From NCBI GenBank assembly GCA_050874665.1, contig JBNMLC010000006.1, forward strand, positions 12,930 to 76,929: a DNA stretch of 64,000 nt. The letters are read 5' to 3'. The notes beneath the pieces were generated by a model. That model saw only the letters and a program-made list of their open reading frames with translations, was not told the DNA's origin and ran no database searches. Positions within the stretch are counted from its first letter, which is position 1, and every line of letters begins with the position of its first letter. This DNA is from Lachnospiraceae bacterium. GTDB lineage: Bacteria; Bacillota; Clostridia; Lachnospirales; Lachnospiraceae. Positions 1 to 64,000 of the stretch are shown here, piece after piece. The translations under genes and the position numbers were made by a program.

Positions 1-259
1 ATGTACTGACCCAGATACTTTCTGAACCAAATCCTACCAAATTATCCACTCGTTCTCTCATTTCAGAAGCTGCTTTATTTGTAAAAGTAATTGCCATAAT
101 ATTCCATGGATTGATTCCTTTTTCTTCAATTAAATATGCAATTCTGTGTGTCAATACTCTGGTTTTCCCTGATCCTGCGCCTGCCAATATTAAAACCGGA
201 CCTTCTGTCTGAAAGACCGCCTGCCTTTGCATATCATTCAATGAATCATAGATGCTCAT
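1..259 (-). CDS. pcrA: ATP-dependent DNA helicase PcrA/UvrD family, first 86 codons only (gene runs off the left edge)
   Basis: Not in the ORF track because it is truncated. Minus-strand translation from ATG (257-259): [71 protein letters not shown]... Has Walker A GAGSGKT and the TFTNKAA motif. GGAGG lies 7 nt upstream. Confidence 0.85.
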
Positions 260-378
260 GTCTTTTCCTCCATCATGCTTGCTGTCTGCTAAAAAGCAAT
301 ATCTTTTTGGGATTTTTTTATCATTATATCAAACAGATGTTCCTATGGCAAGCGCAATTATCATATTGATTTTTCACC

Positions 379-1764
379 TTATGCATGCATTGGCTGTGTT
401 AAGTGTATTGGTTCTAAAATGGCTGCTAATTCCTTCTCTGTAAGCAGTCCCTCTTTTAGTACTAAATCTTTTACCTTAATCCCTGTCTTTAATGATTTTT
501 TTGCAATATCTGCCGCTTCCTTATAACCAATGTATGGACAAAGTGCAGTAGAAATTCCCACACTTGCTTCTAAATGCTTTTTACACTCTTCTTCATTTGC
601 CGTAATTCCCTTAATACAATTCTCCGTCAGAGTGTTTACAGCACCTTTGAGATTGTCGATGGATTCAAATAAATCATAAAACAATACCGGCTCAAAAGCA
701 TTCAATTCCATCTGTCCCGCTTCTGCTGCCATAGTAATTGTAGTGTCGTGACCAATTACCTGATATGCCACCTGTGTAACCACCTCCGGAATAACCGGAT
801 TCACTTTTCCCGGCATAATGGAAGATCCATTCTGCTTCGCCGGAAGATTAATTTCATGAATGCCGGTACGTGGACCACTTGAGAGTAATCTTAAATCATT
901 ACACATTTTTGACAAATTTACTGCACAGGTTTTTAATGCATTAGACATCGTCACAAAACTGTCTAAATTTTGTGTGGCGTCAAACAAATCCTCTGCCTGC
1001 ATAAAAGTAATTCCCGTTATTTTTGAAAGATTCGGAACAATCCGTCCCAGATACAAAGGACTGACATTAATTGCCGAGCCGATGGCAGTACCTCCAAGAT
1101 TAATTGTAGTCATTTCTTTAGATGCTTTTTTGATTCTCACAATATCTCTTGCTACAGCACTTGCAAATGCGTGGAACGTCTGACCCAGGCGCATCGGAAC
1201 AGCATCCTGAAGCTGCGTTCTTCCCATTTTTAATATGGAATCAAATTTCATGGATTTTTTATTTAATTCCTTTTCTAACTTTCGCAGTTCATCAATAAGC
1301 CCAGGGAGCAATGTTAATACCGTTAACTTTCCTGCCGAGGGAATCACATCGTTTGTAGATTGTGCCATATTCACATGATCATTCGGGTGAACGATATCAT
1401 ACTCCCCTTTTTTCCCACCTAGCAATTCAATTGCACGATTTGCAATTACTTCATTTGCATTCATATTTGCTGAAGTACCTGCCCCTCCCTGAATTGCATC
1501 TACAATAAATTCTTCCCTTAAGCTTCCTTCTGCAATTTCATCACAGGCAGCAATAATTGCATACGCAATATCCTCTGACAATTTTCCTGCCTCAAAATTG
1601 GTAATAGCGGCAGCCTTTTTTATTTTCATTAGGCTGGTAATAAATTGAGGATGAAGCCTATGTCCTGTAATTTGAAAATTCTGTTTTGCACGCAGCGACT
1701 GTACTCCATAATATGCCTCTTCAGGGATTTCCAGACTTCCAATTGAATCAAATTCTGTTCTCAT
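379..1764 (-). CDS. aspA: aspartate ammonia-lyase (class II fumarase/aspartase family)
   Basis: 461 aa. Family signature GSSIMPGKVNPVIPE. N-terminus MRTEFDSIGSLEIPEEAYYGVQSLRA is aspartase-like. Confidence 0.8.
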   Translation of the reverse strand: MRTEFDSIGSLEIPEEAYYGVQSLRAKQNFQITGHRLHPQFITSLMKIKKAAAITNFEAGKLSEDIAYAIIAACDEIAEGSLREEFIVDAIQGGAGTSANMNANEVIANRAIELLGGKKGEYDIVHPNDHVNMAQSTNDVIPSAGKLTVLTLLPGLIDELRKLEKELNKKSMKFDSILKMGRTQLQDAVPMRLGQTFHAFASAVARDIVRIKKASKEMTTINLGGTAIGSAINVSPLYLGRIVPNLSKITGITFMQAEDLFDATQNLDSFVTMSNALKTCAVNLSKMCNDLRLLSSGPRTGIHEINLPAKQNGSSIMPGKVNPVIPEVVTQVAYQVIGHDTTITMAAEAGQMELNAFEPVLFYDLFESIDNLKGAVNTLTENCIKGITANEEECKKHLEASVGISTALCPYIGYKEAADIAKKSLKTGIKVKDLVLKEGLLTEKELAAILEPIHLTQPMHA

Positions 1765-2000
1765 AATTTTACCATACCTTTCTTTTCATATGCCTGACTT
1801 TCAAGTCCTATTTTGTTGACGCATGAAGCATAGCACAGTAAACGCTTAAAAGTAAATATGTTATGCGAAAACCCTTTCTAATTTATTTAATTTTGTAGAC
1901 TCGCTTAATTTTCTGTGTTACAATCACTATAAACTTAATTTTCTTAAGTGCATGATAGCTTCCAGCACTTTTCCACACAGAATCAGAAAGAAGGTATACT

Positions 2001-2453
2001 ATGGATAAAATTGACCGCGAAATTATTCGTATTTTACAGAAGAATGCACGAACCCCTTTAAAAGTTATTGCAGAAAATGTCTATTTATCTTCTCCTGCTG
2101 TTTCTGCCCGTATCGAGCATTTAGAACAACAGGGTATCATTACTTCGTATCGTGCCAGAATCAACCGTCATAAGTTAGGATATCATATTACTGCCTTTAT
2201 TAATCTTGCTATGGAGCCCAACCAAAAACCGGAATTTTATCCTTTTATTGCAAAGGAACCCAATGTATTAGAGTGCAATTGTGTTACCGGTGATTACAGT
2301 ATGTTGTTAAAAGTTGCCTTTCACAGCACAATGGAATTAGATACTTTTATTGGCAGACTCCAGCACTTTGGTAAAACCAGTACCCAGATTGTCTTTTCTA
2401 CTCCTGTAGAACCCAGAGGCATTGCAATTCCCGATGAGGATTTTCAAGAATAA
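2001..2453 (+). CDS. Lrp/AsnC family transcriptional regulator, divergent from aspA
   Basis: 150 aa. N-terminal HTH MDKIDREIIRILQKNARTPLKVIAENVYLSSPAVSARIEHLEQQGII followed by an AsnC-type ligand domain. Confidence 0.85.
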   Translation: MDKIDREIIRILQKNARTPLKVIAENVYLSSPAVSARIEHLEQQGIITSYRARINRHKLGYHITAFINLAMEPNQKPEFYPFIAKEPNVLECNCVTGDYSMLLKVAFHSTMELDTFIGRLQHFGKTSTQIVFSTPVEPRGIAIPDEDFQE

Positions 2454-2505
2454 GTCTTGTCATATAGTTTTAAATACTATATAATGTGTAACAGAGGTGA
2501 TTAAA

Positions 2506-3150
2506 ATGAGCAGTAATACATCCGATTACTTGAGAAGCTTGTTGGATAAAATTAAAAATATCGACTACATCAAGCCTGAGGATATCCCAAATATTGAACT
2601 TTACATGGATCAGGTAACCACCTTTATGGACGAACATTTAGAATCCACAAAACGTTACGATTCAGATAAAATATTAACGAAAACCATGATTAACAATTAT
2701 GCTAAAAATGACCTGCTTCCACCGCCGGTAAAAAAGAAATATTCCAAAGAGCATATGTTATTACTGATTTTTATTTACTACTTTAAAAATATTTTATCCA
2801 TCACAGATATCCAGAACCTGTTAACACCATTAACAGAAAAATATTTTAATGCAATTGATGGAATGAATCTGCAGGATATTTATAGCGAAGTCTTTAGTTT
2901 TGAAAAAGAACAGGCAGATCGTTTAGTAAAGGACATTTTAGTAGAATATAAGAAATCTTTTACCTCTTTTTCAGATGCCCCTGAAGAAGATAAAGATTTC
3001 CTTCATTTATTTTCTTTTATCTGTATGTTAAGTTTTGATGTATATGTAAAAAAATTATTAATTGAAAAGCTGGTAGATGATATTGCTTCTTCCAATTCCA
3101 ATAAGAAAGAGGATTCCAAAAAGGAACCAAAAAAAGATAAAGCCAAATAA
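2506..3150 (+). CDS. DUF1836-like protein (function unknown)
   Basis: Track ORF 2497-3150 starts at GTG. The ATG at 2506 sits 7 nt after GAGGTG. The string IELYMDQVTTFMDEHL resembles DUF1836 proteins as I recall them; I cannot verify this. Confidence 0.4.
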   Translation: MSSNTSDYLRSLLDKIKNIDYIKPEDIPNIELYMDQVTTFMDEHLESTKRYDSDKILTKTMINNYAKNDLLPPPVKKKYSKEHMLLLIFIYYFKNILSITDIQNLLTPLTEKYFNAIDGMNLQDIYSEVFSFEKEQADRLVKDILVEYKKSFTSFSDAPEEDKDFLHLFSFICMLSFDVYVKKLLIEKLVDDIASSNSNKKEDSKKEPKKDKAK

Positions 3151-3182
3151 ATGGTTTTATCTTTTTTTACGATGAAAATTTC

Positions 3183-3479
3183 TTATTCTTTTGTTTCCTC
3201 TATACGTCCTAATACCAATTCGTAGCCATCATTTCCATAATTCAGGGAACGATTCACTCTGCTTATTGTTGCCGTAGAAGCTCCCGTTTTCTCTACAATC
3301 TCTAAATAAGTTTTCTTTTCCCACAGCATTCCCGCAACCTCTAATCTCTGGGATAAGGATAAAAGTTCATTGACTGTACATATATCTTCAAAAAATGCAT
3401 AACACTCTTCTCTTGTTTGTAAACTCAAAATAGCATCAAACAATTGGTCTGCTGCCTCTGAACGCAATTTTTTATTCAT
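3183..3479 (-). CDS. YerC/YecD family TrpR-related protein
   Basis: 98 aa. ...CTVNELLSLSQRLEVAGML...TYLEIVEKTGASTATISRVNRSLNYG is typical of the family. Confidence 0.7.
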   Translation of the reverse strand: MNKKLRSEAADQLFDAILSLQTREECYAFFEDICTVNELLSLSQRLEVAGMLWEKKTYLEIVEKTGASTATISRVNRSLNYGNDGYELVLGRIEETKE

Positions 3480-3589
3480 GTTCTACTACTTCCTTTCACT
3501 TTAGCACTTTACAGTTTAACATATTAAAGTAAAAAAGTCTATAGGGTATGAGAAGAATTTCGCCAAAATACTTAGCTAAAATACACGTT

Positions 3590-4297
3590 CTAATTTAAAA
3601 ATTCAAACAGCAATTCCCGGTTTGCATTCGCCACCAGGCTTTCCGGAAAATCAATTTCCTCAAAAATTTGGTAAGCCTCCGCGTGCCGTCCCACATAATC
3701 ACAATAATGAGCATCGCTTCCCACTACCACCGGAACTTTATGTTTCTTACAATACTCTAACATTGTGATATCGTTTTCTCTGGCATTCTCCCGAAAGGAA
3801 TGAGGCATTAAAGAATTGTTATTAACTTCCAGCAACTTGTGATGTTTTTTTGCTGCAAGCACCAGTTCTTCATAATCCACAGGGTACTTTCCATCATCCG
3901 GATGTCCAATAATATTTACATATGGATTTTTCATTGCTCCAATAAAAGCTGACATATTCTGTTCTAATGTACCATGTGGAACACACGGTGTATGCATACT
4001 TGCAATCACAAGCTCCATCTGCTGCAATAAACGTTCCGGCAAGTCTACATTTCCCTCATAATCCATGATATTTAATTCAACCCCAAATAATAAACGAACT
4101 CCGTACTTTTCTCTTGGAAGTACTTTTAAATTACTAAAATAAATTTCCTGACAGCTTCCGGGCATTTTCGGTGCATGTTCTGTAATTGCCAAAACCTCCA
4201 GTTTTCTCTCTGCTGCTGCTCTTGCCATTTCATCAATGGTACTATATGCATGTCCACTTGCCACTGTATGAGTGTGAGTATCTAAAATATATTTCAT
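3590..4297 (-). CDS. PHP-domain phosphatase (YcdX-like)
   Basis: MKYILDTHTHTVASGHAYSTIDEM... metal-binding HxH motif. I placed the start at the internal ATG at 4297, which is preceded by AAGGAGAG. The track ORF extends to 4363. Confidence 0.75.
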   Translation of the reverse strand: MKYILDTHTHTVASGHAYSTIDEMARAAAERKLEVLAITEHAPKMPGSCQEIYFSNLKVLPREKYGVRLLFGVELNIMDYEGNVDLPERLLQQMELVIASMHTPCVPHGTLEQNMSAFIGAMKNPYVNIIGHPDDGKYPVDYEELVLAAKKHHKLLEVNNNSLMPHSFRENARENDITMLEYCKKHKVPVVVGSDAHYCDYVGRHAEAYQIFEEIDFPESLVANANRELLFEFLN

Positions 4298-4423
4298 AGC
4301 TTCTCTCCTTTTACTGACATTTCTTGTCCTAATTATAGTTGTTTCTTTTTTCTCCGTCAACAATGTAACATTTTTTTATTTTTTTCGTATACTATAGGAG
4401 TATGTGATAATTCGGAGGATTGT

Positions 4424-5461
4424 ATGAAAAAGAAGAAAAAATTGCTTATCCTGCCTTTTTTGTGCCTTATGATTTTTCTTATCTACGGCTGCAGCGGCAA
4501 AAAAACAGTTTCTAACGGCACACCTCTAACATTAAACGAAGTGGCTCATTCCGTTTTCTACGCACCCCAGTACGTTGCGATTGAAGAGGGCTATTTTGCC
4601 AATGAAGGAATTGACCTCACACTAACTACGGGATTCGGTGCCGACAAAACCATGACTGCACTTTTATCGGGAGATGCAGATATTGGATTTATGGGATCCG
4701 AATCTTCTATTTATGTTTATCTTGGCAATACCGATGATTATGTAATAAATTTTGCCCAACTTACACAACGTGCCGGAAATTTTTTAGTCAGTCGTGAAAA
4801 AACCGATTCTTTTTCCTTTAGCATGCTTCAAGGAAAAGAAATTTTAGGAGGACGAAAGGGCGGAATGCCTGAAATGGTATTTGAATATATTTTAAAGAAA
4901 AACGGGATACACCCAAACGATCTTACAATTAATCAAAGTATTGATTTTGGTTCAACTGCGGCAGCTTTCAGCGGAGGTCAGGGCGACTTTACCATAGAAT
5001 TTGAACCATCTGCTACTTTAATTGAACAGGAAGGAAAGGGTTATGTCGTTGCTTCGCTTGGTGTAGAGTCAGGTTATGTACCTTATACTGCCTACAGTGC
5101 CAAAAAAAGTTTTATAGAGAAACATCCCGATACCATTCTCGCTTTCACCAAAGCACTACAACGTGGCATGGATTATGTAAATACACATTCTGCCGAAGAA
5201 ATTGCCAAAACAATTGCACCTCAGTTTACTGACACTGATATGGATACCCTGGTAATTATCTTAAACCGTTATTTAGAGCAAAACACCTGGAAGGATAATC
5301 TGATTTTTGAAAAAGACAGCTTCACTCTATTGCAAAATATCTTAGAAGAAGCCGGGGAACTAGATAAACGCGTACCATATGAAGAGATTATAAACACAGA
5401 ATTTGCGGTAGAAGCAAGCAAGGCAGATATGTCCCAGAATGAGGCATTGGTAACACCTTAA
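4424..5461 (+). CDS. ABC transporter substrate-binding lipoprotein, NMT1/THI5-SsuA-like, orphan
   Basis: Signal peptide with lipobox LIYGC. NMT1-like core (VAHSVFYAPQYVAIEEGYFANEGIDL). No adjacent permease or ATPase. Confidence 0.7.
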   Translation: MKKKKKLLILPFLCLMIFLIYGCSGKKTVSNGTPLTLNEVAHSVFYAPQYVAIEEGYFANEGIDLTLTTGFGADKTMTALLSGDADIGFMGSESSIYVYLGNTDDYVINFAQLTQRAGNFLVSREKTDSFSFSMLQGKEILGGRKGGMPEMVFEYILKKNGIHPNDLTINQSIDFGSTAAAFSGGQGDFTIEFEPSATLIEQEGKGYVVASLGVESGYVPYTAYSAKKSFIEKHPDTILAFTKALQRGMDYVNTHSAEEIAKTIAPQFTDTDMDTLVIILNRYLEQNTWKDNLIFEKDSFTLLQNILEEAGELDKRVPYEEIINTEFAVEASKADMSQNEALVTP

Positions 5462-5470
5462 CATGCAAGC

Positions 5471-5505
5471 TAGTGGTTATCCTAACCGATAACCACTAAG
5501 TTTTA
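5471..5505. terminator. bidirectional hairpin between convergent genes
   Basis: Perfect 11-bp stem tagtggttatc/gataaccacta with a 6-nt loop, followed by tttt. Confidence 0.6.
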
Positions 5506-6126
5506 TTCATTAATTCTTTTTGCATTGCAAATATTCATATCTATTACATCACACACATATCCGGAGGCATTTTCCACTTGATAATCATAATATCCTTTTC
5601 CTTCTTCATCAAATCGTTCCATAATCGCCATGATACTCCCACCATGTATTACAAAAACAATTTGTTCTAAATGCTGTTCCTGCGCTTTTTTCACATGAAA
5701 AGAAAATGCCTGCACACATTTCTCTTTCCACTGTATAATATTATCCCCTTCAGGAAAATCAAGGGTTCCGTAACTGTCAATCCATTTTTGATAGAAAGGT
5801 TCATCCTTTAATTCCAGATAATTTTTATTTTCAAAAAGTCCAAAATTACATTCCCGCATTCTTTCTTCCACAGATACATGAATACACTGATTCTCAGACT
5901 TCCATATCCCTAACAATTGAGCTGTCTGTTGGCAGCGTTTCATAGGACTAACTACCACATACATTTTTTCAGTTATTTCTCCAAGTATTCCCTTAGAATG
6001 CAATTGCTTGCGTAGTTGTTGTACTTGTTTTCTTCCCTGTTGCGACAGTTCTTCATCTGTAATTCCAATATACCTTTTCTGTTCATTTCCTTGCGTCATT
6101 CCATGCCGCAGCAAAAGTAATTTCAT
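5503..6126 (-). CDS. histidine phosphatase family protein (phosphoglycerate mutase-like)
   Basis: N-terminal LLLRHGMTQGN (RHG catalytic motif). 207 aa. Confidence 0.75.
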   Translation of the reverse strand: MKLLLLRHGMTQGNEQKRYIGITDEELSQQGRKQVQQLRKQLHSKGILGEITEKMYVVVSPMKRCQQTAQLLGIWKSENQCIHVSVEERMRECNFGLFENKNYLELKDEPFYQKWIDSYGTLDFPEGDNIIQWKEKCVQAFSFHVKKAQEQHLEQIVFVIHGGSIMAIMERFDEEGKGYYDYQVENASGYVCDVIDMNICNAKRINE

Positions 6127-6130
6127 TTTC

Positions 6131-6388
6131 TTACCCCTCTACAATAAGAAATCTGCCGTCCGGAAGTGCAAACACTTCTTCTGATTCTTGAATTTCCTCC
6201 ATTGTCATTCCATTAATATCAATGCCACACTCTTCCCAGTATGCTTTAACCTCTTTCGCATTTTTACAGACTACTGCCATGCAGTCTTCTAAAAACTCTT
6301 CTGCCTCTTCTAACGTTTCTGCCACCTTTTCGGGGAATAATTTCAGTTGATTATCTAAAAAACATTGTAAGCATATTTTATCGTACAT
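6131..6388 (-). CDS. hypothetical protein (85 aa, acidic)
   Basis: ORF packed tightly between flanking genes of the same operon. No family recognised. Confidence 0.4.
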   Translation of the reverse strand: MYDKICLQCFLDNQLKLFPEKVAETLEEAEEFLEDCMAVVCKNAKEVKAYWEECGIDINGMTMEEIQESEEVFALPDGRFLIVEG

Positions 6389-7225
6389 TTATCTTTTCTC
6401 CAATTCTGTCTGTTTTCTTTCCTGTTCCAGTTGCTCTGCTACCTGCTGCAAAAGATGAATCACCCCTTGCTTTTCCGGTCCTCCCGCAAGATGCGCCGCT
6501 TGTTTTTGCACCTCTTTTGCTGCATTTTCTACAGCAAAGCTGTATTTTGCCTGTGCAAACATACCTACGTCATTAGAATTATCGCCAAAAACCATAGTTT
6601 CCTCTTTACGTATTCCCATGACCTGCTGTATAGATGCTATCGCACTTCCCTTATCTACGCCGGAGGGCATGAAATCCACCCAGTTTGTTCCGGAACGCAG
6701 CACCTTTAATCTGCCTTGCCATTCTAGAATCATTTTATCTGCCGCAGCCTGAATTTCCGTTTTATGATAAAGAGATATCTTTAACACGTCATCGCATTCC
6801 TCTAATATATCTCTTACCTGAGTTATTTCATAGTGATATCCATTTACCAGCAAATTTTTAAATTCCTCGCTGTCTGTTTCTACGTAAGCTGTAGCCTTAG
6901 ACTCTGCCACAAAACAATATCCTTGCCTTTGCATCGCACGAAGTTCTTTGATTAATACTTCCAAACTTTCTTTTGGTATACGCTGCTCTTTGATATCATA
7001 ATCACGGCACCGGATATAAGAGCCGTTTCCCGCCACAAAAACCACATCATCCGCTTTTTCTTTAAATAAACGGTACATACTTTTATACTGCCTTCCACTT
7101 GCAGCCACAAACATAATTCCCAAATTCTTAAGTCGGTCAATCACGGCTCCTAGTTCCTCTGGGAATTCATGCGTCCCCTCTGTAATTAATGTTCCATCAA
7201 TGTCACTTGCAACCAGTTTTATCAT
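6389..7225 (-). CDS. Cof-type HAD-IIB family hydrolase
   Basis: DIDGTL motif I, GDNSND motif near the C-terminus, 278 aa. Confidence 0.8.
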   Translation of the reverse strand: MIKLVASDIDGTLITEGTHEFPEELGAVIDRLKNLGIMFVAASGRQYKSMYRLFKEKADDVVFVAGNGSYIRCRDYDIKEQRIPKESLEVLIKELRAMQRQGYCFVAESKATAYVETDSEEFKNLLVNGYHYEITQVRDILEECDDVLKISLYHKTEIQAAADKMILEWQGRLKVLRSGTNWVDFMPSGVDKGSAIASIQQVMGIRKEETMVFGDNSNDVGMFAQAKYSFAVENAAKEVQKQAAHLAGGPEKQGVIHLLQQVAEQLEQERKQTELEKR

Positions 7226-7797
7226 ATTAAATTCCCCTTTTTCAATTCCTGATATAAACGAGCCACCGGAAGACCTACCACATTATTATAATCCCCGGAA
7301 ATTTCTTTTACATATTTAGCGCCAATCCCTTGAATTCCATAACTTCCCGCTTTATCCATTGGTTCCCCCGTACTTACATAATCATCAATTTCTGTTTCGG
7401 ACATCTCATAGAATGTTACTTTGGTACATTCATGAAATGTTATCCTTTTCTCCGTCCCATCTGTTTCTTTCTTTATAAGTACAACTCCGGTGTAAACTTC
7501 ATGCGTCTGTCCTTGAAGCTTGCGCAACATTTCTTTTGCTTCTTCCACACTTCCCGGTTTTTCTAAAATGGAGTCCTTCCATGCCACCACAGTATCTGCA
7601 CCTATAATAATCGCTGCTTCCGTGATATTTACAGAAACTGCTTCTGCTTTCTGCGCGGCATGTTCTTCTACTATCTGTGCCGGCAATGTAACTTTAACCG
7701 GAGCCTCTCCGCCACAAGACATCACTTCAAACTCCATGCCGATTTGCTTTAATAATTCTCTTCTTCTTGGTGATTCCGATGCTAAAATAATCTTCAT
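7222..7797 (-). CDS. maf: Maf family nucleoside triphosphate pyrophosphatase
   Basis: MKIILASESPRRRELL... and AGSYGIQG motifs. 191 aa. Confidence 0.85.
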   Translation of the reverse strand: MKIILASESPRRRELLKQIGMEFEVMSCGGEAPVKVTLPAQIVEEHAAQKAEAVSVNITEAAIIIGADTVVAWKDSILEKPGSVEEAKEMLRKLQGQTHEVYTGVVLIKKETDGTEKRITFHECTKVTFYEMSETEIDDYVSTGEPMDKAGSYGIQGIGAKYVKEISGDYNNVVGLPVARLYQELKKGNLI

Positions 7798-7812
7798 TGG
7801 TAACCTCTTTCT

Positions 7813-10650
7813 TTATTTTTCCAGATATTTCTTTATATATTTTCCTGTATATGATTTTTTGCACTTTACAATTTCTTCCGGTGTTCCGGCCGCCACAATG
7901 GTTCCACCACCTTCACCGCCTTCCGGCCCAATATCAATAATATAATCTGCCGTTTTAATCACATCAAGATTATGTTCAATCACTACTACTGTATTACCAC
8001 CTTCGGATAACTGTTGTAAAATTTCCACTAACTTATGGACATCTGCAAAATGAAGACCTGTTGTCGGTTCATCTAAAATATAAATGGTTTTTCCCGTACT
8101 TCTCTTACTTAATTCTGTAGCAAGTTTAATTCGCTGCGCTTCTCCACCGGAAAGTGTGGTAGAGGGCTGACCTAATCTTACATAAGACAGTCCCACATCA
8201 TTTAATGTTTTAATTTTCCTATAAATAGAAGGCACATTTTCAAAAAATTTCATAGCCTCTTCCACTGTCATATCTAATACGTCATAAATACTTTTTCCCT
8301 TATATTTTACTTCCAGTGTCTCTCTATTGTAACGCTTTCCGCCACAAACCTCACATGGAACATACACATCCGGTAAAAAATGCATCTCAATCTTTAATAT
8401 TCCGTCACCACTGCAGGCCTCACACCGGCCTCCTTTTACGTTAAAACTGAAGCGTCCCTTTTTGTAACCCTTTGCCTTAGCATCTGCCGTCGCCGCAAAT
8501 AAATCGCGAATTTGATCAAATACACCTGTATACGTGGCAGGATTAGAACGTGGCGTTCTTCCAATCGGTGACTGGTCAATATCAATGACCTTATCTAATT
8601 GTTCCACTCCTAAAATATCTTTATGTTTTCCCGGAACCGTTCTGGCACGATTTAATTTTTTTGCCAATGTTTTATATAAGATTTCATTCACCAGAGAACT
8701 TTTTCCGGAACCTGACACACCCGTAACACATGTCATAACACCGAGTGGAATATCGACATTTATATTTTTCAAATTATTTTCCGCAGCGCCCCTGACTTGC
8801 AAGAAACCAACCGGCTTTTTCCTGACAGAAGGAACCGGAATTTTCTTTCTTCCACTTAAATAGTCCCCCGTTATAGAGTTTTTATTTGCCATGATTTCCT
8901 GGGCATTTCCTACCGCAACTACCTGTCCACCATGCTCCCCTGCTCCCGGTCCAATATCTACAATGTAGTCTGCTGCAAACATTGTATCTTCATCATGTTC
9001 TACTACTATTAATGTATTTCCCAAATCTTTCAAATGTCTTAACGTTGCAATTAACTTATCATTGTCCCGCTGATGAAGTCCGATGCTTGGCTCATCCAAA
9101 ATATAGGCAACTCCTACAAGTCCAGAGCCAATCTGTGTTGCCAGACGTATTCTCTGCGCCTCTCCACCAGACAAGGTACCGGTGGCTCTAGAAAGACTCA
9201 GATATTCCAAACCTACATCCATTAAAAATCTAACGCGTGCTTTGATTTCCTTTAATATCTGAGCTCCTATTAACTGTTGCTGTTTTGTTAATTCAAGTTC
9301 ATCAAGAAAACAAACAAGCTGCTTCACTGACATAGATGTTACCTCATGAATATTTTTTTCTCCCACAGTAACTGCAAGAGATTCTTTTTTCAATCGCTGC
9401 CCCTTACAAGTTTTACATGGTGTAATCCTCATAAAACTTTCATACTCCGCTTTCATCGTGTCAGATCCTGTTTCTCTATAACGTTTCTGCATATTGCTAA
9501 TCAGCCCTTCGAAAGCTACATCATATACTCCCTCGCCTCGCTGGCCTTTATAATGAACCTTCACTATCCTGCCATCAGTTCCGTTGATAATAACATTCTG
9601 TATATTTTCCGGCAGCGCTTCAAATGGAGTGTTCAGGTCAAACCCATATTCCCGGGATAAAGCCTGTAAAATAGCATTGGTAAAGCTTCCTTTATCAGAG
9701 CTTGACTGCCACCCCATAGCTACAATAGCACCATCTGCCAGACTAACCGACTTATCAGGAATCATTAAATCCACATCAAATTCCATTTTATAACCCAGCC
9801 CGAAACAGTCCGGACAAGCCCCAAAAGGATTGTTAAACGAAAAACTTCTTGGTTCAATTTCATCAATGCTAACATCACAGTCCGGGCAAGAAAAACTCTG
9901 ACTGAAATTCATCGGTTCTCCATCAATCACATCTACAATCAGCAATCCCTCTGATAAATCCAACACATTTTCAATGGAATCTGTCAGACGCTTTTCGATG
10001 CCTTCTTTTACCACCAGTCTGTCTACCACCACCTCAATGTCATGCTTTTTATTCTTGTCCAGTTTAATCTCTTCAGACAATTCATACATATTGCCATCTA
10101 CCCTGACACGTACATATCCGCTTTTTTTAATCTGAGCAAAAAGCTTTACATGCTCTCCTTTTCTTCCGCGGACTACCGGCGCCAATAACTGGATTTTTGT
10201 TCTTTCCGGCAGTTCCATAATTCGGTCTACCATCTGATCTACTGTCTGCTTTTTTATTTCTCTTCCACATTTTGGACAATGTGGGATACCAATTCTTGCA
10301 TAGAGCAGACGAAAATAATCGTAAATCTCCGTCACAGTTCCCACCGTAGAGCGTGGGTTGCGATTCGTTGACTTCTGATCAATGGATATAGCCGGAGAAA
10401 GCCCCTCAATACTCTCTACTTCCGGCTTCTCCATCTGACCTAAGAACTGCCTTGCATAAGACGATAACGATTCCATATATCTTCTTTGCCCCTCTGCATA
10501 AATTGTATCAAAAGCAAGGGAAGATTTGCCCGAACCACTCAAACCTGTCAATACTACAAACTCATTTCTTGGAATATCCAAATCAATATTTTTCAAATTG
10601 TGTTCACTTGCACCACGTATTTTTATATATTGTCTGCTTTTTTCACTCAT
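7813..10650 (-). CDS. uvrA: excinuclease ABC subunit A
   Basis: 945 aa. Two ABC ATPase modules ([23 protein letters not shown]; LSGGEAQR twice) and zinc-finger Cys clusters. Confidence 0.97.
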
Positions 10651-10660
10651 GTTTGCTCCT

Positions 10661-12667
10661 TTATTTTTCTATCTCACTTAAATGAATTTTCAATTCCAAC
10701 ATCTTGTCTCTCAGCTCTGCTGCCGCTTCAAAATTCAATTCTGCTGCCGCTTTCTTCATCTTCTTATCAATCTCTTTAATCAGCTTTTCTAGTTCTTTCT
10801 TACTCATAGATTCCGGATCCTTTGTAAGCTTTTCTTCTTCTTTTGCAATTTCTTTTGAAATGCTAATTAAATCTCTCACACTCTTTTGAATGGTCTGCGG
10901 TGTAATTCCATGCTCTTCATTATATTGTTGTTGAATCTTTCGTCTTCGCTCCGTCTCCGAAATAGCATTCTTCATCGAATCTGTCATCATATCTGCATAC
11001 ATGATGACATGTCCTTCCGCATTTCTTGCTGCACGTCCCACAGTCTGTATCAAAGAAGTTTCCGAACGCAAAAATCCTTCCTTATCGGCATCTAGTATCG
11101 CCACCAGACTAATCTCCGGAATGTCCAAGCCTTCTCTTAACAAGTTAATTCCAATCAATACATCGAATACATCCAAACGCATATCGCGAATGATTTCCGC
11201 CCGTTCTAACGTATCAATATCGGAATGCAGATACCTCACCCGAATTCCTACTTCCCGCATATACTCTGTCAAATCTTCCGCCATTTTCTTTGTCAACGTA
11301 GTTACTAATACTTTATTGTGCTTTTCCACTTCTTTATTTACTTCACTAATAAGGTCATCAATCTGGCCTTCGATAGGTCTTACGGAAATTTCCGGGTCAA
11401 GAAGACCGGTTGGTCTGATAATCTGCTCTGCTCTGAATAATTCATGTTCCTCTTCATATTGGGAAGGCGTAGCCGACACAAACATCATCTGGCATATCTT
11501 ACTTTCAAATTCTTCAAAATTAAGCGGCCTGTTGTCCTTTGCAGATGGAAGACGAAAACCATAGTCTACTAGTGTGTTCTTTCTGGATTGATCACCAAAA
11601 AACATTCCTCTGACCTGTGGTATCGTAATATGAGACTCGTCTACCATAATCAGAAAATCATCTGGAAAATAATCCATAAGCGTATGCGGTGGTGCGCCTG
11701 CCGGCATATGATTCAAATGTCTGGAGTAATTTTCAATTCCGGAACAAAAACCTGTCTCTCTCAGCATCTCCATATCATAATGTGTACGCTCTGCTATTCT
11801 CTGTGCCTCTATCAGCTTATCTTCACTTTTAAAATAGGCAACTCTTTCTTCTAGCTCCTTTTCAATATCTTCTATTGCACGATTAATTTTTTCCTGCGGC
11901 ACTACATAATGAGAGGCCGGAAAAATTGCCGCATGTTCTAACGCACCCTTTATTTCTCCTGTAAGAACATCAATTTCGGTAATTCTGTCAATTTCATCTC
12001 CGAAAAATTCAATACGAATAGCAGTATCAGAAAAATTTGCAGGAATAATTTCTACCACATCCCCATGTACTCTAAAAGAACCTCTTTTAAAATCCATTTC
12101 ATTTCTCGTATACTGTATATCCACAAGTTCACGCAAGACATCATCTCTGTTTTTTTCCATTCCCGGTCTCAATGAAATCATCATTCCCATATAATCTTCC
12201 GGGCTTCCCAATCCATAAATACAAGAAACACTGGCAATTACAATAACATCTTTTCGTTCTGTCAGAGATGAGGTCGCTGACAGACGCAATTTGTCAATCT
12301 CATCATTTACTGCTGAATCTTTCGCAATATAGGTATCTGTAGATGGTACATAAGCCTCCGGTTGGTAATAATCGTAATAAGAAACAAAATATTCCACTGC
12401 ATTTTCCGGGAAGAACTCCTTAAATTCGCTATAAAGCTGTCCTGCTAATGTTTTATTATGAGCAATGATAAGCGTTGGCTTATTCAGTGCCTGTATCACA
12501 TTTGCCATCGTAAAAGTCTTACCCGAACCAGTAACACCAAGTAGCGTCTGAAACTGGTTTCCCTCCTTAAATCCCTGTACAAGTTCTGAAATTGCCTGTG
12601 GCTGGTCACCTGTAGGTTGATATGGAGCATGTAATTTAAACATAGATTCTTGTGCTTCTGCTTTCAT
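10661..12667 (-). CDS. uvrB: excinuclease ABC subunit B
   Basis: [25 protein letters not shown] and the C-terminal UVR motif ([15 protein letters not shown]). Start set at ATG 12667, 7 nt after AGAGGT. The track ORF extends to a GTG at 12775. Confidence 0.95.
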
Positions 12668-12724
12668 TCTGCTTACCTCTCTATATAAATGAATTGCATC
12701 TCTTAATTTACATATTACCATAAA

Positions 12725-12767
12725 AGAAATAAAAAGTACAGAACAAATGTTCCTAATTGTTCTGTAC
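12725..12767 (-). terminator. intrinsic terminator closing the folate operon
   Basis: Minus strand reads GTACAGAACAA-10 nt-TTGTTCTGTAC followed by TTTTTATTTCTTTT. It overlaps the LexA-box candidate. Confidence 0.6.
12740..12753. promoter_or_regulatory. Cheo-type LexA (SOS) box candidate upstream of uvrBA
   Basis: aGAACaaatGTTCc matches the Firmicutes GAAC-N4-GTTC core. It lies about 75-85 nt upstream of the uvrB start. Confidence 0.45.
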
Positions 12768-12814
12768 CCTTCCACTGTTATATTACCAATAAATTTCTAT
12801 GTCTATTTCATACT

Positions 12815-12964
12815 TCACTTGTCTTCTTTCTCATCCATTCCCCAGTGATTTTTCATATATTTATCGCCAATATTACTTCCAATATTATTCTCCGTTTTAC
12901 GTCCAAAATATACATTTACGAACGTAATCACAATCAATAAGATTAAAATTGCTATCAATCCCAT
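12815..12964 (-). CDS. small hydrophobic peptide (49 aa), putative membrane protein
   Basis: Below the ORF-track cutoff. MGLIAILILLIVITFVNVYFGRKTENNIGSNIGDKYMKNHWGMDEKEDK. The ATG is 3 nt after the folBK stop, with GGAGGG 10 nt upstream. Confidence 0.35.
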   Translation of the reverse strand: MGLIAILILLIVITFVNVYFGRKTENNIGSNIGDKYMKNHWGMDEKEDK

Positions 12965-12967
12965 AAT

Positions 12968-13786
12968 TTACTTTCCCTCCAGTTCTAAAAGCATCTCTGC
13001 CACCGTTTTTCCATATACAGGGTGCCTTTTGTATCTGGCTATCTGTGCCAGAGGCCGTAGCACAAAATCTCTGTTTTTCATATCCACATGAGGTATCGTA
13101 AGCTTTTCTGAATCCATCACTACATCATCATAAAAAATAATATCAAGATCCAACGTGCGCGGTCCCCAGTGAACAATGCGCTCCCTGTCGGCTTCCTTCT
13201 CAAGACGGTTCAAAAGTTTCAGCAACTCTGACGGATAGCGTAAGGTGCGAAGCTCCAGACAGCCATTTAAAAATTTATCCTGCTCTGTCATACCATAGGG
13301 TTCTGTTTCTATCAAATCGGAGCATTTTACAATCTCACAGTCCTCCTGTTTTTCAAGGCTTTCCATCGCCCGGCTAATATAGCCTTCCCTATCCCCCATA
13401 TTAGAACCCAGGGCAATGAATGCGGTATGCCATTCCCGCTCAATTTCCACAGACACAGTATTGAGGGGCAGACCTACGGGTGCCCACGGCTTTTTTATTT
13501 CTACTGAAACCTTTTCTAAATTTTTCACTTCCAGCAGTAAATATTTTGCCAACTGTTCTGCAACCATTTCTATCAACTGATACGTATGTTCCTTTAAAAA
13601 CTGTGTGATTTTATGACATACACTGCCGTAATCAATGGATTTTTTCAAATCATCCGTTGTCCCTGCCTGTCTGGTATCTGTGTATAAAACTGCCGATACC
13701 AGAAATTTCTGTCCCAGCACATTTTCTTCCTGATATACACCATGATTGCAATAAACTTCCAGATCCTTAATCTTTATCTTATCCAT
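12968..13786 (-). CDS. folK: bifunctional dihydroneopterin aldolase / HPPK (FolB-FolK fusion)
   Basis: The N-terminal half is FolB-like (IKDLEVYCNHGVYQEENVLGQKF). The C-terminal half is HPPK-like (IALGSNMGDREGY..., WGPRTLDLDIIFYDD). Confidence 0.9.
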   Translation of the reverse strand: MDKIKIKDLEVYCNHGVYQEENVLGQKFLVSAVLYTDTRQAGTTDDLKKSIDYGSVCHKITQFLKEHTYQLIEMVAEQLAKYLLLEVKNLEKVSVEIKKPWAPVGLPLNTVSVEIEREWHTAFIALGSNMGDREGYISRAMESLEKQEDCEIVKCSDLIETEPYGMTEQDKFLNGCLELRTLRYPSELLKLLNRLEKEADRERIVHWGPRTLDLDIIFYDDVVMDSEKLTIPHVDMKNRDFVLRPLAQIARYKRHPVYGKTVAEMLLELEGK

Positions 13787-13807
13787 ATTACGCCTCTCTT
13801 ATCCTAT

Positions 13808-14614
13808 TTATCTTCCTAAAATTGCCTCCGTCATGGCAATTGCACGTTTATTTTCTTTCACATCATGCACACGCACGAAAGAACACTTTTTCATAACTCC
13901 CATAACAGTCGTTACCAATGTTCCTTCTACTCTTTCTTCCACCGGAAGATTTAAAGTCAGTCCAATAACTGATTTTCTTGAAGTACCAAGAAGAATCGGA
14001 TATCCCAGCGCATGCATTTGTTCTAATTTATTAATTGCCTCTAAGTTATTTTCATATGTTTTTCCAAATCCTACCCCCGGATCCAAGATAATCTTATCGT
14101 CTGCAATTCCCGCTTTTTCTGCAATTTTTACCGTTTCACCCAAATCATCAAGCATATCCCGCATAAAATTTTTATAGTCCGCCTCTTTACGGTTATGCAT
14201 AAGACAACATGGTAAACCACTTTCTGCAATCACACCCGCTAAAATTTCATCATACTTCAATCCCCAGATATCATTAATTAAGTTTGCACCTGCACCAATG
14301 GCAGCCTTAGCCACATTTCCCTTATAAGTATCTACAGAAATCGGAATATCAAATCTCTTTTTCACAGCCTCAATCGCAGGCACAACTCTTGAAATTTCTT
14401 CTTCGTCGCTGAGTAAAGTATAGCCCGGTCTTGTAGATTCTCCTCCAATATCAATAATATCCACACCTTCTGTCATCATTTTCTCTGCCTGTTTTAATGC
14501 AGTATCTATCGTATTAAACTTACCGCCATCTGAAAAAGAGTCTGGTGTCACATTCAAAATACCCATCACATATGTGTGCTTTCCAAGTTCAAATTCCTTA
14601 TTTCCAATCTTCAT
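13808..14614 (-). CDS. folP: dihydropteroate synthase
   Basis: GILNVTPDSFSDGG and DIGGESTRPG motifs. Start at ATG 14614, 7 nt after GGAGG. The track ORF extends to 14635. Confidence 0.92.
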   Translation of the reverse strand: MKIGNKEFELGKHTYVMGILNVTPDSFSDGGKFNTIDTALKQAEKMMTEGVDIIDIGGESTRPGYTLLSDEEEISRVVPAIEAVKKRFDIPISVDTYKGNVAKAAIGAGANLINDIWGLKYDEILAGVIAESGLPCCLMHNRKEADYKNFMRDMLDDLGETVKIAEKAGIADDKIILDPGVGFGKTYENNLEAINKLEQMHALGYPILLGTSRKSVIGLTLNLPVEERVEGTLVTTVMGVMKKCSFVRVHDVKENKRAIAMTEAILGR

Positions 14615-14644
14615 ACGTGTTCCTCCGCTTTTCATACGCCAACA

Positions 14645-15127
14645 TTAAATATATATTTTTAAATTTTTCTTTTCGTTTTTCCACTTACACTCAGCTTCAC
14701 TCTTACAGGCAAAGCACGGTCTGGATGCTTTGTCTGCACGATAAAATATTCCACGAAAGCTTTGTTCTTGTGCAATTGCTTTGTTTCTATGCTCACCAAT
14801 CACTTCTGAGATTGTCTCTATTTCTTCTTTAGAAAACCCACAGTCCTCCAAAATCTTTGGTGCGTATTTTAAACTTGCTTTTTCATGAGGTGTTTTATCC
14901 TCGTACTGTTTAAATCTGCCAATATCATGAAGCAGGGCTGCTGCGTAGATTAATTCTTTCTCTATATTAAGGTTTTCTTCCATATTAAATATATACGCAA
15001 TTCTTGCAACAGCCATAAAATGCTCCATATTATGTCGACAAAACTCTCTTTTCTTTTCCCATTTTTCGATTTTTTTATAACATTTAGCAAAAAGCTCATG
15101 CTCTAAAATCTGATTGACACGTTCCAT
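14645..15127 (-). CDS. HD-domain phosphohydrolase embedded in the folate operon
   Basis: H...LLHDIGR metal-binding motif. 160 aa. Sits between folE and folP. Confidence 0.7.
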   Translation of the reverse strand: MERVNQILEHELFAKCYKKIEKWEKKREFCRHNMEHFMAVARIAYIFNMEENLNIEKELIYAAALLHDIGRFKQYEDKTPHEKASLKYAPKILEDCGFSKEEIETISEVIGEHRNKAIAQEQSFRGIFYRADKASRPCFACKSEAECKWKNEKKNLKIYI

Positions 15128-15145
15128 GTTTCACTCTTCCTAATA

Positions 15146-15718
15146 TTATAATTTTATCATCTGAAAGCATTTATTTTGCAAATTTTCGTCTTTGTCAAAT
15201 ACACCTCTTGTAGCAACGGTTACCGTTTTACTTCCAGGCTTTTTCACACCCCGCATCGTCATGCACATATGCTCCGCCTCTAGCACTACCATCACTCCTT
15301 GCGGCTCTAAATATTTCATAATAGCATCTGCAATCTGTCCCGTCATCTTTTCCTGTATCTGAGGGCGCTTTGCATATACTTCCACTGTTCTGGCAAGCTT
15401 GCTAAGTCCCGCCACTTTACCGTTCGGTATATAAGCAATACACGCCTTGCCATAAAAGGGCATCAAATGATGTTCACAGGTAGAATAAAAGGTAATATCC
15501 TTTTCTAATACCAGTTCATTATGCTCTACGGTAAACGTCTTTCCTAAATGCACTCCGGCATCTTCTGTCAGCCCCGCAAAAATTTCTTCGTACATTCTCG
15601 CAATCCGATCTGGCGTTTCCTTTAATCCTTCCCTGTTAATATCTTCCCCGATTCCTTCTAACAAAAGAGTCACTGCCTGTTTAATTTTTTCCTGATTCAT
15701 GTACACCAAGCCTTTCAT
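15146..15718 (-). CDS. folE: GTP cyclohydrolase I
   Basis: [12 protein letters not shown] and [11 protein letters not shown] motifs. The start is either the ATGA overlap with folC (15718) or the ATG at 15700. Confidence 0.92.
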
Positions 15719-17034
15719 ACGCCTATAGGCTTACTTTTCTTTTCCATTTCTTCCAACAATTCCATCAATCTTCCGATAAAAGATAAGGAACCAAAAGAAA
15801 GAATCACGTCATCCTTTTTTGCCAGTAAAAGTGCCATCTCTATTGCCTCTTTCAGGCTGTCTGCTGCTGTCACATTCTCATTATAATTGCGTACTGCATA
15901 CGCTAAATCCATTCCGGGCAACGCACGTTCGTTATCCGGAATCGTAAATGTAATAATCTGACTTGCCAAAGGAGCTGTTTCTCTTGCAATCTTTTCGTAT
16001 TCCTTGTCTTTAAAAACCCCCATAAGATATATCATCTTTTTACCTTTTAATTGCTCTTTTATGGTTTTTGCCAGCTTTCTTGCTGCATCTTCGTTATGAG
16101 CACCGTCCACAATAATTCTGGGGCTTCTATGAATCGTTGTAAATCTGCCCAGCCACTTTGTTTTTGCAAATCCCTGATAGATTGCCTCCCTCGGTACAGG
16201 AAATCCCTTGTTCTGCAGCTCTTCAACTACGTTAAGAGCCAGTACTGCATTGCTAATCTGATGTGTTCCAATTAACCCTATTTCAATATTTTGATAATCC
16301 TCAGTTCCTATATAGGAAAATATCTGATAATCCAAGTTACTTTCAACAATAACAGCTTTCGAAGCATCTGCAAAAATAAGTTCTGCTCCTATCCGGTCAG
16401 CCTCTTTCCTCAAAACAGCTTCCACCACGGCTTCCTGCTTCATGGATATTGCCGGTACGCCCTGCCTCATAATACCGGATTTTGCTTTTGCAATTTCCTC
16501 TAATGTATCTCCCAAAATTCCCATATGATCTCTGCTAATGGAAGCAAACACCGTACATAGCTTTTGTTCGATGGCATTCGTAGCATCTTGGCCGCCACCT
16601 AATCCACATTCTAAAATTACCAAATCACAACCACAGTGTTTGAAATACCATAATGCCAACGCCGTTTCTATTTCAAAAGGTGTCGGATGTGAAAAGCCTT
16701 CTTCCACCATCTGTTCAGAAATCTCCCGAATCAGAGTAACTCCTTTGGCAAAATCCTTTTTCTCTATATATCTGTTATTCACCTGTATCCGTTCCCTATA
16801 TTTGCATATGGTTGGAGAAACATACCTTCCAACCCTATATCCTGCCTCGCAATAAATCGTAGAAAGATAAGATACTACCGAGCCCTTTCCATTTGTTCCT
16901 GCGACATGAATGACGGAGATATCCTGTTCCGGATGCTTTAACCTTTCTAATAGTTCTTTGATGTTAGTCAATCCTAACACGCTGCCGTAGGCATTCATCT
17001 CTTGCATATATTCCCGTGCTTTTCTATAGTCCAT
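15715..17034 (-). CDS. folC: bifunctional folylpolyglutamate synthase / dihydrofolate synthase
   Basis: Mur-ligase P-loop [10 protein letters not shown]. 439 aa. Located in the fol operon. Confidence 0.9.
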
Positions 17035-17063
17035 AGCACACCTCTGTTCTTTATTTTTACAGC

Positions 17064-17495
17064 TTAATTTTTTTCACCGTATTTTTCTTCACAATACTTG
17101 CATCGATAAATCTTCTTTTCTTTGTCTGTCAGCACAAAGACCTGCTTTAACTCCTGCTCAATGGAAGTAATGCAACGTGGATTCTTACATTTGATAACAT
17201 TTTCAATGGTTTCCGGAAGATTTAATTCCTTTTTCTCTACAATCTCACCGTCTTTAATGATGTTTACGGTAATATTACAGTCAATAAAACCAAGAATATC
17301 TAAATTCAGCCTTTCTATATCACATTCTACCTTGATAATATCTTTCTTTCCCATCACCTGGCTTCGTGCATTTTTAATAATTGCAACACAACAATCTAAC
17401 TTGTCCAGTTTTAAGTCACGATAAATAGACATGCTTTTTCCTGCTTCAATATGATCCAATACAAAACCTTCGTTTAATTTTCCAACGTTTAACAT
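17064..17495 (-). CDS. pyrI: aspartate carbamoyltransferase regulatory subunit
   Basis: 143 aa. C-terminal zinc motif CKNPRC...CKYC. Follows pyrB. Confidence 0.9.
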   Translation of the reverse strand: MLNVGKLNEGFVLDHIEAGKSMSIYRDLKLDKLDCCVAIIKNARSQVMGKKDIIKVECDIERLNLDILGFIDCNITVNIIKDGEIVEKKELNLPETIENVIKCKNPRCITSIEQELKQVFVLTDKEKKIYRCKYCEEKYGEKN

Positions 17496-17504
17496 AATTT
17501 CCTC

Positions 17505-18425
17505 CTAATCCACTTTGATTTCCAGTAAAGTAAGTATTAGTGCCATTCGTGCATAAACGCCATACTGTACCTGTTTAAAATACACTGCGCGAGGATCATC
17601 ATCGACTTCAACAGAAATCTCATTTACCCTTGGAAGTGGATGCAATACCAACATGTCTTCTTTCGCCAGACTCATTTTCTTTCTGTCTAATACATAGAAA
17701 TCTTTCATTCTGACATAATCTTCTTCATTAAAGAAACGCTCTTTTTGCACTCTTGTCATATATAAAAGGTCTAATTCCGGAATTACTTCCTCTAATCTGA
17801 CTACTTCCTTATATTCCATATTTTTTGCATCCAGCACTTCTTCTCTGATATATCCCGGCACTCTTAATTCTTCGGGAGAAATAAGTACAAATTTAACATT
17901 TTCATATCTTGACAACGCATGAATCAAGGAGTGAACTGTTCGTCCAAACTTCAAATCTCCGCATAATCCGATTGTCAGATTTCCAAGTCTTCCTTTCAAT
18001 GATTTAATCGTTAATAAATCGGTAATTGTCTGTGTAGGATGCTGGTGACCGCCATCTCCTGCATTTATAACCGGAATGGAGGAATGCAGCGATGCCACTA
18101 ATGGAGCTCCTTCCTTCGGATGACGCATGGCACAAATATCAGCATAACAAGAAATCATTCTAATTGTGTCAGACACGCTTTCTCCTTTTGCTGCCGAACT
18201 GCTGCCTGCTGATGAAAATCCAATTACATTTCCTCCTAAATTCAACATGGCTGCCTCAAAGCTTAATCTTGTTCTTGTACTTGGTTCATAGAAACAAGTA
18301 GCAAGCTTTTTTCCTGCACAGGCATGGGCATATTGTTCAGGATTTTTTTCAATTCTTCCTGCCAAAGCTAAAATTTCATCTAATTCCTCTACGGTAAAGT
18401 CCAATGGGCTCATTAAATGTCTCAT
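17505..18425 (-). CDS. pyrB: aspartate carbamoyltransferase catalytic subunit
   Basis: STRTRLSFE and HPLPR motifs. Start at ATG 18425, preceded by AAGGAG. The track ORF extends to 18470. Confidence 0.93.
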
Positions 18426-18469
18426 TTTAATCTCCTTTATGGTTGTTATTTTAGATTTATATTTACGCA

Positions 18470-18504
18470 AGAATAGAAAGCCCGGTCAACGGACTTTCTA
18501 TTCT
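18470..18504 (-). terminator. hairpin downstream of the nitroreductase gene
   Basis: 11-bp stem agaatagaaag/ctttctattct with a 13-nt loop, directly after the stop at 18514. The 3' arm is U-rich. Confidence 0.5.
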
Positions 18505-18513
18505 TATTATTGT

Positions 18514-19050
18514 CTATTTATATGTTAATAAATCTTCTACCGTTTTTCTTTTTGGTGCTTCCGGACTTTCCGCAGGATGTCCAATTACTATAAGTGCCAC
18601 CATTTCCTGTGTTTCCGGTATTTCAAGCATTTTTCCCACTTTTTCATAGTCGAAAATCCCCAAAATTACACTTCCAATTCCATATTCATGTGCCGCCAGA
18701 CAAAAGGTCTGTGTTGCCACCCCGGCATCAAACATCTGCCATGAATCTCCCTTTACCGTTGTAAAAGAACCATCTCTCTCATAACCGCATCTATTCTTTA
18801 CAACAGAAACTGCCACAATCGCCGGTGCAGCATCGATTGTCTTTGCATTAAAAGGCATGGTTGCTTCCGCTGCAATTTTGTCTTTTAATTCTTTACTCTC
18901 CACTACCGTATACCGGGCAATCTGTGTGTTTTTCCACGATGGTGCCATAGAAGCTGCTTCTATTATCTTTTGTATGGTATCATGCGATACTGACTCTTCT
19001 GTAAATTTACGGATACTACGACGAGTATTAATACATTCAATTGTGTTCAT
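18514..19050 (-). CDS. nitroreductase family protein
   Basis: MNTIECINTRRSIRKF... is a typical N-terminus. Start at ATG 19050 after AGGAGG. A TTGCAA-17-TATAAT promoter lies upstream. Confidence 0.8.
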   Translation of the reverse strand: MNTIECINTRRSIRKFTEESVSHDTIQKIIEAASMAPSWKNTQIARYTVVESKELKDKIAAEATMPFNAKTIDAAPAIVAVSVVKNRCGYERDGSFTTVKGDSWQMFDAGVATQTFCLAAHEYGIGSVILGIFDYEKVGKMLEIPETQEMVALIVIGHPAESPEAPKRKTVEDLLTYK

Positions 19051-19135
19051 CTCGTTTCCTCCTCTGACCATTTTACTTATTATATAATAAATAAACAGCA
19101 GTTGCAAGCCGTTTCATGGCAATCATGCAAATTGC

Positions 19136-19552
19136 TCAGATTTGGATTTCAATTTCATGCACTCTTACATTTTTGTCAGAATCAATACCGAAAGCTTTTA
19201 AAACAGGCTGCTCTCTTTCCATCAAAGACAATATTAGATATTCCATCGTCGGATCATACGCTAAACGCTTGTCCTCTTCAGACGGTCTAGACGGTGACTC
19301 CGGATGTGAATGAAAGTTTCCAATCATAGAAAATCCGTTTGCCCGCATATCCTTTACCGCTGCTAATTGTTCCTTCGGATCCATAGAAAAATGTTCATTG
19401 CTGGCATCCATATTAGTAAGCAGATATACTTTTTTAATTGTTTTCACTCCATCTTCAATAGAACCGGCAAGAAGACCACAGGATTCATTTGGCAGTCCTT
19501 CTATGCAATGCTTTAAAATTTGATCATAATCTTCTTTATTGAGTTTCAACAT
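19136..19552 (-). CDS. JAMM/MPN+ metalloprotease (Mec/HcyD/QbsD-like)
   Basis: NESCGLL plus HSHPESPSRPSEED, which fits the JAMM motif HxHx7Sx2D. Last gene of the thiocarboxylate cluster. Confidence 0.8.
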   Translation of the reverse strand: MLKLNKEDYDQILKHCIEGLPNESCGLLAGSIEDGVKTIKKVYLLTNMDASNEHFSMDPKEQLAAVKDMRANGFSMIGNFHSHPESPSRPSEEDKRLAYDPTMEYLILSLMEREQPVLKAFGIDSDKNVRVHEIEIQI

Positions 19553-19577
19553 ATCTGGTATTTCTTCCTTTCCATTT

Positions 19578-20384
19578 CTATTTTTTCATATCGCACTCTG
19601 CCTGCTCGTAGTCAATTAATTCTGTAATGGTTGGATTTTCGCCGCATACTGCACAGTGGCAATCTTTTGGTAATGGTACGGTTCTAAATTGCATTTTTAA
19701 TGCATCATAAGTCAAAAGACGTCCGGTCAGCAAGTCGCCCTGACCAATAATGTACTTCACAGCTTCCATAGCCTGCAGACTTCCGATTACACCACCCATT
19801 GCCCCAATGACACCTGCCTGCTTACATGTCGGCACTGCATCCTTTGGCGGTGGATTCTTAAATACGCAACGATAACATGGACCTTCTCCCGGAACATAAG
19901 TCATCAGTTGTCCCTGGAAACGGATAATTCCCGCATGGGAAAATGGTTTTTTCGCCATAACACATGCATCATTAATCAGGAATTTTGCCGGGAAATTGTC
20001 TGTCCCATCAATAATAAAATCATAGTCTTTCAGAAGTTCCATAATATTTTCAGAAGTTACGAAAGTACGGTAGGTATCTACTTTGATATCCGGATTAATT
20101 GCCAGCATACTTTCTTTTGCTGACTTTACTTTTGCTTTTCCAATGTCTGCTGTAGAATGAATAATCTGTCTTTGCAGATTAGACAAATCCACCTCATCTG
20201 CATCTACAATACCAATATGTCCCACTCCGGCTGCTGCAAGATACATAGCCGCTGGTGCACCCAGACCGCCTGCACCAATAATCAGCACGCTGGCATTTAA
20301 GAGTTTTTTCTGCCCCTTAACACCAACCTCTTTCAATATGATATGGCGTGAATAACGTTCTAACTGTTCGTTCGTAAATGCCAT
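19578..20384 (-). CDS. ThiF/MoeB/HesA family E1-like adenylyltransferase
   Basis: GAGGLGAP nucleotide loop. Two CxxC pairs (CYRC, CAVC). Its start overlaps the stop of the carrier gene (TAATG). Confidence 0.85.
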   Translation of the reverse strand: MAFTNEQLERYSRHIILKEVGVKGQKKLLNASVLIIGAGGLGAPAAMYLAAAGVGHIGIVDADEVDLSNLQRQIIHSTADIGKAKVKSAKESMLAINPDIKVDTYRTFVTSENIMELLKDYDFIIDGTDNFPAKFLINDACVMAKKPFSHAGIIRFQGQLMTYVPGEGPCYRCVFKNPPPKDAVPTCKQAGVIGAMGGVIGSLQAMEAVKYIIGQGDLLTGRLLTYDALKMQFRTVPLPKDCHCAVCGENPTITELIDYEQAECDMKK

Positions 20385-20605
20385 TATCTTGCGCCTCCTC
20401 CCATGAAATACAAGAATTCAATCACATCACCTTCTGCTAACTTTGTTGTATCAAAATCAGCTCTGTCAACAAATTCATCATTTCTTGTCACTGTCACATA
20501 ATCTGCATTTTCCACCTGTTCTTTTTCAATCAAAGTTGTGATATTAATTCCTTCTTCATATTCTTTCTTGTTTCCTGCCACTGTAATTGTCATTTTTCTT
20601 CCCAT
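20384..20605 (-). CDS. ThiS/MoaD-like sulfur carrier protein with a C-terminal GG-AR extension
   Basis: Small beta-grasp-sized ORF ending ...FLYFMGGGAR. Translationally coupled to the E1 gene. An alternative start at 20593 gives MTITVAGN. Confidence 0.7.
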   Translation of the reverse strand: MGRKMTITVAGNKKEYEEGINITTLIEKEQVENADYVTVTRNDEFVDRADFDTTKLAEGDVIEFLYFMGGGAR

Positions 20606-20620
20606 CCTTTTCTTTTCGTT

Positions 20621-20938
20621 TTAAATAATGTCTGCAAATAATTCAAGAATTGCATCCTTTTTTACAGCTCCCTTTGTTCTTGCATATTCTTTTCCCTGAC
20701 TAAATACAATAAGTGTAGGAGCAGCCAGAATATTATATTGTTCTGTCAGTGTTTCTTCATAATTCACATTAACTTTGTAAATATCTATTTTTTCTTCGTA
20801 CTCATCTTCTATATCACCAAGAATTCCTGCCACCATTTTACACGGTACACAAGTATCCGAATAAAAATCTACTAATACTGGCTTTTCTGCCTTTAACACA
20901 AGCGTTTCAAATTCTTCTTTGTTAATTCTCTTTGCCAT
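20621..20938 (-). CDS. thioredoxin family protein (CVPC active site)
   Basis: 105 aa. VDFYSDTCVPCKM... is a thioredoxin-fold pattern. Confidence 0.8.
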   Translation of the reverse strand: MAKRINKEEFETLVLKAEKPVLVDFYSDTCVPCKMVAGILGDIEDEYEEKIDIYKVNVNYEETLTEQYNILAAPTLIVFSQGKEYARTKGAVKKDAILELFADII

Positions 20939-20952
20939 AATCTTTCCTTTCT

Positions 20953-21204
20953 CTACTGCTCCTCTTCTACCTTTCGCACAATAAGAGTATAGGTATCATC
21001 TTCATTTTTGTTTAGCTTTAAAATCTGATGTCCTTCTTCTTTGATACTTCTTGGTACATTTTGAACCGGTTCCCCATCATTCATTCGAATGGCAAGAATC
21101 TGTCCATCTTCTAATTCCTCTAAGGCAACTTTTGCCTTTACAAAAGTAACCGGGCAAACAACATCTGTAATATCTACCGTTTCATCAATTTCAAACTCAG
21201 CCAT
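20953..21204 (-). CDS. TusA/SirA-like sulfurtransferase
   Basis: 83 aa. DITDVVCPVTFVKAKVALEEL carries the conserved Cys of the TusA motif. Confidence 0.75.
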   Translation of the reverse strand: MAEFEIDETVDITDVVCPVTFVKAKVALEELEDGQILAIRMNDGEPVQNVPRSIKEEGHQILKLNKNEDDTYTLIVRKVEEEQ

Positions 21205-22060
21205 GATAAGCCTCCTTTATCTTTTCTATAAATTTTTCTTTTCCTACTCGATCCAGTGTAAATTTAAATCTTTCACCGGCATTTGCATAATCTGCAAAGA
21301 ACTGAATTGCCGCATCTGTAATTCTAAAGAGCTGCTCCTCGTCTGTTACTAACGGCAGTGGTGATTCACCCTTGCTAATGGTATTTCCAAACGTTCCGCC
21401 AAAGGACAGAATATATGCTGACTTGGCATCCCATGCATCTGTTGGACAGGATTTTACACATCTGCCACAATAATTGCATTTATCATAATCCACAACTACT
21501 TTTCCATCGTTAACGGTAATCGCATTGCAGCGACACGCTTTTTCGCAGACACCGCAGCCGATACATTTGTCTTCCACCCACTTTACATCTAGTGCTCCCT
21601 TAATGCCGACATCATTTTCCTCTGCTTTCAGGCAGTTATTCTGACAGCCGGTGACTCCAAATTTGAATTTATGTGGCAGTTCTCTTCCAAAATAGCGGTT
21701 ATTCAATTTTTCAGCAATGTCCTGTGTATTGATATTTCCGCTTGGACAAATTTCATTTCCCTGACAGGCTGTCACTGTTCTGACTCTGGGGCCGCATACC
21801 CCAGGCTGACAACCGCCCTTTGCCAGTTCCTCTTTTACTTCATCTATATCTGCCAGTTTAATAAATGGTATCTCCACGCCTTGTCTGGAGGTTAAATGAA
21901 CATATCCATCGCCGAATTTTTCTGCTACTTCAGCAATCTTTTTCAGGTTTTCTGCTGTAAGTGTTCCACCTACCACCTGTAATCTTAAAGAAAAATTGTT
22001 TTTTTGCTTTTGACGCATAAATCCGCCCTTTTTTAACGTTGAGTAATCTACTGCTCCCAT
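21197..22060 (-). CDS. small siroheme-type sulfite reductase-like protein fused to a 2x[4Fe-4S] ferredoxin domain (AsrC-like)
   Basis: SiR Cys motifs TACQGNEIC (CX5C) and GCQNNC (CX3C). Ferredoxin motifs CIGCGVCEKAC and CNYCGRCVKSCP. Confidence 0.7.
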   Translation of the reverse strand: MGAVDYSTLKKGGFMRQKQKNNFSLRLQVVGGTLTAENLKKIAEVAEKFGDGYVHLTSRQGVEIPFIKLADIDEVKEELAKGGCQPGVCGPRVRTVTACQGNEICPSGNINTQDIAEKLNNRYFGRELPHKFKFGVTGCQNNCLKAEENDVGIKGALDVKWVEDKCIGCGVCEKACRCNAITVNDGKVVVDYDKCNYCGRCVKSCPTDAWDAKSAYILSFGGTFGNTISKGESPLPLVTDEEQLFRITDAAIQFFADYANAGERFKFTLDRVGKEKFIEKIKEAYHG

Positions 22061-22084
22061 ATACGCACTCTCCTTTATGTTTCC

Positions 22085-23320
22085 TTACGCATTTAAAATT
22101 GCCTGTTTAAAATCGGCTTTTAAGTCTTCAATATCCTCTATTCCCACGCTGACACGAATCAGGTCATCATATACACCAGAGGCCTCTCTCTCCTCTTTTG
22201 TCAAATGTAGTGCCAATGTAGATTCTGGATGAATCACCAATGTCTTGGTATCTCCAATATTTGACAATATGTACGGTATCTTTAATCCATTAACGATTTT
22301 GAATGCTCTTTCTTTGCTCCCTGCACGTAATGTAAGAATGGCACCATAACCGTTCTGCATTTGTTTTTTCGCTATTTCATGATATCTGCTGTCTAAAAGT
22401 CCAGGATAATTTACGGTGATTCCTGCCTCCAATGTTGTCAAATACTCCGCAAGCTCTAAAGCATTGGCACATTCTCGTTCCATACGAAGTCCCAGTGTTT
22501 CCAATCCTACACAGTTTAAAAATGCATTTTGCGGGGACAGACAGGCTCCCATATTTCGGAACAAGCCATTTCTCAGCTTCGCAATATATGCCATTTTGCC
22601 AAACTTTAAATATTCCTTCAAACCAGGATAACGTTTAGAATCCCATTGGAAGCTTCCTCCGTCCGTTAAAATTCCACTAATTGCATTACTGCTTCCGTTG
22701 ATATACTTTGAAGATGAATTTACTACAATATCTGCTCCTAATTCTAACGGTCTTGTAAGGTAAGGTGATGCTACCGTATTATCAATAATTAACGGAAGAT
22801 TATGTCTGTGGCTCACCTCTGCAACCGCCGCAATATCTGTGACATCTAGTTTTGGATTTCCTATCGTTTCAGCAAACACTACTCTTGTTTTTTCTGTAAT
22901 GAGTTTTTCAAATTCTTCCGGATCATTTTCTTTTACATAGACTGTTTTAATTCCAAATGCCTCAATATCATGAAGCAAATCTACAGTTCCGCCATACAGA
23001 CCTGCAGCCGCAACAATTTCATCTCCGCTCTGTAAAATATTTAAAAAGGCATTGGTCAATGCTGCCATGCCGGAAGCACATGCAATACTGGCAATTCCTT
23101 TTTCTAACTTTGTTATTTTCTTTTCAAACGCTTCGATGGTAGGATTATTTATTCTTGTATAAGAAAATCCCATTGCTTTATTATCAAATATTTTTTCTAA
23201 TTTTTCCGCACTATCATGGAAGAAGGCGCTGGACTGATAAACCGGTACCATCGTTGCTCCGTAGGGATTATCTTCTTTTATATCATGCAACAGCGATGTG
23301 TTAAATCCAAAATTCTCCAT
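22085..23320 (-). CDS. metY: O-acetylhomoserine sulfhydrylase-type PLP enzyme
   Basis: 411 aa. Cys/Met-metabolism PLP family with a Lys in SSSKYINGS. Confidence 0.85.
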   Translation of the reverse strand: MENFGFNTSLLHDIKEDNPYGATMVPVYQSSAFFHDSAEKLEKIFDNKAMGFSYTRINNPTIEAFEKKITKLEKGIASIACASGMAALTNAFLNILQSGDEIVAAAGLYGGTVDLLHDIEAFGIKTVYVKENDPEEFEKLITEKTRVVFAETIGNPKLDVTDIAAVAEVSHRHNLPLIIDNTVASPYLTRPLELGADIVVNSSSKYINGSSNAISGILTDGGSFQWDSKRYPGLKEYLKFGKMAYIAKLRNGLFRNMGACLSPQNAFLNCVGLETLGLRMERECANALELAEYLTTLEAGITVNYPGLLDSRYHEIAKKQMQNGYGAILTLRAGSKERAFKIVNGLKIPYILSNIGDTKTLVIHPESTLALHLTKEEREASGVYDDLIRVSVGIEDIEDLKADFKQAILNA

Positions 23321-23340
23321 TCTCTTACTCCAATCTCTTT

Positions 23341-24270
23341 TTATTTGTACAATGATGTTGATAAATACCTCTCTCCAGTATCCGGAAGTATTACCACGAT
23401 ATTTTTTCCTTCATTTTCAGGACGTTCTGCCAATTTAATTGCTGCATCTAATGCTGCACCAGAAGAAATCCCCACCATAAGTCCGTCACTGGCTGCAACT
23501 TCTCTGGAACGTTGAAATGCTGCGTTATTTTCTACTTTGATAATCTCATCTACAATGTCTAAACGCATTACCTTTGGCACAAATCCTGCACCGATTCCCT
23601 GTATTGAATGCGGTCCCGGTTTTTCGCCGGATAATACTGCTGAAGTAGCAGGCTCTACAGCAATCACTTTGATTGCAGGATTTTTTTCCTTTAATCCAAG
23701 TCCGGTTCCTGTAATGGTTCCACCCGTTCCCACTGCTGAAACAAAGAAATCAATCTTTCCTGCGGTATCTCTCCAGATTTCTTCTGCTGTAGTTACTTTA
23801 TGAATCTCAGGATTCGCATCATTTTCAAATTGCTGGAGTATCACTGCATTGCCATACTGTTTTTTTAACTCCTGCGCTTTTTCGATTGCGCCTTTCATTC
23901 CTTCGTATCCCGGAGTCAAAACCACTTCTGCTCCCAGTGCCTGTACAATCTTTCTTCTTTCCACACTCATTGTTTCCGGCATAGTAAGAATTAAGTGAAG
24001 CCCCCGGCATGCAGCCGAAAAAGCAAGTCCAATACCTGTATTTCCACTGGTAGGTTCAATCAAAACAGTGTCTTGATTAATCTTTCCTTCTCGAATGCCC
24101 TGTTCAATCATCGCATTCGCTACTCTGTCTTTTACACTTCCTAACGGATTAAAGTATTCTAGTTTTGCTATAATATGTGCTTTCAACTGATGTTCCTGCT
24201 CATAGTTCGTCAGTTCTAAAAGCGGTGTATTACCAATTAGTTCTGTCAAATGACGTGCAATTCCTGCCAT
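23341..24270 (-). CDS. cysK: cysteine synthase (CysK/CysM family)
   Basis: IGNTPLLEL, PTSGNTGIGLA and GIGAGF motifs. 309 aa. Confidence 0.9.
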   Translation of the reverse strand: MAGIARHLTELIGNTPLLELTNYEQEHQLKAHIIAKLEYFNPLGSVKDRVANAMIEQGIREGKINQDTVLIEPTSGNTGIGLAFSAACRGLHLILTMPETMSVERRKIVQALGAEVVLTPGYEGMKGAIEKAQELKKQYGNAVILQQFENDANPEIHKVTTAEEIWRDTAGKIDFFVSAVGTGGTITGTGLGLKEKNPAIKVIAVEPATSAVLSGEKPGPHSIQGIGAGFVPKVMRLDIVDEIIKVENNAAFQRSREVAASDGLMVGISSGAALDAAIKLAERPENEGKNIVVILPDTGERYLSTSLYK

Positions 24271-24300
24271 GTTTTCACCATCCTTTTTTCTTCTGAACCT

Positions 24301-24331
24301 ATCATAATCCCTACTAACCTACTATGTCAAT
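24301..24331 (-). promoter_or_regulatory. sigmaA-type promoter of the cysK-to-JAMM operon
   Basis: Minus strand: ATTGACATAGTAGG..., with TTGACA (24325-24330), an 18-nt spacer and TATGAT (24301-24306). It shares a 14-nt string with the promoter at 26061-26091. Confidence 0.5.
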
Positions 24332-24394
24332 ATGTTTATATGAATAACTGGTTATCGAATACACCTATAGCAAACCTCTTTATAACCTCATTAA

Positions 24395-24826
24395 CTATAT
24401 AACATAATTATCAATCCCTTGATTTTCCCGCATCAAATCCGCAATCGTAATTCCCTCTAAATATTCATCAATCACCTTTTCTAACCCTTCCCACATTTTA
24501 AGTGTACTACATTCCATTGCCCGTTCACATGTATTCGGCTTATGATCCAGACAGGCAACCGGTGCCAGTGAATTTTCCGTAAGCTTCAAAATACTTCCAA
24601 TGGTATACTGCTCTGGTCGTCTTGCCAGTTTATATCCGCCACCTTTTCCTCTAAGTGAAATAAGAAAGCCATTTCTGCTTAATATCACAACAATCGACTC
24701 TAAATATTTTTCTGAAATTTCCTGACGCTTTGCAATATCCATCAACGGTATAAATTCTCCTGTATTATGTTCTGCCAAATCAATCATAACACGAATGGCA
24801 TATCGTCCCTTTGTTGAAATTTTCAT
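24395..24826 (-). CDS. Rrf2 family transcriptional regulator (CymR-like)
   Basis: MKISTKGRYAIRVMIDLA... wHTH. 143 aa. Overlaps the upstream gene by 4 nt. Confidence 0.85.
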   Translation of the reverse strand: MKISTKGRYAIRVMIDLAEHNTGEFIPLMDIAKRQEISEKYLESIVVILSRNGFLISLRGKGGGYKLARRPEQYTIGSILKLTENSLAPVACLDHKPNTCERAMECSTLKMWEGLEKVIDEYLEGITIADLMRENQGIDNYVI

Positions 24827-25983
24827 ACTTCTTCCTCTTTTCCTTTTTCATAATCATCTAAAAAATTATATACCATGTCATCTTTATGATAGCCTATAAT
24901 GGTATTTAAATTTACATTGTGAACACTTTTAAATATGTTTCCGTCAATCACATCACTGACTTTTCTCATCTGTGCAATCAATTCTTTCATTTCATCACGT
25001 TTAGAACCTTTTGCCCCACCACAGGTAGCACAGTTTTCTGTAAAACGGCAGGCACACTGAATAAACGATAATTTGTTATAATCCCTCCATGCCATAATAG
25101 CTTCCTCTTTTATCATATACAATGGTCGAATCAATTCCATTCCTTCAAAATGATTGCTATGAAGTTTTGGCATCATTGTTTCTATTTTTCCACCATAAAA
25201 CATTCCCATAAGCACAGTTTCAATCATATCATCAAAATGATGCCCTAACGCTATTTTATTACAGCCTAATTCTTTTGCCTTAGAGTAAAGATAACCTCTG
25301 CGCATTCTGGCACATAAATAACATGGGCTTTTGTCTATTTCTGCCACAATATCAAAAATCTGCGTTTCAAAGACCGTCAGCGGAATTCCAAGCAGTTTTG
25401 CATTGTTTTGTATTATCTCCCAGTTATCTGCATTGTACCCCGGATTCATAATAAGAAATATTAACTCAAACGGAATTTTCCCATGTCTTTGCAGCTCCTG
25501 CATCAATTTTGCAAGAAGCATAGAATCCTTTCCTCCAGATATACATACCGCAATTTTATCTCCCTCATTTACTAACTGGTATTCATTCACTGCTTTTGTA
25601 AATTTTCGCCAGATTGGCTTTCGAAATTTTTTGATTATGCTGCGCTCAATTTCTTTTGTTCTCTCTGCATAGCTTTCTTCCTCCATCATACAATCCAGTT
25701 GATATCTAAGATACGCCCGATAACCTCCTTTAATATTTACGCCGTGTATTCCATGTTCTTGTAATATTTCTACCGCCTCTTTGCTCTTTTCTCCCGTATG
25801 ACATAAAACATAAACGGCTTCTGCCTTTGCAAATTGCTGTATATTCTGTTCTATTTCTTCCAGCGGGATATTGATCGCATTTTCTACCGTCCCACGATTG
25901 AAATTGTCTTCACTTCTGATATCTATTAAGAAGCTGTTTCCTTCGTCTAATGTAAGTAATTCTTGTATGGTGATTTCTTCCAT
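24823..25983 (-). CDS. rhodanese domain fused to a TtcA-like PP-loop tRNA thiolase
   Basis: N-terminal rhodanese with active-site loop CHTGEKS. CISGGKDS PP-loop. Cys pairs CYLCARMRRG and CAC. Start set at ATG 25983 (MEEITIQ). The track ORF extends to 26010, where there is no SD. Confidence 0.75.
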   Translation of the reverse strand: MEEITIQELLTLDEGNSFLIDIRSEDNFNRGTVENAINIPLEEIEQNIQQFAKAEAVYVLCHTGEKSKEAVEILQEHGIHGVNIKGGYRAYLRYQLDCMMEEESYAERTKEIERSIIKKFRKPIWRKFTKAVNEYQLVNEGDKIAVCISGGKDSMLLAKLMQELQRHGKIPFELIFLIMNPGYNADNWEIIQNNAKLLGIPLTVFETQIFDIVAEIDKSPCYLCARMRRGYLYSKAKELGCNKIALGHHFDDMIETVLMGMFYGGKIETMMPKLHSNHFEGMELIRPLYMIKEEAIMAWRDYNKLSFIQCACRFTENCATCGGAKGSKRDEMKELIAQMRKVSDVIDGNIFKSVHNVNLNTIIGYHKDDMVYNFLDDYEKGKEEEV

Positions 25984-26060
25984 AATTTTGCACCCACTTT
26001 CTATTGTCATAAATAAAAGACGCCATGCCAGACGTCTTTTATCAGTTCTTTCTCAAAATT

Positions 26061-26091
26061 ATATTACACTTTTTCAGCCTACTATGTCAAT
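26061..26091 (-). promoter_or_regulatory. sigmaA-type promoter of the rhodanese-TtcA/Rrf2 operon
   Basis: Minus strand: TTGACA (26085-26090), an 18-nt spacer and TAATAT (26061-26066). Carries the same ATTGACATAGTAGG string as the cysK promoter. Confidence 0.45.
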
Positions 26092-26119
26092 AGGTTAATG
26101 GTGGAGATTGTTCTCCTTC

Positions 26120-26290
26120 CTACGTAATCAGTGAAGATACTTTATAATTTTTGAATTTTTCCCTTTCATTTAAATCCGTAAGTTCTATTACAAATCCTGC
26201 CTTTACCACTTCTCCCCCAAGTGCTTCCACCAGTTTAATTATTGCCTCAGTAGTTCCTCCTGTAGCCAGTAAATTATCCAAAATGTTTTC
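26120..26290 (-). pseudogene. apt: 3'-terminal remnant of adenine phosphoribosyltransferase (about the last 55 codons only)
   Basis: [54 protein letters not shown] aligns with the C-terminal third of Apt (PRPP loop DDLLATGGT). No N-terminal two-thirds is present. The upstream sequence is the 3' end of the ABC ATPase gene. Confidence 0.7.
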
Positions 26291-26303
26291 TTTCCATAAT
26301 TTT

Positions 26304-27092
26304 CTAAATATAATACTCAATATTGAGTTCTGAATTTCCTAAAAAGCTTGTAAGTATCTTTTTTCGAATTTCCAAAAACAGATTATTGCTTCGATCCCTT
26401 GGTCTTGAAAGTTTCACCGGTATAATCTCTTTAATTTTTCCCGGTCGTTCTGACAAAATCACAATACGATCACTTAGGAAAATTGCCTCGTCAATGTCAT
26501 GAGTGACCAGCACCATAGTACGCTTTTCGTGCTCCCAAATACGAAGTACCTCGTTCTGCATGTTAATACGAGTAAATGCATCCAAAGCTCCAAAAGGTTC
26601 ATCCAACAACAGTACCTTTGGATTTCCTACTAAAGCTCTTGCAATACTGGCACGCTGTTGCATGCCACCGGAAAGTTGTGCGGGGTATGCATTTTCAAAT
26701 CCTGTTAATCCTACTAAATCAATATGTTCCTGAATTTTTTTCTCATGTTCACTTTTCGGTACATCCTTAGGAATTCCAAATCGTATATTTTTCTCTATGG
26801 TAAGCCATGGATATAATCTCGCTTCCTGAAACACCATCCCCACATCAGCAATCGGTTTTTCTACCTTTCTCGTTCCCACATCAATTTCACCCGAACTCGC
26901 CTTTTCCAATCCTATGATGAGTTTTAATAATGTACTTTTTCCACAGCCACTAGAGCCAACAATACTGACAAATTCTCCTGGCTTAATATCTAAATTAATA
27001 TCTTCTAGTACCTGAATATTTTCTTTCTCTAAAGGGTATATCTTGGACACATTACGAATATGCAGTTCATTCTCCTGTAATTGCTCTGCCAT
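26304..27092 (-). CDS. ABC transporter ATP-binding protein, TauB/SsuB (NitT/TauT) type
   Basis: Walker [10 protein letters not shown], signature LSGGMQQR, Walker B LLLDEPF. ATG at 27092 sits 6 nt after AGGTG. The track ORF starts at GTG 27101. Confidence 0.9.
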
Positions 27093-27101
27093 TTTATTCA
27101 C

Positions 27102-27896
27102 CTACCTTCCCTGCTGAATATAGTTCCAGCGTAATAATCTTTTTTGGAGCTTTACAATCATAAAATCTATTAATAATCCCACAATCCCAATAGTAAACAC
27201 ACCTGCCAATACAACATCTGGCTGGGATAACTCTCTTGCGTAGGTAATCATATAACCAATACCAGAAGATGCAGCCACCATTTCTGCAGCTACGACACAG
27301 GTCCACGCTGTACTGACTCCCAAGCGAATTCCCGTAAAAATAGAAGGCCATGCCGATGGTAAAATAACATTAAAAAGGACTTCTTTCTTATTTTTTTCTA
27401 AGACACGTGCTACTTCTAATAATTTCTTATCTGCGGATAAAATTCCACTGATTGTATTTAATAAAACCGGCCATAAAGTTCCAATAATAATAACTGCAAC
27501 CTTTGATCCTTCACCAATTCCTAACCAGAGAATCAATAGTGGAATCCATGCTATCATTGGTATCGGTCGAAAAATGCTGACTAATGAGCTGAGTATTTTA
27601 TTCAACTTTTTTGACAAACCCATCAGCACACCTGACAGGATTCCTATTGCTGAGCCTAGTGCGAATCCCTTAATTACCCTGCCACCACTTACCAGCAAGT
27701 TTTCTGCCAATTCACCATTACCAATCAATTTTATCAATGTCTCCCCTACCTTAACAGGTGAAGGAAGTATATGCTTATTTAGAATCCCCGTTACGCTACC
27801 TATATACCAGACAAGCAACAGCACAATAGGTGCAACTACTTTCAAGAAAATATTATCTATTCTTTTCTTTATATACATATTATCTTTTTCTTTCAT
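27102..27896 (-). CDS. ABC transporter permease, TauC/SsuC type
   Basis: 264 aa and multi-pass hydrophobic. Lies immediately upstream of the ATPase. Confidence 0.85.
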   Translation of the reverse strand: MKEKDNMYIKKRIDNIFLKVVAPIVLLLVWYIGSVTGILNKHILPSPVKVGETLIKLIGNGELAENLLVSGGRVIKGFALGSAIGILSGVLMGLSKKLNKILSSLVSIFRPIPMIAWIPLLILWLGIGEGSKVAVIIIGTLWPVLLNTISGILSADKKLLEVARVLEKNKKEVLFNVILPSAWPSIFTGIRLGVSTAWTCVVAAEMVAASSGIGYMITYARELSQPDVVLAGVFTIGIVGLLIDFMIVKLQKRLLRWNYIQQGR

Positions 27897-27916
27897 ATAC
27901 GCACATCCTTTATCAT

Positions 27917-28387
27917 TTATGCATCTTTTGCAAGCCTGTCAATATGAACATATAGCGGATGCTTTTCTTTTTCTTCTTTCCGGCGAACCGGATAGCTCTC
28001 CTCTATAACCTCAGTAGGTTCAATATAATAAACAGCTGCCAAGTCATTATTTTCATCTCGCTCCTGAGCTGCAATATAAGCGTCTTCATACTCATGTCCG
28101 GCAATCAGACATTTTTTAGGTATGCCTTTGATCTGATAACTTTTTCTTTCTTTCGTAATTATATTAATTGCGACTTTTTTATCAAACCAAAGTGCATATG
28201 TCACATTTTTATGTGTCTGAGAACTCTCTAAAAGTTCCCAATAACGAATCTGTCCGTCCTCTGTGACTGCGATACTCTCTTTTGCTACTACATGTGGAAT
28301 ACCATGACGATCAATTGTAGCAAACACTTTTACACTTTCTTTATCTTCTATAGCTTCTTTTAATTCTTTACTAATCTCTGCTGCCAT
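27917..28387 (-). CDS. PNPOx-like / split-barrel flavin-binding family protein (module 1)
   Basis: 156 aa. ...VKVFATIDRHGIPHVVAKES... matches the N-terminal pattern of pyridoxamine-phosphate-oxidase-like proteins. Paralogue of 30831-31301. Confidence 0.55.
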   Translation of the reverse strand: MAAEISKELKEAIEDKESVKVFATIDRHGIPHVVAKESIAVTEDGQIRYWELLESSQTHKNVTYALWFDKKVAINIITKERKSYQIKGIPKKCLIAGHEYEDAYIAAQERDENNDLAAVYYIEPTEVIEESYPVRRKEEKEKHPLYVHIDRLAKDA

Positions 28388-28460
28388 AATGACTTCCTCC
28401 TATTTTTTGATAAAGTATCAGCCACTTTACTTAATTGCAAAGCAGCTGATACCTCAAAAT

Positions 28461-29729
28461 TTAATCAATTCTCGCTAAATCCGTATTTGGATGATTTCCG
28501 CATCGGCGATAATCGTCTGTATAAATAGTAAGACCATTCTTCCTTCTCACTTCCGCAAGCCCTAGTGCTAACTGCACATAATATTCTAAAGAAGGTGTTT
28601 TCTGTTTCATAAAGATTGCACCCGGAAGCGTATTCCATACACATTCTGCAAAACTTACCCCATGAGCAGCAATTTCCTCTGCTTCTGCGAGTACTGCCTT
28701 TAATGCTTCCTGCTCATCGGAAAATCCATTTGGCTGTGCAGTTTCTACACCGCCGACAATACCACAATCTACATTTCCACGCCCAAATACCTCCACTGCA
28801 TCATATAGACGGTGTTTCCATTCATCATACCCTACTAGTCTTGCCTTTCCAGGACATACCCAACTAAACAATTCTTTGTTTAATACTTCCAAATCTGTAG
28901 TGTAAGTAGTAATTGCTGTTTCCTCATACATTCTTTGAAGCTGCTTTTTTGAAAATGCACTGGCAACCAGCTTCACTGGAAATTTATCTGTCTTAAATGC
29001 CTTTTCTGCTGCATGAAGTGCCTTAATATACAAGTCAACCTCATCATCAAATATTTTCGCACCACTTAAGGTCGAACCGGCTGTCATATGATAGGAAGCA
29101 TAGCGCCCTTTCTGCTTAATTGCCTCTCGTACTGTCTCTTCGACATTCTGAAACCATGTTTCATTTCGGACATCGCCTTCATCATTGGCACCGCGGTGAG
29201 CTGAAAATAATGCACAATACTTACATCCTTCTTTTGGATTGTCCCAAAAGTGACATTTCGTAGCCGGTGCAATTGTAATTCGCTGTGGTCTTGCAGATGC
29301 CACCAGACGCATCGGTGTCCCATTACTTGTTGTTTTGTCATAAAAGTCCGGTTTTTCCCAAAACCATGCTTCCTCGTAAACTTTATCCTTATCAACAATC
29401 ACAAGTTTGTCATCTACTACATCTAATATATACGGATCACGATATGTCCAATCATATACCTGGGTATGTCCCTGGCAAATCACAGAACCGTCTCTTAAAA
29501 ACAATCCAATCGGTGAAATCTGTTTTCCATGTCCAATCAAATAATCATAAGGCTCTACATGATGTTTCTTAGGGTCTACTTTTACAAAAGCTCTATCTGT
29601 ATAAGCAATTCCTCTCCTGCTCACATCAATTTTCAATGCCACAATCGGCGGAATATCCGGATACTTTTCTAAGACCTGCTCATAGCTAAGTTCTTTTTCC
29701 CGCCATTTTGTTTTATCATTAATGCTCAT
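28461..29729 (-). CDS. uncharacterised Fe-S / radical-SAM-like enzyme with a CX9CX2C triad (module 1)
   Basis: ARPQRITIAPATKCHFWDNPKEGCKYC, then HMTAGSTL (a GGE-like motif). Paralogue of 31312-32565. ATG at 29729; the track ORF starts at GTG 29738. Family not recognised. Confidence 0.5.
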   Translation of the reverse strand: MSINDKTKWREKELSYEQVLEKYPDIPPIVALKIDVSRRGIAYTDRAFVKVDPKKHHVEPYDYLIGHGKQISPIGLFLRDGSVICQGHTQVYDWTYRDPYILDVVDDKLVIVDKDKVYEEAWFWEKPDFYDKTTSNGTPMRLVASARPQRITIAPATKCHFWDNPKEGCKYCALFSAHRGANDEGDVRNETWFQNVEETVREAIKQKGRYASYHMTAGSTLSGAKIFDDEVDLYIKALHAAEKAFKTDKFPVKLVASAFSKKQLQRMYEETAITTYTTDLEVLNKELFSWVCPGKARLVGYDEWKHRLYDAVEVFGRGNVDCGIVGGVETAQPNGFSDEQEALKAVLAEAEEIAAHGVSFAECVWNTLPGAIFMKQKTPSLEYYVQLALGLAEVRRKNGLTIYTDDYRRCGNHPNTDLARID

Positions 29730-29762
29730 TGTTTTCACTCTTTTCTTAATCTAATGGAAACT

Positions 29763-30809
29763 TTATTTTGCTACTGCTTTATCAAGAAAGCTGGTATCAA
29801 TGTGATTTTTAATTTCTTCCTCTGTCAATTCATTTGTAATCATATCATGAGTTTCAAGAAAATCATAAGTCTCTTTTAAATTTTTCTCGTAATCTTCATC
29901 CCATATAATAGTTCTGTCAGCGTCCTTATTCGTATTTTTTACACGTTCTACTTCAAAACCCGAAAACTCAGCAACTACTTCATAAGCCTCTTCTTCATTT
30001 TCTTTAATCCATTGTTCCGCTTTGTACAATGCCTCCACCAATTTTTCTAACTCATCCGGATGTTCCTCAAGAAACTTATTCGATACAACATTATAGGAAT
30101 ATGCCGGATGTTTTGAGCAGTCTGCCACTTTTATAAATCCCTGATTTTCCACCTTGTCATGAATATAATCTGCATTCATTGCAAGATAGCCGTCGATATC
30201 TCCACTTTCAAAAGCTGCATCTGCATCACTTGTAGATGTAATATTTACAATATTAACATCTTTTTCATCAATTCCTGCATCATTTAAAATTCCAATTAAA
30301 GATTTATGAACATATGTACCTACAAATACGCCAATTTTTTTCCCCTTAAAATCATTTACATCAGAAATTCCAGCATTCTCTGGTGAAATAATTCCAATAT
30401 TTTCTCCCTGCTTTGCTGCTCCTGAAACAATAGTAGTTTCCACACCATTACCAATTCCGATAATAATTGGCTGGTCACCGATACCATTTACGAAATCAAT
30501 ATCTCCTGCTATAAATGCCTCATTTGCAGCCGGTCCATTTTCAAATTCTACCAATTCTACCTTTACATTATTCCCCGCAAAAGCTTCATCTAAGAAACCC
30601 TTTTGGTAAGCCACCAGAAACTGATCATTCCAGATAGAAAATGGAAAATATGCAACCCTGATTACTGTTTCTTCTTTATTTTCTGTTGTTTTTGAATCAA
30701 CACCAGTCTGTGTATCCTCTTTTGAAGTACTTGTGCAGCCTGCAAGCACTCCTAAAGATAAAGTAAATACTACTGCCAATGCAAAAAATCTTTTCGCTAT
30801 ATTTTTCAT
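29763..30809 (-). CDS. ABC transporter substrate-binding lipoprotein, NMT1/SsuA-like
   Basis: Signal peptide with lipobox LAGC. 348 aa. Sits between the two enzyme modules. Confidence 0.75.
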   Translation of the reverse strand: MKNIAKRFFALAVVFTLSLGVLAGCTSTSKEDTQTGVDSKTTENKEETVIRVAYFPFSIWNDQFLVAYQKGFLDEAFAGNNVKVELVEFENGPAANEAFIAGDIDFVNGIGDQPIIIGIGNGVETTIVSGAAKQGENIGIISPENAGISDVNDFKGKKIGVFVGTYVHKSLIGILNDAGIDEKDVNIVNITSTSDADAAFESGDIDGYLAMNADYIHDKVENQGFIKVADCSKHPAYSYNVVSNKFLEEHPDELEKLVEALYKAEQWIKENEEEAYEVVAEFSGFEVERVKNTNKDADRTIIWDEDYEKNLKETYDFLETHDMITNELTEEEIKNHIDTSFLDKAVAK

Positions 30810-30830
30810 AAATCATCTCTCCTCTTTTTA

Positions 30831-31301
30831 TTACTCTACACCATACAAGCGGTCTAAATGCTTTAACAATGGATATTTCTTTTCATCTTCTTGTACCCGG
30901 ACAGCAAATGTTTCCTCTTTCACCACTTCCGGTTCAATTGTCCAGATTGCTGCCAAATCTATATCGCCAAGCTTTTCTCGCAAGAAAACATAAGCTTTTT
31001 CAAATTTCTTTCCTGCGGTAACGCTTTTTAATGGTTTTCCCACAATCTCATAACTCTTTCCATGATTTGTCAGAATGTTGACTGCAACTTTTTTATCAAA
31101 CCAGATGCTATGTACAAAGTTCTGGTTATTTCTTGAGCTTTCCAACACTTCATAAAACTCTAAATTTCCTTCTTCATTTACATAAAGACTTCCTTTAAAT
31201 ACTACATGGGGAATTCCATTCTTATCAATTGATGCGACGACTTTTAATGTATCTTTTGCACTGATATATTCTTTTAATTCTTCGCTTATAATGTCTGCCA
31301 T
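30831..31301 (-). CDS. PNPOx-like / split-barrel flavin-binding family protein (module 2)
   Basis: 156 aa. ...LKVVASIDKNGIPHVVFKGS... Shares GIPHVV, WFDKKVA and DLAA strings with 27917-28387. Confidence 0.55.
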   Translation of the reverse strand: MADIISEELKEYISAKDTLKVVASIDKNGIPHVVFKGSLYVNEEGNLEFYEVLESSRNNQNFVHSIWFDKKVAVNILTNHGKSYEIVGKPLKSVTAGKKFEKAYVFLREKLGDIDLAAIWTIEPEVVKEETFAVRVQEDEKKYPLLKHLDRLYGVE

Positions 31302-31311
31302 ATTCTTCCTC

Positions 31312-32565
31312 CTAAACTCTTAGCAAATCCATACCTGGATGTGCACCGCACCTTCTATAATCATCTGTGTATGGATTCACTCCATATTTATGCGATAAAA
31401 TATCAAATTGTCGATAAGTTTTAATAAAATATTCCAAAGATGGTGTATCCTGATTTTGGAATATGGAGCCTGGAGAAGTTCTCCATACATTTGCCGCAAG
31501 TGCAATTCCATGAGATATAATTTCTTCCGCCTGCTCTATTACATTTTTATATGCTTCTTCTTCCGTTGCAAATCCATTCGGTTTTGCAAGTTCAGTTCCT
31601 AAGACTACGCCAGAAGATATATTACCTTTACCAAATATATCTACCGCTGCATACAAACGGCGTTTCCATTCTTCATATCCGATATGTCTTGCTTTTCCAG
31701 GACATATCCAGTCAAATTTTTCTTTATTCAGCACTTCAATATCTGTTGTATACGTCATTAATTTAGTCTCATGGTATAGGCGTTCTAACTGTTTTTCATT
31801 GAATGCAGAAGAAATCAGCTGACTTGGAATACGATCTGCATTGAAATTTTCTCCAATAGCCTGAAGAATTTCAATGTAACCTTCCAGTTCATCATCCAGC
31901 AATTCTTCACCGGAAAGTATCGAACCTCCTGTCAGGAGAATGCTTGAAAATCTTCCTTTTTGTTTCAAAGCCTCTTTCACCGTTTCTGCTATATATTTCA
32001 CCGGATATCTCTCTTCTTTTTCTCCACGCTTTATGTAATTAGGAGCCATCGGGCAATATTTGCATCCTTCTTTGGCTGTATCCCAAAAATGGCACCACTG
32101 GCACATATAAATATCTATTCTCTGAGGTCTTGCAGTTGCATAACGGCTCATTGGTTCCCCATTGGAAGCCTTTTTATCATAAAAATCTGGTTTTTCCCAA
32201 TATCCGACCTCTTCTAATACTTTCCCCTGGTCTGTGATAACAATTTTATCATCCACAACATCCACTATATATGGATCTCTCTGTGCTTTCTCAGGGTCAA
32301 AGTCAAAGTTCGTAATCAGGTAGGAACCATCCCTGAGAGTCAGACTCTCAGGGGCGTAATCCTGTGTCGTTCGAAATCCGGCAATTGTTCCTATATTGAC
32401 TTGATGGATATTAGGGACTATGCGTTCCTTCGCTGCCTGTGTATAAATTACACCTCTCCTCTGCACATCTACCTTCAAAGTCCAAATCGGTGGAACATCC
32501 GGATATTTTTTCAAAACTTCATCTAAGCTTAATTCTTTTTTTCTCCATTCTTTATCTCGTGCCAT
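31312..32565 (-). CDS. uncharacterised Fe-S / radical-SAM-like enzyme with a CX9CX2C triad (module 2)
   Basis: ARPQRIDIYMCQWCHFWDTAKEGCKYC, then LLTGGSILSGEE. Shares WEKPDFYDK, TYTTD.EVLNKE, CPGKAR, TPSLEY and YTDDYRRCG.HP with 28461-29729. Confidence 0.5.
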   Translation of the reverse strand: MARDKEWRKKELSLDEVLKKYPDVPPIWTLKVDVQRRGVIYTQAAKERIVPNIHQVNIGTIAGFRTTQDYAPESLTLRDGSYLITNFDFDPEKAQRDPYIVDVVDDKIVITDQGKVLEEVGYWEKPDFYDKKASNGEPMSRYATARPQRIDIYMCQWCHFWDTAKEGCKYCPMAPNYIKRGEKEERYPVKYIAETVKEALKQKGRFSSILLTGGSILSGEELLDDELEGYIEILQAIGENFNADRIPSQLISSAFNEKQLERLYHETKLMTYTTDIEVLNKEKFDWICPGKARHIGYEEWKRRLYAAVDIFGKGNISSGVVLGTELAKPNGFATEEEAYKNVIEQAEEIISHGIALAANVWRTSPGSIFQNQDTPSLEYFIKTYRQFDILSHKYGVNPYTDDYRRCGAHPGMDLLRV

Positions 32566-32585
32566 ATCCTAGCTTTCTCCTTTTC

Positions 32586-33764
32586 TTACAGATTCTTCTT
32601 AATTTCTTCCACCTTATCCAATCTTTCCCACGGTAAATCAATATCTGTTCTTCCAAAGTGACCATATGCTGCCGTCTGCTTATAAATTGGTCTTCTTAAA
32701 TCTAAGGCATCAATGATTGCTGCCGGTCTTAAATCAAATACCTTTTCGATTACTTCGACAATCTTTTCTTCCTGAACCGTTCCTGTTCCAAAGGTGTCTA
32801 CTGCAATTGATACCGGTTTTGCTACACCGATGGCATAAGCAAGTTCCACTTCTGCTTTCTTTGCAAGCCCCGCTGCTACTAAATTCTTTGCCACCCATCT
32901 TGCTGCGTATGCTGCAGAACGGTCAACCTTTGTCGGATCTTTTCCTGAAAATGCTCCACCGCCGTGACGACCTGTACCACCGTAAGTATCTACAATAATC
33001 TTTCTTCCGGTTAATCCGGCATCCCCCTGTGGTCCTCCAATTACGAAACGTCCAGTTGGATTGACATAATAAATCGTATCTTTATCCAACAGTTCTGCCG
33101 GAATCACTGGTTCGATTACATACTTAATAATGTCCTTGCGAATCTGCTCTAGAGTTATTGCCTCTGCATGCTGGGTAGAAATAACAATGGTATGAACTCT
33201 CTTTACATTATTGTTATCATCAAATTCTACTGTTACCTGTGACTTTCCATCCGGTCTCAAATAAGGAACTGTTCCATCCTTTCTCACCTTTGCCAGTTGC
33301 CTCGTAAGTCTGTGTGCAAAAGAAATTGCCGGTGGCAAGTATTCTGGCGTTTCATCTGTTGCGTATCCAAAGATAATTCCCTGGTCACCAGCACCTGTAC
33401 CAAAATCTTCTGTAGCACCTTCTTGTTTTGATTCATATGCCTTGTCCACGCCAAGTGCGATATCCGGTGACTGTTCATCCAAAGATGTCAGTACTGCAAT
33501 GGAATCTGCATCAAAACCACCAGCACTTCCGTCATAACCAATTTCCCGAATAGTGTCTCTTGCAATCTTCGCAATATCAACATAAGCATTTGTAGATATC
33601 TCTCCAACTACTAATGCCAGCCCGGTTGCAACCGTTGTTTCTGCTGCAACTCTTGCGTTTGGATCTTGTGCAATTAATGCATCTAAAATTGCATCGGATA
33701 CTTGATCCGCAATTTTATCTGGATGTCCTTCTGTTACTGATTCTGATGTAAATAATTTACTCAT
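32586..33764 (-). CDS. metK: S-adenosylmethionine synthetase
   Basis: [19 protein letters not shown] and GGGAFSGKD motifs. 392 aa. Only 20 nt, with no hairpin, before the next gene. Confidence 0.97.
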
Positions 33765-33859
33765 AATTTATCTTCCTCTCTTATTCTCTTAATTTTGAAA
33801 TTTGCTTATCTGTTTATTTTTGTTTATTTTTTTATTCTGCTATTATCTATTATTTTATT

Positions 33860-33955
33860 TTATAAAGAAGTGAAGCAACAATTTTCCCTCTCCTCTGTTG
33901 CAATGCATCTACATTGTGTCTGTCTGTTCCAATAACTGGTTGTCTTCTTTTTCAT
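33860..33955 (-). CDS. candidate 31-codon Cys-rich upstream ORF / leader peptide in the metK 5' region
   Basis: AAGGAG lies 9 nt before the ATG. MKKKTTSYWNRQTQCRCIATEERENCCFTSL has 4 Cys. Below the ORF-track cutoff. It could be a chance ORF. Confidence 0.25.
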   Translation of the reverse strand: MKKKTTSYWNRQTQCRCIATEERENCCFTSL

Positions 33956-34061
33956 ACTTCTTCTCTCCTTATTGTTTATTTAAGGAATCAAGTTTTTATT
34001 TTCTTTCTTCCTTACAACGCAAATCATATCCTAGTTTTCCTATTTATTCCATATGAAAACT

Positions 34062-34075
34062 TGAAATCGTTTACA
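34062..34075. promoter_or_regulatory. cre / LacI-family operator-like palindrome O1
   Basis: TGAAATCGTTTACA fits the cre consensus TGWAANCGNTNWCA at every defined position. Confidence 0.45.
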
Positions 34076-34154
34076 TCTTTTTCTAGTTATGATATAAAAA
34101 TATATAAAAAAGATTAAAATTTTTCATACGTTTTATTCAAAATATTTTCATTTT

Positions 34155-34168
34155 TGAAATCGTTTACA
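34155..34168. promoter_or_regulatory. cre / LacI-family operator-like palindrome O2 (identical copy)
   Basis: Identical TGAAATCGTTTACA (15 nt identical counting the preceding T), 93 bp from O1. Confidence 0.45.
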
Positions 34169-34296
34169 CGATCACTTTTTCCTCATTCTAAGGGACTTCG
34201 CAAAGATTAAAAACAGAACATAAGAAGAATTTTATTCTATATTTTGAAGAAGTGCATCAAATGGAACTGTTGTACCCTAAAAACAGTTGCTTTCAC

Positions 34297-34335
34297 AAAA
34301 TAAATACCCCGCCCAAACGACGAGGTATTTATTTT
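34297..34335 (-). terminator. weak AT-rich hairpin after the LacI-family gene
   Basis: aaaataaatacc / ggtatttatttt arms with a 15-nt loop, and only two G-C pairs. Confidence 0.3.
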
Positions 34336-34368
34336 GGATTCTTATACTAATCATCCATATTTGCAATT

Positions 34369-35448
34369 TTAAATATAATATTCACACCAGCCGCTTTCGT
34401 CTGCCGCTATACAACTACTTCTTACTATCAGTTTTCCTTCTAACTCTGTACGAACAACACTTGTATGTCCGCCTTTGATTCGATCAAGCAGCAAATATAT
34501 AGCAAATTTTCCCATCTCTTCTCTGGGCAATCTTACTGTGGTAAGCATTGGTTTTGTGTACTGTGCTTCCTCAATATCGTCACTTCCAATAATAGAGGGC
34601 ATATAATAAAGGTTTTTAAACTTTTTAAGACATTTTAACATTCCAATAGCAGTAATATCATTGGCACAATAAATACCGGTAGGGTAATCACCGGACTGTA
34701 ACATTTGTTCCATCACCTTATACCCTTCTGTCTCCGTCTGCTTTGTTTCTATCACATAATTTTCTTCACATTCCAGCCTATATCTTTGAAGAGTATCAAT
34801 ATATCCTCTATACCTGGCTTCATTATGACACTCCCCAACATACCCTATGCTTTTATGCCCCAACTCAATTAAATATTCCACTGCCGTTGAAGCTACTTTG
34901 TATCCATCGCATAACACCTCATCTACTTCATTATTAGTCGAATTTCTATTAATAGAAACTACATTTTTATATTTATTCTTTAGCTTTTTCAACGCTACTT
35001 TATTACATTTTCCAACTATAATGAGACCATTGCATCTCTCATTCGGTTCGTTATGCATTTCTTCAATAATTTGATCCAAATTTTCTGTTCTGCATTTTCT
35101 ATCATTAGAAAACACAGACATATACATTACTTTAGATAAAATGCAGGACTGCTTATGTATTTCACTCTCAATCACACGCAAAAGTTCTGTAAAAAATGGA
35201 TCTGCTTTAGAAACATCAATACGCGTCATTAATACATGGATATAATATGTTTTTTCTGGTGTAATACCCTTTTTCAAATTGCGTGCCGCTTCATTTGGGA
35301 CGTAATTCATTTCTATAGCAAGTTTCCATATTTTATCCCTTAATTGAGATGAAGAACATTTATAATTTGGATTATTCAGCACTCTGGATACAGTGGCTGT
35401 AGATACTCCTACCTTTTGTGCAATTTTTTTTAAAGACATAATTCTCAT
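34369..35448 (-). CDS. LacI family transcriptional regulator
   Basis: N-terminal HTH SLKKIAQKVGVSTATVSRVLNN followed by a periplasmic-binding-protein-like sugar domain. 359 aa. Confidence 0.85.
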   Translation of the reverse strand: MRIMSLKKIAQKVGVSTATVSRVLNNPNYKCSSSQLRDKIWKLAIEMNYVPNEAARNLKKGITPEKTYYIHVLMTRIDVSKADPFFTELLRVIESEIHKQSCILSKVMYMSVFSNDRKCRTENLDQIIEEMHNEPNERCNGLIIVGKCNKVALKKLKNKYKNVVSINRNSTNNEVDEVLCDGYKVASTAVEYLIELGHKSIGYVGECHNEARYRGYIDTLQRYRLECEENYVIETKQTETEGYKVMEQMLQSGDYPTGIYCANDITAIGMLKCLKKFKNLYYMPSIIGSDDIEEAQYTKPMLTTVRLPREEMGKFAIYLLLDRIKGGHTSVVRTELEGKLIVRSSCIAADESGWCEYYI

Positions 35449-35455
35449 TCGCTTT

Positions 35456-36223
35456 CTAATATTTATCTTTATTTTCTGTGATATCTTTCACAATTTCCGC
35501 AGCTATCATCAGCCCCGCTACCGAAGGTACGAATGCAAGACTGCCCGGTATATCTCTGCGTTCCGTACATTTATGCTTTGTATCCGGTGGGCAGATGCAG
35601 TTACTCCTGCAACTAATCGACATATCCTCTAATGGTCTTGTAGGCTTTTCTGTAGAATATACTACCTTTAACCTTTTAACATTTCGTTTCCGCAGCTCTC
35701 TTCTCATCACCTTTGCCAAAGGACACATCGTAGTTCGATAAATATCGTCCACTTTAAACTTGGACGGGTCTTTCTTATTTCCGGCACCCATACAGCTGAT
35801 CACCGGGACACCTGCTTCCTGTGCCCTCATAACAATATCTAACTTCGCAGTTACCGTATCTACTGCATCCACTACATAGGAATAATCCTCAAAATTAAAT
35901 TCATTTGCCGTTTCTGGAAGATAAAAGCACTTATGCACGTATACCTTTGCCTGAGGATTAATTTCCAAGATACGTTCCTTCATTACTTCTGCCTTATATT
36001 TTCCCACAGTACTTTTCGTAGCAATAATTTGTCGATTTATATTGGTAAGACAAATTTTATCATCATCGACCAAATCAAAGGAGCCTACGCCAGACCTTGC
36101 CAATGCTTCAACCACATATCCGCCAACTCCCCCTATGCCAAATACGGCAACCCTTGTCTGCCCTAATGTCTCCATTGCTGTTTTTCCAAGCAATAATTCA
36201 GAACGCGAAAACTGATTTAACAT
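35456..36223 (-). CDS. tcdA: tRNA threonylcarbamoyladenosine dehydratase (ThiF-family, TcdA/CsdL-like)
   Basis: VAVFGIGGVGGY nucleotide loop. 255 aa. No CxxC zinc pairs, unlike MoeB. Confidence 0.8.
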   Translation of the reverse strand: MLNQFSRSELLLGKTAMETLGQTRVAVFGIGGVGGYVVEALARSGVGSFDLVDDDKICLTNINRQIIATKSTVGKYKAEVMKERILEINPQAKVYVHKCFYLPETANEFNFEDYSYVVDAVDTVTAKLDIVMRAQEAGVPVISCMGAGNKKDPSKFKVDDIYRTTMCPLAKVMRRELRKRNVKRLKVVYSTEKPTRPLEDMSISCRSNCICPPDTKHKCTERRDIPGSLAFVPSVAGLMIAAEIVKDITENKDKY

Positions 36224-36248
36224 AACTTCTATCTCTCCAATCTTATTT

Positions 36249-36572
36249 TCAAACTAAATTTACCAATATCATATACGCACCGGTACCCGCAACAATACTC
36301 AAGAACACATTATGTTTCCATTTATAACTTGCAAAAACGACTGCTAATGCCAGAAATTTAGGAATTCCGACTCCTGCCACGTCACTTGCTACATCCTTAA
36401 AGCAATACACAATTAAGACTGCCATAATAGAGGACGGCAGCATCTCACCTAAGCATTTCAGCTTTGCCGGCATCTTCCTTTCACCCTGAAATGCTAAAAA
36501 GGGTAAGGCCCGCAGACAAAAAGTAATCACTGCTGCCAAAAGAATTGTCATAATTATTCTAGTTGTTTTCAT
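36249..36572 (-). CDS. azlD: AzlD family branched-chain amino acid transport protein
   Basis: 107-aa hydrophobic protein directly downstream of the azlC-like gene. Confidence 0.75.
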   Translation of the reverse strand: MKTTRIIMTILLAAVITFCLRALPFLAFQGERKMPAKLKCLGEMLPSSIMAVLIVYCFKDVASDVAGVGIPKFLALAVVFASYKWKHNVFLSIVAGTGAYMILVNLV

Positions 36573-36582
36573 AATACGCCTC

Positions 36583-37278
36583 TCATTTCCTTTGTTTTTC
36601 TTCCATCTTTAAAAGTAAGATTCCAGAAGTTCCCAGAAGGGACGGCAGCATAAAACTGCTTTCTTTAAAAAGGAGCAGACACAAAACTGCCACAAACAAA
36701 CCAGTTAACGCCGGAAAATGACTCTGACTTTTTTCCCACTGTTCTATAAAAATAATAACAAATAATGCCGTCATACAAAAATCAATTCCTTCTAAATTAA
36801 ATGGCAGCACTTGACCTAATACGCCACCCAGCACTGTTCCTGCCATCCAGTAACATCTGCTAAACAACGCCACATAAAACATAACCTCTTTCTTTTCTTT
36901 TTCCGGAAGTTCTAAAGAACAATTGACAGCATAGGTTTCGTCTGTCATTGTATGAATCATATAAGGTAAGCGTCTTCCCATTTTCTTAAATTCTTCCAAA
37001 AAGGTCAAGCTGTAAAAAGTCTGCCTGCTATTCATTAAAAACGCTGTCAACGCTACGGTAAGCATCGAGGCTCCACTGCTTAAAAAAGTAATAAGCACAA
37101 ACTGAAATGCACCCGTATACACAGCCATACTTGTAAATAAAGCATAATACCAATGAAACCCTGACTTTTCCATTAACATTCCGTATGCCATACTTACAAA
37201 GATATAACTGCACAGAATGGGCAATGACTTAACAAATGCTAACTTTATTGCATATTTTTTCAACCCCAACAATATCAC
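36583..37278 (-). CDS. azlC: AzlC family ABC... (AzlC family branched-chain amino acid permease component)
   Basis: 231-aa polytopic membrane protein paired with azlD. Non-ATG (GTG) start in the track ORF. Confidence 0.8.
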   Translation of the reverse strand: MILLGLKKYAIKLAFVKSLPILCSYIFVSMAYGMLMEKSGFHWYYALFTSMAVYTGAFQFVLITFLSSGASMLTVALTAFLMNSRQTFYSLTFLEEFKKMGRRLPYMIHTMTDETYAVNCSLELPEKEKKEVMFYVALFSRCYWMAGTVLGGVLGQVLPFNLEGIDFCMTALFVIIFIEQWEKSQSHFPALTGLFVAVLCLLLFKESSFMLPSLLGTSGILLLKMEEKQRK

Positions 37279-37363
37279 CTTTTTCCTATGTGTTTACTAG
37301 GATTATAAGTCAAAAAAAGAAAGCGGTCAAGTAGACAAACCTCTTTTTCTCACTTAATAACTC

Positions 37364-37409
37364 AAAATCCCAGCAAATTCATGCCGAAACATAATTTCAC
37401 TGGGATTTT
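37364..37409 (-). terminator. hairpin downstream of RNase P RNA
   Basis: aaaatcccag / ctgggatttt arms (10 bp) with a 26-nt loop, between rnpB and azlC. Confidence 0.45.
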
Positions 37410-37422
37410 ATTTACAAAACAT

Positions 37423-37775
37423 ACTAAGCAAGACGATAAGCCGGGTTATGTCGCGAATCATCATCTATCTAGGACTGTCGTCGCCAACAGCCTCCAGCAA
37501 CCAACCTAGAACCGACGGGCCATCGTATGTTCAAATTCGGTTTTGCTTCGAGTGGGGTTTACATATGCCCTATGTGTTACCACATAGGCGGTAGTCCCTT
37601 ACACTGCCCTTCCACCCTTACCATATTGTAGCACAATATGGCGGTATATTTCTGTTGCACTAGCCTTGGAGTCACCTCCACCAGACGTTATCTGGCACCC
37701 TGCCCTGTGAAGCCCGGACTTTCCTCACCTGCGGCCTTTCGGCACTTGCAGCTGCGATGATTTGTCTTACTTACT
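37423..37775 (-). ncRNA. rnpB: RNase P RNA (bacterial)
   Basis: Minus strand contains the universally conserved GAGGAAAGUCCGGGCUUCACAGGGCAGGGUGCCAGAUAACGUCUGG. The 5' AAGUAAGACAA pairs with the 3' UCGUCUUGCUU (P1). About 350 nt in a gene-free gap. Confidence 0.9.
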
Positions 37776-37780
37776 AAAGT

Positions 37781-37809
37781 ATCATATCGGATTTCTTCTG
37801 CACTGTCAA
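37781..37809 (-). promoter_or_regulatory. rnpB promoter
   Basis: Minus strand: TTGACA (37804-37809), 17 nt, TATGAT (37781-37786), ending about 6 nt before the predicted RNA 5' end. Confidence 0.6.
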
Positions 37810-37864
37810 GCCTTTCTATCAGGAGTTGTATGGAGTTGTATGGCAGTAATTTAATTCTTCTAAA

Positions 37865-39538
37865 TCACACCTTAAAGCAACTTCCCCCGATAAATTCTCG
37901 AATAATAGAATTATTTGGAACTGCCTCACTGCTAATACCAAGAAAATAATCTAAAAATTTCAATAAACGTTTTGCCTCCGGATATTCTTTATCTTCTGGC
38001 GTAATACTGAATAGTAACGGTTCTGCATACTGTTTTAATACTGACAATTCATAAATCAGTGCCGAATTAAACATAACATCCGCTTCTTCTTGATAAGGGA
38101 AAATATTTTTTTCTTCGCCACGTCTTACAGAATACCACATACCAATCGTTGTTTTTGCATCGGAGCCTCGTGTTCTGGCATCTCTTACCATTCTTCGAAT
38201 CAGACGCCCATCCGTAGTCGGAATTCTATTATGCTCATCTACATTTAATTGTGTCAATGCACTGATATAAATTTTATATTTACTTTCCTTAGGCAATGAG
38301 TGGGATAACTTATCATTAAGTCCATGAATTCCCTCAATTACAAGAATATCTTCTTTTCCTAATTTCATATAATCGCCTTTATATTCCCGTTTCCCTAATT
38401 TAAAATTAAAAGAAGGAATTTCTACGCATTCCCCGGCAAGTAAGGAATTCATATCTTTGTTAAACTGCTCTACATCAATGGCCTCTAAACACTCAAAATC
38501 ATAATTTCCAAACTCATCCTTTGGTGTAAACTCTCTGTCTTTAAAATAATTATCTAATGCCAGAGGATGTGGTTTCATTCCATGTGCCAGAAGTTGAATA
38601 GACAATCTGTGAGAAAAGGTTGTTTTTCCTGAAGAAGATGGTCCTGCAATCATAACAAATTTCTTGTCAGAGCACTTGCATATCTCTTCTGCAATTTCTG
38701 CGATTTTCTTCTCCTGCAAAGCTTCCTGCACCAGCATCAACTGAGCCATATTTCCTTCAACAATTTTATCATTCAGGGCACCCACCGTACTTACATCGAG
38801 CATTTCCCCCCACTTCTCAGACTCTTTTAATACACCAAACAGTTTTTTACGAGGTCTAAATTCCGGTACTGTTTTCATATCTTCCGCAGTAGGAAGCTGT
38901 AAAACAAACCCTTCATCAAATTGTATTAATTCAAAGTATTTTACATACCCTGCATCTGGCAGCATATATCCGTAAAAATAATCTTCAAAATTGCTTATAC
39001 TGTATATATTTACGCTAGACACACGTCGATAGCGGAATAATCTTTCTTTATCCTTCATTCCATATTTTTTAAACAACGCAACTGCATCCCTTGTAGGAAT
39101 CGTTTTTTTATTAATTGGAATTTTTTCTTCCGAAAGCGTTTTCATACGAGCAGACACTTTATCTAAAAATTCCTTTGTAATCTGTACACTGCCCTTCATC
39201 GTACAGTACAAACCTTTATCCACTGAAAAATCAACCATAATTTTTTCAATTTCTCCGGCTTGCGTCATTTCTGCCACATCATACATGGCCTTTAACATCA
39301 AAAGTGTGGCACTTCTTTTATATGCCTTGTGTCCCGCATCATCTGATGTTGTTACAAATGTAAGCGTACAATCCTGCGTTGCAAGTTTATTTAATTCCTG
39401 CAAGTTATGTCCCAGCATAACCAACGCAATATCTTCCTTGTAGTTTTGTTGAAAATCTGCTGCGATTTCCCCATAGGAAGTACCACGTTTATATTCTTTT
39501 ACTTGTTCCCCCACAGTTACTTTTATCGTTGATTGCAT
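37865..39538 (-). CDS. uridine/nucleoside kinase family protein with an N-terminal TGS-like domain
   Basis: P-loop IAGPSSSGKTTF in the C-terminal half. The N-terminus KVTVGEQVKEYKRGTSYGEIA resembles the ThrRS TGS domain. 557 aa. Confidence 0.75.
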   Translation of the reverse strand: MQSTIKVTVGEQVKEYKRGTSYGEIAADFQQNYKEDIALVMLGHNLQELNKLATQDCTLTFVTTSDDAGHKAYKRSATLLMLKAMYDVAEMTQAGEIEKIMVDFSVDKGLYCTMKGSVQITKEFLDKVSARMKTLSEEKIPINKKTIPTRDAVALFKKYGMKDKERLFRYRRVSSVNIYSISNFEDYFYGYMLPDAGYVKYFELIQFDEGFVLQLPTAEDMKTVPEFRPRKKLFGVLKESEKWGEMLDVSTVGALNDKIVEGNMAQLMLVQEALQEKKIAEIAEEICKCSDKKFVMIAGPSSSGKTTFSHRLSIQLLAHGMKPHPLALDNYFKDREFTPKDEFGNYDFECLEAIDVEQFNKDMNSLLAGECVEIPSFNFKLGKREYKGDYMKLGKEDILVIEGIHGLNDKLSHSLPKESKYKIYISALTQLNVDEHNRIPTTDGRLIRRMVRDARTRGSDAKTTIGMWYSVRRGEEKNIFPYQEEADVMFNSALIYELSVLKQYAEPLLFSITPEDKEYPEAKRLLKFLDYFLGISSEAVPNNSIIREFIGGSCFKV

Positions 39539-39551
39539 AAAACTGCCCCCT

Positions 39552-40334
39552 TTACATATACCAAAACGGATTCTGATTCACAGCATGATATACCTCAACT
39601 CCGCTGCATTCCTCTTCTAAATATTTTACCACATACGGAACAAAAATATGTTCCAGACCATAATGACCGGCATCAATAATAGTAAGTCCCTTTGCCATAG
39701 CATCAATTCCCTCATGATGATCAATATCTCCGGTAATCAATACTTCCACACCTGATTTTACAGCGTAGTCAATAACACTTTTTCCGGACCCCGGACAGAT
39801 ACCTGCCGTTTGTACTTTTCGTAATGGTTCTCCAAAAATTTTCACTTGCTCTAATCCAAATTGACTCTTTACCAGTTCTGCTACCTGACTGACCGTCATT
39901 TCTTCCGGCAGCAAACCAGCTTTCCCAATTCCTGCTTTCCCGGTTTCTCCCTCATAAGTTACATCTAAAACGCTTCTCGCTGTCAATCCTATCCTGTCCG
40001 CCGCCAAATCTGCCATATGTGTCACATCAAAATTCGTGTGCATGGCATAATAAGAAATCTCATTTTTCATCATCTTTACGATGCGCCTTCCGATAAAATC
40101 GTCCGTAGTAATTTTTTTCATAGCAGAGAAAATCAACGGATGATGCGTAACAATCATATCCGCTTCCATAAGAATTGCTTCCTCTACCACTTCATCTGTA
40201 GCATCTACCGCCACATATATTTTTGACACCTGCTTTTTTCTGCTTCCTATAAGCAATCCTACATTATCCCAGCTTTCTGCATAAAAACATGGGGATAATG
40301 TTTCTAATCTTGAAATTACTTCATTGCATTCCAT
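39552..40334 (-). CDS. Nif3-like dinuclear metal centre protein (YqfO family)
   Basis: AESWDNVGLLIG and VTHHPLIF motifs. Follows trmK, as in other Firmicutes. Confidence 0.85.
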   Translation of the reverse strand: MECNEVISRLETLSPCFYAESWDNVGLLIGSRKKQVSKIYVAVDATDEVVEEAILMEADMIVTHHPLIFSAMKKITTDDFIGRRIVKMMKNEISYYAMHTNFDVTHMADLAADRIGLTARSVLDVTYEGETGKAGIGKAGLLPEEMTVSQVAELVKSQFGLEQVKIFGEPLRKVQTAGICPGSGKSVIDYAVKSGVEVLITGDIDHHEGIDAMAKGLTIIDAGHYGLEHIFVPYVVKYLEEECSGVEVYHAVNQNPFWYM

Positions 40335-40355
40335 TCCTGGTGCCTCCTTTGCTGC

Positions 40356-41048
40356 TTAATCAAAATATCTCATTGCCTCTTGATTTATCTTTATCTTCTG
40401 TGCAATCTCATGCAGCCGTATCTCCTGTTTTCTAGTTGCTCCTTGCTGCAATGCTTCTTTTATTTTTTCATAATTTTCGTATTCTTTCATCAAGTATTGC
40501 AATAATACCGGATGCTTTTCCTCCAGAAGGATTTTTCCATACGTATAGAAGCATTGCTTCTCTAACTTCATCCTTCCGGCTGCCACACGCATCATCGGAT
40601 AATATTTTCCGTCCTCTTTTACAATATCTTCTTTTAGAATCGTAAATCCATTATCCTCCAGATAATGTCTTACAAAACCGTATTCTGACTGTGGCTGAAT
40701 TACGAATCCCTGTAGGTTTCGAAATATTTCCATACTTTCACCTACAATCTTCATCATCAGTCTTCCGCCCATTCCGGCAATCACAATTTCCTCTACTTCT
40801 CGTTCTGCCAATTGTTTAGCCCCATCGGAAAGTCTTAATTCTATGTATTCGTCCAATTGATGCAATTTCACATGTTCCTCTGCCCGCTGCAATGGTCCTT
40901 TTCCAATATCCATTGCAATTGCACGGCATACCTTACCTTGTTCCACTAGATAAATCGGAATATATCCATGATCTGTTCCAATATCTGCCATCACATTGCA
41001 CTTGCCTGTCAATTCAGCAACAGCAGAAAGTCTTTTTGATAATTCCAT
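40356..41048 (-). CDS. trmK: tRNA (adenine22-N1)-methyltransferase
   Basis: ADIGTDHGYIPIYL SAM-binding motif. Positioned after rpoD. Confidence 0.85.
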   Translation of the reverse strand: MELSKRLSAVAELTGKCNVMADIGTDHGYIPIYLVEQGKVCRAIAMDIGKGPLQRAEEHVKLHQLDEYIELRLSDGAKQLAEREVEEIVIAGMGGRLMMKIVGESMEIFRNLQGFVIQPQSEYGFVRHYLEDNGFTILKEDIVKEDGKYYPMMRVAAGRMKLEKQCFYTYGKILLEEKHPVLLQYLMKEYENYEKIKEALQQGATRKQEIRLHEIAQKIKINQEAMRYFD

Positions 41049-41057
41049 GAATTTCTC

Positions 41058-42185
41058 CTAATCCAAATAGTCTTTCAGCTTACGGCTTCTACTTGGATGG
41101 CGAAGTTTTCTTAATGCCTTTGCTTCAATCTGACGAATACGTTCTCTGGTAACATTAAATTCTTTTCCTACTTCTTCTAGTGTTCTTGCCCTTCCGTCAT
41201 CTAATCCGAAACGAAGTCTGAGTACTTTCTGTTCTCTTTCTGTTAATGTACTTAGTACTTCCACCAACTGTTCCTTTAACAAAGTAAAAGCGGCAGCATC
41301 TGCAGGTACCGGTACATTATCATCTTGAATAAAATCGCCTAAATGGCTATCTTCTTCTTCTCCAATTGGTGTTTCTAAGGAAACCGGTTCCTGTGAAATT
41401 TTAAGAATTTCACGAACTCTTTCTACAGGCATGTCCATTTGCTCTGCAATCTCCTCCGGAAGTGGTTCCCTTCCTAACTCCTGTAATAACTGACGTGATA
41501 CACGAATTAATTTATTGATTGTTTCCACCATATGCACCGGAATACGAATAGTTCTCGCCTGATCGGCAATGGCTCTTGTAATCGCCTGACGAATCCACCA
41601 AGTCGCATACGTACTAAACTTATATCCCTTACGATAGTCAAATTTTTCTACCGCTTTAATCAATCCTAAATTTCCTTCCTGAATCAAATCAAGAAATAAC
41701 ATACCACGTCCGACATAACGTTTTGCAATGCTGACCACAAGACGTAAATTGGCTTCTGCAAGGCGTTTTTTAGCCTCTTCATCTCCTAATTCCATACGCT
41801 TTGCCAGTTCAATTTCTTCTTCTGCGCTAAGGAGTGGTACCTTTCCAATTTCCTTCAAATACATTCGAACCGGATCTTCAATGCTAACCCCGTCCGGAAC
41901 CGACAAGTCAATCGACTCTACATCTACTTCATCTTCTTCGTCTAAAATAACTTCATCATCGTCATCATCTTCTTCTGTAATTCTAAGCACATCAATATTT
42001 TTTGCTTCCAGCATCTCCAGAATCATTTCAAACTGCTCTGCAGTTAATTCCATATCTTGGAAGAAATCGCTTATTTCCTGGTATTCCAGCACATTTTTCT
42101 TTTTCTGTGCAACAGACAAAAGCTCCTTCAATTTCTCTTTAAACTTTTCCATTGTGTTCTCGTCCATGTTTGTGTTGTCCTCCAT
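41058..42185 (-). CDS. rpoD: RNA polymerase primary sigma factor
   Basis: Acidic region 1, [14 protein letters not shown] (region 2.4) and region 4 [20 protein letters not shown]. Confidence 0.95.
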
Positions 42186-42204
42186 AACTGTTTTTATTTT
42201 GTCC

Positions 42205-43977
42205 TTAATCTAAAGAAATATGCAATTTCTCTAATTCCTGTAAAATACTTTTTTCTTCCAAAATTTTCTGCAGCACTGCTACATCAGAAGAATCTGCTTC
42301 CTTATTCAAATGTTCGAGGCTGTGTTGCTTTACTTTTAATACAATGTCCTTCACTGCTTTTTCTTCCTCAAGTTTTCCCTCTAACGCCTCAACCTTCGTA
42401 TTAAATAATGCCGCTGCTTTTCCCTGCTCCTCCTGTTCTTCAAATCTGCTAAGAATTTGTGCAGGATTCAGTTCATTACGCTGTATCTGTTCAAACAAAT
42501 ATTCAGCCACGATTTTATATACTCCCTCATCAAAATCTTCTACTGAAATATACCTTTTTATCTGAGGGTAAATATTAGGTTTTTCAATCAGCCAGGTAAG
42601 TAAAAGCTTCTGCCATTGTTCGCCTGCACTATCCATATCTGCCTTTTTCTTTACACGCTCTGTCTCTTCCCGATGTTCTACCGGATCCATCTGTAAACCA
42701 AATTTGTTAACCAGATTTTCTAGATTTGCAAATCCAATATGATATTTTTCCGCAACAGCCTCTAAATAATTGTTCCGCTCAATCTTTTCTTCGAAAGTTA
42801 AAAGTTTTTTTGCCAGTTCGTTAATAAACAATGTTTTGCTTTCAGGATCTTTTAAATCATACTGTGCCTCTAACATACTAATTTCAAAGAAAAATGCATT
42901 TTGTGCTGTTTGAATTCTTTCTTCGTAAGCTTCTCTGCCCAGATTTTTCATAAATTCATCGGGATCTTTATATGGTTTCATATTAATTACTTTCACACGA
43001 AGTCCTGCTGCTTTACAAATTGGTATTGCACGCAAAGCAGCTTTTACACCGGCTCCATCACTATCATATGAGAGCATTACCTCTTGTGTATATCGCTTTA
43101 AAAGACTGGCATGTCCGGAAGTGAAAGCCGTTCCTAGGGATGCCACTGCATTCTGAAATCCTGCCTGATGTAAAGAGATTACGTCCATATAACCTTCACA
43201 AATAATCATATATGGTTTTCTTGATGTTCTTGCAATATTCAGTCCGTATAAATTTCGACTCTTTTCAAACACTTTTGTTTCGGGCGAATTCAGATATTTA
43301 GGTTCCCCATCTCCCATAACACGTCCGCCAAAACCAATGACTCTACTGTTCACATCCATAATAGGAAACATGACTCTGTTAAAAAACTTATCGTAAATTC
43401 CTCTTGCTTCATCAAACGTAATTAGACCGGACTCTCTGAGCACATTATCGTCGTACCCTTCTTTTTTTAGGTAGCGGTATAACTCATCTCTATACTTTCC
43501 GGCAAATCCTAATCCAAATTTTTTGATGGTTTCTTCCGACAACTGCCGACCTGTCAAATAACGATATCCGGCCTTCCCATCTTCCTGCTTTAATTTATAA
43601 AAATAAAAATAGGCGGCTTTTTTATTAATTTCCAATAAAGTTTTTCTCAAATCAGAAGCACGTCTGCTTTCTGCATCATTGCTTTCTTCCGGCAAATCCA
43701 CTCCGGCACGTTCTGCCAACATTTTCACCGCTTCCATGAAATCATAATTTTCATATTGCATCACAAACGTGTATACATTTCCTCCCGCACCACAGCCGAA
43801 ACAATAATACATCTGCTTAGAAGGTGACACCGAAAAAGATGGCGATTTTTCATTATGAAAAGGACATAATCCAAAATAGGAACTTCCTTTTTTTTGCAAT
43901 TTAACATATCCTGATACTACATCCAAAATATCATTTTTCATTCGGATATCTTCAATTAATTCATCGCTATAATACAT
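42205..43977 (-). CDS. dnaG: DNA primase
   Basis: Zinc ribbon [26 protein letters not shown] and TOPRIM EGYMDV. 590 aa. Confidence 0.95.
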
Positions 43978-43980
43978 CCT

Positions 43981-45000
43981 TTATCCCTTCCATGCTTTCG
44001 GAATATACAACTGTGTAAACTTTGCTATGGCATATGAGTCTGTCATTCCTGCAATATAATCGCAGATTACCCGCTCTCTTTTTTCTCCTTGTTGTACCAG
44101 TCCAATCAATTCTTCCGGCAATTCTTCAAAATTATTTTCATAATATTCATACATTGCTTTCAGCATATTTTTCGCCTTCCGCTCTTCATCTTTAGCTACC
44201 GGATTGCAATATACATTTTCAAACATAAAACTCCTTAGTCCCTGCATTGCTTTATATATTTCTTCCGACATTATGATATCATTCTTATTTTCACTATGTA
44301 TCACAATATCATGTATCATGGTATTTAATCGTTCCCGTGTGCCCTTTCCAAGTACATCCGTATGTTCCTTTGGCAGTAAACTTTCCTGCAGCAAGCCAGC
44401 CCGGATTGCATCATCAATATCATGGTTAATATACGCAATTTTATCTGATAATCTGACAATCTTTCCCTCTAAAGTGTGTGGCATACACGCAGTCTGATGA
44501 TTGAGTATCCCATCTCTTACCTCTTTTGTCAGATTCAATCCGTGTCCTTTTTTTTCTAGAATTTCCACTACACGCAGACTCTGCTTGTTATGTGAAAACC
44601 CTTCCGGACAAATTTCATTTAACGCACGTTCACCCGCATGACCAAATGGCGTATGTCCCAAATCATGTCCCAATGCAATGGCTTCCACCAAGTCTTCATT
44701 TAACTGCAACGCCTTTGCGATGGTTCTGGCCGTCTGTGCTACTTCTAACGTATGCGTCAGTCTTGTTCTATAATGATCGCCTTCTGGCGAAAGAAACACC
44801 TGTGTTTTATGTTTCATACGCCGAAAAGATTTCGAATGGAGAATCCTGTCCCGGTCCCTCTGAAACACCGTACGAATATCGCATTCCTCTTCTACTCTAT
44901 CCCTTCCTGCCGATTTGACACTAAAGGTAGCATAAGGACTTAAAAATTCGAGTTCTCTTTGTTCCATAGTTTCTCGTATTGTCACCGAAAACACCCCCAT
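43981..45000 (-). CDS. dGTP triphosphohydrolase-like HD-domain protein
   Basis: RLTHTLEVAQ and GHDLGHTPFGHAGE motifs. 339 aa. Upstream of dnaG. Confidence 0.85.
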   Translation of the reverse strand: MGVFSVTIRETMEQRELEFLSPYATFSVKSAGRDRVEEECDIRTVFQRDRDRILHSKSFRRMKHKTQVFLSPEGDHYRTRLTHTLEVAQTARTIAKALQLNEDLVEAIALGHDLGHTPFGHAGERALNEICPEGFSHNKQSLRVVEILEKKGHGLNLTKEVRDGILNHQTACMPHTLEGKIVRLSDKIAYINHDIDDAIRAGLLQESLLPKEHTDVLGKGTRERLNTMIHDIVIHSENKNDIIMSEEIYKAMQGLRSFMFENVYCNPVAKDEERKAKNMLKAMYEYYENNFEELPEELIGLVQQGEKRERVICDYIAGMTDSYAIAKFTQLYIPKAWKG

Positions 45001-45090
45001 TTTTATAATTCGCCCTAAAAAAGCAAAATCCTTTATTTTTCTATAATTAGTTTTCGGTTAAATTTCAAAAAACTAAAGTGCAAATGCCAA

Positions 45091-45786
45091 TCATTTAATA
45101 ATTTCCATTACAAATGGCGCTATAACCACCGTGATAATCCCAGTAACTACAATCGCAAGAGAACTCATTGCCCCCTGAATTTCACCTAATTCCATAGCTT
45201 TCGATGTGCCAATGGCATGAGAAGCTGTTCCGCATGCAAGTCCCTGTGCCACCGGTTCCTCAATTTTTAATACTTGAAATAAATTTCCGGCTATGGTTGC
45301 ACCTAAAAGCCCGGTGATTACTACACTGATTACCGTAACTGAGGTAATTCCCCCTAACTCTTCACCAACGCCAATTGCAATCGCAGTCGTTAAAGATTTC
45401 GGAATCAACGACGCTTTCAATTCCGGAGACATTTTAAAAGCAATCGCTAACACGCCTACTACTATGGCATTCGAGATACAGCCGGCACCGATACTTAACA
45501 GTATGGCAGTAACGTTTCTTTTTAAAATCTCAAACTGTCGATACAATGGTACTGCAAGGCACACTGTAGCCGGTGTTAAAAAATAGGTTAGATACTGTGC
45601 TCCATAATTATAAGTATCGTAATCAATATGAAATATTAACAGCACTGCAATGATAAAAATAGTACTTAACAACAGTGGATTACAAAGAGTAACCTTCACT
45701 TTTTTACTTATAAGCATTGCCACCCAGTAAAACAACAGGCTGATTACAATTCCAAAATACACTGAATTTGCAAAAAAATCATTCAT
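45091..45786 (-). CDS. lrgB: LrgB/CidB family protein
   Basis: 231-aa polytopic membrane protein overlapping the lrgA-like gene by 8 nt. Confidence 0.85.
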   Translation of the reverse strand: MNDFFANSVYFGIVISLLFYWVAMLISKKVKVTLCNPLLLSTIFIIAVLLIFHIDYDTYNYGAQYLTYFLTPATVCLAVPLYRQFEILKRNVTAILLSIGAGCISNAIVVGVLAIAFKMSPELKASLIPKSLTTAIAIGVGEELGGITSVTVISVVITGLLGATIAGNLFQVLKIEEPVAQGLACGTASHAIGTSKAMELGEIQGAMSSLAIVVTGIITVVIAPFVMEIIK

Positions 45787-46150
45787 TTTCTGTTTCCTCC
45801 TTCTTTTTGCTCTTCCGTATAATCATTTGCGAAACCAATCCTGTCACTGCCATTACTAGCACGGTAGTTACCACAGTAATTAAAAGAATTCCCAAAATAC
45901 TCCCCTTCAACCCCGGTAATGTCTCCATCATACTTACTGCTGGTGCTATAAACAAAACCGGCATAATATTCACGAAAAAATCTGCGGTCTCTTCCACTTG
46001 TTCTAATTTTATCACTCCACTGAGCAATGCAAGAAATAGGAGTACCAGTCCATATACACTCGCCGGTACTGAAAATGGTAATATTAAGTTTAAAATTTCA
46101 CCTAACAAGGTAACACCGCCAATAATGGCGAACTGAATTAAATATTTCAT
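45779..46150 (-). CDS. lrgA: CidA/LrgA family holin-like protein
   Basis: MKYLIQFAIIGGVTLLGEILN... is typical. Start uncertain: ATG at 46150 or the track start at 46186. Confidence 0.75.
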   Translation of the reverse strand: MKYLIQFAIIGGVTLLGEILNLILPFSVPASVYGLVLLFLALLSGVIKLEQVEETADFFVNIMPVLFIAPAVSMMETLPGLKGSILGILLITVVTTVLVMAVTGLVSQMIIRKSKKKEETENE

Positions 46151-46197
46151 AAAGCTTTGCCTTTCTGCAGCAGCTATGTGAAACATATTTTATAACC

Positions 46198-46232
46198 GCA
46201 AAAGACTGTTTCATTAGGAAACAGTCTTTTGC
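46198..46232 (-). terminator. hairpin after the 121-aa ORF
   Basis: Perfect 15-bp stem gcaaaagactgtttc/gaaacagtcttttgc with a 5-nt loop. Confidence 0.55.
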
Positions 46233-46241
46233 AAGGCTTTA

Positions 46242-46607
46242 TTAACCAACAATGTCTGTAATATCTACTTTCTGCCTTGTGCTTAGATGCTTATTTACAT
46301 ACTGTTCCATCATCTGCAGGTTGTCCCGAAGACTTACCAGAGATGGAATTGCCTTATCACTAGAGATGGTGATAATATCAACCTGCTGTAATTCATCATA
46401 AAGCCTTGTCACCGCTGCCTGTATTTTTTCTAATTGTTCTACATTTACAAATTTTCCCTCGTTTTTGCGAATGTCCAATTCAAACTCTAATGCCAAAAGG
46501 ATTCCTGCATCTCTGGGATCGCTTTTTCCTTCTTTGCTCTTCTTCTTAATTTCATCCATCATAAGAACTATATTTTCTTCTGACATTTCTTTGAATTTTC
46601 TTTCCAT
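46242..46607 (-). CDS. hypothetical protein (121 aa, helical/charged)
   Basis: Clean ORF downstream of the CobW-like genes. No family recognised. Confidence 0.5.
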   Translation of the reverse strand: MERKFKEMSEENIVLMMDEIKKKSKEGKSDPRDAGILLALEFELDIRKNEGKFVNVEQLEKIQAAVTRLYDELQQVDIITISSDKAIPSLVSLRDNLQMMEQYVNKHLSTRQKVDITDIVG

Positions 46608-46660
46608 AAGATTACCTCCCTAATATTATCTGCTCTCCACTGTAAATAATTCCATTTTGT

Positions 46661-47611
46661 CTAATTAAAATAGACAAGATCTTCCTCTGCCGGTTCCGCC
46701 TTTTCGATTTTCTCTGCATATAATACCGGACCATCACCTTGATAGTCTTTCTGATATTCACAACCGATTTCTGCGGTCACATACACCCACTCCCGCACAT
46801 TATATGGTGCAATCATATTGCTGTCACACTTGCACACAAAACCAATAAACCCAATATCGTCCGCACAACAGGTCATCGCAAACCTTCCCGGAACAAAACA
46901 TCCTTTCGGAAGTTTTGGAGATTTATATACCACTGCTTTAAAATGAATCTTTTTTCCAACGTATTTTTGTGGGTTATCCGCCGCATCCAGATACCAAAGT
47001 CCATAATCATCATCTTCAATTTCAATCACAGGTGCATTGATATCAAACGGCATTTCCTCTTCTACTTCTGTATCCGGCATACCATCTTCGGACTCAAAAT
47101 AAATCTGTGCCCTTCTGTTTACTGCCTTAATGCTCTTTCGCAGTGCAGCTTTCTTTGTTTCTTTATTGCATCGGTTAAAAATCACCATGTCTGCATCTGT
47201 AAAATGTGTCATCATTAATGAACGCATATTGTTCAAATACAACTCAAACGTTGGTGCAGCTACCGTAGTAATTACCTGAACTAACTGCCATCTTTTTGGC
47301 ATTAACTCTGATGACATAGCTTCCGGTGTCCACATTCCATTATATTCAATAATTACCTTCTTCGGTTTGTATTTTTTCTGACATTCCGCATAAAATTCTG
47401 CTGTCAATTGTTCTTTTTCTTCCACTTCCACTAAAGAAATATTGCAACGCTTTAATCCCTCTTCCGAGTACTCTACTTCCCCTTGTTCACAAGAGATTAA
47501 TAATACAGATTCTCCATTAAAAAGGTCCTGATCCTGCAATGTATCATTAATGAAAGTTGATTTTCCGCTTTCTAAAAAGCCCATAAAAACATATACCGGT
47601 ATTTCTAACAT
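46661..47611 (-). CDS. degenerate G3E/CobW-like P-loop domain fused to a Cys-rich C-terminal domain (DUF1980/TIGR03943-like)
   Basis: GFLESGKST P-loop, but no CxCC motif. The C-terminal GRFAMTCCADDIGFIGFVCKCD resembles the CCADD-type domain. Start uncertain: ATG 47611 or TTG 47623. Confidence 0.55.
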   Translation of the reverse strand: MLEIPVYVFMGFLESGKSTFINDTLQDQDLFNGESVLLISCEQGEVEYSEEGLKRCNISLVEVEEKEQLTAEFYAECQKKYKPKKVIIEYNGMWTPEAMSSELMPKRWQLVQVITTVAAPTFELYLNNMRSLMMTHFTDADMVIFNRCNKETKKAALRKSIKAVNRRAQIYFESEDGMPDTEVEEEMPFDINAPVIEIEDDDYGLWYLDAADNPQKYVGKKIHFKAVVYKSPKLPKGCFVPGRFAMTCCADDIGFIGFVCKCDSNMIAPYNVREWVYVTAEIGCEYQKDYQGDGPVLYAEKIEKAEPAEEDLVYFN

Positions 47612-47635
47612 AATTTGTACCAAGCCTTTCGCGTT

Positions 47636-48676
47636 TTAAATTTCAAACAATTCCTGAATCTTATCGGTATCAAGATTTGTTCCAATTACACAAAGTCTGC
47701 CTGTGTAATCTGCTGCCCCTGTTCTAACTTCATATTCTCCCGGAACCAGATCAAAATGAAGCCACGTTCCGTCTTCTGCAGGTAAAATTCCTTTCGCCCG
47801 AAGAATGCTTCCATAGCCATTATCATTTGCAAGTTTCTCTAAAATTTCCTTCAAACTATTTTCTTCAAATTTATGCGGTGTTTCCGTTCCCCAACTTGTA
47901 AACACATCATCTGCATGATGATGGTGATGATCATGGTCATGATGATGGTCGTGGTCACAGCATTCATGATCGTGGTCATGATGATGGTCATGGTCGTGAT
48001 GATGGTCATGGTCGTGGTCGTGATGATGTCCGCATTCCGGACAAATCTCTTCCTCTTTCATCATTTCATCCAACAGAGAATGCTCCTGTTCCATTGCTTT
48101 TAAAATTTGTGCTCCCTCAAGATTATCCCACGGTGTTGTAATAATCACAGCATTTTCATTATGTTCTTTTATTGCCTGAACACACTTGTCTAGTTTTTCC
48201 ATAGACATATTCTGCGTACGACTTAAAACAATGGTCTTTGCACTTTCAATCTGGTTATTAAAAAATTCTCCAAAGTTTTTCATATACATAGCAGCCTTGG
48301 TAGCATCCACAACAGCCGTAGTACTATTCAGATAAATTTCCACATTCTCGTTAACTCCCTGAACCGCTTTGATTACATCAGATAATTTTCCAACTCCTGA
48401 AGGTTCAATAATGACTCTGTCCGGCTGGTATGTGGTAAGCACCTCTTTTAATGCTGTACCAAAATCACCTACTAAAGAGCAGCAGATACAACCTGAATTC
48501 ATTTCTGTCACCTGCACTCCGGCTTCTTTTAAAAATCCACCATCAATTCCGATTTCACCAAATTCATTTTCAATCAGAACAAGTTTCTCCTTTCCTAAAG
48601 ATTCTTTAATAAGTTTTTTAATTAAAGTTGTTTTTCCGGCTCCTAAGAATCCGGAAATAATGTCTATTTTAGCCAT
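47636..48676 (-). CDS. CobW/COG0523 family G3E GTPase metallochaperone with a His/Asp-rich tract
   Basis: GFLGAGKTTLI P-loop, GCICCSL metal motif and an HHHDHDHDHHHDHDHHHDHDHECCDHDHHHDHDHHHHH insert. Confidence 0.85.
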   Translation of the reverse strand: MAKIDIISGFLGAGKTTLIKKLIKESLGKEKLVLIENEFGEIGIDGGFLKEAGVQVTEMNSGCICCSLVGDFGTALKEVLTTYQPDRVIIEPSGVGKLSDVIKAVQGVNENVEIYLNSTTAVVDATKAAMYMKNFGEFFNNQIESAKTIVLSRTQNMSMEKLDKCVQAIKEHNENAVIITTPWDNLEGAQILKAMEQEHSLLDEMMKEEEICPECGHHHDHDHDHHHDHDHHHDHDHECCDHDHHHDHDHHHHHADDVFTSWGTETPHKFEENSLKEILEKLANDNGYGSILRAKGILPAEDGTWLHFDLVPGEYEVRTGAADYTGRLCVIGTNLDTDKIQELFEI

Positions 48677-48814
48677 ATTCTCCGTCCTTTCTATCTTTTC
48701 ACACTAATTTTATTATAACGCTATTCTCTGCTATTTTCAAGATTGGACATTTTTCTTTTAAATAGCAAAAAACTGCCACAAAATTAATTTCTTAATTCTG
48801 TAGCAGATCTGTTA

Positions 48815-48898
48815 TGCGGGAGATGGGACTTGAACCCACACGACGTTGCCATCACTAGATCCTTAGTCTAGCCTGTCTGCCAATTCCAGCACTCCCGC
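48815..48898 (-). tRNA. tRNA-Leu, anticodon reads AAG (type II, long variable arm)
   Basis: Hand fold: GCGGGAG UG CUG GAAUUGGCAGA CAG G CUAGA CUAAGGA UCUAG UGAUGGCAACGUCGU GUGGG UUCAAGU CCCAU CUCCCGC A. The 7-nt anticodon loop CU-AAG-GA has U33 and G37. No encoded CCA. Confidence 0.85.
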
Positions 48899-49039
48899 AT
48901 GTATTAAATTTTCCTGCCTCAGCAGTACAAACGTTAGTCTACTACGTTTGGCGAGATTTGTCAATATGTTTTTTTCATTTTTATATTTTTTTCATTTCAT
49001 CAAGCCCTCGCTTCTAAATGCTGTCAATAATTATAATGA

Positions 49040-49068
49040 CAAAAAAAGTCTTGAGAAATCTCAAGACT
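49040..49068 (-). terminator. intrinsic terminator just outside the islet
   Basis: Minus strand: AGUCUUGA-6 nt-UCAAGACU followed by UUUUUUG. Confidence 0.6.
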
Positions 49069-49074
49069 TTCATA

Positions 49075-49098
49075 TGCGGAAGATGGGACTTGAACCCA
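49075..49098 (-). repeat. 24-nt duplicate of the tRNA-Leu(CAG) 3' end (att-like direct repeat)
   Basis: tgcggaagatgggacttgaaccca is identical to 50773-50796 (25 nt counting the preceding a). Similarity stops abruptly at 49099. Confidence 0.8.
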
Positions 49099-49193
49099 TT
49101 GTTCCACAACAAAATAAACCAATAACAGAAAGGCTTTCAGTGCACTTCTATCATAACGTGTTCAAAAAGGTGTTCAACCTCACAAACTGGAAT

Positions 49194-49685
49194 TTATCTA
49201 TCTCGTTCTTCAATAATATGAATTATTTTTTTCTCATTAATAATATTGCTTATGTTCTCCTTAAGAAATGTTGGTTTGATTTCTTTTAACGCCATTTCTT
49301 CCAATGATAACCATACTAACTGTTCTCCTTGATCAGTTTTGCTCTTACATAATTTTAAATCTTCATCCAAAATTTTCATATAATAATAAAATTCTATTGT
49401 ATGGCAATCAAATCCATCAATCGTACCGCCTACACTCTTAAAAAAATTTTCACATATAACTGCGAGATGTTCCGCACATGTATGTATACCCGTTTCTTCA
49501 TAAATTTCTCTTTCTATACATGCTTTAGAAGTTTCACCTAAATGAACACCTCCACCAACCATGTAATAATAATCTCCAATAGCACTTTTTACAAATAACA
49601 TTTTATTATTATTGATGATAATTCCACCCGTCCGATATCTAAACCAATTATTCCCCTTTTCAAGTACACAATCGTATTTCATCAT
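49194..49685 (-). CDS. NUDIX hydrolase
   Basis: Nudix box GGGVHLGETSKACIEREIYEETGI (GX5EX7REUXEEXGU). GGAGG RBS. Confidence 0.8.
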   Translation of the reverse strand: MMKYDCVLEKGNNWFRYRTGGIIINNNKMLFVKSAIGDYYYMVGGGVHLGETSKACIEREIYEETGIHTCAEHLAVICENFFKSVGGTIDGFDCHTIEFYYYMKILDEDLKLCKSKTDQGEQLVWLSLEEMALKEIKPTFLKENISNIINEKKIIHIIEERDR

Positions 49686-50719
49686 TTACCTCCACAACTT
49701 TCGATTTTGTAAAATAAGTATACACTACTAACAATACATTTGCTAGATAATTTTGAAATCAATAATTGTACTTTTTGTTTTGTGCAATTTGCACAACAAA
49801 AATCATTATTTTTAACCTTCAAACCATTTTTTGCAAAAACTTTTTGCAATCTCACTGATTTCAAAAATCAACTCTATAACTTAATTTCCAACTAAACGAT
49901 TTGCCTTTTTGCGAATGGATTTTGGTATATTTCATGATGTAAAATACAGTTATGACAAGCTTGTTACGAACACTTTATCAACTGTACTTATATATCCAAG
50001 AGGTGAAAAAATGAAAAAAAACTATTTATTCTGCTATGAAAACATATGTAGAATCAACACTTTCTGATGTTCCAAACGAACTTATTTCTATAAATTCTGA
50101 TTCTTCAAGTGAAACAAGATGTTTGATGTCTGTTTTTTGGGGCTTGATTACCATAATTCACATTTTTGAAAACATGTCAAGGGCGTACGTAGTGCGTTTA
50201 TATACCCCTGACATGCGTCAAAAATGTGTCACTCTATGTGAGCCCCAAAACATGTGAAAGGAGAAACAATGATACCATATATGCAAGGATTTTCTTATTA
50301 TCAAACGAGGTAAAATCTATTTTAGAAACTACAATTTATAATATGGCTTATTTTTGACAGGGTATTTGTATTATGAACAGTTATAAATCAAAAATCGTAA
50401 ATTACGGATATAAAGAAAAAGTCATTGTATATGACAATCCAATAACAATTGGTGAATCCATTAACACTGATATAGAGCGGCAAAAATATCAAGATATGGA
50501 TTCCGAAAAACAAAAATTATCTGACCAACGAAGAATCAGATATTATAAAAAGCAATAAAGGAATTGATTGAAATTGCGATGATGAATGATTATTTTTCTA
50601 CAACAGTAAAGCATTATATGTATGTTACTGACACTATGGAGCATCGCTCAAGTGCCTATGAAACAGCTATCGGTAGTAAAATAAACAACGTGTTCAACAG
50701 TGTTCAATCATTGTAATAA

Positions 50720-50758
50720 TAAAAAAATAAGGAAACCTCTCTAATAAAAAGGTTTCCT
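50720..50758 (-). terminator. terminator after tRNA-Leu(CAG)
   Basis: Minus strand: AGGAAACC-13 nt-GGUUUCCU followed by UAUUUUUUUAUU. Confidence 0.55.
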
Positions 50759-50772
50759 CATTTTTCATGTAA

Positions 50773-50856
50773 TGCGGAAGATGGGACTTGAACCCACACA
50801 GGCCGAAGCCTACAAGAACCTGAATCTTGCTCGTCTGCCAATTCCGACACTTCCGC
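50773..50856 (-). tRNA. tRNA-Leu (anticodon CAG)
   Basis: Hand fold: GCGGAAG UG UCG GAAUUGGCAGA CGA G CAAGA UUCAGGU UCUUG UAGGCUUCGGCCUGU GUGGG UUCAAGU CCCAU CUUCCGC A. Confidence 0.92.
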
Positions 50857-50949
50857 ATGACCACAACTAATGTTACCAAGTTTTTGCAGAAATGTCAATC
50901 AAAATTTTCGCAATTTTCTAAAAAACTTTGAAAACTATCATTGCATGAA

Positions 50950-52023
50950 TTAATCTCCAAAAATATATCGAAATACTTCATTCTCTTGTAAAATCTCTTT
51001 TGCCTTTTCTCTATACTGTTCCTCATGAATATACGTATGACGATATGGCTTTATAGATGGTGCCAAATCAATTGCTTTTATAAAATCTTCCCGCTGCAAA
51101 TCAAGTGTTGCTGCATAATCAAAAAATCCTGTATCCGTAAAAATCGTATGGATACGCTTATACCTATGATTTTGGACAATACTCATCAGATAAGTGGCCA
51201 GCCCCACTTGTATCCCGTGTAACTGCGGCACCTCTAATATCTTATCTAATGCATGGGAAATCAAATGTTCACTTCCACTAGAAGGAGCACTATTGCCGGC
51301 AATTTCATTAGCAATTCCACTCATTGCCAAAGAATCCACCAATTCTCTTAAAAACAAATCATCCTTAATACTGTCACTTTCAAAAGAGGTCCGCACAAAA
51401 CTGTTCACCGCTTTTTTCGCAATCATCATGGCAAAATCATTCAATGTGTCATATCCCTGTCTATCTTCATATAACCAATCATACAGCGCTGTTATCTTTG
51501 ACACCAAATCCCCAATACCTGAATAAATAAATTTATCCGGTGCACTTTTAATGACATCCGTATCTACAATGATTCCATACGCCAGCCTTGCCGGTACCGA
51601 TGTTCTTTTTCCTTCTACTAGTAAAGAGGCACTCGAACTGGAAAATCCATCGCTCGATGCCGATGTTGGTATACTGATAAAAGGCATTTTTCTCAAGTAT
51701 GCTGCATATTTTGCTACATCGATTACCTTTCCTCCCCCGATTCCTAAAATAGCCTGTGTTTTTGTATTTATTCCAAAAGCAAGTTCCACGATATCGTTAA
51801 TATCCGTCGAATCTAGTTCTCTGCAGTCTAACAGTTGAATATCATTTTCTTCTAGCGATTTCATCACTGTCTTTCCGAACATGTCTATCAGACCATTTCC
51901 AAAAAATACCACCACACTGTAAAATTCATTTTCCTTTAAATACTTCCCTATTTCTCCTAATGTTCCACTTCCAACCTTCAAAATTGAAGGAATGGAAATT
52001 CTGCTTCCTATTACATTCTTCAT
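50950..52023 (-). CDS. sn-glycerol-1-phosphate dehydrogenase-like (AraM/EgsA family, iron-ADH superfamily)
   Basis: GIGGGKVIDVAKY and IPTSASSDGFSS motifs. ATG at 52023 sits 6 nt after GAGG. The track ORF starts at GTG 52035. Confidence 0.7.
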   Translation of the reverse strand: MKNVIGSRISIPSILKVGSGTLGEIGKYLKENEFYSVVVFFGNGLIDMFGKTVMKSLEENDIQLLDCRELDSTDINDIVELAFGINTKTQAILGIGGGKVIDVAKYAAYLRKMPFISIPTSASSDGFSSSSASLLVEGKRTSVPARLAYGIIVDTDVIKSAPDKFIYSGIGDLVSKITALYDWLYEDRQGYDTLNDFAMMIAKKAVNSFVRTSFESDSIKDDLFLRELVDSLAMSGIANEIAGNSAPSSGSEHLISHALDKILEVPQLHGIQVGLATYLMSIVQNHRYKRIHTIFTDTGFFDYAATLDLQREDFIKAIDLAPSIKPYRHTYIHEEQYREKAKEILQENEVFRYIFGD

Positions 52024-52038
52024 AAACAACCTCACATT

Positions 52039-52308
52039 TTAGGATTCTTTTCCTTCCATAATCGCAGCTAACACCTTATCATCTCTTGCCTGATTAATCC
52101 TGTTTAATACATCTTCTGCATAGCTGGCAACGTCATTCTTTTGCGCACTTTCTTCATTGCCGTCTGCTTCCTTTTTCGCATCCATTGGAAGGTAAATCTC
52201 ATTTCCCTCTTCCCCAATTACATTTTTCTTTTCTTCATAATTACAATTATACCATTTTACGATATTTTTATGTTCTTTTCTATTGCGAATGTCAATTAAA
52301 TCTTCCAT
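52039..52308 (-). CDS. hypothetical protein (89 aa)
   Basis: ATG at 52308 sits 8 nt after AAGGAG. No family recognised. Confidence 0.45.
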   Translation of the reverse strand: MEDLIDIRNRKEHKNIVKWYNCNYEEKKNVIGEEGNEIYLPMDAKKEADGNEESAQKNDVASYAEDVLNRINQARDDKVLAAIMEGKES

Positions 52309-52340
52309 TACCCTCACTCCTTCATCTTATCAACCGGTTA

Positions 52341-52748
52341 CTAACAGCCATATCTTTCAAAATATTCAATCAGCTCATCCTCTGATTTATCTTTACAAAA
52401 AGCGGTAAGCATTTGCAGCAATACAAGGTATTCATCTAATAATGCGTCTGTTTTTTCATGAATCAGACCTATATTTTCCTCCTTTCCTGCAATTTCCATT
52501 TCCTTTGCATGTGCTGATAAATCTATTGCCCCAATGGACGCTGCCGAACTTTTCAGACCATGAACAGCCACAATATAATCTTTCCAATTTTCTTCTTTAT
52601 ACAGCTTTTTTATCAATGGAAGCTTATTCCTTCCCTCTTTTATAAATACTGTCAAAACATTCTGATACAGATTTGCACTATCTCCACAGCATTCTATTCC
52701 TTTTCTTATCTGAATCTGTTGTGGAAATACATTTTCTTCTTTTGTCAC
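52341..52748 (-). CDS. Hpt (histidine phosphotransfer) domain protein
   Basis: AVHGLKSSAASIGA matches the HxxKG phospho-His motif. GTG start 8 nt after GGGAGG. Confidence 0.7.
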   Translation of the reverse strand: MTKEENVFPQQIQIRKGIECCGDSANLYQNVLTVFIKEGRNKLPLIKKLYKEENWKDYIVAVHGLKSSAASIGAIDLSAHAKEMEIAGKEENIGLIHEKTDALLDEYLVLLQMLTAFCKDKSEDELIEYFERYGC

Positions 52749-52873
52749 GGAATTTGCCTCCCTTTTATCTATATGCTATATAAAATTATAACATATAACT
52801 GCTTTTTTTGCAATTTGCACAGAATATTTATTTCATTTTTTAAATTTATCATCAAATTCGCTATAATTTGCAG

Positions 52874-54127
52874 CTACATCATTCCACTTACGTGGGCGTA
52901 ATATTCTTTCGGCACATAGCCACGTATAAAAATCCCCTCTGGCCTGTATTCTTCCTCTAATAAGCTTCCGTATTTTCGAACCAGTTGAATCACAGATGTT
53001 TCTGCATAAGGAACTACTCTCTCTACATACATCTGCCTGGAATGAAGATACCCCCTGATAAGCTCTTTTACTTCTTCAAATCCGATTCCTTCTTTTGCCG
53101 AAATCAAAAGAACAGACTTTGCATGAATATCCTTTAATTCTGCATACCGCACCTCCTGCAATCTGTCTATTTTATTAAACAATGTATATATCGGTTTATT
53201 TTCCACGCCTAAATCTTCCAAGGTTTTATATACCGTTTCCATCTGTGCTTCCATTTGAGGATTAGAAGCATCCACAACATGCAATATCATATCTGCATAT
53301 TTAGCCTCTTCTAATGTACTTTTAAACGCTTCAATCAGATGATGAGGAAGCTTACGGATAAATCCAACAGTGTCCGTAAGCATTACCTGTTCTTTATTTT
53401 CAAGTTCTAATACCCTTGTCGTCGGATCTAAGGTAGCAAATAGCTTGTCCTCCTCTAACACCGCTGCACCTGTCAGTGCATTCAGTAACGTGGACTTTCC
53501 GGCATTTGTATATCCTACTATAGCAATTACCGGCTGTGTACTATCCATTCGCTGTTTTCGCATAACTTCTCTGTGGCGTTTAACATCATTTAACTCGCTA
53601 TTTAGCTGTGCAATTCTGCTTTTTACCAGTCGTCTGTCCATTTCGAGTTTCTTCTCGCCAGGACCTCTTGTTCCAATTCCTCCTCCCAGACGTGAAAGCG
53701 AACTCCGCAATCCAACCAAACGTGCCAGACGGTATTTCAACTGCGCCAGCTCTACTTGTATTTTTCCTTCTGCCGTAGTAGCTCTATTAGCAAAAATATC
53801 CAGAATAATCAAAGTTCTATCCATTACTTTAATGTCAAGCTCCTGTTCTAAATTATGCATTTGAGCCGGCGAAAGTTCGTCATCACAAATCACACCTGTT
53901 GCATTCTTTTCTCTAATCAGTTCCGCTACTTCTTCTATTTTTCCCTTTCCAATGTATGTTTTCTGATGAAGCGCCTCTCTGTTCTGGATAACCTTCCCCA
54001 CCGTGACGGCACCCGCCGTTGCGGCTAATTCTTCCAGTTCGTCCATACTTTCCTCTGCTTCTCTATCATCTCCCGTGTTTACTCCTATGAGTATGACATA
54101 TTCTTTTACTTCTTCTATTTTTTCCAT
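52874..54127 (-). CDS. hflX: GTPase HflX
   Basis: GYTNAGKSTLLN (G1), DTVGF (G3) and NKID (G4), with an N-terminal HflX domain. Confidence 0.93.
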   Translation of the reverse strand: MEKIEEVKEYVILIGVNTGDDREAEESMDELEELAATAGAVTVGKVIQNREALHQKTYIGKGKIEEVAELIREKNATGVICDDELSPAQMHNLEQELDIKVMDRTLIILDIFANRATTAEGKIQVELAQLKYRLARLVGLRSSLSRLGGGIGTRGPGEKKLEMDRRLVKSRIAQLNSELNDVKRHREVMRKQRMDSTQPVIAIVGYTNAGKSTLLNALTGAAVLEEDKLFATLDPTTRVLELENKEQVMLTDTVGFIRKLPHHLIEAFKSTLEEAKYADMILHVVDASNPQMEAQMETVYKTLEDLGVENKPIYTLFNKIDRLQEVRYAELKDIHAKSVLLISAKEGIGFEEVKELIRGYLHSRQMYVERVVPYAETSVIQLVRKYGSLLEEEYRPEGIFIRGYVPKEYYAHVSGMM

Positions 54128-54140
54128 GCACTCTTATCCT

Positions 54141-54317
54141 TTATAGCTCTACTATTTCATATTGCATCATTTCATATTTTAATTGCGAACCTTCTGCAAT
54201 TTCTGGCGGAAGTAACGCTCTTGCCACAAGTTTCAAATCATCACTTTCCCTATCTGTCCTCTTTAAATTTGCATAGTCGCCATCAATGCTGACTACCTCA
54301 TAATACCAGGTTTCCAT
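54141..54317 (-). CDS. DUF3006-like small protein (58 aa)
   Basis: Below the track cutoff. METWYYEVVSIDGDYANLKRTDRESDDLKLVARALLPPEIAEGSQLKYEMMQYEIVEL. TAGGAGAAG RBS. Ends 14 nt before hflX. Confidence 0.5.
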   Translation of the reverse strand: METWYYEVVSIDGDYANLKRTDRESDDLKLVARALLPPEIAEGSQLKYEMMQYEIVEL

Positions 54318-54375
54318 TATCTTCTCCTATTTTGCACATTTTTTCTATAATTTATCATACCTTTGCTTTTATGCG

Positions 54376-54411
54376 GAAAAACCCCTCGAAAATTCACTCC
54401 GAGGGGTTTTC
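54376..54411 (-). terminator. intrinsic terminator after rplT
   Basis: Minus strand: AAAACCCCUCG-11 nt-CGAGGGGUUUUU. Confidence 0.7.
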
Positions 54412-54424
54412 TGCCAATTGCTAA

Positions 54425-54781
54425 TTAAGCAATTTTAGATTTTGCTAATTCTGCTAATGTTGCAAATCCTTCTGCATCATTTACTGCCATTTCAGCAAGC
54501 ATTTTTCTGTTTACTTCAACACCTGCTAATTTTAATCCGTACATAAATTTGCTGTAAGATAATCCGTTGATTCTTGCAGCGGCGTTAATTCTTGCAATCC
54601 ATAACTGTCTGAACTGACGTTTTCTTTCTTTTCTACCAGCATAAGAACTTGTTAAAGCTCTCATTACAGACTGTTTTGCTACTCTATACTGTTTAGAACG
54701 TGCTCCTCTGTATCCCTTAGCCAGTTTTAATACTTTTTTATGTTTTTTCTTGGCATTCATGCCGCCTTTAATTCTTGCCAT
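54425..54781 (-). CDS. rplT: 50S ribosomal protein L20
   Basis: [27 protein letters not shown]... is a canonical L20. Confidence 0.97.
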
Positions 54782-54803
54782 TTCTCTATTTCCTCCTTAT
54801 AAA

Positions 54804-55001
54804 TTAGATGTAAGGTAAAATCTTCTTCATTGTCTTTACGTTTGTTGCATCTGTAATTGCAGGTTTTCTAAGATTTCTCTTTCTCTTAGTTGTCTTTTTT
54901 GTTAAGATATGGCTCTTATAAGCTTTATTTCTCTTTAATTTACCTGTACCTGTTGCTTTGAAACGCTTTGCAGCGGCTCTTTTAGTTTTCATTTTTGGCA
55001 T
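54804..55001 (-). CDS. rpmI: 50S ribosomal protein L35
   Basis: [24 protein letters not shown]... is a canonical L35. Confidence 0.95.
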
Positions 55002-55037
55002 ATTAATTTCCTCCTATACTACTACTATCTTTCTATT

Positions 55038-55544
55038 TTAACGTTTTTCAGTTAAAAACATTGTAATACTTCTGCCCTCCACTTTGGCAGCTTTTTCTAC
55101 TACTGCTACATCATTCAACATTTCTGCAAAATCATCTAAGATGTGCTTACTCTGCTGCATATGTGCCATTTCTCTGCCACGGAAACGCAATGTAACTTTT
55201 ACTTTATCACCTTTTGCAATAAATTTTCTTGCTGCGTTTACTTTTGTTCGTAAGTCATTTTCCTCAATGTTTGGAGATAAACGAACTTCCTTTACATCGA
55301 TTACTTTCTGTTTTTTCTTGGCTTCTTTCTCTCTCCGCACCAACTCATACTTATACTTTCCGTAATCAACAATTTTGCATACCGGTGGTTTCGCTGTAGG
55401 AGCAATCTTAACCAAGTCAAGATCCGCTTCTTTTGCAAGTGCAAATGCTTCTCTTGCAGACATGATTCCTAACTGTTCTCCATCTTCACCAATTACACGT
55501 ACTTCCTTGTCTCTAATTTGTTCGTTAATCATTAAATCACTAAT
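55038..55544 (-). CDS. infC: translation initiation factor IF-3, probable ATT start
   Basis: INEQIRDKEVRVIGEDGEQLG. GGAGGTG lies 7 nt before an in-frame ATT at 55542-55544. The first ATG (55532) would be 19 nt from the SD. Confidence 0.93.
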   Translation of the reverse strand: MSDLMINEQIRDKEVRVIGEDGEQLGIMSAREAFALAKEADLDLVKIAPTAKPPVCKIVDYGKYKYELVRREKEAKKKQKVIDVKEVRLSPNIEENDLRTKVNAARKFIAKGDKVKVTLRFRGREMAHMQQSKHILDDFAEMLNDVAVVEKAAKVEGRSITMFLTEKR

Positions 55545-55730
55545 AACCGTGCACCTCCATCACAATCTGAAAATTTCTAATTTTTAATGAGCAAAAAAAT
55601 AAGTAGATAGACAGACTATCCACTTACCGATCAGGCATTTGCCTTATAATCAATATAAACACTTAGTCGCCCATTTGCGCTAAGGTGAGAGCGGATACTC
55701 TGCTTTGTTTTATTTGCTTTTCACAACTCA
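55545..55730 (-). promoter_or_regulatory. infC-rpmI-rplT leader with an intrinsic terminator (L20-leader-type attenuator candidate)
   Basis: TTGACA (55757-55762) promoter, then a ~180-nt leader containing AAGUGGAUAG-5 nt-CUAUCUACUU plus AUUUUUUUG (55591-55625), about 45 nt before the infC SD. Confidence 0.5.
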
Positions 55731-55892
55731 TATAGAATATCACAACATTGCCTATGTGTCAAGCAAATTTATTTCTTTTTCATACATATTTTTTACATAT
55801 CTCCATACCCTATTCGTGTGATGCGCAATAGAAATCACTCTACTACCTTTCTATTGTCACAAAATATAAATCATATTACTGGAGGTTTTATC

Positions 55893-56207
55893 ATGACAGA
55901 CTTAATTTGCAGTGCCACAAGTTGTACCTACAACAAAGATAGGCTATGTGCCAAAGGAGATATTTTAGTCTCCGGTTCTGATGCCGAAAAATCAAGTGAA
56001 ACTCATTGTGACAGTTTTATCGGTGCCGGCAGAGACTGTTACTGCAACAGTTCCTCTGAAGGAAAAGAAAAAATTGCAGTAAAATGCGAAGCAATCAATT
56101 GCATTTTCAACGAGGAGCGTGCCTGTTCCGCTGAACATATTGGTATTTCCGGGCAGCAGGCACATTCTTCCTCCGAAACTGAATGTGCCAGTTTCCAAAA
56201 GCGATAA
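55893..56207 (+). CDS. DUF1540 domain protein
   Basis: Two repeats of C..C.YN....C.A..I.V.G....S.ET.C.SF. ATG at 55893 follows GGAGG. The track ORF begins earlier, at GTG 55818. Confidence 0.7.
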   Translation: MTDLICSATSCTYNKDRLCAKGDILVSGSDAEKSSETHCDSFIGAGRDCYCNSSSEGKEKIAVKCEAINCIFNEERACSAEHIGISGQQAHSSSETECASFQKR

Positions 56208-56218
56208 GTGCTACTATG

Positions 56219-56245
56219 AAAAACCGGGGGATTTCCCCGGTTTTT
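56219..56245. terminator. bidirectional terminator between the DUF1540 gene and thrS
   Basis: AAAAACCGGGG-5 nt-CCCCGGTTTTT. Confidence 0.75.
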
Positions 56246-56273
56246 GTATTTCACTGCAGAAGAATATTTTTTA

Positions 56274-58232
56274 TTATTTCTGTTGTTCTACCTCTATCTT
56301 ACGAATTTCTTTTGTTCTAATTTCTTTGCAGATTGCGTCAATAAAATCTGCCAATGGCTTCTGACCTTCATCTCCTAAAAATCTGCTTCTTACGGAAACT
56401 ACCTTCTGTTCCTCTTCCTGCTGTCCTACAACAAGCATGTATGGAACTTTGGCAAGTCTTGCCTCTCTGATTTTATAACCTATTTTTTCTGCACGATTAT
56501 CTACCGTTGCAAGAATTCCATTATCTTTTAATTCACTTTCTACCTTTGCAGCATAATCTTTATATTTTTCAGAAATCGGTAATACCCTTACCTGTTCCGG
56601 GCATAACCATGTCGGGAACATTCCGGCATACTTTTCAATCAGCCATGCCAATGTTCTTTCATAGCACCCCATACTGGTTCTATGAATAATGTACGGGCGG
56701 ACTTTCTCGCCGTTCTGATCTACATAATACATATCAAACTGTTCAGCCAATAAAGCATCCCATTGAATCGTAATCATCGTGTCTTCTTTTCCATATACGT
56801 TCTTCGCCTGTATATCTACCTTAGGTCCATAGAATGCTGCTTCTCCCTCTTCTTCAAAAAATGGGATTTCCAAATCATTTAATACATCTCTGATTCTTTG
56901 TTGAGTTTCTTCCCATACTTCTGCAGAACCAATATACTTATCTGCATTATTCGGATCCCATTTTGACAGACGGTAAGTAACATCTTCTTCCACGCCAAGT
57001 GTTCTCAGACAATATCTTGCCAAGTCAAGGCAGGCTTTAAATTCTTCATCCATCTGATCCGGTCTGACAATCAAATGGCCTTCTGAAATAGTAAACTGAC
57101 GGACTCTGGTAAGTCCATGCATTTCTCCGGAATCTTCGCAGCGGAACAAGGTCGATGTTTCCCCATAACGAAGTGGTAAATCTCTGTAAGATTTTTGGCT
57201 TGCTTTGTATACATAATACTGGAATGGGCAGGTCATCGGACGAAGTGCAAACACTTCTTTATCTTTTTCTTCATCTCCCATAACAAACATATCTTCCTTA
57301 TAATGATCCCAATGTCCTGAAATCTTATACAAATCGCTTTTAGCCATTAAAGGAGTTTTGGTTCTTACATAGCCACGTTTTTCTTCTTCGTCTTCAATCC
57401 AACGTTGTAATGTCTGAATGATTTTCGTTCCTTTTGGCATTAACAGCGGAAGTCCCTGACCAATGACATCTACTGTCGTAAATAATTCCATTTCTCTTCC
57501 CAGTTTATTATGATCACGCTTCTTAATGTCTTCTAAATGTTCCAAGTATGCCTCTAATTCATCTTTCTTATTAAAAGCAGTTCCATATACACGTGTCAAC
57601 ATTTTATTTTTTTCATTCCCTCTCCAATATGCACCTGAAGAAGAAATCAGCTTAAACGCCTTAATATTCTTTGTACTCATCATATGAGGTCCCGCACAAA
57701 GATCTGTAAATTCACCCTGACGATAGAAAGAAATTTCTGCATCTTCCGGTAAATCTTCGATTAATTCTACTTTATATGGTTCTCCCTTACCTTTCATAAA
57801 CTCAATTGCTTCTGCTCTCGGTAAAGTATATCTTTCTAATGTTTTTCCTTCTTTAATGATTTTCTTCATTTCTTTTTCCAACGCATCTAAATCTTCCCTG
57901 GAAAATGGTTCACATTCAAAATCATAATAAAATCCAGTATCGATTGATGGTCCGATTGCAAGCTTTGCTTCCGGATGCAATCTCTTTACTGCTTCTGCTA
58001 ATACATGAGATGTCGTATGTCGCAATACAGCTAATCCCTGTTCATCATTTGCTGTAAGAATATTCAATGCACAATCCTGCTTTAGCATGGTTCTTAAATC
58101 CACTACTTCACCATTTACTTCTCCTGCAACTGCCACTCTGGCAAGTCCCTCGCTAATGTCCTTTGCAATATCATATACTGACATTTCTGAAGCATATTCT
58201 TTTACACTTCCATCTTTTAACGTTACCTTCAT
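56274..58232 (-). CDS. thrS: threonine--tRNA ligase
   Basis: TGS N-terminus MKVTLKDGSVKEY, class II core and anticodon-binding domain. ATG at 58232 sits 8 nt after AAGGAG. Confidence 0.96.
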   Translation of the reverse strand: MKVTLKDGSVKEYASEMSVYDIAKDISEGLARVAVAGEVNGEVVDLRTMLKQDCALNILTANDEQGLAVLRHTTSHVLAEAVKRLHPEAKLAIGPSIDTGFYYDFECEPFSREDLDALEKEMKKIIKEGKTLERYTLPRAEAIEFMKGKGEPYKVELIEDLPEDAEISFYRQGEFTDLCAGPHMMSTKNIKAFKLISSSGAYWRGNEKNKMLTRVYGTAFNKKDELEAYLEHLEDIKKRDHNKLGREMELFTTVDVIGQGLPLLMPKGTKIIQTLQRWIEDEEEKRGYVRTKTPLMAKSDLYKISGHWDHYKEDMFVMGDEEKDKEVFALRPMTCPFQYYVYKASQKSYRDLPLRYGETSTLFRCEDSGEMHGLTRVRQFTISEGHLIVRPDQMDEEFKACLDLARYCLRTLGVEEDVTYRLSKWDPNNADKYIGSAEVWEETQQRIRDVLNDLEIPFFEEEGEAAFYGPKVDIQAKNVYGKEDTMITIQWDALLAEQFDMYYVDQNGEKVRPYIIHRTSMGCYERTLAWLIEKYAGMFPTWLCPEQVRVLPISEKYKDYAAKVESELKDNGILATVDNRAEKIGYKIREARLAKVPYMLVVGQQEEEQKVVSVRSRFLGDEGQKPLADFIDAICKEIRTKEIRKIEVEQQK

Positions 58233-58254
58233 TTTTCTTTCTCCTTCCACTTTG

Positions 58255-58552
58255 AATCTCCTTTATAAAACGTAACAAGCTCTTTTCGATAGAGTAAAAA
58301 TAGAGTAAAAAATCCCTGCCAATGCAGATAACTACACTGGCAGGGACGAATATACAAATCCGCGGTTCCACCCTGATTGTCTGGTATCAAACCTCTTATT
58401 TTATGATTATAACGTAATCAACGTGCTCTATGAAAGCAACTCCGGGGTGGTCTTCAAATAATTCCTATCGAAATGTCACACCAAACCATTTCTCTCTGCA
58501 GATATTCCTTATCTTACTCTTCCCATCAACATTTTATGTTTATTCTTTTTAC
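58255..58552 (-). promoter_or_regulatory. T-box leader (Thr specifier ACC) with terminator
   Basis: Minus strand has AAUCAGGGUGGAACCGCGG (T-box, 58361-58378). Terminator UCCCUGCCA...UGGCAGGGAUUUUUU (58305-58347). Stem I elements AGAGA and GGUGUGA. Specifier context GAAG-ACC-A (58449-58451). TTGACA-18-TAGAAT promoter at 58560-58589. Confidence 0.85.
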
Positions 58553-58662
58553 TATAGCTATTCTATACCCAAAGGAAATAATTTGTCAAGTTATTCTTGA
58601 TTTTCATAAAAAGACGTTGTATTGTTTAGTTGTGGATTTTACAATTAAGGAGATAACTAATT

Positions 58663-59934
58663 ATGAAGAATTACATAAAAAATAAGATGCACTCGGCTGT
58701 TTTATATATGAAAACTTTTACGAAATGGCTGCTGCTCTCTACGATTATGGGAGTGGTCTGCGGAATTGCCGGAACTGCATTTCACTATTCCGTTGATTTT
58801 GCTACCACAAAGCGTACACTTTACCCCTATCTTATCTTTTTTTTACCACTGGCAGGTCTTTGTATTGTATTTCTCTACCGCCACTGTGGTATGGAAGAAG
58901 ACAAAGGAACTAACGCAGTCATTAATTCTGCCTGTTCCACTGAAACCATTCCTCCGCAAATGGGATTTCTGATTTTTATTTCGACCTTTTTAACTCACTT
59001 GTGCGGTGGTTCTGCCGGACGTGAGGGAGCCGCTTTGCAAATCGGCGGAAGTATTGCATCTGTTTTCAATAAAATATTTCATTTTACAGAGGAGGATAAA
59101 CGCATTCTTATCATGTGCGGCATGAGTGGATTATTTTCTGCTTTATTTAATACCCCTATTACTGCTGCTGTTTTTTCTTTAGAAGCCATCAAGGTTGGAA
59201 CCATCTATTATGGTGCACTAATTCCTTGCCTTATGTCTTCTGCCATAGCCTATATTTTTTCTCACTATTTTAACATCAAACCAATTACATATAAAATTTC
59301 CGATTTGCCAGCCATTACCCCGGAAGTTTTGATAAAAGTAATTTTATTTGCTATTTTGTGTGCGATTGTGAGTATTGTATTCTGCGAATGCATGAGATTT
59401 TCGACTGCACTATACAAAAAATATTTTGGCAATCCTTATCTTCGAATTGTTGTAGGCTCTTTACTTATCATTGCACTTACCCTAGTGATTGGAACAAGAG
59501 ATTACAATGGTGCAGGAATGAACGTAATTGCCCGGGCAATTCAAGGTGATGCTGTACCGGAAGCATTTCTGTTAAAAATTATTTTTACCACTTTAACTCT
59601 AGGTGCCGGATTTAAGGGCGGTGAAATTGTTCCCGTATTCTTTATTGGTTCTACTTTTGGCTGCTTTGCCGGAACGCTTCTTGGACTTGATCCCGGTTTT
59701 GCGGCTGCTTTAGGATTAGCCGCCGTTTTCTGTGCCTGCGTCAATGCACCTTTGGCATCCATTTTCTTAAGTGTAGAACTCTTTGGTTCTACCAGGATTC
59801 TGTTATTTGCCATTGTATGTGCCGTAAGCTACACTTTGTCCGGAAATTACAGTCTATACAGTAGTCAAAAATTTCTATATTCGAAAAAAAGTCCCGGTTA
59901 CTTGATTCAAAAGCATCACAAATCTGTCTGGTAA
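58663..59934 (+). CDS. voltage-gated chloride channel (ClC) family protein
   Basis: 423 aa and polytopic. GGSAGREGAALQIGGS and GAGFKGGEIVP motifs. Confidence 0.85.
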   Translation: MKNYIKNKMHSAVLYMKTFTKWLLLSTIMGVVCGIAGTAFHYSVDFATTKRTLYPYLIFFLPLAGLCIVFLYRHCGMEEDKGTNAVINSACSTETIPPQMGFLIFISTFLTHLCGGSAGREGAALQIGGSIASVFNKIFHFTEEDKRILIMCGMSGLFSALFNTPITAAVFSLEAIKVGTIYYGALIPCLMSSAIAYIFSHYFNIKPITYKISDLPAITPEVLIKVILFAILCAIVSIVFCECMRFSTALYKKYFGNPYLRIVVGSLLIIALTLVIGTRDYNGAGMNVIARAIQGDAVPEAFLLKIIFTTLTLGAGFKGGEIVPVFFIGSTFGCFAGTLLGLDPGFAAALGLAAVFCACVNAPLASIFLSVELFGSTRILLFAIVCAVSYTLSGNYSLYSSQKFLYSKKSPGYLIQKHHKSVW

Positions 59935-59965
59935 AAAAAGCGCCGCAAGCTGCGACGCTTTTTTA
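59933..59965. terminator. bidirectional terminator between the ClC gene and the SEC-C gene
   Basis: AAAAAAAGCGCCGCA-agc-TGCGACGCTTTTTT, with one mismatch in the stem. Confidence 0.7.
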
Positions 59966-59975
59966 GCAGTATTGT

Positions 59976-60476
59976 CTATCTGCCACAACATTTTTTGTAT
60001 TTCTTACCGCTTCCGCATGGACATGGATCATTACGTCCAATCTTTGGTCCCTTTACAATAGTTCCAGATGCCTTCTGTTCCTTATAAAGTCTTCTGCGTT
60101 CTTCTGCTGTAAAGATTTTCTCCCACTGTGGAAGTTCATACAACCAGTCAGCTTTTGCATCCACCATGTTCTTATATAACAGTTCTTTATCGTACTCCAG
60201 ATTGACAATCGTATCTTCTTCCATCTCTTCGATTGGATTTGCTACTTTCAAACTATCATTAATTCCATCCAGAAATCCTGTCATATTAAATACATCTGTA
60301 CCATACTTTTCTGCTAATTCTTTTACGGTTCCTTTATTTTCCTGATCCGGAATCTCTAATAACTTTTCATAAATTCCTTTTTCTAACAGAAAATAGTTGC
60401 TCCAAAATCTCTGTAATGTTCCTTTATCCGTATTTTCATTATAGGCAACTTTACGCCACTGTTCTAATAATGCCAT
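59976..60476 (-). CDS. SEC-C metal-binding motif protein
   Basis: C-terminal [17 protein letters not shown], a SecA-type zinc motif. Confidence 0.7.
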
Positions 60477-60589
60477 TTTTCTACCACCTTTAGCTCATTC
60501 ATTTTTTCTGTTTGCATAAAACATTCCATACTATTGTTATTTATTTTGCCTGGTTTGTCAATAGTTATTTTTCTTAAATTTTACTTATT

Positions 60590-63500
60590 TCACTTAACTT
60601 TCACTGTCTTTACCGGACTATAACCGCCATATACTTGTTTTCCTGATACCTTTTTATAGCTTCTCATTCGCACATAGTACTTACTTCCCTTTTTCAACTT
60701 TCCTGACTGAAACTTAAGCTTTCCATTGCTACTTATCTCTTTTTTCTTTACCTTTTTCTTAAAATTCTTATCCGTAGAATATTCTATCTCGTATCCATCT
60801 GCATCTATATTCTGACTCCATTCTAATTTAATCTTATTATTTTTCGCAAAGATACGAGTCATTTTAGGTGCTGCCACACCAATATCAAAAGTCAGTGTTT
60901 TTTTGCCCGTATAATTTCCTTTGCCCGAAAGGATAACACTTGCCTTTCCTATTGCCTTATTTTTTTTATAAGTCAAGGAATAATCCTTCCCTGATTTTAG
61001 TTTTTTACTGCCAAAAAATGCCGTCACTTTAGGTTTTATCGTTTTTCCGGTATAGGTAACGCTTTCTTGCATATTTACTGTTATCTCTCTCACATGTGCA
61101 GGTTTTATCGTAAATTGAATTTTCTGATTTCCCGTATAGTTTCTAAGCCCTGTCACTTCTGCATATGCTGTTCCTGCATTCTTATTGTTACTGTATGATA
61201 CCTTGTAATCCTTTCCTAATGTCAGAACGCTTCCATTATCTTTTATTATAACATCGGGTTTTACAGCCGTTCCCGTGTAACCCACAGCTTTCATCTCCCC
61301 TATTGTTATTTCTGCCATGTTTTTAGGTTGAATCTTGAAAGATACTTTCCTTTCACCGGTATAATTTCCTTTCCCACTGACAGTAACATTGGCAACTCCT
61401 GCATTTATGTTATTTTCATAATTCAGAGTATAATCCGTATCATTTTTCAGCCTTACTTCGCCATCTAGTGCTTCAATATCAGGCTTTAATTCTACACCAC
61501 TATAAGTTTCCTCCGGCATTGTCAAAATCTGAATATCTTTTAACTCTTTTGGCAGAATTTTAAATTCAATTTGTGCCTTATCACAGAAGTTTCCAATTCC
61601 TTTCACTTCAATAATGCCATTTCCTGCGTTAATATTTTCACTATAAGAAATCTCATAGTCAATGCCTTCCTGCAGTTCTTGTTCATTTAACAAAATTGTC
61701 GGCTTTGGTTTATTTTCCTTTCCGCTGTAAATAAACACATCATTACAAAACATATCGGTTTTTTCTATCGGTCTTGGGAGAATGGAAAATTCTATCGTTG
61801 TGCTTCCGGAATAATTTCCCATTCCGGTAATATTGATTTTTCCAATTCCAATCTCTACATTTTCTTCGTATTCTACTTGATAATCTTCGTCCTGAACCAA
61901 TATTGTACTGTCATGATGCATGGTAAATTCCGGTGTAATTTCCTTTGCCGCATAATACTGAGCCGGAATTTTTGAAACATCCACATATTCGACATCTCTT
62001 GGTATAATCTCAAACTTTGTTTTTATGATTCCCTGATAATTTCCCTTGAAAATCACCTCAACATTTGCAGTACCCACATTTTTATTTTCTGTGTAAGCAA
62101 TCGTATAATCTGTTCCCTGAACCAATTGGTAGGTTCCATCTTTCATAATAATATCCGGTTTAATCTCTCTTGCTGTATAAATTTGTGATGCAATGGTTTC
62201 CACTGTCACAAAAGAGCTGTCACGTACACAAATATTAAAATTCCTTTCGATTTGTCCCTTATAATTTCCTTTACCATAAATCATTACGGTTGCTGTACCA
62301 GCATTGATATTGTTTTCATATTTTAAAACATAATCTTCATTTTCTATTAATGCGGTGTCAAGTTCTGTGTCATATACTGAAATAGTCGGTTTTTGTTCAA
62401 AGCCATTATAGTCCAAATCAGGAATAGCCTCCACCTTCAACTCATTAATAGCCTTTGGCTCTATAATAAAAGTTTCTTCTGATTGCTTTCCATAATTTCC
62501 CTGTCCGGAAATAAGAATTTTGGCAGTTCCTGCGTTGATATTGTCCTGATAAACATAAGTATAATCCTGTCCTTCTTTTAATTGCGTTGAACCATCTTCC
62601 ATGATTACTTCAGGGCAGATTTCCATACCATTATACACCTGATTTTTAATAGGCTTCATTGCTGCCCTTCCTATATGTTTAGCTTCAATCACAAAATTTC
62701 TGGTAATGGTCCCTTTATAATTTCCCTTACCAATAATCTCTACCTTTGCCTCTCCAATATTGTAATTATCACTATAATTGGCATTGTAATCTTTTCCATA
62801 CACCAATTCAGTTTCTGCAAAACTAAGATTTAATTTCGGCACTACTGCCTGTCCTGTATATACTTGATTTGGTATCTCTGCAATTGCAGTGTCCGAGATA
62901 TCTGCCGGATTAATTTTAAATGTCTCCTTAATTGTCCCATCAAATTCTCTTTTTCCCTGCAAAGTCACAGTTGCCGTCCCTGCATCTACATTATTTGTAT
63001 AAGTTATCGTATAGTCTTTTCCTTCTTCTAAAATGTCACTCCCATAGACCGCCTTAATTTCCGGTTTTATTTCTTTGCCACAATAAGTCTGATCTGTAAT
63101 CTTTTCCACGTTAACTGTTGCCATAGATTTAAATGTTCCGGTTGTCATTAGAGTAAAAGAAACTGTATCATTTTCTGCAACCTGATATTTGTATGTAACA
63201 GGCAAAGACGTATTTACAAAACGTATCACTCCATCTTCTAAGGTAGCATTGATCAGCTCCTTAATCTTGCCTTCCTCAAGCCCCGTATGATCTGCTAGTT
63301 CAAATACCGGACTTTCTACAGTTCTTTCATTATTTTCACAAATGAACGTAGTAATATTTCGGTTATTGCTAATATCCAATGATAACAACTCATTATTACT
63401 GCATAACAAAGATGTCAGCAGTGTATTTGAGGTGACGTCCAGGATTTGTAGCTTATTATTTCTACAATCCAGGCTGCTTAATGCAGTACTTTTTTTCACG

Positions 63501-64000
63501 TTAATTTCTTTCAGTTGATTATTGCTGCAATCTACCTGTTGTAATCTTTCAATGTTGCTTAAATCCAATACTTGTAACTGATTTTCGCTACAATCTAAAA
63601 TCTTTAATGTATTATTCGCACTCAAGTCTATACTTTGTAACCGATTATTTTCACAATTCAATTTCTCCAGATTTGGATTATTTTGAAAATCAAGTTTTTG
63701 TATCATAGAGCCGTCACAGTACACTTCCTTCAATGCACTATTGCTGTCTGTATTTAATTCCTGTAAACTTTGATTTCCTCCACAGTCTAATATCGTTAAA
63801 TTTTTAGCATATGCTATATTAAGCCCAGCAATCAGATTGTTTCTACAATATAATTCTTTTAAAAATCCACAATTTTCAATGGAAAGTTCCCCAAGCATGT
63901 TGTCTGAGCAGTTAATCACCTGCAATTCAAGATTGTTACTGACATTCAGCGTTACCAGTCTATTGTTATTGCAATAAAGTTTCATAAGCTTTTTATTTTG
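60590..64000 (-). CDS. large secreted/surface protein: leucine-rich repeats + 10 tandem ~75-aa repeats + C-terminal FN3-like domain (5' end outside the window)
   Basis: The frame stays open upstream of the first Met (…QNKKLMKLYCNNN) to the window edge. Has LRR units L..L.C..N.L..L. No stop codon until 60590. Confidence 0.8.
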   Translation of the reverse strand, partial: QNKKLMKLYCNNNRLVTLNVSNNLELQVINCSDNMLGELSIENCGFLKELYCRNNLIAGLNIAYAKNLTILDCGGNQSLQELNTDSNSALKEVYCDGSMIQKLDFQNNPNLEKLNCENNRLQSIDLSANNTLKILDCSENQLQVLDLSNIERLQQVDCSNNQLKEINVKKSTALSSLDCRNNKLQILDVTSNTLLTSLLCSNNELLSLDISNNRNITTFICENNERTVESPVFELADHTGLEEGKIKELINATLEDGVIRFVNTSLPVTYKYQVAENDTVSFTLMTTGTFKSMATVNVEKITDQTYCGKEIKPEIKAVYGSDILEEGKDYTITYTNNVDAGTATVTLQGKREFDGTIKETFKINPADISDTAIAEIPNQVYTGQAVVPKLNLSFAETELVYGKDYNANYSDNYNIGEAKVEIIGKGNYKGTITRNFVIEAKHIGRAAMKPIKNQVYNGMEICPEVIMEDGSTQLKEGQDYTYVYQDNINAGTAKILISGQGNYGKQSEETFIIEPKAINELKVEAIPDLDYNGFEQKPTISVYDTELDTALIENEDYVLKYENNINAGTATVMIYGKGNYKGQIERNFNICVRDSSFVTVETIASQIYTAREIKPDIIMKDGTYQLVQGTDYTIAYTENKNVGTANVEVIFKGNYQGIIKTKFEIIPRDVEYVDVSKIPAQYYAAKEITPEFTMHHDSTILVQDEDYQVEYEENVEIGIGKINITGMGNYSGSTTIEFSILPRPIEKTDMFCNDVFIYSGKENKPKPTILLNEQELQEGIDYEISYSENINAGNGIIEVKGIGNFCDKAQIEFKILPKELKDIQILTMPEETYSGVELKPDIEALDGEVRLKNDTDYTLNYENNINAGVANVTVSGKGNYTGERKVSFKIQPKNMAEITIGEMKAVGYTGTAVKPDVIIKDNGSVLTLGKDYKVSYSNNKNAGTAYAEVTGLRNYTGNQKIQFTIKPAHVREITVNMQESVTYTGKTIKPKVTAFFGSKKLKSGKDYSLTYKKNKAIGKASVILSGKGNYTGKKTLTFDIGVAAPKMTRIFAKNNKIKLEWSQNIDADGYEIEYSTDKNFKKKVKKKEISSNGKLKFQSGKLKKGSKYYVRMRSYKKVSGKQVYGGYSPVKTVKVK
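60875..63115 (-). repeat. 10 tandem, diverged ~225-nt coding repeats inside the surface protein
   Basis: Each unit reads ...YTG..(I/V)KP.......L..G.DY...Y.NN.NAGTA.V...GKGNY.G.....F.I.P. Confidence 0.75.

Follow-up and report, generated by a model that had tools for sequence, protein, structure and literature searches.

What a ubiquitin-like carrier protein, with an activating enzyme and a protease of its own, does among sulfur-assimilation genes is the question raised by a gene cluster of a gut-type Lachnospiraceae bacterium. The window, the whole 64,000-nucleotide stretch of DNA analysed here, holds eight co-oriented and tightly packed ORFs on the minus strand, which encode CysK, MetY, a small sulfite reductase (Sir), TusA, a thioredoxin (TCVPC), a ThiS-type carrier, an E1 and a JAMM protease. 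A preliminary description had read these genes as one minus-strand operon, and the ORF coordinates and domain assignments bear this out, with the operon running from window position 24330 to 19093. It had also proposed a protein-thiocarboxylate cluster of the HcyS type, an identity that is supported by gene content, motifs, synteny and class 4e of the gene neighbourhoods of Iyer et al. Most likely, the operon serves to convert sulfite to homocysteine, a precursor of methionine, on the small ubiquitin-like carrier protein. From the sequence and by analogy with known systems, we consider it quite likely that the locus is a copy, in Lachnospiraceae, of the pathway that makes homocysteine by way of a protein thiocarboxylate. 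This pathway is known already from Wolinella, and the built-in thioredoxin, typical of Lachnospiraceae, is its sole unusual part here.

In front of cysK lies a promoter-like site, TTGACA-18-TATGAT (24301..24330, minus strand), which with 11/12 matches is the best of the region, and a sequence scan detected a terminator-like hairpin past the JAMM stop codon (19093..19114, minus strand). The promoter-like site sits within the string ATTGACATAGTAGG, which is also found in the rhodanese-TtcA/Rrf2 promoter; the 3.18-Mb genome has just two copies of the exact 14-mer. No riboswitch or T-box was found ahead of the operon. Domain matches identified an Rrf2-family (CymR/IscR-like) regulator just upstream (24395..24826, minus strand), which probably regulates the operon and is taken here as context only. 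Rrf2 genes also lie near the cluster in loci L014, L076, L077 and L078. A rhodanese-TtcA tRNA thiolase gene is likewise located just upstream of the operon.

The carrier gene (20384..20605, minus strand) encodes a ThiS/MoaD-type beta-grasp sulfur carrier that passes the cut-offs of PF02597 (40.5 bits) and TIGR01683 (62.5 bits against 37.45). Most of its relatives are 69 aa long and begin at Met5 of the window carrier, suggesting that the true start is probably at 20593, giving 69 aa. The protein aligns over its full length with the solved ThiS 2K5P/3CWI (E = 1e-13), which has the same EFLYFMGGG end. These structural-genomics entries, named 'thiamine-biosynthesis protein ThiS' and assigned no function in this pathway, represent the carrier family directly at the level of structure. 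The preliminary description had named the lack of a beta-grasp fold as an observation that would overturn it; because the alignment with a solved beta-grasp ThiS spans the whole carrier, the fold holds.

The carrier C-terminus reads EFLYFMGGG-AR, the Ala-Arg tail after Gly-Gly being encoded by the codons GCA AGA (20387..20392, minus strand). Exactly two residues follow GGG in all 120 of the 120 closest carrier relatives. We surveyed 52 carrier+E1 loci, 24 from the window's own family and 28 from elsewhere in the phylum, and found one to six hypervariable residues after MGGG in 52/52 and a zero-length tail in 0/52. A JAMM gene was present in every one of these 52 loci, and the pairing of tail and cognate protease is thus universal in this carrier family. 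The thiamine ThiS of the same genome ends in ...VGGG and has no tail. The carrier tail is evidently not due to chance, and by analogy it is predicted to be a propeptide that the JAMM protease cleaves off. The stop codon of the carrier gene shares one base with the start codon of the E1 gene, since the sequence reads GGA GGA GGC GCA AGA TAATG, in agreement with the TAATG overlap described previously. The Gly codons GGAGGAGG double as the E1 ribosome-binding site, with tail and stop as the spacer, so the tail could persist for a reason unrelated to processing.

The E1 (268 aa; 19578..20384, minus strand; PF00899, 296 bits) is an adenylating enzyme of the MoeB/MoeZ type with a GAGGLG motif, two CxxC zinc pairs, Cys187 in a loop and PTIxxLIDYEQxxC (Cys264) as its C-terminal motif. 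Its alignment with MoeB covers the full length, and that with MoeZ stops where the rhodanese domain would be expected to begin (positions 15-271 of 392 of the MoeZ model); the protein ends 4 residues past the LIDYEQxxC motif, with no rhodanese domain. The JAMM/MPN+ zinc metalloprotease (138 aa; 19136..19552, minus strand; PF14464, 79 bits) is encoded by the genome's only good Prok-JAB gene. Its translation contains the complete JAMM motif, E23 and H81-x-H83-x7-S91-x2-D94, confirming the protease with all catalytic residues intact. It matches the solved orthologue 2KKS at 154 bits; this structural-genomics entry, named 'uncharacterized protein' and likewise assigned no function in this pathway, is a direct structural representative of the JAMM family.

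The 287-aa Sir (21197..22060, minus strand; NIR_SIR_ferr, NIR_SIR and 2x Fer4) is built of siroheme/[4Fe-4S] half-domains with an inserted 2x[4Fe-4S] ferredoxin and carries 13 invariant Cys. Among solved structures, it is closest to Fsr, the F420-dependent sulfite reductase, in that enzyme's C-terminal half (7NP8, 148 bits), and the only other NIR_SIR gene of the genome is one stand-alone paralogue. The Sir stop overlaps by 8 nt the start of the gene for the TusA/SirA-type sulfur-transfer protein (83 aa; 20953..21204, minus strand; PF01206, 73 bits), the genome's only TusA, in which Cys17 is invariant (VVCPVTF). TusA is directly downstream of Sir in 34/48 cases. Sir-TusA fusions occur in several lineages, and JAMM-Sir fusions are also found elsewhere, suggesting that these parts are physically tied together. 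The sulfate-activation cluster on contig C9, whose genes are without a Sir of their own, would supply the sulfite, and sulfonates imported by the adjacent SsuA-type importer are perhaps a further source. MetA and CysE are present in the genome.

Both TusA and the thioredoxin had been regarded in the preliminary description as additions to the described systems. For TusA this does not stand, because Iyer et al. 2006 list SirA as always present in such neighbourhoods (PMC1779556), and TusA was found in at least 46 of the 52 surveyed loci (Sir in at least 47 and MetY in at least 34; with several contigs truncated, all three counts are minima). The thioredoxin (105 aa; 20621..20938, minus strand; PF00085, 87 bits) does lie outside the described system, but as the standard arrangement in Lachnospiraceae rather than a peculiarity of this genome. 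It accompanies the carrier and E1 in 17 of the 24 Lachnospiraceae loci compared to 1 of the 28 elsewhere in the phylum, which marks it as a lineage-wide variant. Its active site, D-T-C-V-P-C-K, is atypical in lacking the canonical Trp, and a D-[ST]-C-[IVM]-[PA]-C-K site is found in 19/19 operon thioredoxins. Comparison of conserved cysteines between operons with and without the thioredoxin revealed no clear difference. Iyer et al. 2006 contains 0 mentions of thioredoxin (PMC1779556).

MetY (411 aa; 22085..23320, minus strand; PF01053, 393 bits) is an O-acylhomoserine sulfhydrylase. The cluster-linked MetYs, to which it belongs, form a clade of their own that is split from the canonical paralogues with 100/100 support, and the two further MetYs of this genome (contigs C5 and C9) fall outside it. 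MetY is linked to carrier-E1-JAMM in many families of the phylum. Synteny across the surveyed loci and the separate clade together uphold MetY as the conserved partner. Specific kinship to the thiocarboxylate-using Wolinella MetY (3RI6) was not found. A profile of the linked MetYs scored the sulfide-using 8SF5 at 516 bits, Thermotoga 7KB0 at 513 and 3RI6 at 434; 3RI6 ranked 7th for the window MetY and 6th for the profile, below sulfide-using MetYs. The operon MetY is therefore not assignable to a Wolinella-type subfamily and may also take free sulfide. CysK (309 aa; 23341..24270, minus strand; TIGR01139, 427 bits, cut-off 351) is a canonical CysK-type O-acetylserine sulfhydrylase, for which CysM models score below their own cut-offs and which groups with the housekeeping cysK on C9. 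The earlier suggestion that the carrier thiocarboxylate might also feed CysK thus gains no specific support, and CysK probably simply consumes free sulfide from Sir.

[quoted passage not shown] All listed core components are found here, including SirA (TusA) and the rhodanese-less E1, whereas the sulfate-activation genes are unlinked and the thioredoxin is absent from that study. HcyS/HcyF/HcyD/MetY/Sir of Wolinella succinogenes is a protein-thiocarboxylate methionine pathway (PMC5764234, PMC8191291) whose MetY accepts the carrier-protein thiocarboxylate (PMC8191291). As in Wolinella, a tailed ThiS-type carrier, a JAMM protease, a rhodanese-less ThiF/MoeB E1, a sulfite reductase and MetY stand in one cluster. 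The present operon differs in its dedicated atypical thioredoxin and canonical cysK, in having the sulfate-activation genes on another contig and in a MetY that is not specifically close to 3RI6; its Sir is of a small, Fsr-like type that carries an inserted ferredoxin. The Wolinella carrier tail, which we take to be one Ala, is also shorter than the two residues found here.

In Pseudomonas, the two-residue tail of QbsE after Gly-Gly is reportedly cut by a JAMM protease before adenylation (a finding credited to Godert et al. in 2007). The context is that of row 4a of Iyer et al. (PMC1779556). Unlike the present locus, the QbsE/QbsD/QbsC (thioquinolobactin) cluster has an E1-rhodanese fusion, QbsC, makes a siderophore and is not known to involve Sir, MetY or TusA. 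Membership in the cysteine pathway of M. tuberculosis was not found either, as the operon has a CysK equivalog rather than a CysM-type enzyme, an E1 without the rhodanese domain of MoeZ, and MetY as the conserved partner. In that CysO/MoeZ/CysM/Mec+ pathway, as is proposed here, a PLP-dependent sulfhydrylase draws on the carrier thiocarboxylate, and a JAMM protease frees the amino acid from the carrier. CysO has, to our knowledge, no tail.

The steps of the route are modelled by analogy on the Wolinella scheme, which reportedly stems from Krishnamoorthy and Begley in 2011, with Tran et al. of the same year said to be a source for the HcyS pathway alongside them. The JAMM protease would trim Ala-Arg and expose Gly-Gly, and the carrier C-terminus would then be adenylated by the E1. 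Reduced sulfur from the sulfite reductase would convert the acyl-adenylate into the carrier thiocarboxylate, which MetY would join to O-acylhomoserine supplied by MetA. After an S-to-N acyl shift, JAMM hydrolysis of the carrier-homocysteine amide would yield homocysteine and recycled carrier. There is about an even chance that TusA Cys17 replaces the missing rhodanese domain, ferrying sulfur between Sir and the complex of E1 and carrier. The operon thioredoxin might serve to reduce either the acyl-disulfide formed in this way or the TusA persulfide, a more tentative proposal that we lean somewhat against.

The carrier might instead not be the sulfur donor of MetY at all. Sir would then free sulfide for direct use by MetY and CysK, and the carrier, E1, JAMM protease and TusA would serve another thiolation (of a cofactor or tRNA) or buffer sulfide. 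The higher profile scores of sulfide-using MetYs, the canonical sulfide-type CysK and the neighbouring rhodanese-TtcA gene are consistent with this. However, MetY is tied to carrier-E1-JAMM in many families of the phylum, the linked MetYs form a clade apart from the canonical MetYs of the same genomes, two other MetY paralogues in this genome could handle free sulfide, and the cluster contains no other conserved thiolation target gene. We therefore regard this explanation as rather improbable.

Very unlikely, in our view, is a carrier that acts as a ubiquitin-like modifier, conjugated by the E1 and deconjugated by the JAMM protease as in archaeal SAMP/UbaA, a role that would be compatible with sulfur carriage. 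The best NCBIfam match of the JAMM protease is indeed a haloarchaeal desampylase, and the E1 matches the SAMP-activating UbaA, but both scores fall below the curated cut-offs (80.8 bits against 130, and 338.8 against 450). The genes also lie within an operon for sulfur assimilation, next to the conserved partners Sir, TusA and MetY, and no E2, E3-like or target genes are present. We give next to no credence to the pair being thiamine ThiS/ThiF or MoaD/MoeB of molybdopterin synthesis, even though the carrier scores above the cut-off of the ThiS model TIGR01683, the best named E1 models are MoeB and ThiF, and public annotations label the relatives 'sulfur carrier protein ThiS'. A thiamine role is largely refuted by a separate canonical thiS-thiF-thiG-thiH cluster on contig C7, which encodes the untailed ThiS. 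A molybdopterin role is excluded, as neither MoaE nor MoaA (PF02391, PF06463) is matched in the 99.94%-complete genome. According to Iyer et al., a JAB gene is, moreover, never found in thiamine or Moco operons (PMC1779556).

Within the protein-thiocarboxylate route, the Sir, TusA, carrier and thioredoxin steps may jointly keep the sulfur protein-bound all the way from sulfite to homocysteine, a possibility that we consider unlikely as a whole. The Fsr-like Sir would load its reduced sulfur onto Cys17 of TusA, forming a persulfide, like DsrAB with DsrC. This TusA persulfide would attack the acyl-adenylate of the carrier on the E1 that lacks rhodanese, and the Trp-less Lachnospiraceae thioredoxin would resolve the acyl-disulfide to the thiocarboxylate. 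If this is true, catalysis would depend on both TusA and the thioredoxin, which would not be mere accessories, and the use of free bisulfide in the in-vitro scheme for Wolinella would be a bypass.

Eight tightly packed ORFs lie on the minus strand of the window between 24270 and 19136, and searches of Pfam and NCBIfam bore out each of the eight gene assignments made in the preliminary description. The operon encodes CysK (TIGR01139, 427 bits, cut-off 351), MetY (PF01053, 393 bits), a 287-aa sulfite reductase (Sir)-like protein with NIR_SIR_ferr, NIR_SIR and two Fer4 motifs, TusA (PF01206, 73 bits), a thioredoxin with the active site TCVPC (PF00085, 87 bits), a ThiS-family carrier (PF02597, 40.5 bits; TIGR01683, 62.5 bits), a ThiF/MoeB E1 (PF00899, 296 bits) and a Prok-JAB (JAMM) protease (PF14464, 79 bits). 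The best promoter-like site within 9.5 kb, TTGACA-18-TATGAT at 24330-24301, is directly 5' of cysK, and a terminator-like hairpin at 19114-19093 follows the JAMM stop codon. A search for Rfam elements upstream of the operon, riboswitches and T-boxes included, found none. A 14-mer that includes the -35 box, ATTGACATAGTAGG, occurs exactly twice in the genome, at window positions 24317-24330 (the cysK promoter) and 26077-26090 (the rhodanese-TtcA/Rrf2 promoter), both on the minus strand, and a copy with two mismatches is found at C9:46270 on another contig of the same genome, ~86 nt upstream of a second cysK. These copies are compatible with a common CymR-like operator. The rhodanese-TtcA fusion (24823-26010) resembles PP-loop tRNA 2-thiocytidine synthetases, scores 206 bits to the TtcA model, which is under that model's cut-off, and shares 4 nt with the Rrf2 gene; in the closest relative, L014, the operon is likewise preceded by this pair.

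All core components of neighbourhood class 4e, reported by Iyer, Burroughs and Aravind (2006; row 4e of Table 1 in PMC1779556) from Wolinella, Geobacter and a number of low-GC Gram-positive bacteria, are present in the window operon. PMC5764234 cites later work that established the Wolinella member of this class as a methionine pathway dependent on a protein thiocarboxylate. The substrate of the Wolinella MetY is the carrier-protein thiocarboxylate and not bisulfide (PMC8191291). The HcyS-type thiocarboxylate system proposed in the preliminary description thus appears right in its core, and, judged by its sequence, the operon is a family-typical variant of this known pathway. The 3.18-Mb genome, which is 99.94% complete, also speaks to other roles of the carrier and E1. 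A role in thiamine synthesis is ruled out by a canonical thiS-thiF-thiG-thiH cluster elsewhere, on contig C7, in which ThiS is tail-less (ending ...VGGG) and has no JAB neighbour, and a molybdopterin role is ruled out since neither MoaE nor MoaA is encoded. The names 'ThiS' and 'MoeB' given to these proteins in databases are therefore family names and not functions.

With the JAMM protein as query, 401 phylum-wide genomes and 251 genera of the Lachnospiraceae were searched, and relatives were detected in 59 of the genomes and 30 of the genera, the window's own genome counted. Around each match ~20 kb was fetched and the window proteins were mapped on all ORFs by phmmer. In the 52 loci with adjacent carrier and E1 genes, the JAMM gene was present without exception (52/52), accompanied by Sir in at least 47, TusA in at least 46 and MetY in at least 34; these counts are minima, as the cluster is cut off by the contig end in several cases. 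The pan-phylum gene order is carrier-E1-JAMM-sir-tusA-metY, and loci with the thioredoxin gene (trx) have the order metY-sir-tusA-trx-carrier-E1-JAMM.

The carrier aligned over its full length with the solved beta-grasp proteins 2K5P/3CWI (E = 1e-13), including an identical EFLYFMGGG end, so the possibility raised in the preliminary description that it lacks this fold can be set aside. Most of its relatives are 69 aa long and begin at the window's Met5, suggesting that the real carrier start is probably 20593. At the other end, the junction DNA reads GGA GGA GGC GCA AGA TAATG, giving a GGG-AR C-terminus and a one-base overlap of the carrier stop with the E1 start. All 52 carriers end in ...EFLYFMGGG followed by 1-6 further residues that show no sequence conservation (for example AR, SR, QL, LL, SC, SF, AY, C, R, Q, K, SNGFFQ and QEIKTL). 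The JAMM protease, for which a solved orthologue exists (2KKS, 154 bits), has a complete motif, read from the translation as E23...H81-x-H83-x7-S91-x2-D94. An invariant core, a hypervariable tail and an ever-present JAMM gene form the pattern expected of a removed propeptide, in line with the earlier prediction that the Ala-Arg tail would be trimmed by the JAMM enzyme. The carrier Gly codons GGAGGAGG (20384-20401) also provide the E1 gene with a perfect Shine-Dalgarno sequence, 9 nt before its ATG, with the two tail codons and the stop as spacer, and the tail may therefore have an additional role in translational coupling.

Several loci depart from this arrangement. L045 (9868-11142), L046 and L048 encode a 424-aa fusion in which the JAMM domain is N-terminal to the small ferredoxin-containing Sir, and their carriers end GG-YAFA. 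A second, shorter carrier ending ...FMGGGC or ...FMGGGA adjoins a 522-595 aa Sir-like protein in L027 (3704-5800), L028 (3657-5700), L032 (14273-16300) and L033 (14311-16500), at a distance of a few kb from the main set (carrier-E1-JAMM-sir-tusA), giving these loci two carriers to one E1 and one JAMM. Two genomes of the same family have a second, divergent set (L094:527-6300 and L100:15067-19600) with a weak JAMM match (32-37 bits), an E1 of 485-488 aa and a 538-546 aa protein weakly matching MetY.

The E1, its two CxxC pairs and loop residue Cys187 included, aligned end to end with E. coli MoeB and extends past the MoeB end with the motif P-[TS]-I-x-x-L-I-D-Y-E-Q-x-x-C (Cys264; window 19578-19670). 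This motif was found in all 48 cluster E1s, in which Cys141 and Cys187 were invariant or nearly so. The alignment with the NCBIfam MoeZ model was limited to positions 15-271 of 392, so the E1 is of the MoeZ type and ends just before the rhodanese domain. This agrees with the proposal of Iyer et al. (2006) that SirA/TusA replaces rhodanese (PMC1779556). The same work lists SirA/TusA as an obligatory component of class 4e and, given its presence across the surveyed loci, TusA is not an addition to the described system as had been supposed. The small Sir is directly followed by a stand-alone TusA in 34 of 48 cases, frequently with a stop/start overlap as in the window, and sulfite reductases of 760-805 aa with a C-terminal TusA domain occur in several lineages. 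Those located here, 764-805 aa long and all from other families of the phylum, adjoin carrier, E1 and JAMM genes and retain the TusA cysteine; they were recognised by Pfam in L029 (7484-9778), L031 (7521-9851) and L044 (10308-12674) and by phmmer and sequence reading in L037 (10405-12819), L040 (10311-12728), L049 (5218-7626) and L052 (8191-10539). The TusA cysteine is invariant within the motif VVCPxTF, and the operon TusA is the only one in the genome. A literature search for TusA in the protein-thiocarboxylate pathway found nothing specific. The operon Sir most resembles the half of F420-dependent Fsr that is a sulfite reductase (7NP8, 148 bits).

A thioredoxin gene lies between the tusA and carrier genes in 17 of 24 Lachnospiraceae loci compared to 1 of 28 elsewhere in the phylum. 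The thioredoxin is thus a lineage-wide variant and no peculiarity of this genome. All 19 operon thioredoxins have the motif D-[ST]-C-[IVM]-[PA]-C-K and are without the Trp of WCGPC; two further thioredoxins are encoded in the genome. No description of a thioredoxin in this pathway was found in the literature searched, Iyer et al. (2006) included, and it is the only operon component of which this is so. The earlier view that it lies outside the described system therefore stands, although calling it an addition was over-stated since it is typical of the family. We found no convincing cysteine conserved solely in thioredoxin-containing operons that might point to its target; only Sir C84 (53% vs 4%) and MetY C81 (100% vs 50%) differed from operons lacking it. 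We speculate that the thioredoxin reduces a carrier-S-S-TusA (or E1) acyl-disulfide or a TusA persulfide, which would be chemically reasonable.

Three MetY-like paralogues are encoded in the genome. Maximum-likelihood analysis split the cluster-linked MetYs, the window's included, with 100/100 support from canonical MetYs, among them the genome's own copies on contigs C5 and C9. The rows labelled 'far' within the linked clade (L045, L046, L048, L055 and L094) are all cluster-bearing loci; L045, L046 and L048 were so labelled because their JAMM domain is fused to Sir and hence was not counted as JAMM. The tree supports a specialised cluster MetY, and the earlier proposal of MetY as acceptor is probably right in its core. 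Compared with the PDB, both the window MetY and a 30-sequence linked-MetY profile ranked the sulfide-using MetYs 8SF5 and Thermotoga 7KB0 above Wolinella 3RI6. A Wolinella-type enzyme is thus unsupported by either comparison, we make no assignment to that group, and the window MetY could possibly use free sulfide. CysK had also been put forward as a possible, CysM-like user of the thiocarboxylate. The operon CysK fell under the cut-offs of the CysM models, exceeded the CysK equivalog cut-off and formed one 100%-supported clade with the housekeeping CysK on C9; the CysK/CysM-like proteins whose genes immediately adjoin those of E1 and JAMM in other lineages fell outside this clade. Since cysK also accompanies the cluster in just 2 of the 24 loci of the family, use of the thiocarboxylate by CysK is unsupported, and we take the enzyme to be an ordinary CysK, recruited to the operon and using sulfide.

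Genes for a sulfate ABC transporter, CysD, CysN/C and an AprA-like APS reductase with a small ferredoxin are found on contig C9, together with the second cysK and second copies of the Rrf2 regulator and metY genes. No sulfite reductase gene was found alongside these sulfate genes, and the only NIR_SIR genes of the genome are the operon Sir and a stand-alone 296-aa paralogue (C17:27038-27928), also of the small ferredoxin-containing type. The paralogue lies beside genes for a histidine kinase and an asparagine-synthase-like protein, and neither TusA nor a carrier is encoded close to it. MetA and CysE are encoded in the genome and metK inside the window. The latter belongs to a minus-strand block upstream of the operon (26304-33764). 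Its other products are two variant radical-SAM proteins (417 aa, NF045502, 185 bits; 425 aa, 182 bits), two PNPOx-like proteins of 156 aa each, an SsuA-family sulfonate-binding protein (TIGR01728, 165.5 bits) and an ABC permease and ATPase. Within this sulfonate importer, the duplicated pairs of radical-SAM and small protein are candidates for releasing sulfite anaerobically, which would then supply the operon Sir.

As the pathway itself is known, the value of these results is limited to annotation, diagnostic markers and the question of sulfur transfer. The survey provides as markers the carrier end EFLYFMGGG with its 1-6 residue tail, the PTIxxLIDYEQxxC end of the E1, the TusA motif VVCPxTF and the distinct MetY clade. 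The conserved Sir-TusA adjacency or fusion and the family-wide thioredoxin raise the question of the route by which sulfur passes in vivo from the sulfite reductase to the carrier. KEGG and MetaCyc lacked the pathway in 2017 (PMC5764234), and databases still label its genes ThiS, MoeB and 'M67 peptidase'. Predictions of methionine prototrophy for abundant Lachnospiraceae of the gut therefore easily go wrong.

Follow-up and report, generated by a model that had tools for sequence, protein, structure and literature searches.

A conserved radical-SAM/ABC-importer module beside a predicted sulfite-to-homocysteine operon in a Lachnospiraceae bacterium: a candidate oxygen-independent route for organosulfur acquisition

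Closest described systems

Sulfite is released from C2/C3 sulfonates without oxygen by the glycyl-radical enzymes IslAB, HpsGH, and HpfGH and by the ThDP-dependent enzyme Xsc. Glycyl-radical sulfonate lyases also need a radical-SAM protein (rSAM), as is found in the gene island described here, but the island's rSAM has no glycyl-radical partner and is ~420 aa long with an extra N-terminal domain, compared to the ~300-aa activase of the glycyl-radical systems. A preliminary description of this DNA held that the characterized anaerobic C–S lyases are glycyl-radical enzymes; this is too narrow, as Xsc and the nitrogenase-like IsrBHDK and MarBHDK are also O2-independent (PMC11423573, PMC13474568). 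IsrBHDK of Rhodobacter capsulatus is a Group IV nitrogenase-like isethionate reductase with IsrB and an SsuCAB importer (PMC11423573, PMC13474568). R. capsulatus cannot assimilate isethionate anaerobically without the rSAM-only protein IsrB, encoded beside NifH/NifDK-like genes (PMC11423573; PMC13474568).

With the SsuEADCB/TauABCD systems of aerobic sulfonate utilization, the island shares an SsuA/TauA-family substrate-binding protein (SBP), an SsuC-like permease, and an SsuB-like ATPase, and its putative pairing of a catalytic enzyme with a small redox partner follows the two-component logic of SsuD and the FMN reductase SsuE. In place of a flavin- or Fe/2-oxoglutarate-dependent oxygenase, however, it carries a radical-SAM enzyme, and O2 should be unneeded. 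For the later steps, protein-thiocarboxylate systems of homocysteine/methionine synthesis are the nearest models, namely HcyS-HcyF-HcyD-MetY-Sir of Wolinella succinogenes, CysO-MoeZ-Mec-CysM of M. tuberculosis, and neighbourhood 4e of Iyer, Burroughs and Aravind 2006 (PMC1779556).

Gene organization of the locus

The window, i.e., the whole stretch of 64,000 nucleotides that was analyzed, belongs to contig C6 of the 99.9%-complete genome of a gut or rumen Lachnospiraceae, a strict anaerobe. Eighteen genes in 19136-33764, all on the minus strand and separated by short gaps, form three contiguous, co-oriented operons (A, B, and C; Table 1), as had been described. Sulfate-activation genes and glycyl-radical enzymes are likewise absent from the window, in agreement with the preliminary description; genomic matches to the former occur only on other contigs, and the sole glycyl-radical enzyme in the whole genome is a PFL-like gene on contig C2. 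No SAM or other riboswitch was found upstream of operons A, B, and C, which counts against a sulfonate-based reading of the island.

Table 1. Features of the island and its upstream region in coordinate order
Operon	Feature	Position	Strand	Evidence or remark
A	JAB/MPN metalloprotease, HcyD/Mec-like	19136..19552	-	Pfam Prok-JAB, 78.6 bits
A	E1-like ThiF adenylyltransferase, single domain, without rhodanese domain	19578..20384	-	Pfam ThiF, 296 bits, residues 11-245 of 268
A	ThiS-like sulfur-carrier protein	20384..20605	-	Pfam ThiS; translation
A	Thioredoxin	20621..20938	-	Pfam Thioredoxin, 86.9 bits
A	TusA/SirA sulfurtransferase	20953..21204	-	Pfam TusA, 73.2 bits
A	Siroheme-type sulfite-reductase-like protein, 287 aa, inserted 2x[4Fe-4S] ferredoxin domain	21197..22060	-	NIR_SIR, NIR_SIR_ferr, Fer4
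A	MetY-like O-acetylhomoserine sulfhydrylase	22085..23320	-	Cys_Met_Meta_PP, 393 bits
A	CysK/CysM-type PLP enzyme	23341..24270	-	PALP, 252 bits
A	Promoter-like site	24301..24331	-	contains string ATTGACATAGTAGG
B	Rrf2-family regulator, IscR/CymR-like	24395..24826	-	below equivalog cut-offs
B	Rhodanese domain fused to PP-loop TtcA-like thiolation ATPase	24823..26010	-	Rhodanese + ATP_bind_3
B	Promoter-like site	26061..26091	-	identical string ATTGACATAGTAGG
C	ABC ATPase, NitT/TauT type (sulfonate/taurine/nitrate)	26304..27101	-	ABC_tran
C	ABC permease, SsuC/TauC-like	27102..27896	-	BPD_transp_1
C	156-aa split-barrel partner protein, copy b	27917..28387	-	weak PNPOx_N match
C	Variant radical-SAM enzyme, copy b, 425 aa	28461..29738	-	NF045502; motif CHFWDNPKEGCKYC
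C	Lipoprotein SBP, SsuA/TauA family	29763..30809	-	TIGR01728, NMT1; lipobox LAGC
C	156-aa split-barrel partner protein, copy a	30831..31301	-	AF2, Foldseek
C	Variant radical-SAM enzyme, copy a, 417 aa	31312..32565	-	NF045502; C-x9-C-x2-C
C	SAM synthetase MetK, module-linked second copy	32586..33764	-	three MetK Pfam domains
	Pair of identical LacI/cre-type palindromic operators upstream of metK, spaced 93 bp	34062-34075 and 34155-34168 (34062..34168)		sequence; TGAAATCGTTTACA
	LacI-family regulator	34369..35448	-	kept beside module in 14 related loci

Operons A and B and the sulfate pathway

By its gene content, operon A is an already-known type of operon that would lead from sulfite to homocysteine. 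Its gene set is that of the published ThiS/JAB/E1/SirA/sulfite-reductase/OAHS neighbourhood (PMC1779556, Table 1 row 4e), and it also corresponds to the MetY system of W. succinogenes, which works with a thiocarboxylate on a carrier protein (PMC8191291). All components listed for protein-thiocarboxylate systems are present: a carrier ending in GG plus a tail (translated C-terminus ...MGGGAR, with two residues after GG), a rhodanese-less E1, a JAB protein, which is expected to trim this tail and release the product, SirA/TusA, a sulfite reductase, and an O-acetylhomoserine sulfhydrylase. The CysK/M-type enzyme and the thioredoxin are additional. The sulfite reductase differs in being very small, with its inserted ferredoxin domain; it scores 161 bits for AsrC, below the cut-off of 324. 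A further difference is that the sulfate-activation genes are on another contig and not in the cluster.

A whole-genome profile search gave PAPS_reduct matches confined to contigs C9 and C26, an APS kinase on C2, and no match to ATP-sulfurylase. C9:37895-50263 comprises sbp-cysTWA, AprAB-like genes, cysD, cysN, cysK, an Rrf2 gene, and metY. The search for cysDNCH that had been proposed thus shows that sulfate uptake and activation genes do exist outside the window, and describing the island as a self-contained route was an overstatement. This cluster is complete for sulfate uptake, CysDN, and APS-reductase-like enzymes but has no sulfite reductase gene, and the window's sulfite reductase therefore probably serves the C9 pathway too. 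It follows that the enzyme needs no organosulfonate source, which counts against a sulfonate-based reading of the island.

The gene content reported for operon B was correct, but its start at 25983 was not, as the longest rhodanese-TtcA-like open reading frame begins at 26010. The encoded protein scores 205.6 bits against the TtcA model, below the cut-off of 272. Operon B has a promoter element in common with operon A, and the two are probably members of one cysteine/sulfur regulon. This string is absent from operon C, and no control element for all three operons is visible. Instead, operon C has LacI-type operators; 7 related loci likewise have an operator of this type ahead of the module, with hardly any other such match in each locus. 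LacI-type regulators are commoner for sugars or nucleosides, and the separate control of operon C also counts against the sulfonate reading.

These observations fit a coincidental clustering, in which operon A serves the C9 sulfate pathway, operon B serves tRNA thiolation, and operon C imports an unrelated nutrient, for example a vitamin precursor. The different control of C, the C9 cluster without a sulfite reductase gene, and a 1.9-kb deletion that, compared to a 93%-identical relative, altered the segment between operons C and B, so that the present contiguity is partly recent, are all in its favor. We nevertheless regard it as quite improbable, on account of the comparative data. The module adjoins the sulfite reductase/thiocarboxylate cluster in at least 7 lineages with different gene orders, more than 10 times a rough chance expectation of ~0.7% per locus (the loci are not phylogenetically independent). 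In addition, the remaining module neighbours are overwhelmingly sulfur-related, and the best-scoring families of the SBPs do not include ThiY/HMP.

Conservation of the operon C module

For comparison with operon C, 78 related loci were used, which are spread over Bacillota, Spirochaetota, Synergistota, Chlorobiota, Pseudomonadota, Myxococcota, and Desulfuromonadaceae, a distribution that overlaps the one reported for Isr (Bacillota, Spirochaetota, Pseudomonadota, Myxococcota). Pseudobutyrivibrio sp. OR37 and Blautia sp. MSJ-19 are among the isolates with the module. The 156-aa gene and the rSAM gene are a nearly invariant pair, lying within 1.5 kb of each other in 75 loci, and two or more rSAM copies occur in 19. 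A permease, an SBP, and an ATPase were found in 69, 68, and 58 loci, respectively. The rSAM/156-aa/ABC module is thus a conserved unit that is repeatedly linked to sulfur-acquisition genes. In 7-8 of the 78, which belong to different lineages and differ in gene order, the sulfite reductase/TusA/ThiS/ThiF/JAB/MetY cluster is no more than 10 kb away; in L076 it comes directly after the rSAM/156-aa pair. The co-localization therefore recurs in relatives, although adjacency in only ~10% of the sampled loci counts against the sulfonate reading. In L017, L018, L037, and L053, the gene immediately after the module encodes a TauE/SafE sulfite exporter, and a siroheme-synthesis block (SirC-like, HemC, CobA-HemD, HemB, HemL-type) is located upstream of LacI-metK in L016, L017, and L037. 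In 7 loci, the module is flanked by nitrogenase-like clusters (NifH/D/K-like) that include an SsuA-type importer of their own; other flanking genes encode an alkylsulfatase, arylsulfotransferases, SDR, Zn-ADH, and 2-hydroxyacid dehydrogenases.

Each of the 58 module-linked SBPs that were scanned gave matches to TIGR01728, the model for aliphatic-sulfonate SBPs, and TIGR01729, the model for taurine SBPs; a ThiY/HMP-type SBP was rejected, as it was not the best-scoring family. From SBP family membership only, we infer that the substrate class of the importer is sulfonates. The window's SBP passes TIGR01728 by just 2 bits (165.5 against a cut-off of 163.5), the permease scores 168.9 bits for SsuC and 168.4 for TauC, both below the cut-offs, and the best NCBIfam matches of the ATPase (SaoA, NtrCD, TauB, SsuB) are all below theirs; these margins, too, count against the sulfonate reading.

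Of the 78 loci, 39 have metK no more than 5 kb from the module. In six of six genomes checked (this one and five other module carriers), the module metK is an additional paralog; the other copy here (C4:7020-8186) is 66% identical to the operon C MetK. The adjacency of metK and MetY is explained about equally well by a route from a methylthio compound to methanethiol, which counts against the sulfonate reading. By analogy with the methylthio-alkane reductase MarBHDK, an imported methylthio compound (such as dimethylsulfide, methylthioethanol, or one that is S-methyl or MTA-derived) would be cleaved to methanethiol by the rSAM/156-aa pair, MetY would form methionine from it directly, and MetK would make SAM. 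MetY-like genes are often close to the module, the nitrogenase-like clusters adjoining it in 7 loci are of the MAR-containing group, and O-acetylhomoserine sulfhydrylase is fed by MAR products (PMC13474568, PMC13753814). Such thioether salvage is, in our view, unlikely, since the 58 module SBPs scanned all fall in sulfonate/taurine families and the methanethiol route needs none of the recurrent TauE/SafE exporters, small sulfite reductases, and siroheme genes. Volatile thioethers, moreover, do not normally require an ABC importer, and one is present.

Radical-SAM/156-aa pairs

The duplication of what had been called Fe-S/flavoprotein modules is clear, as identity is 51% between the two rSAMs and 49% between the two 156-aa proteins; a flavoprotein is supported only at the level of the fold (PNPOx/HupZ-like split barrel). 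Copies b and a of the rSAM, both variants with a Cx9CxxC cluster motif, score 182 and 185 bits against NF045502 (cut-off 125), and copy a has further invariant cysteines, Cys288 (WICPGK) and Cys406 (RRCGxHP). The AF2 model (pLDDT 91.8) shows a radical-SAM barrel with MgmA, LipA, BioB, and MiaB as best matches. For copy a of the 156-aa protein (pLDDT 91.7), Foldseek returned HupZ, F420/FMN-binding split-barrel, and PNPOx-like proteins; W67, Y104, H148, and D150 are invariant. Its top match is a haem-binding protein, which counts against the sulfonate reading.

The MSMEG_0568 family (TIGR04043) is the second-best NCBIfam match of both rSAMs, but membership was rejected, the 42-44 bits being far below the cut-off of 303.7. 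The MSMEG_0568 family is also described as clustered with a GNAT; similarly, 14 related loci have a GNAT gene close to the rSAM, directly upstream in L034, L038, and L040.

Among the proteins scanned, the top NF045502 scorer (422 bits) is an rSAM beside NifH/NifDK-like genes (L004), with only ~23% identity to the window rSAM. NF045502 is thus common to the window rSAMs and nitrogenase-adjacent rSAMs in related islands. Like IsrBHDK, the island has an rSAM that is not NifB-like and an SsuABC-type importer alongside, and would serve anaerobic sulfonate sulfur acquisition. Unlike IsrBHDK, it has a 156-aa split-barrel protein as constant partner, a dedicated metK, and no NifH/D/K-like genes, either in operon C or in the whole genome (no match by tblastn to the NifH/D/K-like proteins of L004).

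The pair may also have no catabolic C–S lyase activity, and instead mature or repair a cofactor or protein required when sulfur is limiting, or modify the import with the sulfur kept. The model is the published suggestion that NifB-like NFL partners are cofactor maturases; NF045502 is best matched by rSAMs beside nitrogenase-like genes, whose role (IsrB) may be maturation (PMC11423573, PMC13474568), the sulfur-inserting LipA, BioB, and MiaB are among the best fold matches, and the haem-binding match of the 156-aa protein is in line with this. We assign it a low probability: as the genome has no nitrogenase-like genes, an obvious client protein is lacking, the pair is almost always linked to an importer and not to a client enzyme, and two diverged paralogous pairs with one transporter fit two substrates better.

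Proposed pathway and significance

Module conservation, sulfur-related neighbours, SBP families, and the extra metK make O2-independent cleavage of an organosulfur compound, most likely a sulfonate, to feed operon A the best reading, one we hold to be somewhat better than an even bet. As to the suggestion of such cleavage in the preliminary description, the conserved module and recurrent sulfur neighbours support sulfur acquisition, the substrate and chemistry being putative. An aliphatic or hydroxy/amino sulfonate would most likely enter via the SsuA/TauA-type transporter. The two paralogous pairs, each a variant rSAM with a 156-aa redox or cofactor protein, would then act on it, cutting the C–S bond and releasing sulfite without O2, a glycyl-radical enzyme, or a nitrogenase-like partner. 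The dedicated second MetK, encoded by the first gene of operon C, would supply SAM to the rSAM enzymes, which may use it stoichiometrically; like sulfite as the product and the role of the 156-aa protein, this is a point that we infer. The small siroheme sulfite reductase would reduce sulfite both from operon C and from the sulfate/APS pathway elsewhere. Via E1, TusA, and thioredoxin, the sulfide could be loaded on the ThiS-like carrier as thiocarboxylate, from which MetY and CysK/M would form homocysteine and cysteine, with the JAB protease processing the carrier.

A literature search found no published description of the rSAM/156-aa/importer module; the gene set is widespread and unstudied. 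It probably gives strict anaerobes access to organosulfonate sulfur without oxygen.

Layout of the locus and its genomic setting

The window lies on contig C6 (positions 12930-76929) of the source genome, which has a size of 3.18 Mb, is 99.9% complete and consists of 50 contigs. The closest public relatives of the window proteins belong to Lachnospiraceae of rumen and faeces. Every gene over 19136-35448 is carried by the minus strand, and three operons, A, B and C, are found there. The preliminary description had named these three contiguous, co-oriented operons, with duplicated Fe-S/flavoprotein modules in the last, and it was correct: the two radical-SAM (rSAM) proteins, a and b, are 51% identical, the two 156-aa proteins are 49% identical, and no further copy of either is present genome-wide. 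In the following, an rSAM gene with its 156-aa partner and an ABC importer, with or without metK, is called the module.

Features of operons A-C, of the rest of the window and of related genes on other contigs (positions without a contig or locus label refer to the window)
Feature	Position	Strand	Content or location
Nitroreductase-family gene	18514-19107	-	3' of the JAB gene
Operon A	19136-24270	-	CysK/M-type PALP; MetY-type Cys_Met_Meta_PP; 287-aa NIR_SIR with 2x[4Fe-4S] insert; TusA; thioredoxin; ThiS-like carrier; single-domain ThiF; JAB protease
ATTGACATAGTAGG	24318-24331	-	before operon A
Operon B		-	rhodanese fused to a TtcA-like PP-loop enzyme, then Rrf2 regulator (4-nt overlap)
ATTGACATAGTAGG	26078-26091	-	before operon B
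apt remnant	26120-26303		behind the ABC ATPase gene
Operon C	26304-33764	-	metK; 417-aa rSAM-like; 156-aa; lipoprotein substrate-binding protein; 425-aa rSAM-like; second 156-aa; ABC permease; ABC ATPase
31-codon ORF, 4 Cys codons	33868-33963	-	before metK
LacI/cre-type palindrome	34062-34075		upstream of metK
LacI/cre-type palindrome, identical	34155-34168		upstream of metK
RNase P RNA (class A)	37421-37773		unrelated to operons A-C
tRNA	48815-48898		unrelated to operons A-C
T-box leader	58339-58538		unrelated to operons A-C
PFL-like gene	C2:74981-76741		
Second metK	C4:7020-8186		
Sulfate assimilation cluster	C9:37895-50263		sulfate-binding protein (sbp); CysT; CysW; CysA; AprA-like 567-aa flavoprotein and small ferredoxin; CysD (PAPS_reduct, 201 bits); 557-aa CysN-like; second CysK; LysR and Rrf2 regulators; second MetY
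Second small NIR_SIR/ferredoxin protein	C17:27074-27922		
MatE gene and full-length apt	L006:16288-18160		between the ATPase and rhodanese-TtcA genes
Nitroreductase gene	L070:11780-12343		directly 3' of the 156-aa gene

Two further observations concern the borders of the operons. The apt remnant is a deletion scar in which only the 3' third of apt is kept; about 1.87 kb of the corresponding stretch in L006, the locus of a 93%-identical relative, is missing from the window. The nitroreductases found beside the JAB gene in the window and beside the 156-aa gene in L070 (Chlorobiaceae) may be accessory reductases.

Conservation and gene neighbourhood of the module

One genome per GTDB species was searched in a pattern scan; out of 236 relatives, the best 78 loci were retained. 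These are the closest relatives, all with an identity of 47% or more, and they are not phylogenetically independent. Neighbours were labelled by our own ORF calling and BLAST against the window proteins, with Pfam searches on representatives, and all counts are lower bounds because contig ends cut many loci. Hosts among the best 78 of 236 include Lachnospiraceae and many other Bacillota, Treponema and other Spirochaetaceae, Synergistaceae and Chlorobiaceae, as well as Competibacteraceae, Rhodocyclaceae, Uliginosibacterium, Myxococcales and Desulfuromonadaceae. The 156-aa gene lies within 1.5 kb of the rSAM gene in at least 75 of the 78 loci. A NitT/TauT-type permease (at least 69 loci), a substrate-binding protein (SBP; at least 68) and an ATPase (at least 58) are encoded near the rSAM gene, and metK is located within 5 kb in at least 39. 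Two or more rSAM copies are present in at least 19 loci, and the exact two-pair gene order of the window recurs in L006, L012-L015 and L037. Named strains with the module include Pseudobutyrivibrio sp. OR37 (L013, with the two-pair operon), Blautia sp. MSJ-19 (L023), Desulfitobacterium sp. Sab5 (L035) and Caproiciproducens sp. R1 (L044/L058).

The preliminary description had also joined the operons into one route on the strength of their adjacency, for which coincidental clustering would be the rival explanation. Co-localisation is indeed found in related genomes: a sulfite reductase (SiR)/thiocarboxylate cluster occurs within 10 kb of the module in 7-8 of the 78 loci, with varied gene orders. 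Since chance would give about 0.7% per locus (10 kb in a 3-Mb genome), this adjacency of about 10% is a clear excess, counted over loci that are not phylogenetically independent. The SiR/TusA/ThiS/ThiF/JAB/MetY genes concerned belong to Pseudobutyrivibrio, two other Lachnospiraceae/Clostridiales, Caproiciproducens, Bulleidia, Family XIII and a Bacillota MAG, and in L076 the cluster stands directly behind the rSAM/156-aa pair.

Unbiased clustering of the remaining ORFs was used to find other neighbours. A TauE/SafE sulfite-exporter gene directly follows the module in L017, L018, L037 and L053, and a siroheme-synthesis block (SirC-like, HemC, CobA-HemD, HemB, HemL-type) lies upstream of LacI-metK in L016, L017 and L037. 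A LacI-family regulator is found beside the module in 14 loci, and a GNAT gene near the rSAM gene in 14 loci (directly upstream in L034, L038 and L040). Further clustered neighbours are SDR, Zn-ADH and 2-hydroxyacid dehydrogenases, arylsulfotransferases, an alkylsulfatase, a nitroreductase and a nucleosidase of the PNP_UDP_1 family, by which 5'-deoxyadenosine and MTA are disposed of. In L016, L017 and L037, a class-III aminotransferase encoded close to the module was considered as a taurine:pyruvate aminotransferase and rejected. It lies within the HemB/HemC/CobA-HemD/SirC block and is HemL, so that one argument for taurine is lost and one for sulfite reduction is gained.

In one Bacillota subgroup (L039, L041, L046, L047, L050 and L052) the second rSAM gene of the module is followed by a gene for a PLP-dependent group-II decarboxylase-like protein, with a GNAT gene 3' of it where labelled (L039, L052). 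This context hints at an amino-sulfonate or amino-acid-like substrate in that subgroup.

Importer and substrate class

The substrate-binding proteins point to sulfonates. All 58 module-linked SBPs scanned match TIGR01728 (aliphatic sulfonate, SsuA family; E <= 1e-5) and TIGR01729 (taurine), and no other model is matched by as many of them. The window SBP passes TIGR01728 marginally (165.5 bits, cut-off 163.5), and the SBP of locus L004 passes it clearly (241.7 bits). The window permease and ATPase resemble their SsuABC/TauABC counterparts but fail the equivalog cut-offs: the permease scores 168.9 vs 347 for SsuC and 168.4 vs 342 for TauC, and the ATPase 215.6 vs 395 for SsuB and 223.6 vs 357 for TauB. 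The top ATPase and permease matches suggested the selenoprotein-associated SAO transporter (bioRxiv 10.1101/2022.07.06.499078), which was rejected on scores of 264 vs 360 (SaoA), 192 vs 295 (SaoP) and 39.7 vs 300 (SaoX).

The variant radical-SAM enzymes and the split-barrel partner

Both rSAM proteins pass the NCBIfam model NF045502 "variant_rSAM" (185.4 and 182.1 bits, cut-off 125). With Pfam PF04055 (Radical_SAM), copy a remains below the gathering score (25.4 vs 29.5) and copy b gives no match, and the canonical CX3CX2C spacing is missing from both proteins. They carry the cluster motif C-x9-C-x2-C (CHFWDxxKEGCKYC) instead; other cysteine spacings are known within the radical SAM superfamily. 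Across 40 diverse homologues, C158, C168 and C171 (C-x8/9-C-x2-C) are invariant, together with C288 (W-I-C-P-G-K), C406 near the C-terminus (D-D-Y-R-R-C-G-x-H-P) and a T-G-G motif at the place where the SAM-binding GGE usually stands. An AlphaFold (AF2) model built on the homologue alignment (pLDDT 91.8) resembles, over its C-terminal two-thirds, the radical-SAM barrels of MgmA, LipA, BioB, MiaB, RlmN and NosL (Foldseek E 1e-7 to 1e-5; TM up to 0.63 by target length). A radical-SAM fold, as a full or partial TIM barrel, is therefore predicted. The model also has an additional, mainly beta N-terminal domain (about 140 residues) that gave no structural match, and a PDB sequence search returned no match for the rSAM or the 156-aa protein.

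Some distant family members (P0128, P0133, P0136, P0137, P0142, P0143, P0192 and P0240) have extra domains. In six of these eight, the C-terminus is extended by an unassigned stretch of about 150-200 aa, distinct from the 156-aa protein; P0192 is fused to a GntR/FCD regulator at its N-terminus, and P0240 ends in an SCP2 domain. The idea that family members of 567-621 aa are fusions of the rSAM and the 156-aa protein was rejected, as their extensions have neither similarity to the latter nor a Pfam match.

The 156-aa proteins show no significant Pfam match, scoring only 16.9 and 13.9 bits on PNPOx_N against a cut-off of 28.1 (best E = 0.008). The AF2 model (pLDDT 91.7) is a split barrel with 79 PDB matches at E <= 0.001 (Foldseek). 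Haem-binding HupZ is the nearest structure, followed by FMN- and F420-binding split-barrel and PNPOx-like proteins. The cofactor, if there is one, may thus be a flavin or haem. The predicted fold is thus shared with PNPOx-like flavoproteins, whereas the gathering score of their Pfam family is missed. Invariant residues of the 156-aa family are W67, Y104, H148 and D150, with the H-x-D pair in a flexible C-terminal tail.

Relation to known anaerobic C-S cleaving systems

Glycyl-radical C-S lyases of the IslA/HpsG type include a PFL-like enzyme, whereas none is encoded at the window locus. This agrees with the preliminary description, and the sole PF02901 match in the genome is the PFL-like gene on contig C2. 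Its premise that all characterised anaerobic C-S lyases are glycyl-radical enzymes was incomplete, as Xsc and the nitrogenase-like IsrBHDK and MarBHDK are also O2-independent (PMC11423573; PMC13474568; PMC13753814).

The nitrogenase-like (NFL) systems may be related to the module through their rSAM component. In L004, a 407-aa rSAM encoded beside NifH/NifDK-like genes scores 422 bits on NF045502, the top of the proteins scanned. The window rSAMs are about 23% identical to it (E = 2e-16) and have the ICPGKA motif and the C-x8/9-C-x2-C spacing in common with it, and they are a divergent subfamily of the NF045502 model. A rough comparison of NifK-like Cys motifs shows L004 leaning toward the Isr type. 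In Rhodobacter capsulatus, IsrB (rcc02237) is a radical-SAM-only protein that bears no relation to NifB, and its gene adjoins isrHDK and ssuCAB; it is essential for anaerobic growth on isethionate, and its role was called "obscure" (PMC11423573; PMC13474568). Cereibacter sphaeroides has served as a host for Isr (PMC11423573). In that study 65 IsrB orthologues were extracted, vs 34-40 for IsrH, IsrD or IsrK, which would fit the existence of IsrB-like proteins without a nitrogenase-like part.

IsrBHDK has NifH/D/K-like subunits encoded with its rSAM, whereas operon C has none. None was found elsewhere in the genome either (tblastn with the L004 NifH/D/K-like proteins), so the rSAM/156-aa pair must work without a nitrogenase-like enzyme. 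This counts against the rival explanation that the pair is a maturase or has another non-catabolic role. In seven loci, including those of Chlorobiaceae, a Lacrimispora MAG and Desulfitobacterium, the module is flanked by NFL clusters that have an SsuA-type importer of their own. The islands L049 and L022 contain several NF045502-type rSAMs, with no NifH/D/K-like gene among those labelled in the fetched stretch.

Tandem copies were observed as well. Two to four NF045502-type rSAM genes, often each with an SDR gene behind, surround the NifH/D/K-like cluster in L068, L070 and L074 (Chlorobiaceae), and a similar series is present in L049 (Clostridium sp.). Organosulfur islands seem to be where this family has radiated, and overall its diversified rSAMs would be devoted to acquiring organosulfur compounds.

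SAM supply

The metK gene of operon C does not represent the housekeeping copy, and a 66%-identical second gene is located on contig C4. Five other module-carrying genomes have at least two metK genes each, and in four of these the module-linked MetK is closest to that of the window (73-87% identity vs 65-69% for the other copy). A dedicated MetK paralog is an unusual sign of heavy SAM use. As this synthetase is encoded first in the operon, SAM demand should be high, which suggests that SAM is used as a co-substrate by the module rSAMs.

Sulfur assimilation by operon A and the sulfate pathway

Operon A is of a known kind. Its carrier matches Pfam ThiS (40.5 bits) and ends in ...FMGGGAR, and its E1 is a single-domain ThiF of 268 aa. 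According to work reported from the Begley laboratory, the JAB protease trims the residue behind the GG motif and later frees homocysteine, and the GG-AR tail of the window carrier fits this scheme. The Prok-JAB, NIR_SIR and Cys_Met_Meta_PP (O-acetylhomoserine sulfhydrylase-type) genes are co-oriented in one operon with gaps of at most 25 nt. The carrier with GG, an E1 without rhodanese domain, TusA (73.2 bits), JAB, SiR and the sulfhydrylase are all shared with the HcyS/CysO-type neighbourhood. This gene set matches the ThiS/JAB/E1/SirA/sulfite-reductase/O-acetylhomoserine-sulfhydrylase neighbourhood of Iyer, Burroughs and Aravind (Table 1, row 4e), in which SirA/TusA takes the place of the rhodanese domain (PMC1779556). 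For W. succinogenes MetY, the sulfur donor is a carrier-protein thiocarboxylate and not bisulfide (PMC8191291, citing Tran et al. 2011).

The preliminary description had proposed a self-contained route from imported organosulfur compounds through sulfite, sulfide and homocysteine to methionine and SAM, and had pointed to the lack of sulfate-activation genes. None is present in the window, but such genes exist elsewhere: a genome-wide search returned a clostridial-type sulfate assimilation cluster on contig C9 and an APS kinase on C2. Gene identities on C9 are based on ORF sizes, N-terminal sequences, the PAPS_reduct match and tblastn. A Sat-type ATP sulfurylase was not found in the genome. The C9 cluster has no SiR gene of its own and could supply the window SiR, which therefore needs no organosulfur-derived sulfite, and "self-contained" was too strong. 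Genome-wide there are only two NIR_SIR-type proteins, that of the window and one on C17, which is 36% identical to it.

Regulation

An identical 14-nt string, ATTGACATAGTAGG, precedes operons A and B (17/18 positions agree when flanks are included). At both promoter-like sites the -35 hexamer is embedded in this string, which is not present upstream of metK. As a common operator or promoter of the two operons, it would be a candidate target of the Rrf2 regulator. Upstream of metK, two identical LacI/cre-type palindromes are located downstream of a LacI-family gene. The same type of operator, TG[AT]AAACG[AG]TT[TA]CA, recurs in L006, L007, L008, L016, L019, L020 and L032, where it precedes the first gene of the module by 120-400 nt, as the only match per locus of about 20 kb except in L006, where both of two matches are upstream of the module. 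Because of these operators, the LacI gene and the missing ATTGACATAGTAGG string, operon C is apparently under its own repressor, distinct from the regulator of A and B. The elements as predicted do not support simple co-regulation of the three operons; a joint reaction to sulfur status would be compatible with them. Riboswitch control was rejected, as neither an S-box nor a SAM-II/SMK element or T-box was found before operons A, B and C, and nothing of the kind in L004 and L005; the only T-box within the window is the distant leader listed in the table.

The small Cys-containing ORF before metK is conserved in L006, whereas L037 lacks it. Other loci have small Cys-rich ORFs of unrelated sequence in front of metK, namely L024 (3-4 Cys), L028 (41 codons with 6 Cys) and L064 (42 codons with 11 Cys). 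Such ORFs may be cysteine-sensing leader peptides.

Proposed function and significance

Operon C is probably an organosulfur-acquisition module that is functionally tied to sulfur assimilation. With less confidence, we lean towards a more specific reading. A sulfonate would be imported, as the SBP family suggests, and radical-SAM-initiated C-S cleavage would then release sulfite, to which the neighbouring TauE, SiR and siroheme-synthesis genes point; a route from thioethers to methanethiol is the rival at this step. A plausible chemistry for sulfite release would be H-atom abstraction next to the sulfonated carbon, sulfite radical elimination and reduction, with electrons delivered, speculatively, by the 156-aa protein or the Cys288/Cys406 pair. 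The dedicated MetK, judging from the paralog pattern, would keep SAM supplied. Operon A, in line with established knowledge of its families, would convert sulfite to sulfide, carrier thiocarboxylate, and homocysteine and cysteine.

A bolder and rather doubtful proposal is that the NF045502-type rSAM and its 156-aa partner form a self-sufficient radical-SAM desulfonase with SAM as co-substrate. It would be a fourth O2-independent route of sulfonate C-S cleavage, besides ThDP-dependent Xsc, the glycyl-radical lyases and nitrogenase-like Isr. If true, the use of SAM as co-substrate would explain the dedicated MetK, and by homology the IsrB-type rSAMs of NFL sulfur systems would take part in C-S chemistry and not in cofactor maturation.

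According to reports of the 1990s by Chien, Leadbetter and Godchaux and by Denger and Cook, strict anaerobes can obtain their sulfur from sulfonates. Many of these organisms are not known to possess any of the O2-independent enzymes described so far (Xsc, glycyl-radical lyases, Isr). Public annotations of the module proteins read merely "radical SAM protein" or "hypothetical protein", and the literature searched contained no described function for operon C and no paper on a stand-alone radical-SAM desulfonase. The locus, as read from its sequence, would represent an anaerobic organosulfur-acquisition system with an rSAM putatively related to IsrB and with no nitrogenase-like component. The module is compact, conserved in several phyla, common in rumen and gut Lachnospiraceae and widespread among gut, rumen and sediment anaerobes, and it may turn out to represent a new class of enzyme. 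A radical-SAM desulfonase would add such a class to the anaerobic sulfur cycle, would bear on the formation of sulfite and H2S in the gut from sulfonates of diet and host, and would provide a handle on the role of the IsrB-type rSAM partners of NFL sulfur enzymes.

Follow-up and report, generated by a model that had tools for sequence, protein, structure and literature searches.

The isethionate reductase IsrBHDK of Rhodobacter capsulatus (Morimoto et al., 2024; PMC11423573) has a radical-SAM component, IsrB, which is essential for anaerobic isethionate assimilation in Rhodobacter and may be catalyst or maturase, a maturation role having been put forward for it. In Ssu and Tau systems, C–S cleavage by SsuD or TauD needs O2, whereas the enzyme encoded in the window (the whole 64-kb stretch of Lachnospiraceae DNA analysed here) is, judging from its sequence, of the oxygen-sensitive radical-SAM type; its importer nonetheless belongs to the SsuABC/TauABC family, with the same architecture of substrate-binding protein (SBP), permease and ATPase and a presumed role in sulfur scavenging. 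Anaerobic radical cleavage of a carbon–heteroatom bond to obtain a nutrient, as we propose here, would liken it to the C–P lyase PhnJ and to the glycyl-radical sulfonate lyases IslA/IslB and HpsG, but no sequence relationship to these was detected and the window system lacks a glycyl-radical partner. With the SAO system (SaoA/SaoP/SaoX; Haft, 2022, preprint) it shares best NCBIfam matches of the ATPase to SaoA and of the permease to SaoP, but both stay under the equivalog cut-offs (264 versus 360 and 192 versus 295 bits respectively), as does the SBP against SaoX (40 versus 300), and an NCBIfam scan of the eight operon proteins gave no match to other Sao-specific models (e.g. SaoL, SaoB). Our best reading of the locus is an oxygen-independent C–S-cleaving system, probably acting on sulfonates, that would not need a nitrogenase-like partner.

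A preliminary description had recognized here a metK-led operon with a duplicated module of a radical-SAM-like enzyme and a split-barrel protein built into a TauABC/SsuABC-type importer, an observation that we confirm and an interpretation that is partly supported. The eight minus-strand genes run metK, rSAM1, sb1, lipoprotein SBP, rSAM2, sb2, permease and ATPase, exactly in the order, strand and positions first reported (Table 1), with intergenic gaps of 0–24 nt except for 73 nt between rSAM2 and sb2. As described, 20 nt separate the metK stop codon from the next ATG; this junction contains the Shine-Dalgarno sequence AAGGAG and forms no stable hairpin (computed fold −3.5 kcal/mol). Junctions along the operon are tight and carry Shine-Dalgarno sites, and our search found no terminator before the hairpin past the ATPase gene. 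The rSAM2–sb2 spacer holds a 20-bp hairpin (−33 kcal/mol for the region), which is kept among related loci only in the closest relative (L001) and may play a part in mRNA processing or stability.

Table 1. Features of the metK-led operon and its surroundings, in window coordinates.
Feature	Position	Strand	Basis
Sulfur-assimilation block, just downstream of the operon	19136..26010	-	Gene content (see text)
Terminator-like hairpin with U-tract, first such element past the ATPase gene	26011..26040	-	Sequence folding
ABC ATPase, SsuB/TauB/SaoA-like, ends the operon	26304..27101	-	ABC_tran
ABC permease, SsuC/TauC/SaoP-like	27102..27896	-	BPD_transp_1
sb2, 156 aa, sb1 paralogue and rSAM2 partner	27917..28387	-	49% identity to sb1
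20-bp hairpin in the rSAM2–sb2 spacer, without clear U-tract	28413..28455	-	Folding
rSAM2, 425 aa, rSAM1 paralogue	28461..29738	-	51% identity to rSAM1; NF045502, 182 bits
Lipoprotein substrate-binding protein, NMT1/SsuA family	29763..30809	-	TIGR01728; lipobox LAGC
sb1, 156-aa split beta-barrel, rSAM1 partner	30831..31301	-	AF2, Foldseek, C-terminal domain of fused rSAM proteins
rSAM1, 417 aa, variant radical-SAM protein	31312..32565	-	NF045502, AF2, Foldseek, homology to an IsrB orthologue
metK, SAM synthetase, leads the operon	32586..33764	-	TIGR01034, 589 bits (cut-off 309)
31-codon Cys-rich ORF with Shine-Dalgarno (MKKKTTSYWNRQTQCRCIATEERENCCFTSL) in the ~330-nt metK leader	33860..33955	-	Read from sequence
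LacI-type operator-like palindrome, copy 2	34062..34075	-	Motif search
LacI-type operator-like palindrome TGTAAACGATTTCA, copy 1	34155..34168	-	Exact copy
LacI-family regulator gene directly 5' of metK, candidate operon regulator	34369..35448	-	NCBIfam; homologues in related loci

The two large proteins align end to end (E 1e-154), and both carry the reported CHFWDxxKEGCKYC triad (CX9CX2C) in place of the canonical CX3CX2C cluster motif, which is missing from both, followed ~41 residues later by a TGGS or TAGS motif. In rSAM1, which ends in an RRCGxHP tail, C158, C168, C171, C288 and C406 are invariant across 28 homologues. The surmise that they are radical-SAM-like with non-canonical spacing held in profile searches with NCBIfam NF045502 (variant_rSAM; 185.4 and 182.1 bits for rSAM1 and rSAM2, cut-off 125) but not with Pfam PF04055, for which rSAM1 scored 25.4 bits, under the gathering threshold of 29.5, and rSAM2 gave no match. 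Structure prediction yielded a radical-SAM barrel for rSAM1 (AF2, pLDDT 88.5), with top Foldseek matches that are all radical-SAM proteins (MgmA, BioB, LipA, NifB and NosL; probability 1.0, E down to 9e-8, TM 0.40–0.45). Sequence and model thus support these being radical-SAM enzymes whose cluster motif is non-canonical. Since relatives split into 49 with CX9 and 37 with CX8, CX9 does not define the family; its defining traits are the split-barrel partner and a C-terminal (R/K/H)(R/K/H)CGxH tail, present in 87 of 89 members and none of eight sister proteins. The MSMEG_0568 radical-SAM family (TIGR04043) was rejected as a home for the pair (41.9 and 44.2 bits, cut-off 303.7).

We found no characterised member of this clade in the searchable literature. 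Contrary to the initial view that the large proteins could not be placed in a characterised family, they are, on homology, distant paralogues of the IsrB-containing clade (Morimoto et al., 2024): rSAM1 shares 27% identity across 276 aa (E 4e-25) with WP_027629038.1, a protein that Table S9 of PMC11423573 gives as an IsrB orthologue and that, in R. cellobioparum, is the sister rSAM at a locus which also encodes a member of the present family. This paralogy ties the system to the anaerobic assimilation of sulfonates. IsrB and the window proteins both fall under NF045502 and have in common an ICPGK-type motif and a widened Cys spacing, with CX8 or CX9 ahead of CX2C; in anaerobes, the genes for both accompany those for SsuABC-type importers. 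Several genomes carry both systems side by side, with isrBHDK-type operons directly adjoining the module in L022 and L023. They differ in NF045502 score (396–445 bits for IsrB-type versus 182–185 for window proteins), in the tail with its invariant Cys, which IsrB-type proteins lack, in the partner (a 156-aa split barrel, sometimes fused, rather than NifH/NifDK-like proteins) and in that the window-type module is frequently led by metK. The far lower score and the clade-specific tail place rSAM1 and rSAM2 outside the clade of IsrB, as paralogues and not orthologues.

The two small proteins proved to be paralogues, as noted earlier (E 2e-53). Their proposed PNPOx/split-barrel assignment stood at the level of fold, the sb1 model (AF2, pLDDT 88) matching best HupZ (5esc, TM 0.85) as well as an FMN-binding protein and F420 proteins, but not in Pfam, where both scored below the PF01243 threshold (16.9 and 13.9 bits versus 28.1). 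Modelling thus supports split-barrel, PNPOx-like folds of the HupZ/FMN-binding type, the closest structures being the haem-associated HupZ and HutZ. Moreover, sb1 is homologous to the C-terminal domain of natural rSAM–sb fusions, of which the databases hold six (hhalign probability 97.7%, E 1.6e-12). Across 74 related loci from several phyla, with 90 rSAM genes, an sb gene directly adjoins the rSAM gene in 69 of the 90. Because of this adjacency and the fusions, the suggested two-subunit unit of rSAM and sb is supported. Neighbourhood conservation was likewise borne out: rSAM, sb, SBP and permease genes occur together in 57 of the 74 loci, in Lachnospiraceae, Clostridium, Desulfitobacterium, Treponema, Synergistaceae, Competibacteraceae, Myxococcales and Desulfuromonadaceae, and metK, the most frequent extra neighbour, adjoins the module in 39–45 loci in three different arrangements.

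These partnerships bear on whether the radical-SAM proteins could instead be NifB- or activase-like maturases that serve some other enzyme, for instance a nitrogenase-like reductase, whose genes lie elsewhere. The maturation role proposed for IsrB, and NifH- or NifDK-like genes near the module in 5–6 loci, would accord with this, but such genes are absent from the 64-kb window and from ~68 of the 74 loci, rSAM is constantly accompanied by sb and the importer, it is at times fused to sb, and published orthologs of the IsrB clade outnumber those of IsrHDK (65 versus 34–40). We therefore regard maturation as improbable.

The SBP is closest in the PDB to SsuA and TauA and keeps Gly68 and Gly86 of the four residues that coordinate the sulfonate in X. 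citri SsuA (Gln36, Gly68, Gly86 and Ser141). Counting against a sulfonate are that it passes the TIGR01728 subfamily model by just 2 bits (165.5 versus 163.5), that YFPF replaces the Gln36 motif and that Ser141 aligns with Tyr166, with Thr165 adjacent; the SBP also fails all SsuA and TauA equivalog models (73 bits versus a cut-off of 299 for SsuA NF008588). The NitT/TauT transporter family carries non-sulfur substrates too, and pyrimidine binders are known among NMT1/THI5-type SBPs. The module might, then, serve salvage or breakdown of a pyrimidine, a vitamin or a tetrapyrrole-type compound, with metK merely meeting SAM demand, on the model of the radical-SAM HutW and split-barrel HutZ in anaerobic haem degradation. 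The match of the SBP to Pfam NMT1, the likeness of sb to HupZ and HutZ, and hem or siroheme genes adjoining the module in eight loci would all fit. Haem importers, however, use a different class of SBP and permease, a riboswitch search found no TPP or other riboswitch, and the sulfur-gene context and IsrB homology point elsewhere; since siroheme is the cofactor of sulfite reductase, the hem genes also fit a sulfur role. We hold such a non-sulfur role to be a slim prospect.

The sulfur context includes, just downstream, a block encoding a rhodanese and PP-loop protein, an Rrf2 regulator, CysK, O-acetylhomoserine sulfhydrylase, a small NIR_SIR sulfite reductase, TusA, thioredoxin, ThiS, ThiF and JAB; cysK and the genes for the sulfhydrylase, sulfite reductase, TusA and ThiS/ThiF/JAB all fall within 7 kb here. 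At least one such gene is present in 33 of the 74 loci and none within the fetched flanks of the other 41; sulfite reductase is near the module in only three, and O-acetylhomoserine sulfhydrylase, the commonest, in 12, in one of which (L073) it shares the operator motif described below. The sulfhydrylase and the prevalence of metK would also suit a thioether or methylthio substrate cleaved to methanethiol and passed through the sulfhydrylase to methionine and by MetK to SAM, in effect a radical-SAM analogue of methylthio-alkane reductase (MAR), which according to the literature makes methanethiol for methionine synthesis. Yet the SBP belongs to the anion-binding SsuA/TauA class and keeps the dipole glycines, the characterised homologous system is Isr (a sulfonate system) rather than Mar, whose MarB is a NifB homologue, and sulfite reductase is encoded in the window and some other loci. 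Small thioethers, moreover, are not known to require an ABC importer. A thioether is thus unlikely, if less so than maturation or a non-sulfur role.

With moderate confidence, we favour the eight genes as one transcription unit for anaerobic sulfur acquisition, in which the source is an organosulfur anion taken up from outside and is most likely an alkyl- or amino-sulfonate. Uptake would be through the permease and ATPase together with the SsuA-like lipoprotein, and the compound would then be acted on by two paralogous enzymes, each an IsrB-related radical-SAM subunit, with a putative [4Fe-4S] site on C158, C168 and C171, joined to a split-barrel subunit. SAM-derived radical chemistry would break the C–S bond to release inorganic sulfur, probably sulfite; the further invariant cysteines C288 and C406 could, we presume by analogy with PhnJ, have a thiyl or resolving role. 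The split barrel would be an obligate partner, carrying electrons or a cofactor or closing the active site. MetK co-expression would keep SAM available, because the enzyme would need SAM, and may consume it stoichiometrically, and because SAM is itself scarce under sulfur starvation. The sulfur would then reach cysteine, homocysteine and methionine via sulfite reductase, ThiS/ThiF/JAB/TusA, O-acetylhomoserine sulfhydrylase and CysK. If so, this gut-type strict anaerobe can import organosulfur compounds and strip them of their sulfur with no need for oxygen.

The LacI-family regulator has RbsR, CytR and PurR as best NCBIfam matches, each under its cut-off, and its homologues (cluster c7) precede metK in 12 of the related loci. 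A promoter-like site (34127–34099) sits between the two operator-like palindromes. About 22 of the 28 matches to the motif TGWAAACGNTTWCA (at most one mismatch) in related loci lie 76–400 nt ahead of the leading gene in a metK, rSAM, SBP or metY operon, and this LacI-type motif common to metK, rSAM, transporter and metY operons suggests shared regulation. The Cys-rich ORF in the metK leader is kept only in L001, with 81% amino-acid identity.

All eight ORFs of the metK operon were found in the order and on the strand that the preliminary description had given: metK, whose identity is unambiguous (589 bits against TIGR01034 in an NCBIfam scan), the genes for two variant radical-SAM paralogues, rSAM1 and rSAM2 (417 and 425 aa), each with that for a 156-aa partner (sb1 and sb2), and those for an SsuABC-type importer that includes a lipoprotein substrate-binding protein (SBP; lipobox LAGC). 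Intergenic gaps are, in operon order from metK to the ATPase gene, 20, 10, 21, 24, 73, 20 and 0 nt, and most genes are preceded by an evident Shine-Dalgarno sequence; at the metK–rSAM1 junction, where a ribosome-binding site without a hairpin had been taken as a sign of co-transcription, the AAGGAG site is present and there is no stable structure. The large paralogues can be aligned end to end, as had been proposed (51% identity; sb1 and sb2 share 49%), and both rSAM proteins carry the CHFWDxxKEGCKYC segment already noticed, with TGGS or TAGS about 41 residues further on. A strong hairpin of 20 bp without a clear U-tract occupies the 73-nt rSAM2–sb2 spacer. It is kept in locus L001, the highest-identity relative in our scan of other genomes (a faecal Lachnospiraceae MAG; rSAM1 93% identity), and missing from other relatives with a duplicated module, and may act in mRNA processing or stability, giving the operon halves different levels.

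Coordinates of the metK operon and of other features of the window
Feature	Position	Strand	Remarks
Operon of eight ORFs	26304-33764	minus	metK, rSAM1, sb1, SBP, rSAM2, sb2, permease, ATPase
rSAM1	31312-32565	minus
SBP	29763-30809	minus
rSAM2	28461-29738	minus
Hairpin in rSAM2–sb2 spacer	28413-28455	minus
Segment resembling a transferase C-terminus	26120-26278	minus
First terminator-like hairpin + U-tract	26011-26040		~260 nt beyond ATPase gene
Genes directly downstream of operon			rhodanese + PP-loop protein, Rrf2 regulator, cysK, OAH sulfhydrylase, small NIR_SIR/ferredoxin sulfite reductase, TusA, thioredoxin, ThiS, ThiF, JAB protease
Complete sulfur cluster	19136-24270	minus	ThiS/ThiF/JAB + TusA + thioredoxin + small sulfite reductase + OAH sulfhydrylase + cysK
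31-codon ORF	33860-33955	minus
TGTAAACGATTTCA, two exact copies	34062-34075, 34155-34168	minus
RNase P RNA	37421-37773	minus
tRNA	48815-48898	minus
T-box leader	58339-58538	minus

The radical-SAM-like character read from the cysteine triad of the large proteins was borne out. Pfam Radical_SAM gave 25 bits for rSAM1, under threshold, and no match for rSAM2; both passed NCBIfam NF045502 'variant_rSAM' (185 and 182 bits respectively vs a cut-off of 125), and the rSAM AlphaFold model (pLDDT 88.5, pTM 0.88) has a radical-SAM barrel. In the PDB only radical-SAM barrels matched this model (MgmA, BioB, LipA, NifB, NosL and PylB), with modest TM values of 0.40–0.45, suggesting that the predicted fold is right but without a close characterised structure; a sequence search against the PDB with rSAM1 and sb1 returned nothing useful. 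Five cysteines are invariant in an alignment of 28 sequences, namely the triad C158, C168 and C171, C288 (in WxCPGK) and C406 (in RRCGxHP). Within the clade the triad spacing varies (CX9 in 49 members, CX8 in 37), and RadicalSAM.org gives a CX9CX2C megacluster, 4-6-4, beside CX8CX2C clusters; no description of the clade was found in the literature searched. An ArsL-like ACP-transfer enzyme was considered and rejected, ArsL having a canonical CX3CX2C motif with an RCCLKC tail and belonging to another family.

The small partners, which had been thought to begin like split-barrel flavoproteins, are indeed predicted to adopt that fold: the sb1 model (pLDDT 88) is a split β-barrel, closest to HupZ (TM 0.85, 21% identity) and then to an FMN-binding protein, F420-binding proteins and HutZ; sb has an HLDR tail. 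In the related loci, sb directly adjoins 69 of 90 clade rSAM genes. Moreover, an exhaustive profile search for the clade (121 representatives at E <= 1e-30) revealed, among the matches listed, six rSAM–sb fusions of 567–621 aa, and hhalign shows the C-terminal extension of the long rSAM proteins to be an sb homologue (probability 97.7%, E 1.6e-12, 136 columns). As judged from these sequences, fusion argues strongly that rSAM and sb would function as one enzyme, and we regard the pair as very probably a two-subunit enzyme serving the importer; a maturase role for rSAM appears improbable. The sb-associated rSAM of Clostridium tyrobutyricum is, by exact look-up, WP_039653242.1 and not WP_017751562.1.

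The nearest characterised system proved to be isethionate reductase, IsrBHDK, of Rhodobacter capsulatus, whose IsrB protein is WP_013067946.1 and in which isrB, isrHDK and ssuCAB are all required for anaerobic growth with isethionate as sole sulfur source (Morimoto et al. 2024, PMC11423573). Several related loci contain a more distant CX8CX2C homologue that stands behind an SBP–ATPase–permease set of its own; in L022 and L023 it immediately precedes NifH-like and NifDK-like genes. The copy in Ruminiclostridium cellobioparum (L051:19919-21115) corresponds exactly to WP_027629038.1, given as the IsrB orthologue of that species in Table S9 of Morimoto et al. (2024; PMC11423573). Since rSAM1 shares 27% identity with this protein (E 4e-25), the window rSAMs are, on sequence grounds, paralogues of IsrB-clade proteins rather than members of that clade. 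The two groups differ in their NF045502 scores (396–445 bits for the IsrB-type sister proteins vs 185/182 for rSAM1/rSAM2), in the tail (R/K/H)(R/K/H)CGxH, a marker found in 87 of 89 members of the window clade and none of eight sister proteins, and in their partner, a split-barrel sb in the window module but nitrogenase-like IsrHDK in Isr. No NifH- or NifDK-like gene occurs in the 64-kb window. The window system is an IsrB-related radical-SAM system in which the nitrogenase-like partner is replaced by a split-barrel subunit and metK is recruited. Published ortholog counts are likewise higher for IsrB-clade proteins (65) than for IsrH, IsrD and IsrK (34–40; Morimoto et al. 2024, PMC11423573). 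In L022 and L023 (also L028, L031, L037 and L039), isrBHDK-type operons (SBP–ATPase–permease, CX8 rSAM, NifH-like, two NifDK-like) lie immediately upstream of metK–rSAM–sb–importer operons, the two together being organosulfur-acquisition islands; one of the isrBHDK-bearing genomes is a human-gut isolate (MGYG-HGUT-00145). Identification of the sister rSAM as MarB was discarded, MarB being a NifB homologue.

Our scan, with one genome per species, yielded 74 loci from Lachnospiraceae, Clostridium, Ruminiclostridium, Desulfitobacterium, Pelotomaculum, Caproiciproducens, Treponema and other Spirochaetes, Synergistaceae, Competibacteraceae, Myxococcales and Desulfuromonadaceae. Of these, 57 contain all four of the rSAM, sb, SBP and permease genes, and metK is a direct neighbour in 39 by greedy gene calls and in 45 by phmmer; its upstream, downstream or divergent position argues that the linkage is functional and not accidental. 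Cultivable carriers of the module include Pseudobutyrivibrio, Ruminiclostridium cellobioparum and Clostridium tyrobutyricum. Sulfur-assimilation genes, one or more, are present in 33 loci; individually, O-acetylhomoserine (OAH) sulfhydrylase was counted in 12, Rrf2 and ThiF in seven each, and cysK, NifS and NifDK-like genes in five each. Siroheme/hem genes lie next to eight of the 74. A substrate unrelated to sulfur, for example a tetrapyrrole or a pyrimidine, has in our estimate only a slim chance of being correct. A GNAT gene follows sb in 18 loci, and in eight (L035, L040, L041, L047, L048, L050, L051 and L054) a second clade rSAM gene is followed by one for an MfnA-like PLP decarboxylase and then, mostly, a GNAT acetyltransferase. 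These neighbours hint that some substrates are amino-bearing (amino acids or amines, e.g. cysteate or taurine-type compounds).

The genes directly downstream of the window operon form a block that we take to resemble a protein-thiocarboxylate route to homocysteine. Its ThiS-like protein ends in GGGAR, that is, GG followed by two residues, so that cleavage by the JAB protease would presumably free the GG terminus, and metY–Sir–TusA–Trx parts of the cluster also adjoin the module in L010, L012, L017, L021 and L073. The system likely serves sulfur acquisition. As for what is imported, the nearest solved relatives of the SBP are SsuA and TauA; it exceeds the SsuA subfamily cut-off by 2 bits and lies below all equivalog cut-offs in NCBIfam. 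Four residues coordinate the sulfonate in X. citri SsuA; the SBP retains both glycines among them, has Tyr aligned with Ser141 and carries a different segment instead of the Gln36 motif. A sulfonate, yielding sulfite, is a plausible substrate on which we would put slightly less than even weight, and thioether or methanethiol chemistry is an unlikely alternative to it. Membership of the SAO system was dismissed, every score being below cut-off.

From the observed architecture, homology and linkage we infer substrate, product and subunit roles as follows. The ABC system would import the compound; the rSAM/sb complex would break its C–S bond via SAM-derived radical chemistry, with C288 and C406 as candidate thiyl, H-donor or resolving residues and sb as obligate electron or cofactor partner; neighbouring genes would reduce and assimilate the released sulfite; and MetK would secure SAM under sulfur scarcity, when SAM is also scarce. 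We lean, by a small margin of confidence, towards this overall reading of a two-subunit C–S-cleaving enzyme serving an importer for sulfur supply, which would explain the repeated genetic coupling with SAM synthetase. For isethionate and compounds derived from it, three enzymes that desulfonate without oxygen are on record (Xsc, IslAB and Isr). More tentatively, the rSAM and split-barrel pair might be a self-sufficient oxygen-independent desulfonase (C–S lyase or reductase) and so a fourth anaerobic sulfite route after Xsc, glycyl-radical lyases and Isr. If so, IsrB-type proteins would be the real C–S-cleaving catalysts, and nitrogenase-like IsrHDK (or sb) would only supply the second half-reaction. 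rSAM with sb offers a much simpler two-protein system for asking whether this radical-SAM family itself cleaves C–S bonds. The IsrB-related module is widespread, usually without nitrogenase-like genes, among the sampled Lachnospiraceae of gut and rumen, clostridia, spirochaetes, Synergistetes and proteobacteria, and is a candidate route by which fermentative gut and rumen anaerobes get sulfonate sulfur. Fermenting Clostridium spp. reportedly assimilate sulfonate sulfur (work ascribed to Denger and Cook, 1997), and the module could be a candidate for the activity behind this.

Riboswitch or T-box control of metK was rejected, none being found ahead of metK in the window (Rfam gathering or E-value thresholds) or upstream of the module in seven diverse loci. 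The two copies of TGTAAACGATTTCA lie either side of a promoter-like site upstream of metK, beside a LacI-family gene. In related loci TGWAAACGNTTWCA (<=1 mismatch) was matched 28 times, and about 22 of these sites fall 76–400 nt ahead of the leading gene of an operon for metK, rSAM, the transporter or OAH sulfhydrylase; this LacI-type palindrome is present, with a conserved LacI-family gene adjoining, in L001, L002, L003, L011–L013, L019, L027, L028, L032, L033, L043, L045 and L073. Given this recurrent operator-like motif upstream of both, metK and the module appear to belong to one regulon in Lachnospiraceae, and the motif's recurrence points to control of methionine and sulfur genes there by a LacI-family regulator. 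TGWAAACGNTTWCA resembles a cre site, and CcpA may be an alternative candidate binder.

The ~330-nt metK leader also contains an ORF of 31 codons, four of them for cysteine (MKKKTTSYWNRQTQCRCIATEERENCCFTSL), behind a strong Shine-Dalgarno sequence. It is kept in L001 only (81% amino-acid identity) and may encode a leader peptide or have arisen by chance. A RiPP reading, pairing this Cys-rich ORF with rSAM, was set aside: no relative but the closest one shares the ORF, and the importer always accompanies the module. In the 293-nt gap past the ATPase gene, a segment without a start resembles the last ~52 residues of an adenine/phosphoribosyl transferase (DNLLATGGT...; weak Pribosyltran match, E 0.0024) and is probably a gene remnant. 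Elsewhere, RNase P RNA, a T-box leader, a tRNA, rpoD, dnaG and folate genes mark the window as ordinary chromosomal DNA.
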